Shown here one piece after another: positions 1-64,000 of a stretch of 64,000 bases of DNA (the first letter of the stretch is position 1; each line of letters opens with the position of its first letter). Below the pieces are notes generated by a model. The model saw only the letters and a list, made by a program, of their open reading frames with translations, made no database searches and was not told the DNA's origin. The stretch spans positions 3,038,001-3,102,000 of the forward strand of contig OZ176053.1 in assembly GCA_964247055.1 (NCBI GenBank), written 5' to 3'. A program made the translations under genes and the position numbers. The stretch is from Paragordius varius. Its lineage: Eukaryota > Animalia > Nematomorpha.

Positions 1-177
1 CGATTCCTACAAAAATATTCTTAAAATAAATATTGGTCCCTAACACAGTCCTAATATATAGAGAAACATTGTAATAGATTAGAAATATTCTTTGATAACT
101 TAAAAATAAAATATTATTTTTTTATTTAAAAAAACAATCTAAATCATATGGATCTAATAAAAGTGTTCATACGTTAC

Positions 178-247
178 CTTTTGTGGCATGAAGATATTGT
201 TGGATAAGACATGATAGTATTAATGCCAAATATAGTTTTGAAATCAT
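178..247 (-). CDS. Gene C: first (signal-peptide) exon of a third paralog of the orphan secreted family; the gene runs off the left edge
   Basis: ATG at 247 gives MISKLYLALILSCLIQQYLHATK+G, then a phase-1 donor G|gtaacg. Same 70-nt length, phase and YLAL..S.....YLHATK motif as gene B exon 1 (44172-44103). Confidence 0.75.
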
Positions 248-837
248 GTTCAAAAAAATTTATATTATAAAACTTTAAAATAAAATCGGTAATTTATTTT
301 ACTGATATACTATGAATAGAAATGCTTGAAATGATAATTTGGGTAAAAGTCCTATATGATAAATTTATTTCAAGATGATATAGAAATTAATAGAACATAC
401 GTAATACAATATATTCTTTACTTTATTATATCAGAATTTATTGAAAAATGTATATTATTATATAATTATTAGATAAATGATCTAAATACACAAATCAATA
501 CATAAACCTAAGTATAGTTTTTTTTTCGATATCATTCTTATAAAATGACGAAAAGTCAATAATATTGACTAAAAGTAATTTTGAAGTAAATTTTGATCGC
601 TATTTCTCGAATGTATTGTTGATTACACAATCCTAGGTCAACATAACGTAAAATAATTGGTATTTTTTGTAATATTGCATAACCTATATTAAAAACAAAG
701 AGTAAAATCAACCCACATTTTGGGGATATTTTAGGGACCCAAATTTTTACACGTTTTTGTAAAAATGACCTTTTGCTCCTTACTTGGGCATACACACATA
801 TAAAAAAATTTTATTAACGGGAAAACATAAATAAATA

Positions 838-1209
838 TACCATTTGCACTTCAAGAGTTTCCTTGAACACTTCAAGTTGGACCTTGAACATTTCAAGTTG
901 GTCCGTAAAATTTTAAATTTTAATTTAACCATAATATTTTCATTTATTTTTTATTTCATTATTAAACCTAATTTTCTTTATATTGTTAATTCATTTAAAA
1001 AAAATTTTTATTTAAAAACCACTTAAAAGTTGATATTGATTTTAAATTTTTGCTAAATAATAGAAAATAGGCTAAAAACGATAAAATCGATGAATGATAT
1101 ACGATTTGATTTATAAAAGTTAAAAACAAAACAAAAAAGTCAATAAACCAATGAAGTTTTAAAGGACCAACTTGAAGTGTCCAAGGACACTCTTGAAGTG
1201 CAAATGGTA
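838..1209. mobile_element. MITE/foldback family 1 (TACCATTTGCAC...GTGCAAATGGTA, 21-bp subterminal repeats)
   Basis: Terminal inverted repeats with TA on both flanks and subterminal cttgaacacttcaagttggtc-type 21-mers; several copies in the window. Confidence 0.85.
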
Positions 1210-1513
1210 TATGTTATGGTTTAAAAATTTTGAATTTTAGTATATTATTTCGATAAAATAATTACAATCTAATAGAAAAATGTATCAGGATATGGCGAGG
1301 GTGATTTCAGTTACTAATACAATAATCGTGAATTCGCATATCAGATGTTAAATTTTTTATGGAAGCCATATGCTCCAATTTAAGCTGGATCGGTTGAAGA
1401 AATCAAGAAAATGCTAAAACTACTTAGTTACTTGATTTTGATTAAATAAAATATTTTGTTATAATAAGTATTTACTTATAGATATTTATTGCATATAAAG
1501 TTTTCTCATACTA

Positions 1514-2051
1514 TACCATTTTCAAGAGTTTCTTTGAACACTTCAAGTTGGTCCTTGATCACTTCAAGTTTGTCCTTAAAATTTTTATATTTTGATTTAA
1601 CCATAATTTTTGCATTTAATTTTCTATTTTATTATTTTTTACCCTAATTTTCTTTATTTATTATATATTTATTCATTTAAAATGAAAATTTTATTTAAAA
1701 ACCACTTTTTTGTTTCAAACTAATTTTTTTCCAATTTAACAAATGTTTTTGATGAAAAATTGTAAATAATAACCCAACAAACTTATATATTTTTTACGTG
1801 TTAAAATCTTACAAATATCCAAAATTATCAGAAATAAATAAAGATATACGGTTTCTCAATGATTAAAAGTTGATATTGATTTAAAATTTATTGTAAATAA
1901 TAGAAAATAGGTTAAAAATAATAAAATAGATGAATGATACACGAGTTGATTGATAAAAGTTAAAAACAAAACAAAAATATTTAAGGACCAGCTTGAAATG
2001 TTCAAGGACCAACTTGAAGTGTTCAAGGACACTCTTGAAGTGCAAATGGTA
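1514..2051. mobile_element. MITE/foldback family 1 copy
   Basis: Starts TACCATTTTCAAGAG and ends CTTGAAGTGCAAATGGTA; TA flanks; internal similarity to 838-1209. Confidence 0.8.
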
Positions 2052-2714
2052 TATTTAACATTTTCAAAAAAATATAAATAATAAAATATTTTTTAACTAC
2101 CAGTAAACACTGGATTTTTTTAAGGTGTCTATGTAACCAGACTAGCTACGGTTTGTTGTGATTTTTCCAAATTTTCATGTATTCTATTAATTTTTTTATC
2201 AACACTTTGATTTAAATTTAACTAGTGACCCTAGACCATATTTAAATTGATTAAAAAATTAATGACAACGGTTTTAATTTGAGTTTAATACTTTTAACCT
2301 GATAAAAATTAATAAATAAGCCAAATATCTTAAATAAAATTTAATTTTGAAACAGAGCTCCATATCAAACGACATGGACGCCATCTATTTTTGCATACTG
2401 TGCTTTTACACTACATGTTTTTTCAACCCTATAAAAGGGCATGAAATTTGTATAAAAAAGGTAATAGCCAAAGTTTTGTGCAAAGATCGGTATGTGAGTT
2501 AACGTTAAGCGCTACCAACGGTTAGACAAACTTCTGCTAAGCAAGCCACTGACCAGGTCAGGGACCATTTACCATATTCGTATAAAAAATATTAATTTAT
2601 TGGAAAATTTATTACAATTTTGTTTGAATGTATAATATAAATTTTTGCCATACACATGATTTATATATAAAATTTTATAGAGTCATTTTGAAAACAAAAC
2701 AAATAAGTAGTATT

Positions 2715-3363
2715 ATTATACATCATTAGCACTTCAATAGGGTTCATGAACACTCCAGATTGGTTGAACATTTCAACAGTGTGCTTGAACCCTTCAATTT
2801 CCTTAAACACTTCAAGTTGGTCTTTAAACATTTCATGTTGATATTTGAACACTTCAAGTTGCTCTTTAAAATTCTAAGTTTTGATATAACCATAATTTTT
2901 GCACATATTATTATATTTTAGCCTATTTTTCTTTTATTATATATATTTATTCATTATTAAAATATTTTTTATTTAAAAACCACTTTTTTTTGTTTCAAAC
3001 TAGTTTTTTTCCAATTTAACAAAATTATTAGCTTTTAAATGTTTTCAAAAAGGATAATTTAATTACTTGTTATAATCTTATATTTTAAATAGTAGAAATC
3101 AATAAAGATACTGAATGATTATATGATATTAAAAATTTATGTTAATTATAGAAAATAGGTTAAAAATGATAAAATAGATGAATGATATATGATTTGATTG
3201 ATAAAAAACAAAACAAAAAATACTAACTTGAAGTGCTCAAGAACCAGCTTGAAATGTTCAAAGACTAACTTAAAGTGTGCTAGGACCAACTTAAATTGTT
3301 CAAGTACCAACTTGAAGTGTTTAAGGACTAGCTTGGAATGGTTATACTCTTGTGCGAATGGTA
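2715..3363. mobile_element. MITE/foldback family 1 copy, left end decayed
   Basis: Expanded 21-bp repeats at both ends; right terminus GCGAATGGTA-TA. Explains ORFs 2661-2852 and 3198-3488. Left boundary approximate. Confidence 0.7.
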
Positions 3364-3659
3364 TATTTAAAATATTTATCGCGCAATCTCGGCATTTTTG
3401 CGTTTACTTTAAGAAAACTAGCTCATTTAAGCGTGAAAATTTGTCACTTCCTGAGTCCACATCTAAAAATAAATATTTTAAAATATGAATTTGCTTTTTA
3501 TATGTAGTTTATGGTATATAGTGATCTTTTTGGAATGAAGCATTTGGCTTTCATTAAAAAATTTTTACTTAAGAATGTGTGCAAATTTTGCCATTTAATA
3601 TAAAGCACTTACCCCAATAATGGTTGGTTGGTTATTCCTAAGTCGTAAACGAGTTTTTG

Positions 3660-6380
3660 GATATAGTTTTCACTATATCTTTCCACTTTCTTCTATCTTT
3701 TACCGCTAGATTGAGATCGTTCAATGTCATTTAAGTCTCCTCTTTTATCAAATCCAACCACCTCATCGGTGGTCGGCCTCGTTTCCTTTGTCCTTCTACC
3801 TTCCCAAACATTGTATCTTTCTCTAGAGAATTCAATCGCATGACATGACTAAAATATGTTAACTTTCTTTTTAGAATTATCTCCAGGATGTTTGTTTTAG
3901 CCTTTATTTCTGTAGTTAGGTTTCCATTCTCAATTTTATCCTTCCAGGTGTATCCTAGCATCCTACGCCAGCAGCTCCTTTCGAAAGCCATGAGCCTTTT
4001 TTTGTCTCTTTTTTCAGAGTCCAGTTCTCACAACCATATGTGGTGACCGGGAGAACAAAACAGCAGGGTAAATTATTTTAGCTTCAACTTCTACGCTTTT
4101 GTTTTTCCAAATCTTTATTAGTTTGGTCATGCTTCTTTACCCAATCCTATTCTCTTTCTTATGTCAGGAGTTGAAGACCCATCCTCGGAAATTACTGCAC
4201 CCAAGAACGTTAATTGTTTAACTACTTCTATTTCAACTCCATATATAATAATTGTAGGCTTTTCTCCAGTACATATTATTTTGGTTTTGTTAGGGTTAAG
4301 CAAAATACCATAACTCAAACTTTCCTTTTGAATCTCTTCGATCAATTCCTTTAAATCATTTACAATTTCAGCTATAAAAGTGGTATCGTCTGCAAACCTT
4401 TTATTAATTGTACTCCCTCCTATTCTTACTCCAATATTTTTACCATCTAACTTTCTCATTATCATTTCTGTGAACATATTGAACAGATAAGGCGATAAGC
4501 AACACCCTTGTCTGACTCCTTTCAAGATAGGTATTTCTTCTGTGTCCCCCGCTGATGCTCTTATAATCGCTCTTTGTTTTACACAAAGAGAGCTAATCAA
4601 TCTTATTAAGTGGGACGACATCCCTACTAACTTTAATGTTTCCCACAAGGAGTCATAATTAATCGAATCGAAGGCTTGTCTGTAATCAATAAAACACATG
4701 TATTATTCTTTCTGAAACTCTCTAGATGTTTCCATTATCCTCCTCATGTTTGATATATGGTCTCTTGTGCTTTTTCCCTTCATAAATCCGGCTTGATTTT
4801 TTGATATTTCTGACTGTATAATACTGTGCATTCTGTTTTGTATTATTTAAGCAAGACCTTACTAGCGTGGCTAATAAGAGCTATTCGGTAGTTATCGCAC
4901 TGGAGTGCATCACCTTTATTGTATATTAGGAGATATACAGATGATATCTAGTCGTTTGGCCACTCACATGTTTCCCACACCTTTTGACATAACTTGTGTA
5001 ACGTTTCTACAGAAACTGCTTTTATGAATTCTATTGGGATATTGTCTAATCCCATCGCTTTGTTGTTAGGAATTTGTTTTAAGGCTAATTCAACCTTCTC
5101 TCTTAGTATATCTGGATAACGGTCCTCTTTTAATTGCAACACTTTTGCTTGAGGGGCCTGATAGAGTTTTTGGGTGTATTCCTTCCATCTTTCTCGTACT
5201 TCTGTTTGTTTGCACAATATGGTGCCATTCTCTTTTTTAATCTTTTGGGATGATATATAAGGTTTGTGAGTCATTTGGTTCAGTTTCTGGAACATTGATT
5301 GCATTATCCTATTTTGTTATTTCATTCCACTTCCAGACATTGTTTATTAAGAAATTCTTCATAATCCTTCCTTGTTTGTCTTTGAAATTCTTTGTTATAT
5401 AATTTAACCATTTATCCCCTCTAGATTTAGCTTTTCTTCGCTTTTCTGCTCTAAACTCTTTTCTGATATCCATTTATTATCTTTCCTCTTTACCCTTTGC
5501 ACTTTTTCATTTGCCACTTCGATAATAACATTTTTTATCGTTCCCCATAATTGTTCTGAGCTACATTCATTGTCCAATCTTTCTAAGTCTGTTTAACCTT
5601 ATTTTTAATTATTTTAATTTTGATTTTGGTTACTAAAAGCTCATGATCATTAGTGTTTTTGTATCGAGTATAGAGCTTTTCCATTTTTGTGGGCATATTA
5701 TGTAATCGATTTGGTTCTTATATTTATCACATGGAGAGGTCCATGTGTATAACCTCCTATTGTGTTGTGGAAACCATGTGTTTGTTATCATCATCTCATT
5801 TTCCTGGCAAAAATTGATCAGTGCCTCCCCAGCCTCGTTTCGTTCTCCCAATCCATATGGCCCGACTAGTCTACTCTACCTCTACCAACTTTGCTGTTCC
5901 AATCACATCCTATGATAATCATATCTCCTTTCTTCGTTTCATCCAAAACTATTTGAAACTTTGCATAAAAATCCTCTATGTCTTCTTTGGGAGCATTTGA
6001 CGTAGGAGCATAGACTATGTATAAAATTTAAGTGGCTTAGCATTCAGCCTAATACTCATGATTCTGGGTGTATATGGTGTATAACTAATGAGACTTTTAT
6101 TTAATTTATTTTTTATTAATACTGCAACGCCTTCTGATTTCTGGTCATCTCTCCCCGATCTTAACAATGTATATTTTTCGTTTTGTGCTTTCGCGCTACC
6201 TTTTTGCTTAGTTTCCGTTAGACCCAGTATATCTAAGTTCAATCTTTCCATTTCTCTTTCAATTATAAGCTGTTTGGTTTCTGTTAATGAACGTACGTTC
6301 CAGCACCCAACTTTGAAAGGGTGCGTCAATTGCATAGTAAGGGTGGTTTGCCATTGCCTTCCCTCTCACTTACCCTCTTA
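3660..6380 (-). mobile_element. Decayed RTE-clade non-LTR retrotransposon (APE endonuclease + reverse transcriptase)
   Basis: Frameshifted ORF pieces: GCWNVRSL (endonuclease), KNQIDYI, FIDYRQAFDS, KGVRQGCCLSPYLF, FADD (RT), GQRKRGRPPMRWLD (RTE C-terminus). The 5' UTR has the RTE/BovB-like gaaggcaatggcaaaccac motif. Boundaries approximate. Confidence 0.9.
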
Positions 6381-7399
6381 AAAAAATAAAAATAAAAAAT
6401 ATATGATAGTAAAATAAATTTTACTTAAAAATTAACCTCTATAAATGTTGTCAGTTTTGATAAATTGTGAATATTAATATTTCACTTTGTATAGCAATCA
6501 TAAAATAAAAAAGGACAAAAAAAATAAAAAAAATGAAGGAAAACATTGTTTTCCGATGCATTCCCTCTCAACTACCGTTTTACTCAAAAATATATGGCTA
6601 GGATAGTAAAGAAAAAAAAATATAATAATATATTAACATTAAAATCTAATATATTGTCAATTTTTGATAATATATGAAATATTTTATAATAAGTCTTTAT
6701 ATTTACAATGTAAGCATAAAATTACAAAAAATATAGCAAGGCTATAAAATAAAAAAAAACACGAACTGGAAAAAAATAATAATATGTATAACAATGATTT
6801 TTGATGTATTATGAAATTTATTAGTCTTTTAATTAAACTAATGTTACTATCCTTGATGAGTAAATAACGAATATATCTGGCCGCTTTTAATCACATGATT
6901 TCATGCCACCACAATAATAATTTTTTTTAAATAACTCATAAGAAAACTAAAAGATCCGTGATAATCCTGATACATTATTCTATCATATATTTTTTGTGTA
7001 CACTGTGTATTGAGAACATTTAAATCCGAAATACTGTATAAATGGCAGGTTAATGCAAAACGGATGCGACACTACACGCGTCCTCGCTTATTTATTGTTT
7101 GATTTACCTGGAGAAGCTTTGATTGTGTAATATCAAAGCGATCTATAAAGACGTGGCTAGCTAGCTAAGATGGGCAAAGTTTAAACAATGAAAAAAATTG
7201 AATCGTCGGATCGTTTATGTGTACTATAAAAGAGAAAAATCACCCTATTATAATACATTTTTGATCAGAATTATTATATTGGGATAATATATATATGACT
7301 AGAATGGTGGCGCTATTTTTTTAAAAAATATGCATGTGTGCATGTGTGCATGTGAGTTTGAGGATGAAAGCACAAATATAGAGTATTTCACAATGAATT

Positions 7400-9010
7400 T
7401 TATTCGAAAAATTGATGAAGTTTTTCACAGAAGACAACTTAAACTTACCTCACTTAAATTCCTGCTGAACTGTATTTAGCATGCAATTTTTAATTATATT
7501 AAAGAAAATATTAGAAATATATGTATGGGGAGGAATCTGTTATAATTGTATTAAAATAAAATCCGACGTTTTAATATAGATCAATATTCACATTGCACTG
7601 CTTGTTTCCCCTTGATTTGAACATATTTTTTGCAATGACCCATGTGGTTAGAAATGTTAATATTTTTATATAATCATCTGCTTTAAAGTATAAACAATTT
7701 AAAAATCCATTGAAAAATATTGATATTAAATTCGAGATATTTTCAAATTAATATTAACAAAAGATTTTATTCAATATATAAAATATTTTTTTCTATTGCA
7801 GAGTATTTATAGAGAGGATTTGGCGAATGAAAGTAAGGTTGTCAAATTTATTTTCTTTAAATTTCACTGGGGAAAATTAACCAATGAAGAATTGGATAAA
7901 ATCATAATTGCACATCATACTCATGCTTTTACTAAATACATTTAAAGTTAGTAAAACCAAATATTTGTAAAAATGCGAAAAAACACATAATAAAAGCACT
8001 AATGATCGACATTTAGTTTTATGACTTTAAACTAATTTTTTAATGGGATATTTGTTTTGTAAAAAAAGTAAATTTCTACTGATACTTTTAATTCATCGAC
8101 ATATATTATTTCGCGAACGACTTATGCCATTTATTGAATTAATTTTATTGAATCGCATGTTATAATTTCCTGCATACCTTCCTCAACAAACCATCTGAAT
8201 AAGGTTTCATTTTTTTAGAGATTAAATTTGTAACAGTATAACTTGCCAGTCCTATCGGATAATGTTGCATGAATTAAATTGATGGTTGACGATTACCACA
8301 TTTTTTTAGTGATCTTATTCTCAGAGTTTTAAATCTTGTAGTCATATTAATAAAATCCAGATGCACGGTGAAGCGTGTCTTTTTATATTATTCGTGAAAT
8401 GCACTCATCGTTACTTTTAAAATAAGGCACATGGGTTTATTATTGGAATTTTGTGTAAACCCATATTTTAATTCCCAGTCCGGATTATATTTTTTAAAAC
8501 TTTTTCAGAATTATGTTAGTTTGCTGACTTTAACTAAATAATAATTTACTGGACTAATGTATCGATATAAATTAAATTAAATTTCGCAAAAAATAAAATC
8601 TCGAAAATGACTATAAGTCCTCAAGATATTTAGAGAACTAAATAAAGTGTACCAATTGTAAATATTTTCGATACGTAATTTATAACTCCAATAATATAGG
8701 TATTGCTATTGGGACCGTGGTTTACTCATATATGACTCTTTCACTAAATAATTACCAAAAAAGTTTACCAATGGCACTTATTGTTAAGGTATTCAGATTG
8801 TAAAGGTAATAAATGATTAAAGGACTGTGATGAAAAATAATAAAAAATGTTATAAAAAAGTTTTTATGCAAATCAATTTAATTTTAAAAATTTTACATAG
8901 CCACTCGAAAATTAAACATTTTGCAGAGAAATTTTTTTTCAAATTTTTTAAAGAGCCACTCAAATTTTTAAGCCACAAGTGGCTCAGGAACCACCTGTTG
9001 GACACCGAAT
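7400..9010. mobile_element. Interrupted non-autonomous hAT-like element, homologous to 27487-28113
   Basis: 7420-7660 resembles 27640-27905 and 8830-9005 resembles 27950-28113; the right end ctgttggacacc matches the ggtgtccaac type terminus. About 1.1 kb of unrelated sequence lies between the two parts. Confidence 0.55.
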
Positions 9011-10697
9011 GTAGAAGGTAAAATTTATCAATGCTTTTTTGAGATGTTTCTAATGTTAGGATTTTTGACTCCCCCCGCGCCTCGTAACTTGTAAATTTAA
9101 AAGATTATATTTGATAACGTGGCCCATCTAATGGGCATTTATGCTTTAAAGGTGTGCTTATAGTCGGCTCATTAATTTTATAAGCTGATACAGAAATAGA
9201 AAAATAAGTTTGATTCTAAAGTACCGTTTATTCCTGTAACAAATCCATAAATGCATAATATTTGGTCATTTATGAATGCATCGATTATAGTAAGCCGCTA
9301 TTTTATTTTTCTCCCAAGTTATTAGTCCTGAGGTATCCAACCTAAATGACTTTGGCCGTATTTTCACCCCCAAAACCGAGCTTGCATAAAAAATATTCTA
9401 TTTACTATTTATAAAATTCTCAGGAAATAAAAAATATATACTCGGATAAAAAAATGCTTAGCCCAAAATAGGATTTGTTGAACATAAATTTTTTACAAAA
9501 AACGATCTACGTTTCATGAAGTGGGACATTATATATTGTAAGTCTTACAGGCGTGTTATTTATCAATTAAAATATAATAATATTGCTAAAAAGTATGATT
9601 CACGATCAATTTTCGCTAGGTTTGTTATTTAATTTAAATATTTTCTTCCGAGCAAAAATAGAAATTTATTGAAGAAAATGGCAAAACAATATTCAAATAT
9701 AGAAACAATTAATATCTTTTTATCAAAAATATTTTTTAAAATTGACCGCAAGAGACTTAAAAAATATTTATAAATAATTTGCACAACTGCGGAAGTAGGG
9801 TATATTTCACCTCCAATAAAAATATATATTTTTAAAATTCATGCAGAAAAAATTTTATTAACTCAGTTTTTTAAAGGATTATTTGTCCAAAATAAGTTTA
9901 AATATTTCTAGCACTATTTTGGCGTTGGGGCTTTTTGCCATAAAACTAAAAAGTTCTTTTCCTGCATAAGAGCAATTTTTTTCATTCAAATTTGACATCA
10001 ACGTGGGAATATTTGTTTTAGTTCTTGTAAATCTCTCAAAGTCTTTCTAAAAATGTATAGAATCTAATTAATGATATATGGAGTGTAGGATTGCCTATTA
10101 ATTAACACATAAAAATTTAGTTGATGTGTATTCCTCTATTGCATTACATTTGGCCTAATGAACGATGATGCGATAGCGGTAAATTATAAAGATTTTATTT
10201 CAGTAGCAAATAAAAAAACCCTCAGGCCATTTTTGAATGAGGCCTTATACAAAAATTGCTTGTATCGGTAAAAAATTTGCCAATTTTTTGTCTTAAATGT
10301 ATAGCACGAATAAGGGGAAAAAAGGTCATGTTACACCTAAAGAGGTAAATATGGGTCAAATATTAAAAATATCCGCAAAAAATTAACCTTGGTTTATTTT
10401 TTTATTAACATCATATTTCGATATTTTAAAAATACGTAATATTAAATTATGCTAGAAACAGCAAACTAATCTTAGTCAAATTTTTTTTAATTAATTATTG
10501 ATATTTCAAATTATACGTTTTTTGTAATTGTGGAACGTTTAAATAGATCACAGGACTGTTGCGTAAAAGCTTTCATCATGCTAAACAAATATATTTATAT
10601 TGAATGACAACATATTTTGTATAGTATATGAGTAAGACAGTTTGACATTAATTAATTATATATTGAAATTATATATTATAAAAATTTGATTAAACAC

Positions 10698-13642
10698 ATG
10701 AATTCATATTTAACATTAATATTATCCTATATCATCCTTCTACATCTCATGAAAGGTAAAAGTTATTCTACAATTTTATTACCATATTAATTTGTTTTAG
10801 ATGATTATATCATTTTTAACATTAATAAAATGACGGTAGTTTCAGATGTCGAAAGGATGCGAATCTTGGAAACTATTCTCTAGTTTAAATTAGGAATGTT
10901 TTTACTTAGGGTTCTACTCTATACCTTGTCGGTTATCGAGGAATGATTTTAAACAGTAACTTTAATCGTGTTAAAATACAATTTTATGTTAGAAATTAAT
11001 TGCCAAAAGCATATATTTTTATTAATGCAAAATAGTACATTGATGAGAAATTGAGCCATATTTGGAGAAAAACATTATTTCTAAAATTTTTACATCAAAG
11101 ACAATGAAAAAATGGACTCTATATTATTTTTAGCCGGGTAATACAGGGGTCAATCACATGGGTGCTGCCTTCTAAGTTTATATTTGAATAGTTTTAGAGC
11201 AGTGTTACTCACCAAAAAAATTTGACGGGCCAAATAAAATATATTATTTTTTCGAGGGTAATGAACCTTATAATGTCAAATATTCCATAGCTATTTGACA
11301 CATATGCACATATTTACACTCGAAATCAGCACAATGATTTTTTTGCGGATCGCATGTAAATCCAGCTAAAAACTCGTTTTACACCATTTAAAAAATTAAA
11401 ATATTTCGTTAACATTTATTTTGATATTATCCAATAATTTTTGACAAGTTTTGCCTCATGATAGGCCAATCTTAATACGTCGTCCATATAATCATCGGTT
11501 AAGCGATTTCTGTAGGTATTCTTGACATACTTCATTCTTCAATATGCCGCCTCACACGTGTAAGTTGAAGGAAAAACAGTATTTGTCACATAGTGCCAAA
11601 ACTCTATTACATATCTTTCTTCCCCACGATTCTCCTAATTTAGCCTCCTGAAATCATTTTTAAGGTCTACCAATTCTTCAATGATATGCGCCTGTCAAAA
11701 CCGAAATGCTCAAGTTGCTTAATATTGGATATATCCATATGCCATGGATTTTCAACGAGTTTTAAGAAATTTTTAATATTTCCTAATTCTGAATTTCATC
11801 TCATTAGATAAAAATGTTAAATGATAACCTCCGCGGTAATGTCGCAAAGGTAGGCTAATAAAACCCACTGTTTATCACTATTTTTTCCTCGTCAAACCTT
11901 ATGTTATTATTTATAAATAATAGAATTTTATGCCTTAAAACAAAAAATCTATTTAATACTTTGGTAAGGCTAAGCCATCGCACAGCGGTGTACAAATATG
12001 GGCAAATTCACTGTGGATATCTTTAAGAAGGTTTTTGAATTTACGGCCGTTGAATTCTTTGCCACGGATGTGGTTAACTATATCCATAAACGTTTTATTA
12101 CGGAATTGAGTTCATCTTTTATACGCGAGACCAAGTTGCTGATGAATAAAGCAGTAAAAGAATAAAATATTTGGCAAATTATATTTTTTTAAGGGGAATA
12201 AATCCTTTGTTTATTCCAATGATAGAGGGACAGTCATCTGTGCAAAAAACCAATTTTTCCATAGATATGCCATTATTATCGAAAAAAATGCCAATTATTT
12301 CTAGGAAATTACTTCTTTTCGTGGTATTATTCATTGGTAAAAATAACTACTCGTTGATTATGTCGTTGCAAAAAACTATGAAGAGAGCACATTGAGATGT
12401 CTTTCCATATTGTATTATTTATAATTATGTGGTTCTTACATATAAGACAGGTAACAACATTTTTTAAAAACGACAAAAAAAATTTCTTCCTATTCTTTTT
12501 TAAAGGAGCGATTTTCATCGGATAATTTACGTTTTTTAGCATTAGATGTCATCCTTTTAATTTATGTTTAAATATTATATAATTTTTTTAAAAAATAGGA
12601 ATATATTTTGAATATGCTATAAAAAAACAGGACGAAATTTAATGATGTTGATTTGATAAATATTTTATGGAAATGAGTATCAGAAAATGATGTAAGATAG
12701 CAATGAAAAGAATATGCAAGTTTGAGTGAAAGGCTTGCTTTACAAAAAAGGAATGCAATAAAAATTTTGAAATAGAAAAGAAAATAAAAAACAGAAACTG
12801 AAACAACGTGTGCCAAATTTTTGAAATCATTTTAATGTAGGAAAATTTTTCTACTTTTCAAATTAGGTAAAAAATAAAAATTACCAAAATTAACTTTAAA
12901 GAAAATAAATTAATATTAAAATACGCGAAAATTTGCTTATGTGTATTCTAAAATTCATCAAAAAAATAATTTATGTATCAATTTGGTCACAGGGCAATTT
13001 TAAAACACTCTTAGGGCGCATGCGGCCCACGGGCCGCGGTTTGAGTATCACTGTTTTAGAGGGTAAATCAATTATTTTTTTCTATATTTTATAGTTAACA
13101 CTAGAAAATTAACAATAAATGCACGTTCTGATAATCAAAATATTATTGTATGCTGGACGTCCTATATTGGTACTCAAATCACTTATTCCTTAACAATGGA
13201 AAGATGTTATGAAAATGTCAAACCATGTTATACCGACACTCAGGTAAAAATCTCTTTTATTTCATATCTAATATGATATTTATATATATGACATGTTAAA
13301 CAAAATTTTTAAATTGTGTTGTTTAGAAAATCAATAACTATAATAACTGATTTTATCGATATAAATGGTTAAATTGATATAAACCTTTCTCATCTTGCAT
13401 AAAAAAACCAGCTGATGTGCCTTGTTATAAGTCGCAGTGACTACCAACAATATCCTTAGCATGTTAATATATTTTTTCAATATACAGAAAAATTTGTTTC
13501 ACGATAATTATGTTTGGAAATGAATTAAGATTACGGCCCCAACCCTGTTAATTTTCAATGGCTATTGACTAAAGGTTTTGCTTTTAGGGCAAACATTATT
13601 GAGTTTATATCGTCTTATGTATCCGAAATGGTTAACTCAAGT

Positions 13643-13680
<38 letters not shown>

Positions 13681-16600
13681 TGGCGTATTTAACATACGAC
13701 CTTAAAAATCTAATTTGAAAATAGCTCTTAACTAAAATTTTTGCACAAAGCTAATATCATTATTAATAAATCAATTTGGTCTGACAAGCATTCTGTTATA
13801 TAATAATAAGCCCCGTTATCTAATATGATGGCCTATTTGATATTTGTGATCCTTTACCACGATTGATTAATCAACCTCAATATATTATTCCTTAAATTAT
13901 AAATTACTAAAACATTACTAAATTCATATTGCAAAAGATTATTTAAAGTAAGTATACACTAGGATGCGGCCTTAACCATGTTTAATTTAAAGGATGGCTA
14001 CTAAATTTTAAACATTACTTTAAGCTATCAAAGATTGCTTCAAAGTTACGTTATTATTTTATGATGGCATATTTTTCAGACGTGGAGGCCAAAACAAGAG
14101 CAGTAGAGCGTTAATAACCTTAACCTAATGTTAGAAATAATTAACACCATTTTACAACTTTGGTTTCATAAGTGTTCCAAAATTGAATTGTAACGCATTT
14201 TACAGAGTGTAGATATCTCATAGCCGCTAATTTAAAAAACTCCGGACTATTGCCCTTATACCAGGGGTGCCTAAAATCATGATTGATATTACATGGTCTT
14301 ATAGCGGATCCGAAAAGTTTCGTTAAAGCCACGTTATCTTCAGAGGCGGCATAGCTTGCATTTCTAGCGCCTGGTGTATGAATCCGGGATGGCGCCCCTT
14401 CCCCCCTCCCTTACCCTTGCAACTTTGCATTTTAAACCGTGGTTATTACCACTCATAAATGGATGATTTTTTATCTATTATTTAAAAAAATAGCTTTAAA
14501 TACCTATTTTTATGAAATAAAATTTAAATTTTTCTAAATAGGGCTCACCTTTAACTATGGCGCCCGGTGCAGTGCATCAGCCTCCCTTTCCACCCCCTAG
14601 CTACGCTTCTGGTTATCTTCTTATGGTGATGTATTTTTTAGGGTAGCATAACTGGCAGCTTATTTTATAAACACGCGAATCGTCAAATTTTTTTCCATAA
14701 TATGGGAAACAGCTAAGCTCTTCATGCTTTATGGTCTCAAAGGGTGGAATTTTACTTAGCCACTATTTAAAATTAAAAGTGATGGGCTTGTTTTTTTCTT
14801 TTATTCTGAAAATTATTGTTACGTTTTTTCGGTAACAATTGGTTATTTTATTTCTACTTTTATTTAGATAATACCATTCAACTCAGAAAATTTTACATGT
14901 CACCAATACACCAAAGCTTTTAATGCCAACTATACATTTACCTTAACATATATGATCAAAGTTGAAGCTTTGGATAACACCTTATATACTAATATTTCCA
15001 CAGGTTCGTTTTTAAAATATAAAATTCAATCATATATATATTTAATTTAGAATTGTTTTATAAATTCTGTTTTGCATAAAGGGTATATATTCATATTTTA
15101 TTATAATTTTAAGCATATAAGAGCAACAGTTTTTGTATAGTTAAATATAAAATACGCTTTATACGTTGAAAAGCTGTTTTTAAGAACAACTCTTCTTTTA
15201 AAAAATTATAAAAATATATAACTTTTCGCAAATATTAATACAAGAAATATAACTCTTTAATTGTTTAATGTAAAAGTTTTTATTCTATCTAATACTATAA
15301 TTTCCACAAATATGAAAGAAATTTTTTAAGATGGGCTCAGCATAACTTAATACCTATTAATATAATTTCTAATTATGTTTTAGCTTTCCAACAAATAAAT
15401 TTCGTCGATTATACATCATTATACAATGATTGGTGCAAAATGGACAATTTGTCAGGAATCGTTTCACAGTTGCTCATCGATAACCTTTATAAGGCCAAGT
15501 ATTAATTTTTCACCTATTACGATAAGATTTTATAGCATGCATTCATTTTATAAGTTATTTTTAAATTATTTGCAACTTAAATTTGATTTTCGAGTTATAA
15601 TGTGATCTTTTAAATACATTTTTCAGCAAATTTACTCTTTTTGGCTACTTTCATTTGTTTTTTCTATATATAAATCCCTACCTTAAAATTTGTCCCAATT
15701 TAAGACTCAGTTAATCACACTTTTAAAATTTCCCTGTTTTCAGTTTGTTTAAAAATATGTTAAATAATTTTATTTTTAATAGTATATTTTTAAATTTATT
15801 TATTAGATATAAAATTAATATACCATTGCACTTCAAGAGTTTCCTTGAGCACTTCAAGTTGGTCCTAACAAGTTCGTCTTAAAACCATGTTGGTCATTAA
15901 TACCTAATTTTTGCATGTATATTTTCATTTTATTATTTTTTAACCTGGTTTTATTTATTATATATTTTTTTATTTAAAATAAATTATTTATTGAAAAACC
16001 ACTTTTTTTCAAACAAGTTTTTCAAATTTCACAATAACTTATAAATGTTTTATATACGGTTTTTGAATGATTATAAATTGAAAATTAAAAGTCTATGTTA
16101 ACCAACTTCAAGTGTTCAAGGCTTGAAGTTAAAACGGTATATGAACTACTATTATTACATATTTTAACTTAAACTATTTGTGGTACTTAAAATAAAAGGC
16201 ATTTTTTAATTTTTGCATAAAAAATGTGAATTATTATATAATTTTATAAATTTAGTTCAAGAAGAGTTTAAGCCATAAATTAATATTTTTCGCCAAATTT
16301 TAAGGCACCAAATCCCAGATTATGCAGAACTTATGGTAAGAAAAAACACGAGAATAAATTTTACCTAAATATATACAGTAAAAATTTTTATACGGAAAAC
16401 GTTAAATTAAAAAGACAAATACTTTTTTTCTTAAAGACAATCATTCTTTTAAATCTTGATTTATTAAAATAAAACTAATTGTTTTTAAAAAGTAATGTAT
16501 ATTGATAACATAGCCAATTATATATTTTGCAAAGTAAATGATTAAAAGAAAAATTAAGGTTTTGAAAAAAGTATAGTTGTCTTTTTTAAAATTTGTCGTT

Positions 16601-18365
16601 ATGTTTTTAGGTTATCCTCGTATATTTTCAATTTTTACTCTAATGTAATAATTTTTTAATAATTTTTATTCATGCTGAGGAGTAAATTAATTCGCATTTA
16701 GTGTGATTAGTATCATTGTATTACACTTTTAAAGTATTAGTGTAATTAAGTTGCTACGCCTTAAATAGTTATTAAATATTTGTATACCTAAAATGTATAA
16801 CAAAACCTAAATATTTATCCCAGACACTTACCAAATGAGTAGTAACCTCCGAAATAAGTCAAATAATAGCGCATAAATGTACCACAGAGTGTTGCAAAAA
16901 ACTTAGTTATATATTATATATATGCATATGCCTTTATTCAAGCAGTGTTCATGTGTTAATATATTATTTATATGCAGGCCGTCGGATTTTTAAAGCCAAA
17001 AATGCGGTCCCCAAAGCTATTTCTATAGGGCACCCCTGCTTTAATGAGTTAATCTAAATCTTTTTAGGCAATACTATTGTATTGAATCATATACATTGAT
17101 ATAATTAGGAATGTCAAAATATCAAAGCAAAATAACCATATTTATGGATTCGTTAAAATGAACCTTACCCAAAATCAGCCACATATTATGTCATATACTC
17201 CCAACGAAGATTTGTTTAAATCGTTATTAAAAATGGATAATTTCCAATATTATTGGTTACATGTAAGTTTTATCATATTACAAATTGTATCATATAATAT
17301 ATATATATGGTAAAAAATTAATTACCCCCAACATTTATTATAACCATAATTTTTTAATTACTGTTTCATACCTCAAAATTTGAAAATACACTAAATATTA
17401 TTGCAATTAAAAAAATTCATGCCTCAGAACATCATGGTATTACTATTGATCATAACGTTTATAACCTTTACAAACTTATTAATGTAAAAAGGGATATTTT
17501 ATTACTTTATAAATTATTGGAAATTGTCAGGACGGTAAAGTCGATAAGAGCGTCTATCACGAATATATTTGATAAGTAAACAGGACTACTTTAATGTCCA
17601 CGTTTAAGCGGTTTATTTATATGATTTTATAATTGTATAATTGGGCTCAAAATTTAAATACCTATTTGAACTAACACATTGATTTCCTTGTGCCTCAACA
17701 TCTCAAATATTTGTTATAGAGTCGCTATGTGTTGAAATTCAACAAGGAATTACGGTTAAACATTTGTTATATTACCGACGATGATTTTCTGAAAGAAATT
17801 TGTGAAGAACGTACGTTTGGAAATCCACGGGTATTTATTTATGAGAAATATACCTTTTAGTTTAATACCCCACAGCGATTTAAATAAAAATAATGTTAAG
17901 TTTCGATAATGCTGTGCAACTTTAAAAAAAATGCATTCTATAGCCTTTTGTTTAATGTTAATCTAATCTAACCATTCGTTAAATATTTTTCCGTTTTAGT
18001 TGAATTGCTAAAAAACTGGCAAATATATTTTGGTTGAAAAATAGAATAATTGTAACAACCTTGGATGTAATAGCAGAATTATTCAATTCAAATATAAAAT
18101 GTAATTTATTTAATAGTACCGGTTGGATTTATTTAAATTTTAGACTATAAAACGTGAAAAATCGCTGTTATATATATATATATATTATAAATAGGGCAAG
18201 AATTCGATTGAAGTTGACGTGGTAGACCATTTAATTTCACTGCCTGATGTTAAATATTATTTTCGAAACAAATTTCTTCTAAATATGACAACAACAAATG
18301 ATAAACTGATTTTGGAAACTCTCAATGAAAATAATTATGTGTCATTTACTGTATCGACATGTTAA
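10698..18365 (+). CDS. Gene A: putative secreted protein of unknown family, 260 aa, 6 exons
   Basis: Exons 10698-10755, 13095-13243, 14868-15003, 15384-15498, 17109-17262, 18195-18365 (783 nt, all GT-AG, phases 1/0/1/2/0). Hydrophobic N-terminus MNSYLTLILSYIILLHLMK; ends ...NNYVSFTVSTC*. Exons 2-6 match gene B with conserved boundaries and synonymous changes (exon 2: 39/49 aa identical). Confidence 0.85.
11200..13053 (-). mobile_element. hAT (Buster/SPIN-like) internal-deletion derivative in gene A intron 1
   Basis: TIRs cagtgttactca / tgagtatcactg; perfect 8-bp TSD ttttagag (11192-11199, 13054-13061). Minus-strand transposase remnants YTAVRWLSLTKVLNRFF and VFPSTYTCEAAY*RMKYVKNTYRNRLTDD (hAT dimerisation region). 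Confidence 0.9.
13646..13678. repeat. (TA)n microsatellite (others at about 27740-27770, 43903-43930, 44966-44990)
   Basis: Seen directly as uninterrupted TA runs. Confidence 0.9.
14341..14611. mobile_element. hAT-type MITE (271 bp) in gene A intron 2
   Basis: TIR cagaggcg / cgcttctg; perfect 8-bp TSD gttatctt (14333-14340, 14612-14619). Confidence 0.85.
15821..16139. mobile_element. MITE/foldback family 1 copy in gene A intron 4
   Basis: Starts TACCATTGCACTTCAAGAG; degenerate right end cttgaagttaaaacggta; TA flanks. Confidence 0.75.
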
Positions 18366-18615
18366 CTATACATCAATTCATCTAAGATTATAACATAATT
18401 TAATAGCTTATAAACAATAGCAAATATTTTATTGTTACTTATTTAATTAGTGATGTGATACGAATTGATTATGCTAAATAAATTAAATTGATAAATTGTT
18501 TGAGTGATATCTTTTAGCATCATTGCCGAATATACCACACAATATTTTAAACAGAAATATCTCTAAAAACTTACTCCGCTTCTCTTTCCAAAATTTTGAC
18601 CATTTTAATTCCGGG

Positions 18616-20343
18616 CAGTGGCGCACAGAGGGGGGGCAGTGGGGTGCATCATGCCCCGGCGCCGTTATTTAGGGTCGCCTAAATGATTTACTTTAATTAC
18701 ATTTTTTATGCAAAAATAATAACAATTCCAAGTAAGATTTTTCAATTAACGTAATAATCCTTAAATAATTAAATTATATAAATGAGATCAAGGGCAAACT
18801 TTATGCTAAAAACAAATTTCATGTAGGTATTCCCTTTAACATGTTCCAACTTATTTTTTCGCTTAAAACACGTTTCTTTATCAAGCACATATTGTTAATT
18901 CTTGTATTGCCTTTAATTAAATTATTTTAACTTCTTTCTCTGTTTAAAATCTTATATCTTATTCTTATAATTTAATATTGCATTTTTATTTTAGTCATAT
19001 TCAATTTCAAAACACAATTTTATTTATTTAAATCCCCAAGATCATTCCATCTCTAACAAGGTAGATTTTTTATTATTAACACTTGGATACAACACATTCA
19101 TTTCAGTCTTTCGATTCAAATTGGGGTATTGATACCCCAGGCCTGTTTATAAATAATTAAAAAAATATGAAATGTATTGAAACCATGGCAAAAATTTGAA
19201 TATTTATAACATTATTGAACCGAAATATAAAAATTTCATTCAAAAATACTTGATATTACTAATTTTTAGGTAAAACATCATGGTTTTAGTCAACATGACA
19301 TGTGAGCATTAGCCAAATTCAAAATTAATACAAAAGAAACCATTTTTCTGTTTCTATCAATGTTAGATGTGATTTAAATGAAAAATTTACTTCTATTTAG
19401 CTTTTATTAAATTAACACGATATTTTCCAAAAATGTTGTGATTTAAAAATGGCATCGAAATAGATATGGAAATTTTTTTTCAACCAAATTTTATTTGGAT
19501 ATTTCGGCTTATTTATATAATTTTGATTAGGATAGAAGAAATTTATTTAAATTGGGACCGTTTCTTTCAGTAGTTTTTAAAAAAATTTTTTTATTTATTT
19601 ATAGGCTGGAGTATTTAGATACCCCAATTCGAATCGAAGTGTTAATACAGACTTGTATTTTTATAATTATCTTCATTTTCATCAGATATCAATGCCTAAA
19701 CTCAGCGGTTACGCAAAAAGGATACGAGAAATCCAGAAAATAAAATAAGAATGAGTATGAAATCTTATTCAAATATCTGACCATAAAATTGAAAAAAAAT
19801 GTATGCAACACAAACATAACGGTACCCCTTAATAATAATAACTTAAATACACCTGAAACCCTAGTTATTGCTCCAATAAATAGAAATGAGAAAACCACTA
19901 ATATAACATTAGTAATTCCAAGCGCTAAATATATAAAGTTTAAGCACAGAAATGATTATTCGTGGATCTCAAGGATTTAAATTTAAATGCAATCTCTTTA
20001 CAAAAAATCACCGTTTCGACGTGTCGGTCAAAAAGAAGGATTTGAAGTTGAGAGGTCTTGGTTTTTATATTCACCAAAAACAGATATGCGTATTGTTTTT
20101 GTTGCCTACTTTTTGGATGATCTAATTCTTAACCATCATCTTTTATAACTACGCATAGTTTTAATAAATGGAGGAAAAAGATAAACTAATCTATCATGAA
20201 AATAGCCTCAATCATCGCAAAGCATTTAGTACTTGGAAAGAGGCAGAAAGAAGATTGCTAAAATTGGCTTTCAAAAAAAGGAAGGGGGAGGGGGCGCCAT
20301 AACAGTTTTATGTCCGGGGCGCCGCAAATGCTTTAAGCCACTG
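18616..20343 (+). mobile_element. hAT deletion derivative with an N-terminal zinc-finger transposase remnant
   Basis: TIR cagtggc / gccactg; TSD attccggg / attccggt (7 of 8). Remnants MPKLSGYAKR, ERSWFLYSPKTD, frameshifted YCFCCLLF and HRKAFSTWKEAERRL resemble the TTF-type zinc-finger region of hAT transposases. Confidence 0.8.
19108..19639. mobile_element. TIR MITE nested in the 18616-20343 element
   Basis: Ends cttcgattcaaattggggtat / ataccccaattcgaatcgaag; an inverted sister copy lies at about 21171-21697. Confidence 0.75.
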
Positions 20344-21170
20344 ATTCCGGTCACAACTATCGATGTTTTCATATTTTTCAGCCGGTTTTAAGCACATAAA
20401 ACAAATTTTCTTGATTTTTTATCAAGCGTAAACATTCTTTTATTGTTTTATTTCGCAGTAAAGAAACTTGAAACAAAACCATCATGAAGATACTAATATT
20501 TCATAAAGATTTCATATTCTCATTAATCTTTGACGATTCTACTTATTGCGTACTGATGTATTTATTTTAAAAATCATTGCTTAATTATGAATATCAATAT
20601 ATTTAACAAACATAAAATATATTTGTTATAAATTTAAATGTTCGATTTGGATTTGTGTAACAGGTATAAATACAAACACGTGCTGATTTTAATTATATGC
20701 GAATTGGATTATTATGGAAAAATCTTTTAAACATTTTCTAACCTTTTATGATTTATTTGATAATATTTTATATACTCCCATTTTATTATTAGCTAACTTC
20801 AACAAACGTTATATTTTTTAAGAAGGAGATTGTAGTTATTGTGCAAACTAATTTCCGATTATTCATTCGTGACATTATAACTTGTGAAATGTAACAATTT
20901 AGTTTTCTATGAAATATTACATTACACATTAAAAATTACAAAACTTTTTTACCATTTTTTTAAAAACGTTTTTTTAATGGTAAAGTCCGTACTTTAGCGA
21001 TATGCCATCATTCTTTGTATGAGTCATTTCCTGAAGAATTGTTTTTAATAAAAAACCATTTTATTTAATTTTTGTAGATTGTATTATTACAATGTCTATG
21101 TATAAATCCTTATGGCATGTATATCTTGGGCGATTCGCTTAATTTTCAGAAATTATTTGCCCTCATATCA

Positions 21171-21697
21171 CTTCGATTCAAATTGGGGTATCTAACTACC
21201 CTAGACTATATTTAAGTTGATATTAAAAAATTACTGAAAAAAACGGTCTCAATTAAAATTTATTCTATCCTAATAAAAATATATAAAGCCGAAATATCTA
21301 AATAAAATTTAATTTTGAAAAAAAGTTCCATATCAATCTAGTTGGACGCCATTTTGATTTTGCAACATCTTTGAAAAATATCGTGTTAATTTAATTTTTA
21401 AAGCCAAGATTAAAGCTAATTTTTGTTTAAATCACATCTAACATAGATAGAAACATAAAAAATGGTTTATTTTGTATTAGTTTTAAATTTAGCTAATACA
21501 CACATGTCATGTTTACCAAATTTTTACCTTGCGGTTTTACCTTAAAATAAGTAATATCGAGTTTTGATGGAACTTATTTATATATTTTGGAATGTTTAAT
21601 TGCAAATTTTTGCCATGGTTTTTTATTCCATATTTTTTGAATTATTTAATTTTAAACAGGCCTGAATATTCAACTACACCAATTTGAATTGAAGGAC
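21171..21697. mobile_element. Second copy of the 19108-19639 MITE, inverted
   Basis: Same termini, and the internal sequence is the reverse complement of 19108-19639. Confidence 0.75.
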
Positions 21698-22881
21698 TGA
21701 AATGAATGTGTTGTATCCAAGTGATATATATGTGGTTTTTGTCCCGTTGGCAAAATATATAGCAAATATGGATAAAACCATATGTTTTTGTAAATTCGAA
21801 TATAAAAATTAACAAATTTTATATAAAATATCTCGTAATATATATATATATATATAGACATTATTTTATACTTGTAAATTATTTATATTTAATTGAATAT
21901 TGAGTAGGTGCTTACATTATTTGAGCTTTCTCCATTTTTATATAAATGTTTTTATCCATACCGAAATGGCATTCAAATTCATAACAAATATACTCTATAT
22001 TTGATAATAATATATAGTATTGATTTTTAAAAATACATCATTGGGCAATAACAAGGGTCGTAAAAATTTGTGAAATCAGTTTTTTAGGTTTAAAATTAGG
22101 AGCCACATCGTTATTTTATTCTCAATAGTCTTTTTTATTAAATACAAAACTTAACTACTATTATACAGCTTATAATCTTATATAAAAATTATATTTATGT
22201 ATTAATATTCAGGATAAAATTTTCATTTATCCCGGGCTTTGAACCTTCCAAAAATATGAAATCTTAAACGGTAAGAATTAGGGTGGTTCTTAAAATTTTG
22301 ATACCGGGTTGGTTTTTCCAGTTAGAGATGGTTCCGATTCCATTTAAAGCCTTGTAATTCATAATAAAAGCTCTTTGAACGTATCTATATCATTAATAAA
22401 TTTTACGTCATCTTATAAAGCGTTTTAATACTAAAAAAATCAGCTTTTATGTAATGAGAAAAAATATTTTTCTAAACCACACGCTTTTTAACTGTGTTTA
22501 GATGATAAAAAATTTTTTGAACAAGTTGGCGCTGTCAATAATATTTTTGAACGTATATATCCATAAAAAATTTTGGAGTGATATCTGATTAGGAATTTCG
22601 ATTTTACCATAAAAATTGAAAATATTTGTCATTTTTAAAGTTTATGAAATTTTTATTCGCCCAATATATGATGTGGTATAAGTACCATAAATAGTTATTA
22701 GAAAGTAACACACACCTTGGTTAAAATATTGGGATTTATTTATTAATTTAATTTATTTTGTATAATGTTTCGAATCACAATGCTTCGTTTGAAAATATAA
22801 TGTAACAAATAAAACACTTGCTGTTGTCACATGTTTAAATATGGTTGAAAATATAAATAATTTAGATGTTTTGATACATCT

Positions 22882-25800
22882 TTAACATGTCGATACAATG
22901 AATGATACATAATTATTTTCATAGAGAGTTTCTAAAACCAGATTTTCGTTTGTCGTTGTCATATTTAGTAAGAATTTGTCTTGATATTTAATATCGGGCA
23001 ATGATATTAAATGATCTAATACGTTAAGTCGAATCGAATTCTCTTCCTATTTATAATATACATATAATACTTTATACATATCTGTATTTATATATTTTTT
23101 TGAAACAGACAACCATACTTTTTAAAACTAGATATTTCCATAGAGCAGTAGTACCTAACCTTTTTTGTTCACGCCACACCTAATCTTACCATTATTTTCT
23201 AACCGTAATACCGGTGACAATTGATAATTCGCACCTAAATTCTTCAATATTTTACTAGTTTTATTTAATTAAATTCTCCAAATTTTTGCGCCTTCCTTAG
23301 TTTTTTCTACGCCCCCCTTTTGGGCACCACTGCCATCATGTATTCTTTGCTAGATAGTGATTTGACACAAATTCCAAAAGGTTACGGATAAAGGTTTGAG
23401 AATAGGATTATAAACTATTTTTTAATTTTTAAAAGAAAAGGCTAAAAGGTCTTATACATATAATGTAACCTAATAGTATGAAATTTAAGTTGATCAATAG
23501 AAATCTCTAAGGTGTATACCCTAGTTAATAAATACCTTTGCATTTCCATAAGTACGTTCTTCACAAGTTTCTTTTAGAAAATCATCATCAGTAAAATAAC
23601 AAATATTTAACCGTAATTCTCGATTGAATTTCAAAACATATCGACCCTATAATATATTAATATGTATAGTTTTTTTAACCTGCTTGCAGAAAAGGTTAAG
23701 AGAAAGTTACGCGTTAAAAATCAAGCTAATTTTATCACATTATAAAATTGTAACAATTAATGTTTGATATAAAATTCAATATAAGCCCTTTTAAATTCGG
23801 AGTGTTACTGTCATAAAAATTTCAGTTATTATTGAACTACGCATTTAAAAAACTTCTATTACATCCAATTGGCTGATTACCGTCGAAACTTGATATTTTA
23901 TTAATGATTAGATTCATAACATCGATGAAGCTTTGTAAGAAAAAAATTTAATAAATTTTTTTCATGAGATAGCTTATGACCAGCTTATTCATTTGCCGTA
24001 AAATTTTTTATTTGTTTACGACCTAGTTTTTGATATATTGAGAGAAAATTAAAATCGGGCAAAACTTAAAAGTAAGGTTATTAAGGATAATTCAAAAAAT
24101 AAGGATGAAAGTTGACATATTATGGTTTTTAGGAGATATTTTCAATAAAATGGCCTAAAATCATATAAATAGGGTTTCTATAAAATCTCAGTTCAAAAGA
24201 TGGCGTTTTTCACACACTTAAAAGTCAAAAAAGTTTTATGAAACTATATTAAAATATTTTTTTTATTATTTACAAGCTAAACTCACTATTAAATTCTTAA
24301 CATTCATATTATATTCAGTAAAAAATTCTATATAAATATGCAAAAAATATTGTTTTTTATATTTTCATTTACAGGTTTATACTGTATAATTTTTTAAAAA
24401 TAGGATTTAAAAGTAGCGAAATATCAACCAATCCGTCCAAATCCCTGTAACATGTTTGTTTTAACAGAAATTAACAGTTTTACTGGGATATGTACGGATA
24501 TTTGGTTGATTTTCCTATACTATTGATTCTTATTTTGTATGAATTATATACTTTATAACTCCCACTCATGTAAGATTCCAAAATAAACAGTATAAATTTT
24601 TTAACAACTATAAACCAGATGACAAAAAAATGAAATAATAAAAAACAGCATTTTTTAGTTTATTTTTGATATAGATGTTTTTTTTACTAAATAAAATATA
24701 ATTGTTAAGATTATAGTGAGTTTGTAAATAATTAATGAAAATTATTTTAATTTAGTTTCATAATTTTTTTTTGACTTTTAAGTGTCGTGAAAGAAAACGC
24801 CATCTTTTGTACTGAGATTTTGCAGACACCCTATTTATATGATTTAGGTTATTTATATATAGAAAATGTCTCCTAAAATGATAATCAATAATAATATCTC
24901 AACTTTTATCATTATTTTTTGAATTATCCTTCATTTTCACTTTTTACCCGATTTCGATTTCCTCTTAATATTTCGAAAACTAGGTCGTCGACAAATTAAA
25001 AGTTTTGCGGCAAATAAATGGTCATAAGCTATCTCATAAAAAAAAGTTTTTTTGTGAAAAAAATTAACCCTATTTTTTACACACATATATAAATGTTTCT
25101 AATATGAAATTGCCATATGTTTATATGTATTTCCATTTAGTTAAAATACGAAAACAGCATTCAAATTATAAGTAAAATAAAAAGGTTTACGATAAATTAT
25201 TATTTATTTTCCATATAAGCTAAAATCCAGTATACACTTTAAAAATATTTACCTCTAACCGATAATCTTGAATATTATCGTATGTTAAAACGGCTTTAAA
25301 CAAATCTTCGTTGGGAGCATATGACAAAAGATGTGGCTGATTATTGGTAAGGTTCATTTTAACCATTCCATAAATAAGATTATTTGGTCTTGATACTTTG
25401 ACATGCCTAGGTTAATTAATATATAAAATTTGTGATAAAAAATGCAATTCGCTCAGGTTTTTTGCAATGTTTTGTAGAATAAGTTTTTAACTCTATTAAA
25501 TGTGATAATTATAATTTAACTTTTAAAGAGTATGGGAATTTCATACTAATTCCAACCAATATCGCATTATATTAAAACATTTTTGAATAATAATTTTTTT
25601 TTAAATAAGTTTTTTAAAATGTATCTTAATATCAAAGCATTCTCCCATATATTTCAAAAAAGTTGGAAAAAATCTTGTACATGGTCAAGAGGGCGCAACA
25701 TGCCACATATTTGGAAATATCGCCCCTTCTAAGAAAGTATTTTGAAATGAATTATCTTTTTAATAATTAAAAAAATGTAGAATGCTTATCAAGTAACTAA

Positions 25801-27736
25801 AAAAATTGGTGCCTATTGAAGTTTTTTGAATTATTAACCCAAATTTAGGCAATCTTTTTTATTTTTTTTCATGAAATGTGCGATTTTTGATATTGAACAA
25901 AAGTTATTAAATTAGCATATTCATATAATGGGACAGAAAAAGAAAGAATAAAATAACATGCACAGGGATGGTAGAGGACATTTTAAATTATGTTAACACT
26001 TCATGACTGTTTCATTTTTTGTTTCGCGATGACATATTGGCGTAGATTTATATCTAGCTCAATACTATAAATAAACCATTGTTTCAAAGTTACTTTAGTT
26101 AAAATTTAATTGTCAAACAATATTCTCCTGTATTATATAAAAAATAAGTTTTTTACACTTTTGTAACTTCTAAAGTGGTATCGAACCCAGATAGCTTCGG
26201 AGCCCGCATTTTATCTATAAAACTAGCGTGCGGCACTTAAAAATTATATCTGCATTTATAAATATTTATTAAATTTTATATAAAAATCTCTACAAATAAA
26301 TTAACATTTCTCGAGTTCTTGCCAATATAATGGACTTCTTTAGATAAATTGTTTAGAAAACATCCATTTACTAAGATTTTTTGGGCATATTTTTACAAAA
26401 AATAATTCTATTTCGCGGGTGGCAAGTTAGATACTCCTGTTATAGTATCCAAAATTAGGGGAGCTCCATACACGACCGAAATAAACATCTGATTTTAAAA
26501 TCAAACAATAAGTTTTTGCTGGTAAAATGTAACCTTAAAACTTAGTAAAGTTGTTACATTTTCTAACCATAACATAAATTTATTAGCCTATGGAATTTAA
26601 AAAAATAAAGAAAAAAATGGCGGCGAAAAGTTTGAGATGATTTTTGCAATTTTACATTTTATAAATAATTTTTTTATATAGCAAGCGCCTTAAAAGAAGA
26701 AAGCATTTAAAATTGGCCCAGTGCTAAAAATATTTTATTTATAATTAAATGGCCCTTTGTATAAATTTAACAAGGCCATAAAAGTTAATTCCTTAAAACT
26801 TAAGTGACTATTACTGAGTTATTACAAAACATATGAATAGCGCCAAAATTTGAGTTAAAAATTATGATTAATAATATAAATTAATGTTTATCTGTTACAC
26901 AAAAAAATATGTTTCAAAAAAATTTCATTTCATTGCTGCTAGAAAATAAAGACTCCGGGTTATGACATTTCAAATAAAAAATTGGCCTAATTTTATAAGT
27001 GCATATATACCATTTACAGTTCAAATTCACCCTTGAACAATTCAAATTCACCCTTGAACAATTCAAATTCACCCTAAAAATAAATTATGTGTTTTCGAAC
27101 TAATATAACTCATTATTAATATGAAATATATGTTTATGGAATAGTTTATTATTTTTTCAATATTATTTTAATTTAAAACAAAATTTTTATTTTTGAAAAA
27201 TATATAAAATATAGGTAATTTTTAATCTTAAAAAACATATATTTTATTTGAGGGTGAATTTGAATTGTTCGAGGGTAAATTTGAATTGTTCAAGGGTGAA
27301 TTTGAAGTGTTCAAGGGTGAATTTGAAATGTTTAAGGGTGAAATTGAATTGTAAATGGTATAATATAAAAAATATATATAAATTACACAGGACAACAAAT
27401 TTTGACTTTTTTAAGTGGCATTTTGAAAATGTATAATTTATATCATTAAATTAGATAATAGTGTATCTGAAAAAAATTGTAAAATAGGGGTGTCCAACAC
27501 AAATGGCCATAAGAGCCACATTTTTGAAATCAAAAATCCGAAGCGCCACATTTGAATTAATATATAATGACATAAGTAACAATTTATAATATAAAAATAG
27601 ATAGATGTATTAATTTCATAAAATAAATTCTAAAATAGTGATGAATTGTTTCACAGAAGACAATTTAAACTTACCCCACTTAAATTCCTGCTGAACTGTG
27701 TTTAGCATGCAAGTTTTAAATATTTTAAAAAATATA

Positions 27737-27775
<39 letters not shown>

Positions 27776-30700
27776 GGCTACCGAGTAATCTTTTATAATT
27801 GTATGAAAATAAAATCCGACGTCTTAAAGATCATATTAATAATGCACTTCTCACCTAGTTTTGAACATATTCCTTTTACAATGACCCATGTGGTTAGAAA
27901 TGTAATTTGATATCATAATGAATAAATAAACGATCAAATGATGTTATGAAAAAAAAGTATAAAATAAGTTGATGCAAATCAATTTAAAATTTTTACTTTT
28001 TAAAAATTTTACATCACTCAAAAATTAAACTTTTTGCAAAAAAATTTATCTTTCAATTTTTTAGAGCCACTTAAAATTTTCAAAGAGCCACAACTCTCCG
28101 AAACCCCCGTTGGATTCCCTTGGTCTAACACCTAAAAATTTTTTACTAGGGTTTATCAAATTTTTTTGGCTCAACATTAAACTCGAAATTTTTAAAATAA
28201 ATTTTTTGATATAAAGCCAAGTTTGTCATTCGAAAGAGCGCAAAAGACTGAATCTTTGGAATGGTAGTTATTCAATTAATCCGATCTTATGGAAAAGTAT
28301 TTGGATTATATGGTCAATTCCAACTTAGAAACAAGTCAGAAATATAAAAGAATAAATTAAAAATCATATAATTATTTTAATATAATTGCGAGGGTAACAT
28401 TACTATTATATTCGAACAAATATTTTGATAAACTATTGGTTCGCCTTTTTTTAAAAAATCATTATTATAAAAATTATTTTTAGAGATACTAAAAGGCATA
28501 CATATAACTGTAAATTTTTACACATCAATGCCTTAAACTTTATTTCTAGCCTTTGGATTTTTAAAATTATAAATTTTCTAAAAAAATTGATTTGATGAGA
28601 TGGTAATTTTCTTAAAAAATAAAAATGGCTGTTTTGAGGGACATAAAAACAAATGTGTTTTAATCAAAAAACTTTTTATCTTATGTTTATTAAACATTCA
28701 TTGCCATCTGCACAAAGTTTGACGAATATTTTTTAAAATATTAATTGACGAAAACGCTCTCGCTTCGCGGTTTGTCGCTTCCTATCTCTAATAATTACTA
28801 TCTATCTAAAACATATTAGTATACATTTATAGAGTTTTCATTACTCTTTCGATTGATATACAACTAATTTTGTTGTATATTTTTAAAAATAAATATTTTT
28901 TAGTAAAGTTTTGATAAAGAGGGCGGGTAATAAATCAAATTCTAAAAAATTTTTAGGGAATTTTAATTTAGATTTATTGTTAAAAAGATAGTAAATTCAG
29001 AAAATGCAATAAACTCGAGTGGAATTTGTTGTTTAATGTTATTTATAAAACGATGTTCTAAAAATCAAATCATAGTAATATCAAAATTTAATCGGTAATT
29101 TAAACTTAAAATTAAAACTTGGCACTGTATCGGTTATCGATGCGCAACCCAGAAACGATTGCTGACAAATTGTCAATTTTGCACCAATCTTTGTATAATA
29201 ATGTATAATCGATGAAGATCTTCTGTTGAAATGCTAATACATTATATAAATTTATGTAATTTAAATGTAGAAAAAATCTGCTATCGAAACACGTAACAAA
29301 TAGTTAATATATGATCCAACTATTGAATTGGATATAAAAAATAATAAATTAAAAATAAATTTCCCTTGTTTTTGGTTCACAACCAATTCATGACCTTTTC
29401 ACTCTTTTGTCTGCGATGGCATGTTGGGATAGTTTTATATCACCGAACTCAATCTTGTAAAAAACCTATGTTTTGAAAGTTATTGTTCTCCCGTATTAGA
29501 TAAAAGAGCTTTAATTTTCTGTCTTTTAGAGTCTAAAATTGGGATAGCTCTATAAAGCACTAAACAGCTGATTATTAAACCAAAAAATATCAAGTTTTTG
29601 CTGATAAAATGCAACATGAAACAAAATTACATATATTTGCTTATTGTATTACTGATTTAAAAATTTAAAAAAATGGCGGCGAAAAAGTTTGGTTTGTATT
29701 TTTCATAATTTTCTATTTTTATCAAAAATATTTTTTGTAATATGCGCTTAAAAGGCTTAAGAAAGCAAATTTTTAAATTTGGCCTAATACCTTAACTTTT
29801 TACGATATTTAAATTTTCAAATCGCTTTGGGATATAAAACTACCCAAAAGGTCATAAAGTGATAAAAGGTCTTTTTGAACATGTACTGCTATTTTTGATT
29901 TTAAAAAAACTAATTAATTTACAAACCATGAGATAATTAGTTTTAGATGTTATATAATCTGATAATAGGGGCCCTGTTGGAAACATTTTATTACTTATAG
30001 CGCCTTTATGTCATCATGTCAATACTCTTACATTAGTAAAAATTGAAAATGTAATTAGTAATAACACAGAGTCCATAATCAGAGTTCTTTAATAAATATT
30101 CCGATTTATATAATTGCTTCATTCCAAAAATCATCATTAAAATGGTATCATGCTTTCACCACGCACAAAATGGGGATATAAACTTGATAAAATTTGTATA
30201 TTTTAAAGCCTCACTTAGATAAGAAGCTATTACCACTTCTGTGGTAATTACATATCTAAAAGTCGCAAAATTTGAGCATATTATGCAAATATTTTTGGTG
30301 AAAACTGAAACTAATTGCCTTATTTCAAAAAAATAAAGCATATCATAAAATATTAGTGTCAAATTATTGGATTCATCCGAAAGGAGCAAGTTTATTAAAT
30401 TTAACGTTAAAATGCCGAGATTGCGCAATAAAAAATTTAATAAATCTTGACATCAAAAAAAGGTTTTTACGAAAAATATTTTTAAAAATCAAATCAAGGC
30501 ATACTTCATGCTATTGTGAAACATTAAAAAATACTTATTCTTTATAATTAGGATGATGAACATTTCTACCATCTCAGAATTTGGTTGGTTTGCTTTCGAA
30601 TTCGGGTGGATTTTTTAAAAACACAATTTATTTTTAATATAAATATGAGGACGAATTTTTTTATCACAATAGGTGATATTGATGTAAAATTGAATCATGA

Positions 30701-33700
30701 AAAATTTTCATATAAAATTTTTAAGTGTTACCGTTTCCATCATACTTCACTACAAAAAAAACTGCTTCATTGATTTTGTTATATCTTATGCGCAAGATAT
30801 CAATTTTACACTTTTTAATGTCAAATAACAAATAAAATTTTTAGCGCGCGATCTCGACCTTTTCCCCCTCATTTTAAGAGAGCTTGTCCATAGACGCCAG
30901 AAATTTGATACTTTCGGAGGCTAATCTAAAATTTATTTTCCCAGAGTTAAAACGATTAAAAATTATTTTACATTTTGCAATTTTCACATGTTTGTTGGAA
31001 TTATATATTTGATAAAAAAAACTTGTTGAAATTTCGGTATTAAATGTGTTTTCAAACGCTTTCATTTTAATCATATATGTCAGGGTGAATGTATAGTTTG
31101 CATTGTAAGCGTTAACGTATTGGTGACATGTATGATTATCTGGATTGAATGGAATCATCTAAAATATAACAAAGATATGGTTGATGGAATTAATACCCGA
31201 TAATAACCCAAAATAGGTAAAAGGGAATCGTTTATTATATGTAGGAACCGAAGTAAGTTATGTGATTGGTTTTTATTTAATTTGCATACCAATATTTAGA
31301 ACTTAACTATTTTGGAAATAAATTTAATAGCCATCTCTTTTTTATTAATTAAACAAATCAATCCAGCATATATAAACTGAAATCCTACCCTCATACATCC
31401 AAATTTCTATATTTGAGCCTACTCACAAATTAGTATGTCGAAGAACTATTATTAGTCTCTTCTTTTTATTTTATCTTTTTAATCTAGCTGGTCCCCTGCC
31501 TAGGGCTGACAACGATGATGAAAAAAGTGATGGGGTCCAAAATCTACATTCATCAATTTTTGTCTCTATTCTAATCACATATTATTAAAATCCATAATGA
31601 GTTCAAGGAAACATAAAATCATTGATTTGTATATATATTTCTAAAATCACGCCAAGATAAACTTATTTATGCAAGTTAGAATTTGATTAAGAGTTGGAAT
31701 CAAGGTCCAATATAGATAATAAACAATAAAAAAATAAAAACATTTTTATACCTGAGTATCGCTATAACATGGTTTGACATTTTCAAAACATCTTTCCATT
31801 GTTAAGGAATAAGTGACTTGAGCTGTCAAATAGGACGTCCAGCATACAATTATGTTATGATTATCAGAACGCGCATTTATCGTTAATTGTGAACTATTAA
31901 CTATAGGTTAGATATTACTTACCCACTTAATTGTTAGCCAGTCAATATAGTAGTATATGATATAATACAAATTTTTTTTATTATTAAATGAACAAATTTA
32001 ATGTTTTAACATAAGGAAAAATTGTTCATTTCACACATTTGTTTTTTATCCATACGCTACTGTGTTGCCAATTGCCCAAAAATAATGCAAAGTGGCTAAC
32101 AATAAAGTGGCTTATATTTACAGTATGCATCTCAATAAATGTTCAGTAATTTTATTGCCAGTCGAATAACATAAATGGTTTATCCAATGCGTAAAATACT
32201 GACTCACGAAATTATTTCGTAGTACACATATGAAAGAGGATTGACGTAAAATAGGCTTTAATTTGATGGATATTTTGTAATGTTAAATTTTGAGAATATT
32301 ATAGCAATTTATGTTAACATTTGTAATATTTTTGTTACGTATTTAGATGCGGAATTGTGTGGGTTTCTATCTTAGATAAATTATTAAATAGTAAAATATG
32401 TATTTTAAGATATTTTATGTTAATTATTCTTAAATTTAATAATAAATATCAACATGCTAAATATCTGTATTAATCAATATTGGTATTATAATTTTATATA
32501 GTTGTTATTACTAATTAAAAAAACACAGGTAAATATATATTTGTGAAAATTTAAGCAGATTTAAGATTTTTGTCTTTTATGTTGTGCATTGTTAATATTT
32601 TTAAGTATTTCAGACATTTTAATCAGGTAATTCGGTTTTTAAATTTAGTCAAATTTATTTTTTTGTTTTTTTTATGTAACATTGTTAATTGTAATCAATT
32701 ACTACATATTTTGGACATTTTAATAAATACAGATAAAAATTGCGGTTTTTAACAAATTTAGTAAAAATTTAGTTTTTTTTGTTTTTTTAGGTTTTGCATT
32801 GTTAATTGTAATTAATTACTACATATTTTGATTATTATAAATAGAGGTAAAAATTGCGGTTTTTAACAAATTTAGTAAAAATTGAATTTTTTTGTTTTTT
32901 TTATTTAACATTGTTAATTGTAATTAATTACTACATATTTTGGACATTTTAATAATTACAGATGAAAATGGCGGTTCTTAACAAATTTCAAATTTAACAT
33001 TTTTTGTATTTTGTATCATTGTTATTAATTACTAAATATTTTGGACATCTAAAAAACAGGGGAAATTGCGGTTTTTAATAAATTAGTAAAATTTTTAATT
33101 TTTTGTTCAACCTTGCTAATTTATTAATTACTATATATTTTTTATACATTGATATATACAGGTAAATATTACGATGATTTGCGGTTTTTTAAATTTTTAG
33201 GAAAATTATTTTTTTGTTTTACATTGATAACTAACATACAAATATAGTTATATCTGAGCATACAGGTAAAAGCGTATGTTACGGTTTTAGGTTTGACATT
33301 TTATTTTCCAAATCCAACGATTTATATTTTAACAAACACCTTATGTCACCAAAGGAAAAAATGATCAAGATATATAAAACATCTTTTAAAGTATCTGAAT
33401 ATCGCCAAATATAAATAAATTTATTTAAATTATAAATGTATAATTATACAAAATATTCATAATATTATGTTTAAAATTAGCATTCTTCTTATTGATATAA
33501 TACAGGTAATTTGTTTCTAATATTGATATACGATGCGGTGTGCGCTCATGATAATCTTATCTTAGATTGAAGAATATGAGATGCAAAAAATAATTAAATG
33601 CAGATTGAATATTTATCACCATCATTTTCTGGGTAGATTCTATCAACTAAAATATAAAATAGAAAGGTATTTATTAATATATTAGAAAATTGATACCTGG

Positions 33701-36700
33701 ATTCTTGAAGTATTTTCAACATAATTTTAAATATTGGGGGCTAAAACATTCAAAGTTTGAAAGGGAACTAAATAAGGTTGACTTGGCTTTTTAACAACTA
33801 AATTTGCAAAAAATATTTTCTTCATGATAAAAAAATTCTAAAATGATACTTTATGTTTTTGCGTTTTCGTTCTACTAATTAAACTATAAATATGAAAAGG
33901 CTTATATGATTTCACCAATGACGTCAAATAGAAAATAGAAACAAATATTTTTATTCAAAAATACAACAGCCCTCCAAAAACGTAACAGGCAACACTAACA
34001 TTGTTCGCTTTGGTGAAGAATAGTTTTTCATATTTATAGTTTAGATAGTAGAACGAAAACCCAAAAACATAAAGTATCATTTTTGAATTTTTTATCATGA
34101 AGAAAATATTTTTTGCAAATTTAGTTGTTAAAAAGCCAAGTCAAACTTATCTAGTTCCCTTTCAAACTTTGAATGTTTTGGCCCCCAATATTTAAAATTA
34201 TGTTGAAAATACTTCAAGAATCCAGGTATCAATTTTCTAATATATTAATAAATACCTTTCTATTTTATATTTTAGTTGATAGAATCAACCCAGAAAATGA
34301 TGGTGATTGAATTTTCAATCTGCATTTAATTATTTTTTGCTCATATTCTTCAATCTAAGATAAGATCATCATGAACGCACACCGCATCGTATATCAATAT
34401 TAGAAACAAATTACCTGTATTAATATCAATAAGAAGAATGCTAATTTTAAACATAATATTATGAATATTTTGTATAATTATACATTTAAAATTTAAATAA
34501 ATTTATTTATATTGGCGATATACAGATACTTTAAAAGATGTTTTATATATCTTGATCATTTTTTCAATCTTTGGTGACATAAGGTGTTTGTTAAAATATA
34601 CATCGTTGGATTTGGAAAATTAAATGTCAGACCTAAAACCGTAACATGCGTTTTTACCGGTATGCTCAGATATAACTATATTTGTATATTACAATGTAAA
34701 ACAAAAAAAATAATTTTCCTAAAAATATAACCCAATTCATAGTAATATTTACCTGTATACATCAATGTATAAAAAATATATAGTAATTAATAAATTAGCA
34801 AGGTTGAACAAAAAATTAAAAATTTTACTAATTTATTAAAAACCGCAATTTTCCCCTGTTTTTTAAATGTCCAAAATATTTATTAATTAATAACAATGAT
34901 ACAAAATACAAAAATTGTTAAAGTTGAAATTTGTTAAAAACCGCCATTTTCACCTGTAATTATTAAAATGTCCAAAATATATAGTAATTAATTACAATTA
35001 ACAATGTCAAAGAAAAAAAACAAAAAAAATTCAATTTTTACTAAATTTATTAAAAACCGCAATTTTTACCTCTATTTATAATAATGTCCAAAATATGTAG
35101 TAATTAATTACAATTAACAATGCAAAACCTAAAAAAACAAAAAAAAACTAAATTTTTACAAAATTTGTTAAAAACCGCGATTTTTACTTGTATTTATAAT
35201 AATGTCCAAAATATGTAGTAATAAATTACAATTAACAATGCAAAACCTAACAAAATTTTTACTAAATTTATTAAAAACCGTAATTTTTACCTATATTTAT
35301 TAAAATGTCGAAAATATGTAGTAATTAATTACTATTAACAATGTTACATAAAAAAACAGAAAAAATTAAATTTGACTAAATTTAAAAACCAAATATCTAC
35401 CTGATTAAAATGTCTGAAATACTTAAAAATTATTAATAATTAACAATGCAAAACATAAAAGACAAAAATCTACTTAAATTACAAATATATATTTATTTTA
35501 ATTAGTAATAACAACTATATAAAATTATAATACCAAAATTAATTATATTTAGCATGATGAAAAATATTTATTATTAAATTTAAGAATAATTAACATAAAA
35601 TATCTTAAAATACGTATTTTACTATTTATTAATTTATCAAAGATACAGTATGCATTTTAATGTCTGTTAAGTAATTTTATTGCCTGCCAAATAACATAAA
35701 TGGTTTATCAAAAGCGTAAAATACTGACCCACGAAATTATTTCGTAGTACACATATGAAAGAAGATTGACGTGAGAATTAACATAGGCTTTAATTTGATG
35801 GATATTTTGTAATGTTAAATTTTGGGAATATTATAGCAATTTATGTTAACATTTGTAATATTGTTGTTACGTATTTAGATGCGGAATTTTGTGGGTTTTT
35901 ATCTTTAATAAATTAATAAATAGTAAAATACGTATTTTAAGATATTTTATGTTAATTATTCCTAAATTTAATAATAAATATTTTTCAACATGCTAAATAC
36001 CTGTATTAATTAATCTTGGTATTATAATTTTATATAGTTGTTAATACTAATTAAAAAAACACAGGTAAATATATATTTGTGAAAATTTAAGTAGATTTTT
36101 GTCTTTTATGTTTTGCATTATTTTTATCAGGTAAAAATTGCGGTTTTTAATAAATTTCCTAAAAATTTAGTTTTTTTTTGTTTTTTAGGTTTTGCATTGT
36201 TAGTTGTAATTAATTACTACATATTTTGGACATTATAATAAATAGAGGTAAAAATTGCGGTAAAAATTTAGTTTTTTAGGTTTTGCATTGTTAATTGTAA
36301 TTAACTACTACATATTTTGGACATTTTAATAATTACAGGTAAAAATTGCGGTTTTTAACAAATTTAGTAAAAATTTTGTTTTTTTAGGTTTTGCATTGTT
36401 AATTGTAATTAACTACTACATATTTTGGACATTTTAATAATTACAGGTAAAAATTGCGGTTTTTAACAAATTCAGTAAAAATTTAGTTTTTTTTGTTTTT
36501 TTTTGGTTTTGCATTGTTAATTGTAACTAACTACTTCATATTTTGGACATTATAATAATTACAAAATTTAGTAAAAAGTTAATTTTTTTGTTTTAGAGGA
36601 TTTTCATTGTTAATTGTAATTAATTAATTTTGGACATTTCAATTAATAAAGGTAAAAAATGAGGTTGTTTTTATATTTAATAAAATTTAATATTTTCTTG

Positions 36701-39700
36701 TTTTTTTATTTAATATTGTTAATTGTAATTAATTACTACATATTTGGAAATTTTAATAAATACAGGTGAAAATGGCGGTTTTTAACAAATTTCAAATGTA
36801 ACATTTTTTGTATCTTGTATCATTGTTATTTAATTAATTATTAAATATTTTGGACATTTAAAAAACTTGTGTAAATTGCGGTTTTTATTAAATTAGTAAA
36901 TTTTATTTTTTGTTCAACCTTGCTAATTTATTTATCACTATATATTTGTGATACATTGATATATACAGGTAAAAATTACTATGACTTGCGGTTTTTTGAA
37001 TTTTTTAAAATATTTTTTTTACATTGATAACTTATATAATAAATATAGTTTACATATCTGAGTAGGTAAAAATGCATGTTACGGTTTTATGTTTGACATT
37101 TTATTTTCCATCAACTATTTATATTTTAACAAACAACGTATGTCACCAAAGATTGAAAATAAGATCAAGATATATAAAACATCTTTTAAAGTATCTGAAT
37201 ATGGCCAAATATAAATAAATTTATTTAAATTATAAATGTATAATTATACAAAATATTCATATTATGTTTGAAATTAACATTCTTCTTATTGATATTAATA
37301 CAAGTAATTTGTTTATATAAATGATGTACGATGCGGTGTGCGTTCATGATGATCATATGGATTGAAGAATAGTATAAGATGTAGATAATCCTGAAAATTT
37401 TAATCACCATCATTTTTCAGGTAGATTCTATCACCTAAAATATAAGATAATTGATATATTAGAAAATTGATACCTGGATTAAATATTGGGGGAAACATTC
37501 ATAGTTTGAAAGGGAACTCAAAAGGTTGACTTGGCTTTTTAACAACTAAATTTGCAAAAAAATATTTTCTTCATGATAAAATATTCAAAAATGATACTTT
37601 ATGTTTTTTTTCGTTCTACCATCCTAAACTATAAATATGAAAAGGCTTATATGATTTCACCATACCAATGACGTCAAATAGAAAATAGAAACAAATAATT
37701 TTTTTCAAAAGCTTGGAATGCAACAGCACTCCAAAAGCAGGCAACACTTGTTTGCTTTGGTGAAGAATAATTTTTTATATTTATAGTTTAGGATGGTAAA
37801 ACGAAAACGTAAAATAAGGTATCATTTTTGAATTTTTTATCATGAAGAAAATATTTTTTTGCAAATTTAGTTGTTAAAAAGCCAAGTCAACCTTTTGAGT
37901 TCCCTTTCAAACTATGAATGTTTCCCCCAATACAGGTATCAATTTTCTAATATATCAATTATCTTATATTTTAGGTGATAGAATCTACCTGAAAAATGAT
38001 GGTGATTAAAATTTTAAGGATTATCTACATCTTATACTATTCTTCAATCCATATGATCATCATGAACGCACACCGCATCGTACATCATTTATATTAACAA
38101 ATTACCTGTATTAATATCAATAAGAAGAATGTTAATTTCAAACATAATATGAATATTTTGTATAATTATACATTTATAATTTAAATAAATTTATTTATAT
38201 TTGGCCATATTCAGATACTTTAAAAGATGTTTTATATATCTTGATCTTATTTTCAATCTTTGGTGACATACGTTGTTTGTTAAAATATAAATAGTTGATG
38301 GAAAATAAAATGTCAAACATAAAACCGTAACATGCATTTTTACCTACTCAGATATGTTAACTATATTTATTATATAAGTTATCAATGTAAAAAAAATATT
38401 TTAAAAAATTCAAAAAACCGCAAGTCATAGTAATTTTTACCTGTATATATCAATGTATCACAAATATATAGTGATAAATAAATTAGCAAGGTTGAACAAA
38501 AAATAAAATTTACTAATTTAATAAAAACCGCAATTTACACAAGTTTTTTAAATGTCCAAAATATTTAATAATTAATTAAATAACAATGATACAAGATACA
38601 AAAAATGTTACATTTGAAATTTGTTAAAAACCGCCATTTTCACCTGTATTTATTAAAATTTCCAAATATGTAGTAATTAATTACAATTAACAATATTAAA
38701 TAAAAAAACAAGAAAATATTAAATTTTATTAAATATAAAAACAACCTCATTTTTTACCTTTATTAATTGAAGTGTCCAAAATTAATTAATTACAATTAAC
38801 AATGAAAATCCTCTAAAACAAAAAAATTAACTTTTTACTAAATTTTGTAATTATTATAATGTCCAAAATATGAAGTAGTTAGTTACAATTAACAATGCAA
38901 AACCAAAAAAAAACAAAAAAAACTAAATTTATACTGAATTTGTTAAAAACCGCAATTTTTACCTGTAATTATTAAAATGTCCAAAATATGTAGTAGTTAA
39001 TTACAATTAACAATGCAAAACCTAAAAATACAAAAAAAAAACAAAATTTTTACTAAATTTGTTAAAAACCGCAATTTTTACCTGTAATTATTAAAATGTC
39101 CAAAATATGTAGTAGTTAATTACAATTAACAATGCAAAACCTAAAAAACTAAATTTTTAGTAATTATTAAAAACCGCAATTTTTACCTCTATTTATTATA
39201 ATGTCCAAAATATGTAGTAATTAATTACAACTAACAATGCAAAACCTAAAAAACAAAAAAAAACTAAATTTTTAGGAAATTTGTTAAAAACCGCCATTTT
39301 CACCTGTATTTATTAAAATTTCCAAATATGTAGTAATTAATTACAATTAACAATATTAAATAAAAAAACAAGAAAATATTAAATTTTATTAAATATAAAA
39401 ACAACCTCATTTTTTACCTTTATTAATTGAAGTGTCCAAAATTAATTAATTACAATTAACAATGAAAATCCTCTAAAACAAAAAAATTAACTTTTTACTA
39501 AATTTTGTAATTATTATAATGTCCAAAATATGAAGTAGTTAGTTACAATTAACAATGCAAAACCAAAAAAAAACAAAAAAAACTAAATTTATACTGAATT
39601 TGTTAAAAACCGCAATTTTTACCTGTAATTATTAAAATGTCCAAAATATGTAGTAGTTAATTACAATTAACAATGCAAAACCTAAAAATACAAAAAAAAA

Positions 39701-42700
39701 ACAAAATTTTTACTAAATTTGTTAAAAACCGCAATTTTTACCTGTAATTATTAAAATGTCCAAAATATGTAGTAGTTAATTACAATTAACAATGCAAAAC
39801 CTAAAAAACTAAATTTTTAGTAATTATTAAAAACCGCAATTTTTACCTCTATTTATTATAATGTCCAAAATATGTAGTAATTAATTACAACTAACAATGC
39901 AAAACCTAAAAAACAAAAAAAAACTAAATTTTTAGGAAATTTATTAAAAACCGCAATTTTTACCTGATAAAAATAATGCAAAACATAAAAGACAAAAATC
40001 TACTTAAATTTTCACAAATATATATTTACCTGTGTTTTTTTAATTAGTAATAACAACTATATAAAATTATAATACCAAGATTAATTAATACAGGTATTTA
40101 GCATGTTGAAAAATATTTATTATTAAATTTAGGAATAATTAACATAAAATATCTTAAAATACGTATTTTACTATTTATTAATTTATTAAAGATAAAAACC
40201 CACAAAATTCCGCATCTAAATACGTAACAACAATATTACAAATGTTAACATAAATTGCTATAATATTCCCAAAATTTAACATTACAAAATATCCATCAAA
40301 TTAAAGCCTATGTTAATTCTCACGTCAATCTTCTTTCATATGTGTACTACGAAATAATTTCGTGGGTCAGTATTTTACGCTTTTGATAAACCATTTATGT
40401 TATTTGGCAGGCAATAAAATTACTTAACAGACATTAAAATGCATACTGTAAAAACCCACACAATTCCGCATCTAAATACGTAACAACAATATTACAAATG
40501 TTAACATAAATTGCTATAATATTCTCAAAATTTAACATTACAAAATATCCATCAAATTAAAGCCTATGTTAATTTTCACGTCAATCCTCTTTCATATGTG
40601 TACTACGAAATACGTGAGTCAGTATTTTACGCATTGGATAAACCATTTATGTTATTCGACTGGCAATAAAATTACTGAACATACATTAAAATGCATACTG
40701 TAGTATAAAAAAATAATATTGCTATTGTTTATAATTTGTTAGTAATATTCAGCACTAATATGATGGACTCTTTATATAAAAGAAAAACATAAATTAAATT
40801 TAAAACCATTACGAATGAGCCGTTAACCAAATTTGTCCATGTAAACGAGCCATGTGAATAAGCCGGCTCAAAATATATTTTATAAAATTTATATATTTCT
40901 CTTGGTTTTTAAGTTAATCTGTCAATTTTCCATTTCAACTTAGCCATAAACCAATCAAACCCTCCGCCCTAAAACTGCTTTTTATAGCACTGATATTTTT
41001 TGAATTTCTTGATTTATTTATTTTGAATATAAAGATATGCAAATGTTTAAACTACTATGAAATTTTTGTCGGTATTATATGGCTCAGTCCTTGAGACAAT
41101 ATAAATTTGTGGGCCTTATTTGGTGTATATCACTGCATAAAAATTTAAGCTATTTTAGCCACTTATTCACTAAAATGCCTTGTGTGTGCAAAAAAGAGGG
41201 TTATTTTTTTAGCAAATTTTTTATTCGTAAAATAGCTTATGACCAGCTAATTCATTTGCCGCAAAAATTTTAATTTGTTGACCACCTAGTTTTTGAAATA
41301 TTGAGAGAAAATCGAAATCGAAATGAAAATTTAGGATAATTAAATAAATATGATAAAAGTTGAGATATTATGGTTTATTATTATTTTAGGATATTTTCAG
41401 TATATAAATGGCCTAAAATCATATAGTTAGGACTTCTATAAAATCTCAGTTCAAAAGATTTTCTATTAATACACTTAAAAGACAAAAAATATTTTAAGAA
41501 ACTTTTAATTATTTACTCAAACTCACTATTAAAATCTTAATATTCATATTTTATAAGGTAAAAAAACTTACATATCAAAATAAAACTAATAAACATAGTT
41601 TTTATTTTTTTTCTCGATTTATTACGGTATAAAAAATTTACTATTTTATTTTGTTCACATAAGCGTAAATTAAAAAATATGTATATTTCAAAATAAATTT
41701 ACAACCAGTAGAAAATCAACCAAAAATCCGTACATATCCCAGTAAAAATATTAATTTATGTTAAAGCAAACTTTTTACAGGGATTTATAAGGATTTTGGG
41801 TTGACATTCCACTACATAAATCCTATTTTGCATAAAATTTATAGTTTATAATTCCCAGTCATGTAAGATTTCAAAATAAAACAGTATAATTATTTATACA
41901 TTCATAAACCAGATGACAATAAAATAAAAAATAAAAAATATTTATTATTTTGATATATAAGTTTTTTACTGAATAAAATATTAATGTTAAGATTTTAATA
42001 ATGAGTTTAGCTAGTAAATAATTAAAAATTATTTTAACATAGTTAAAAAATTTTGTCTTTTAAGTACGTTGCAGTTTTTTGATCTGAATTTTTATAGAAC
42101 CCTAACTATATGATTTCAGGCTATTTAAAACTTGTAAATATATGCTAAAAGATAAAAAACCAATATATCTCAAGTTTTATCATTATTTATATTATCCTAA
42201 ATTATCCTTAAATTTTATTTTTGCCCGATTTTGATTTTCTCTCAATATTTCAAAAACTAGGTCGTCTGCTATTAATTTTTGCGGAAAATAAATTGGCTGG
42301 TCATTAGCTATATACCATTTTTCATGCAAAAACATCATTTTTTCAAGCAAACGCACCATTTTTTCAAGCAAACGCAACATTTTTTCAAGCAAAGGCAACA
42401 ATTTTTCAAGCAAATGCAACATTTTTTCAAGCAAAGACAACATTTTTTCAAGCAAACGCAACATTTTTTCAAGCAAACGCAACATTTTTTCAACCAAATG
42501 CAACATTTTTTCAACCAAATACAACATTTTTTCATCCAAACGCAACATTTTTTCAACCAAAGACAACATTTTTTCAAGCAAAAACAACACTTTTTTTTAA
42601 TATTACAAAGAATTACTATTTATTGTTAATTATAAATTATTAATTAAATTTTAAGTTAATGTAATTTATTTTTAGCGTTGAATTATGATTTTTATCGTTT

Positions 42701-44172
42701 TACCATCAATTTTTGATGGTAAAATTGATTTTCAAACATTTTGATTTTGCCCATAAATTGCCGTATTTATATTATTTATATTTTTCTTTTACAATTCGCC
42801 TAATCAAATTATTTAATTTTCAATTCAAGAGTGTCTTTGAAAGTTTAAAGTTGTACTTCACTTCAAGTTGGTCCTTTGACTTTTTTGTTTTGTTTTTAAC
42901 ATTTATTAATTAAATCGAAAATAATTTATTTATTTTATTGTTTTAACCTATTTTCTATTATTTATCATATATTTTAAATCGATATCAACTTTTAATCTTT
43001 GAGAAACCGTATATAAATATCAAATAATTTTAGATATTTATAAGACGAAAAAAAATATATGAGTTTTATGGGTTATTAAAAAATTTTCATTAAAAACATT
43101 AAAATTAATAATTTTATTCCTATTAATAAAAATATTTTGAAACAAAAAAGTGGTTTTTCAATAAAATTTTTTATTTTTAAATGGATTAATATATAATAAA
43201 TAAAGAAAATTGGGTTAATAAATAATAATATTAAAAAATAAATGCAAAAATTAGGGTAAAACAAAATTTATATATTTTAAGGACCAACTTAAAGAGTATA
43301 AAGACCAACTTGAAATGTTCAAGGACCAACTTGAAGTGTTCAAAGACACTCAATAAGTGCAAATTAAATAATTTGATTAGGCGAATTGTAAAAGAAAAAT
43401 ATAAATAATATAAATACGGCAATTTATGGGCAAAATCAAAATGTTTGAAAATCAATTTTACCATCAAAAATTGATGGTAAAACGATAAAAATCATAATTC
43501 AACGCTAAAAATAAATTACATTAACTTAAAATTTAATTAATAATTTATAATTAACAATAAATGGTAATTCTTTGTAATATTAAAAAAAGTGTTGTTTTTG
43601 CTTGAAAAAATGTTGTCTTTGGTTGAAAAAATGTTGCGTTTGGATGAAAAAATGTTGTATTTGGTTGAAAAAATGTTGCATTTGGTTGAAAAAATGTTGC
43701 GTTTGCTTGAAAAAATGTTGCGTTTGCTTGAAAAAATGTTGTCTTTGCTTGAAAAAATGTTGCATTTGCTTGAAAAATTGTTGCCTTTGCTTGAAAAAAT
43801 GTTGCGTTTGCTTGAAAAAATGGTGCGTTTGCTTGAAAAAATGATGTTTTTGCATGAAAAATGGTATATCATAAAATAAAATTTTTTGTTATTTTTGCCC
43901 ATAGTATATATATATATATATATATATATATCTGTCGGTAACCGAAAACATTTATATTTTATATAAACTGTTGTTGAATAAGTCCCGAAAAATATTCTTT
44001 GATATCCTAGAACTTAGATCAATTTTTATTTAAAAATATATCAATCAACCTAAAACAATCGATATCGTATGAATTAAATAAATTTGTTGAGCATATTTTT
44101 ACCTTTTGTGGCATGTAGATATAGATGAATATGATAAGATAATAATAATGCCAGATATATTTTTGAATTCAT
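22882..44172 (-). CDS. Gene B: putative secreted protein of unknown family, 262 aa, 6 exons; paralog of gene A
   Basis: Exons 44172-44103, 31900-31752, 31158-31023, 29233-29119, 25406-25253, 23046-22882 (789 nt, GT-AG). Exons 2-5 have exactly the lengths of gene A exons (149/136/115/154). N-terminus MNSKIYLALLLSYHIHLYLHATK; ends ...NNYVSFIVSTC*. Exon 1 is assigned across a 12.2-kb intron by phase and by homology to gene C and gene A. Confidence 0.8.
23146..23332. mobile_element. Short hAT-like MITE
   Basis: Imperfect TIR cagtagtacctaa / ttgggcaccactg; partial 8-bp flank match ccatagag / ccatcatg. Confidence 0.55.
23940..25085. mobile_element. About 1.1-kb palindromic non-autonomous element in gene B intron 5
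   Basis: Arms of about 550 bp are imperfect reverse complements; homologous to the host element at 41181-43900. Confidence 0.75.
27008..27360. mobile_element. MITE/foldback family 2 (TACCATTTAC termini, cttgaacaattcaaattcacc 21-mers)
   Basis: Perfect termini with TA flanks; further copies at 53547-53815 and about 54970-55224. Confidence 0.85.
27487..28113. mobile_element. Non-autonomous hAT-like element in gene B intron 4
   Basis: Left end ggggtgtccaacacaaatggc also occurs at about 46556 and, reversed, at about 54585-54605; internal homology to 7400-9010. Confidence 0.6.
35646..40448. mobile_element. Giant foldback element 2 (4.8 kb) of the same family, inserted in the right arm of element 1
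   Basis: Same CAGTATGCAT termini; TA duplicated (35644-35645, 40449-40450). Removing it restores ...aagataaaaacccac, the family arm sequence. Arms 35646-37640 and 37770-40448. Confidence 0.9.
38611..39930. repeat. 660-bp tandem duplication in the right arm of element 2
   Basis: The sequence at 38621 (ttgttaaaaaccgccattttcacc...) recurs at 39281 and the two blocks stay in register for about 660 nt. Confidence 0.85.
41181..43900. mobile_element. Palindromic host element (sister of 23940-25085) carrying nested insertions
   Basis: 41215-41800 and 41800-42310 are inverted arms; the right arm is interrupted at 42311 and resumes after 43868. Confidence 0.7.
42313..43866. mobile_element. Foldback element family 3: about 510-bp near-perfect inverted arms with 21-bp tandem repeats (ttttcaagcaaacgcaacatt)
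   Basis: TACCATTT / AAATGGTA termini with TA TSD; about 13 21-mers per arm; a family-1 MITE occupies the centre (about 42820-43355). Confidence 0.9.
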
Positions 44173-47100
44173 TAACAAAAAAATTTATGTAATAAAACCT
44201 TAAAATATAATTGGTTAAGGTCAATATATACTGCAAGTATATTTGTTTAAAATGAAAAGTCCATGTGTTTTAACATTAGCGAAAAATTTTATTTATTTTT
44301 AATGACCCAAATACTTGAACTAAATCAATCCATTTTCATTATACCTAAACCTAAATATAGTTTTTGTCCAAATTAATATAAAATGACGAAATGTAAATAT
44401 AATTATTTTAACTAAATTTTACTTGTGCTGTTTCTAAAATGTATTATGGGATGTTAATTACACAACCCTAAATCAACACAATTTAATAACTGCAATTTTA
44501 AATTGTAATATGATGTTAATATTGCATATCCAATACATATAATTAAGAAAATACCTCATTTGTGGATATTTTTATAATTTATACATTATTTTGTGAATAT
44601 GACCTTTTGCTCGTTATTTGGGCAATACACTTATAAATCAGCAAAAATGGTTTATTTTTAACTCACTCTCAAATCAACTTTTGTTTAATTAATATGGTAA
44701 ATTAATTTTTTTGCAGAAATGTAATTTCAAAAAGCTTCATTTTATATTGGCCTATTAGACTTAACATTCCATGACCTTTTTCGGGTAGTTTTATATCCCA
44801 GAGCGATTTAAAATTCGAATATCTTAAAAAAAATATTAACCGTTAAAAATATGCTTTCTTAGTCTTTTACCCGCATACAATTATTTTTCTAAATTTAAAA
44901 AATCCTCATCTCACTTTTTGCCGCCATTTTAATAATTTAAATCGATAATGCAATAGGGGCAAATCGATATATATATATATATATATATATTAATAATTAT
45001 CTTTCAATTAATTTTCTATTTAATTTTCGATTATCATTATATTACGGATTTTACAACTGTTATAACTTTAATAAGATTTAGGCTACAATTTACCAACAAA
45101 AACTTGATATTTATTAATTTTAAAATTAGCTGTTAAGTTTAATCGTGATTTGTGTCCCAATATTAAAATTAATAAATAAGTTTTAAAACTGTTAAATATA
45201 ATTTTTTTAAATATTACTAGATAACAATGTTTGATATAAATTTTAACTAAATAACTTTTAAAACAGTATTTTATTGAGCTCTGGGATATGAAAGAATAGG
45301 CTATCGCGGACAAATTATTAAAAGTTCATAAGTGTTTAAAAGGAAAACAATGTTGTTATTTCAATAAGCTTCATGTTAAATTGGGATACTGATCTTAATT
45401 TACGCAAAAAGCTTATTAGGCGTTATGCTATATTTATGCTAAACTATTACATCAAAATAACGTAAAATCCTGCCTTTGAAGTAAAATTAGCAAGCATATT
45501 TTAATTTGTAAACTAATAATTAAAATTATCGGCAGAATTTTTAGATTAAAGTTTTAAACTGATGATTGCGGCATCAAATTATATAGAAAAGGTGTTTTTA
45601 TATATTTTTTTAATGTTTTTACCGTTTTCGGCAGGCTTCAAAACTGTGCGGAAAATGTAAGCCATATTCTAGCACATATTAACAATTCTTATTGTGGAAT
45701 CTGGTATATTTGATATTTTTACAAAAACTAAACCAATTAAACTTGTTTCAAAGACTTTGGAAGCCCATATAAAATGAAAAGGCAATAAAAAAAATTGCAT
45801 TCCAATACTTTATCATATGAAATAAATATGGCTTGAAGGTGTGGCTTCTACCGCAAAAAATAATTTTACATATTTCCGCTATAAACGCGATTTGATATTT
45901 TGATGATTACAGTTAAAATAACGTTTTTAAGTAAATCATAGGCCCCAAACCAATAGCAAACCATATTTTTTTAATATATGCAGTATGAGTTAGTATACAT
46001 TGCTAGTTTTTCATTAAAATTGCCAGATAGAACAAACAAAATCTTTTTATTGGCTAATGATATGAAAAAGTAAAAATAACTATAGGCTGATAATATTCCC
46101 CTTTGCTTAATATTTTTTCTGGCAATCGAACACTTAGCAATGTGTACTTAATTTAATCACACTGTATATTCATATTTATTATACTGCATTATCATTTCAC
46201 TCTTTTGCCCTTTTTCATAGACAAATTGGGGTGTTTTTTGTCCCGACCTCACGTGTGAAAAATAATAATTTGAAAATTGTTCTCGCTATTATATGATTAT
46301 ATTCTATTTAATTACATTTATATAAAAAAGCTTTAAAGTATATGTTGTCTCCTGTAACCAAACTTGATGGGTGTGGTCTTATTACCTCGATTATACTTAC
46401 ATCAATCGAGGTCTGTTGCTGTCTTACCAATTAAAATTTACGTAATTTTGCGCTTACTCTTAACTTATGTTGCAACAAGTTTTTTTAACAGAATTATGTT
46501 TCATGTGTTAAACATCACATAAAACCAAAGATTATTAAATTTGTGGCACTAAGACCAGGGGTGTCCAACACAAATGGCTTTGCGGTTCGCATTTGAAATA
46601 TATATGGGCCTTAATAAATATTTTATTAGATTCCATTTAACAATTTTTTTAATTCGTTGCCAATGGGATGGGCTAATTAGAAAATTTGTTCAATAAATAT
46701 CAATTTTGAGATTTGTGCATATTTTAAAAAATTATACTTTCAAATATTTTCGCGGGCCGCAGATAATGTCTTGGAGGTCGAGTTTTGCGCAACCCTGCAT
46801 AAGACTGTAAATTTTGCGACAATAATATTAATACTATTTACCGCAATTTCTGAGTACTGCCAAAATTTGGAAAGTCATATAAAAAATTTGTTCAAGAAAT
46901 ATCAATTAGACTTCAATTTTGTAAAGTACCTTTTTTAATATAAACCCATTTGGTATTTTCAAAAATTTCTCGCGGGCTGAAGAAATATAAGGTGGCGTGC
47001 TGGAATTTCCTGCCCTTAAAGTTATACAAGTGTAAATATATTCAATTAACAGATACTGAAAGAATAGAAAGGTAGATAATGCTCGATTTTATTTTTTTAT

Positions 47101-49766
47101 TTTACTCATCGCCAAATATCAGTAGCGGCAAAAACTAGATCGCATAATTTTAACTAATTCACTGGGCGTGATTTATGATATATAAAGTTTTTATCCTTAG
47201 AATGATTTATAATTCTCCTAAAGTAATTATATATTTAGATGTAAAAAAACAGTATAAAAATTATATCTTATTATTTTGAATAATCATTATCAAGAGCAGC
47301 GGTTCTCGCCAAAAAATTACGAGGGTCTATCACGTACTGCCAAAGTATAGGGGTATGATTTTACATTTTAACACAAACGTTTTGCCATATTTGGCTTTTT
47401 AGAATCTATAAAAAATTGTCAATTTAATTTACTAACCGTAACTGTTCCATAGAAGTGGTATAGATGTAATAGAATTAAATAATATTTTTTAGTAAATTTT
47501 TTTATTCGTATATATTTGCCGGGTACCCAAGAATACAAAGATCATTCACCATAATACCGAGTAAGTCTCAATTTAACTTTAATAGACATCTTTAAGTCGA
47601 AACCTTATATTAACTAATTTTGAGATTAATATAATTTTTATTGGTTAAATTCATACCACTGTTTCCGCAATATATATGTATATATATTCTGATATAGGAA
47701 AATCGCAAAATTTGCTCACATTTTTAATAAAAATTTTGTATTGAAAGAAAAATGTTTACAAAAAAAACAATATAATATATCAGAACTACATATAAAAGGA
47801 AAATTTTAAAGTTTAGATGTGGGCTCTAAAAGTCTCTGGACTCGCTAAAATGGGCAATGTTTCTCAAATTAAACGCAAAACTGCAATGCGCAATAAAATT
47901 TTTAAATAATAAAATTCTTTAGGTGAAGGTAAATGGTTTATTCCACAAAAAGCGCTATATATCATTAACTACTTAAAAAGCATAACCAATTATCCTATAA
48001 AATTTCAATTTTAGATGTGGGTCCGAAAGTCTCCAATTTTTGGACATGTCCGAAAATTGGGTTAAAATAACTACAGCCGAGATTATTTCAAATATATGCT
48101 AAATTTTGACACCAAAAATGTTTTTTTTAATTTAATAAGCTTCACATGCACTTTAATTTGGGTAAATATCTGTAAATTTTAATTATTATTTAAAAACGCA
48201 TATTTTAATCAAATATAAGAAAGTTTAGCATTGAATAATATATAAAAAGGATTTATATAATATCTTAAAGCGTTTTAATACAGTATTCATCATGCATCAA
48301 ATTGTATGTAGTCCGCTTGATAAAAATGTAATTTTTGAAAAAAGTATGCATTTTTTAATAAAATATTTTAAGCCCAATATTAGCTTCTATAACCTTTTTA
48401 TTGCGCAATATCGGCATTTTTACTTTTAACTATATAGTTTATAATATATTATAATTTTTTAGAATGAAGCATCCAGCTTTAACCTAAGAAATTTTATTTA
48501 CAGAAATGTGCGCAAATTTTCCCATTTTTTGATATGGAGCACTTACCACAGAAGTAAACTTTCGTAAATCACTCGTAGGGGCCAAGCACGATGATAATTC
48601 CAATATAATTTTACCATATTTAATATATATCAGAATATTAGTTGTACCCCTAGATTTCGAACGCAGTGTAATAAGTAAAAATAATAATAAAAGTTGAAAT
48701 ATCAAAACCGGAATTCACATGCCGAAATTAATTAAAATAGATCATTTATATAAATTTAAAAGCAATTAGGTAAATTACTCTAAATATTTCAGAGTGATCT
48801 GGGTTATTGTGTTATAGTTTTAACACTTTATTACCCGTTAGAGCAGTTTTGTATTCAAGAGCGATTATATATTAAAAAGTATAAAAAATACAGGGCCAAG
48901 TTTAAGTATTTTAGCTTTATAAGAGCATAAATTGTTTTATATAAATAGTAACATTGGAAAAAATCGCCACACTTTTATTTCCGCCATGTTTTTTTTCTTT
49001 GAATTTTATATCGATCTTACAACAGGCATATTCATAATATATATACTTAAAAAAATGTAAATGTTCAAATTTGGAAATCAATCAAAGCAGCCAATTTTTG
49101 ATAGTCATTGATTTTAAATCAGCTATATATATCAATCGGGTTTTGGAATAATTATTATTTTGGACTTATCAAATTAAAAAATGTGAAATTATATACTTTT
49201 TGTTAAAAACAAAAGAGAAAAAATAATCAAATTATAACCAAAATAAGGTTTACAGTGGCTTTATGATATTAAGCACTGCGCTATAAAACAATCCAAAATC
49301 GAAAAAAATATGGAGTATTGATTTCTTTCCATACATTTATTTTTGACAGAAATTTTTCACATTTTTTATTTTATCACTCATTTTCATACAAGAAATAGTG
49401 TTGTCTTTATTTCCGACTTTTAAACTGGAAAATTGTCGAAAGAATCGTTAAAATATAATTATTATCATTTTTTAAAACACCTTTCATTGTCTATTACAAA
49501 CTTTGTTTTTATTTATCCATAAAAGGTATAAAGGTATTTATATTTGAACAAACCATTTAATGGTAATGAGCCAATTTTAGGTCAACTTCTGATGATGAGG
49601 CTTGCTGATCAATTTTATATGGGTACTTATGAAAAAAATCTCATCTAAAAAGTTACTTTACATCAGTTTATATTTTTGCATATAAAATTACACCTTTCCT
49701 TATACATATGATTGATATCTTAGCGAAAAAACATGTACACATGATTTTATTTTACACGCTTTCGAA

Positions 49767-61979
<12,213 letters not shown>

Positions 61980-63419
61980 TCAAGCATTTTATTACTATTT
62001 TAATATTTTTTTTATTTTTTAATAAATGGATCTTTTGTTATATATAACAAATTTAATAAAATAGCCTGCTAAAATGAGGGTTACTTACCGGGAAAAATCG
62101 ATTTTCCCTAGTATGATTATCCTGAATACGACCGCTAATTTATAAAATTTGAATCAAATTTCAAATCGGAAGAAAATGTATAAATAAAAAAATAATTTTA
62201 AAATATGGTAGTTTTAACAAAATTAATTAAATTTAAAATATTATAATATAAGGAGTATATTTATCCAGAGATAATATTTTTCGACCTCTTTAAAATTTTG
62301 TCCTCATCATTAGTCCCATAATTAAAGGTTATTTTATTGCGACAATCATGATCGAGTTTTTAAATAAGCCTCTATGTTCGGCCCTACGCCTTGGAAATCA
62401 CGTTTTTGTTGCAAATAATTTCCATCTACCATCAGGCGGAAATAAAGGGTATATCACATTTTGGTTGAAATGCATTTAAGTTCTTGAGTATCGCCGTAAG
62501 AGAATAATTTTTTTAAAGCCCTATCACACACTCATCTCATATATTTATTAAAAATAAAATCGTGTCATAGAACAAATTTTACGGGAAACCTGTAAGACAT
62601 TTTAAAAATAATTTTAAATATTTGCATTTAATAAAATGCCGATAATTTGGACACTTTTAGAATTAGACTTTGGGCTCAGCTCGACCCCCTATAAAATTAG
62701 ATTAGCGTTTTATTAACAAAAATATTTTTTTAAGGCAAATTTTCAGTAAAAGTATGAGAGTACAGAGGTATATTTGCAAAGGCAAAGATTACGTTAATAA
62801 ACTTTTTTTAAATATACTCCCACCCTAAAATGGTGATTTTGAAGCAAGTATCCGCCACACATCCGCATTCGAATTCAATCATGACCTCTTATATTACTTT
62901 ATAGATGCCCCGATTATGGCGAAGCCAATTACTTTTAAAACAATACGCTAAAATTTGTAGACCCATATAAATCTATTTAATTAAGGTCATTTCCATTAGC
63001 TGAGCGCCGATCATGTTGGAGACACGTTTTCAAAATGTGTCCCAAACTTATTCAACATACGTCTCATTAAAAAAAGATATACCATCTTTAGCATAAAAAA
63101 TTTTGTCTGTTTAATAATTTAGGAAATTGTTTGGATAAGAAAAAGTTACTCCAAGTTGTGTGAAATTTTTTATTTTGGTTTTTTCGCTTTATTAATAATA
63201 TTATCCATCCAATTGATAAGTCATGATTAATAAGTTGTATTAAGGCTTGGCAGGTTCCAAGCAGAGCCAATTGATAGAACTTGTCATAAAAAGGGTTGAC
63301 ACGGGGGACAGTGGTGCCTATTTGTTAAAAAATAAATAATAGTGGTAAAAGATTAAAATAAAATTAATTTACAAAAATGTAAAACATTATATTTCGTTTA
63401 AATAGATTAATATTTTTTT

Positions 63420-64000
63420 ATTGTTGTTGTTGATAAGCTTGTAGTCGGTTATCGACCATTACCGATTTTATAAGAATGCTCCACTCGGTTCTGTCGTAGG
63501 CTTTTAGAGATAATTTTTGCAGTGACAATTTGGAAAGTAATAAGATTTGGTCTATCCAGCGAATACGTCTTCGTTTCCTTCTTCTCTGGCCATTTACTTT
63601 TCCTAAAATGTCCACGAATAAAGTGTCGAAAATAACCGTATTTTTGTTTTATTATTTTACCCCTTATTTTATTTACGATGTCGATGTTCTTTATTTTGTC
63701 CTTCCATGTTATACTAAGTATTTTTCTCCTGCAAAACGTTTCAAAAGCGTTTATTCTTTTTTCGTCTTTACTTTTAATAGTGCAGCTTTCACATCCGTAT
63801 AACATGATGGGAAATATTAATGCGTTATTAGTCGGATTTTTATTTTTAGATTTATGTCATGATTCCATATCTTGTAGTGTGAGGCTAGAGCGCGCATTTA
63901 GCGATAGCTATGCGTGTTCTTATTTACTTGAGCTTGAATTGGTGATAATGCTTCCAATGTATGTGTATTCGTGAATACATGAATTTATTTATATTTATGA
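63420..64000 (-). mobile_element. 3' end of a decayed RTE retrotransposon; continues past the right edge
   Basis: MLYGCESCTIK...INAFETFCRRKILSITWKDK and GKVNGQRRRKRRRIRWIDQI in shifted frames; (caa)n tail at 63421-63431. Confidence 0.85.

Follow-up and report, generated by a model that had tools for sequence, protein, structure and literature searches.

Does the mirror-image series of similar segments in this 64,000-nucleotide window (the whole stretch of Paragordius varius DNA that was analysed) represent a pair of spliced genes, and, if so, what kind of protein do they encode? Our reading, to which we assign a probability of roughly 60%, is that the two genes (A and B) are functional and belong to a five-gene, taxon-restricted family, probably secreted, that grew by local duplication.

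A BLASTN comparison of the 10-21 kb region of the window with the 21-45 kb region paired the exons of the two genes. The six pairs lying between positions 13090 and 18496 of gene A had E-values of 1e-31 to 1e-55, and the pair that includes the first exon was weaker (2.9e-06):

A 10642-10819 with B 44224-44030: exon 1 with the adjoining upstream block, 67% identity, weak
A 13090-13262 with B 31905-31732: exon 2, 87.5% identity
A 14863-15027 with B 31163-30998: exon 3, 78% identity
A 15364-15509 with B 29252-29108: exon 4, 82% identity
A 17090-17266 with B 25425-25249: exon 5, 81% identity
A 17714-17839 with B 23652-23527: exon 6, 86% identity
A 18175-18496 with B 23066-22738: exon 7 and 3' flank, 75% identity

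Genes A (10698-18365, plus strand) and B (44172-22882, minus strand) are tail-to-tail, mirror-image, collinear and intron-rich. Each has seven exons bounded throughout by GT-AG, and the phases after exons 1-6 (1, 0, 1, 2, 0 and 0) are the same in both, giving predicted precursors of about 297-299 residues. Exons 2-7 of gene B were placed by BLASTN pairing and splice sites. The conserved segments flanking gene A are included in the list:

10548-10697, plus: putative proximal promoter block, common to paralogs A, B, C and D, with a TATA-like TATAATATAAA directly 5' of the ATG
10698-10755, plus: gene A exon 1, ATG at 10698, hydrophobic leader of 19 codons and 1 base, phase 1 donor AAAG/GTAAAA, aligned with the B, C and D leaders
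13095-13243, plus: gene A exon 2, 149 nt, three invariant Cys (VCW, RC, KPC)
14868-15003, plus: gene A exon 3, 136 nt, invariant Cys in TCH, NYTFTLTY motif
15384-15498, plus: gene A exon 4, 115 nt, invariant DWCK, NLS sequon
17109-17262, plus: gene A exon 5, 154 nt
17720-17830, plus: gene A exon 6, 111 nt, phase 0/0, two invariant Cys (ICY, xC)
18195-18365, plus: gene A exon 7, 56 codons and TAA, C-terminal STC
18366-18496, plus: conserved gene A 3' UTR, AATAAA about 114 nt past the stop
44103-44172, minus: gene B exon 1, ATG at 44172, leader of 23 codons and 1 base
31752-31900, minus: gene B exon 2
31023-31158, minus: gene B exon 3
29119-29233, minus: gene B exon 4
25253-25406, minus: gene B exon 5
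23536-23646, minus: gene B exon 6, counterpart of A exon 6
22882-23046, minus: gene B exon 7, 54 codons and TAA

A sequence-only reading of this locus had proposed five inverted exon pairs with identical phases and conserved splice sites. Each of its exon starts (13095/31900, 14868/31158, 15384/29233, 17109/25406 and 18195/23046) is an exact acceptor site, and the claim of shared phases and conserved splicing holds at every A/B boundary. The exons that it named are real; the gene model as a whole had to be amended, because one pair (17720-17830/23646-23536) had been missed and there are seven exons, not six. The added exon contributes 37 residues and two invariant cysteines, and the earlier model remained in frame without it because exon 6 is phase symmetric (0/0). 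The genes were also correctly described as invisible to the list of open reading frames, which at a threshold of at least 90 residues contains a lone exception, exon 3 of gene B, reading through into the intron. As shown here, genes of this kind escape ORF-based tracks entirely in this AT-rich, long-intron genome; the gain is a corrected seven-exon model and a list of the five family members with coordinates.

Searches of the entire 110.6-Mb assembly by sequence and by profile, which addressed the suggested check on family size, identified exactly five paralogs (A-E), and no retrocopy or intron-poor, full-length paralog. Four of these (A-D) lie within about 87 kb on the same contig, in the interval G000:C4:2995000-3082200, and E is on another, in G000:C3:10273800-10279000. 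Paralog C is head-to-head with gene A and enters the window by its first exon:

178-247, minus: paralog C exon 1, the rest of C being upstream of the window (G000:C4:3019009-3037710)

Invariant positions make up 109 of the 281 columns of the five-gene alignment, eight cysteines among them. In paralog E the intron separating exon 6 from exon 7 has been lost, leaving a single open exon of 94 codons, and exon 6 is therefore constitutive coding sequence; exon 1 of paralog E was looked for and not identified. A recent palindromic duplication that would make A and B a sister pair was considered and rejected, since dS between A and B (0.45) is no lower than between A and C or D (0.37-0.38) and the tree, which pairs C with D and does not settle how that pair, A and B branch, does not join A with B. 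The "convergent pair" therefore does not form a separate unit, A and B being two of five paralogs. Growth of the family would have proceeded by tandem as well as inverted local duplication.

The pattern of divergence argues that A and B are real protein-coding genes. Identity between them at the first, second and third codon positions is 0.84, 0.886 and 0.74, respectively, the third position being the most variable, and dN/dS is 0.36 for A/B (family range 0.27-0.51), which bears out the proposal of purifying selection and the comparison suggested as a check on it. Only the exons align between A and B, intron 6 scoring only about 2 SD above shuffled controls. An alternative is that the copies are unexpressed relics, young pseudogenes kept alike by gene conversion and not by selection on the protein. 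The gene models were, after all, read from genome sequence alone in a genome rich in repeats and palindromes; pN in exon 5 of A versus B (0.19) is not below pS (0.16); and paralog C has a last intron of 10 kb and lacks the conserved AATAAA that A, B and D have 114-127 nt 3' of their stop codons. Nevertheless, this alternative is very unlikely, because the 34 exons of the five genes contain no stop or frameshift and have all their splice sites intact, dS reaches 0.45 among the four clustered genes, and paralog E, on its other contig and only about 52% identical, retains all eight cysteines and open exons. Conservation confined to exons, with a codon-position signature, is also not explained by gene conversion. 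These features, together with a conserved segment of about 150 nt 5' of the ATG in A-D, lead us to regard A and B as functional members of the family.

The location of the product was considered from the leader and the cysteines. The leader had been described as hydrophobic, and by Kyte-Doolittle analysis it is N-terminal, encoded by exon 1 and the sole hydrophobic segment: 9-residue maxima in exon 1 are 2.0-3.1, and no 15-residue window in the other exons of A-D exceeds 1.23. The exon 1 leader would act as a signal peptide that directs the product to secretion. Once mature, the chain would number about 275 residues; it has no other hydrophobic segment, KDEL-type end or hydrophobic C-terminal tail, which would therefore imply release as a soluble extracellular protein. 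Conservation of cysteines, counted as six in the sequence-only reading, was upheld, with the number corrected to eight in the five-gene alignment, the two extra residues being in exon 6; the eight could pair as four disulfides, and the A and B products are probably disulfide-bonded as well as probably secreted. The N-glycosylation sequons that had been pointed out are present and mostly conserved, and glycosylation of the protein is possible; their number (6-9 per protein at about 11% Asn) is near a rough chance estimate of about 5, and they are hence weak evidence.

The leaders would also accommodate a different fate, in which they are uncleaved signal anchors of type II membrane proteins, or carry no targeting signal and the proteins are intracellular. 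The leader of gene A has no basic residue ahead of its core and neither an Ala-X-Ala-like site nor small residues at -1/-3, and those of B, C and D have His and Tyr within and after the core. We consider this fate unlikely, since the hydrophobic cores, at 9-11 residues, fall short of the usual length of a membrane span, the even number of invariant cysteines fits an oxidising extracellular setting, and the B, C and D leaders share an end, ...LHA/TK, that by eye is a plausible cleavage site. The shortness of the cores and the features missing from the leader of gene A also tell against a signal peptide.

If the A and B products are secreted proteins, to what family do they belong? None had been recognised from the sequence, and no credible match emerged from any search. 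The queries were exon-sized pieces of 37-94 residues; exons 3-5 were compared with Pfam only, except that exons 3 and 5 were also compared with the PDB. Exon-by-exon Pfam searches with E-values up to 10 gave no FN3, Ig, LamG or LRR match, PDB profile searches returned only chance-level rows, and no credible match came from a word search with the profile of exon 2 or from scans of three contig collections covering bacteria and archaea, viruses and metagenomes. Exhaustive phmmer of the 94-residue exon 6+7 piece against 1.84 billion representative proteins yielded only two bacterial matches, P0001 and P0002, which were rejected as homologs because both are long repetitive proteins that owe their scores to 7-10 short, repeated segments (P0002 contains cadherin and BACON domains, and the Pfam matches of P0001 are all incoherent). 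In the ESM Atlas, the best neighbours of the same piece were ConA-like/laminin-G proteins at 0.84, with 81 of 256 features shared, a chance-level score reached by one third of shuffled proteins; a second Atlas query was empty. We take this to be a genuine family, apparently taxon-restricted on comparison with protein libraries and with bacterial, archaeal, viral and metagenome contigs. Finding no relatives is common for a little-studied phylum, and almost all newly sequenced animal genomes turn out to have taxon-restricted secreted families.

Exon pairs 2+3, 4+5 and 6+7 encode 90-95 residues each, which suggests three domain-sized modules. Homology among three such modules, or internal repeats, received no support from profile-profile comparison beyond a weak hhalign match of exon 6 with exon 7 (p = 0.013), no other pair of exon profiles being matched. 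In the first of the modules, we infer a beta-sandwich-like alternation of residues. Could the family be a strongly divergent branch of an extracellular family already known (e.g., FN3/Ig-like modules of receptor-ectodomain or adhesion type) that appears to be an orphan only because exon-sized queries are too short? The length of the query pieces is in keeping with this idea, and so are exons 2+3: they span 94-95 residues, close to an FN3/Ig-like domain (PF00041 and its clan), as a phase 1-1 exon module in a presumed extracellular context, with an alternating hydrophobic pattern (NIxVCWT, TYSLT and NYTFTLTYM fit strands B, C and F), a Trp in the putative B strand and Tyr-x-Phe/Tyr-x-Leu in the putative F strand. 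This module differs from FN3 in its four cysteines, which are unusual for that domain, and in the lack of a Pfam match, although each exon searched makes up just one half of that putative domain. For exons 6+7, the Atlas neighbours are a weak lead to a ConA-like lectin/laminin G beta-sandwich (PF02210, PF13385), and an AlphaFold2 model of the 94-residue piece from paralog E, unusable at a pLDDT of 40, contains strands only; on the other side, the piece is short relative to these domains (about 130-180 residues) and the Atlas score is at chance level. Since neither Pfam, the PDB profiles, phmmer nor the Atlas returned such a family, we regard a hidden membership of this kind as possible yet doubtful.

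Leucine-rich repeats in exons 5-7 were also rejected. Cysteine-containing LRRs are tandem units of 24-29 residues with an LxxLxLxxC/N pattern; in these exons the candidate units are spaced by 40-58 residues, an L-x-L-x-I-C-x-I-T-D-like string occurs in exon 6 alone, the exon profiles are not significantly alike and Pfam gives no LRR match.

A taxon-restricted secreted family remains the preferred reading of A and B, and it resembles a general class found in parasitic worms, that of clustered, taxon-restricted families of secreted cysteine-rich glycoproteins. The likeness lies in the N-terminal leader on its own exon, the even number of invariant cysteines, the tandem and inverted local duplication, the moderate dN/dS and the lack of homologs outside the lineage in the sequences searched; the difference is that no sequence link between these genes and any named family was found. 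By analogy, our guess at the likeliest role is extracellular binding or a lineage-specific structural function. Hairworm genes are poorly annotated; published genome work covers Gordionus montsenyensis, Chordodes and a comparison of Mermithidae with Nematomorpha, and assemblies of Acutogordius, Nectonema and Paragordius also exist. When a parasite manipulates its host, secreted families specific to its lineage are obvious candidates for a part in host interaction or cuticle biology. A bolder proposal, which we judge improbable, is that the proteins have a new fold or domain combination invented in the horsehair-worm lineage and are secreted at the parasite-host interface (e.g., by the parasitic larva in an insect), binding a host molecule; were it true, they would be candidate effectors of host exploitation or behavioural manipulation. 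Nothing so far points to an unusual mechanism.

Finally, the genome is AT-rich, with many repeats and palindromes, some of which lie within the introns:

31901-44102, minus: gene B intron 1, 12.2 kb, full of nested palindromes and inverted tandem-repeat arrays, with repeat ORFs at 42192-43902

A conserved block of 570 nt between the two genes (19075-19647 and 21166-21726) was considered as an exon or UTR of A or B and rejected, since it has no open frame and is a dispersed repeat. At least nine copies, lying in either orientation, occur across the 144 kb examined, some of them within introns of paralogs C and D. The block has inverted ends, and we classify it as a MITE-like repeat.

BLASTN comparison of the A and B sides returned short matches in mirror-image, collinear order, and the sequence between them was unalignable, one repeat excepted. 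In pairwise alignments the identity of A and B drops exactly where an AG ends and a GT begins, and these comparisons together with anchor searches reproduced to the nucleotide the five internal exon pairs of the sequence-only reading. Its two ATGs (10698 and 44172) were also exact, and the phases are, as it claimed, identical in both genes (1, 0, 1, 2, 0 and 0 after exons 1-6). Its listed exons therefore stand; its count of six does not, one internal pair (exon 6) having been omitted, and the seven-exon models predict products of 297 aa (A) and 299 aa (B).

Exons of genes A and B (window coordinates)
10698-10755, 13095-13243, 14868-15003, 15384-15498, 17109-17262, 17720-17830, 18195-18365, + strand: gene A, located by anchor searches
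44172-44103, 31900-31752, 31158-31023, 29233-29119, 25406-25253, 23646-23536, 23046-22882, - strand: gene B
17720-17830 (A, + strand) and 23646-23536 (B, - strand): the exon 6 pair, 111 nt, phase 0/0, 86% DNA identity

Exon 6 contributes two invariant Cys, and because its phase is symmetric (0/0) the earlier model stayed in frame despite the omission. In paralog E, a family member on contig 3, intron 6/7 has been lost and exons 6 and 7 form a single open exon of 94 codons, indicating that exon 6 is constitutive coding sequence. Five additional in-frame codons lie at the old 6/7 junction of E.

Family size, which the sequence-only reading had left to tBLASTn, came to exactly five complete genes in the 110.6-Mb assembly (44 contigs): tBLASTn with the exons of A, run on the 50 kb preceding the window and on a 30-kb stretch of contig 3, agreed with whole-assembly searches using single exons and five-sequence profiles.

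The remaining features of the family (G000, the assembly; C4, the contig with the window; C3, contig 3)
Upstream of the window on contig 4, - strand: paralogs D and C
Window 247-178, - strand: exon 1 of C, inside the window and head-to-head with A
Inside the window, + and - strands: A and B, tail-to-tail
G000:C4:3019170-3029259, - strand: last intron of C, ~10 kb; its counterparts in A, B and D span 0.4-2 kb
G000:C3:10273827-10278963, + strand: paralog E
G000:C3:10278679-10278960, + strand: fused exon 6+7 of E; the intron is retained in all four contig-4 paralogs

At the amino-acid level A, B and C/D share 72-77% identity; C and D are closer to each other (89%), and E is 51-54% identical to the others. 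Rooting the tree on E leaves A, B and (C,D) as an unresolved trichotomy (bootstrap 39), which rules out A and B as a special palindromic pair; the convergent arrangement proposed earlier is real, but it joins two of five paralogs, cluster members that happen to converge. The C-D interval (G000:C4 ~3008300-3011800; window coordinates -29731 to -26228) holds isolated exon-like fragments, one resembling exon 6 at 56% identity with E 1.7e-06, the other resembling exon 3 with E 8e-05, which may be remnants of a decayed sixth copy.

Comparison among the paralogs shows the family to be coding and under selection. The A/B dN/dS, the measure by which the earlier proposal of purifying selection was to be judged, is 0.36 (Nei-Gojobori) and bears that proposal out, as does the range of 0.27-0.51 among the four clustered genes (dS 0.10-0.45). 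Identity of A and B at codon positions 1, 2 and 3 is 0.84, 0.886 and 0.74, and intron 6, whose A and B copies are the closest in length, exceeds shuffled sequence in alignment by no more than ~2 SD, while exons are 86-89% identical. Invariant columns number 109 of 281 aligned across the five genes and include eight Cys, rather than the six first counted. About 150 nt 5' of the ATG, including a TATA-like box, are conserved in A-D, and ~130 nt of 3' UTR in A, B and D; paralog C lacks the AATAAA that these three keep 114-127 nt past the stop. All identified exons in the five genes (34/34) are open with canonical splice sites, and it is very improbable that the copies are unexpressed relics.

Exon 1 codes for the leader alone, and this predicted hydrophobic leader, already noted from the sequence, is the sole hydrophobic segment, none being found in any other exon. 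The B, C and D leaders begin with a segment that contains Lys, continue into a hydrophobic core of 9-11 residues and finish with ...LHA-TK; A has a less canonical version, shorter by 4 residues. The C-terminus is STC, with neither a KDEL-type signal nor a hydrophobic tail, and net charge ranges from -8 to +8 across paralogs. From this architecture we infer that the proteins are secreted, and a signal-anchored or non-secreted protein appears quite unlikely. The conserved N-glycosylation sequons reported earlier are present, at five positions common to A-D and three common to all five genes, but are weak evidence because Asn content is 11%. The coding sequence divides into exon pairs 2+3, 4+5 and 6+7 of 90-95 residues apiece, suggestive of three modules of domain size; no relatedness among them was detected by profile-profile comparison.

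Homology searches were run exon by exon with query pieces of 37-94 aa, the longest being exon 6+7 of E, which was used for Pfam, PDB, phmmer and AlphaFold2. Pfam searches with each exon and the 94-aa piece gave two chance-level rows only, and PDB profile and sequence searches (exons 2, 3, 5 and 6+7) gave nothing or E >= 0.2. An exhaustive phmmer search, in which the 94-aa piece was compared with 1.84 billion representatives, returned two matches (E 1.6e-05 and 2.9e-04). Both are spurious, being long repetitive proteins that owe their scores to the addition of 7-10 short repeat matches. Exon 2 found no match in a profile word search or in scans of bacterial and archaeal genomes, viral contigs and metagenome contigs. 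One ESM Atlas query gave a weak ConA/LamG lead (0.84, a score attained by a third of shuffled proteins) and a second came back empty; the AlphaFold2 model has pLDDT 40. At the sensitivity of such pieces the family is without a credible relative, in keeping with the first impression of no known family. The loose FN3/Ig likeness proposed from the sequence is neither backed nor contradicted by these searches. A diverged known beta-sandwich family, recognisable only by full-length structure or HHpred, is an unlikely though not negligible alternative.

We read these genes as a genuine, locally expanded family of putatively extracellular, disulfide-bonded and possibly glycosylated proteins. By analogy with the protein's class we would guess at an extracellular binding or structural role, and a part as putative parasite-host interface proteins of a behaviour-manipulating parasite seems doubtful indeed. 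Newly sequenced phyla regularly yield orphan secreted families, so this one will not surprise a specialist; the value lies in the corrected gene model and the complete family list.

The window, G000:C4:3038001-3102000, has a G+C of ~20-35% and carries several repeats as well as APE/RT retrotransposon ORFs, which mark it as animal DNA; no part of it looks human.

Repeats (window coordinates)
4127-6381, - strand: APE/RT retrotransposon copy 1, fragmented, between divergent genes C and A
57749-60942, + strand: copy 2, long open ORFs (732 and 323 aa), adjoining thioredoxin-reductase-like exons
19075-19647 and 21166-21726: non-coding dispersed repeat, ~570 nt, inverted ends 19110-19166 and 19585-19638
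32121-40700: nested near-perfect palindromes, wholly inside the 12.2-kb intron 1 of gene B
36360-37480 and 37929-39049: palindrome arms, 1121 nt, 99%, same intron
35644-36261 and 39833-40450: palindrome arms, 618 nt, 100%, same intron
42192-42629 and 43537-43902: two inverted 21-nt tandem-repeat arrays, same intron

The ~570-nt repeat, which looks like a MITE, occurs in at least nine copies (63-85% identity, both orientations) in the 144 kb examined, contig 3 included, and several sit in introns of C and D. The 21-nt arrays have 288-nt arms that are 100% complementary, and they yield spurious repeat ORFs of 90-130 aa on both strands.
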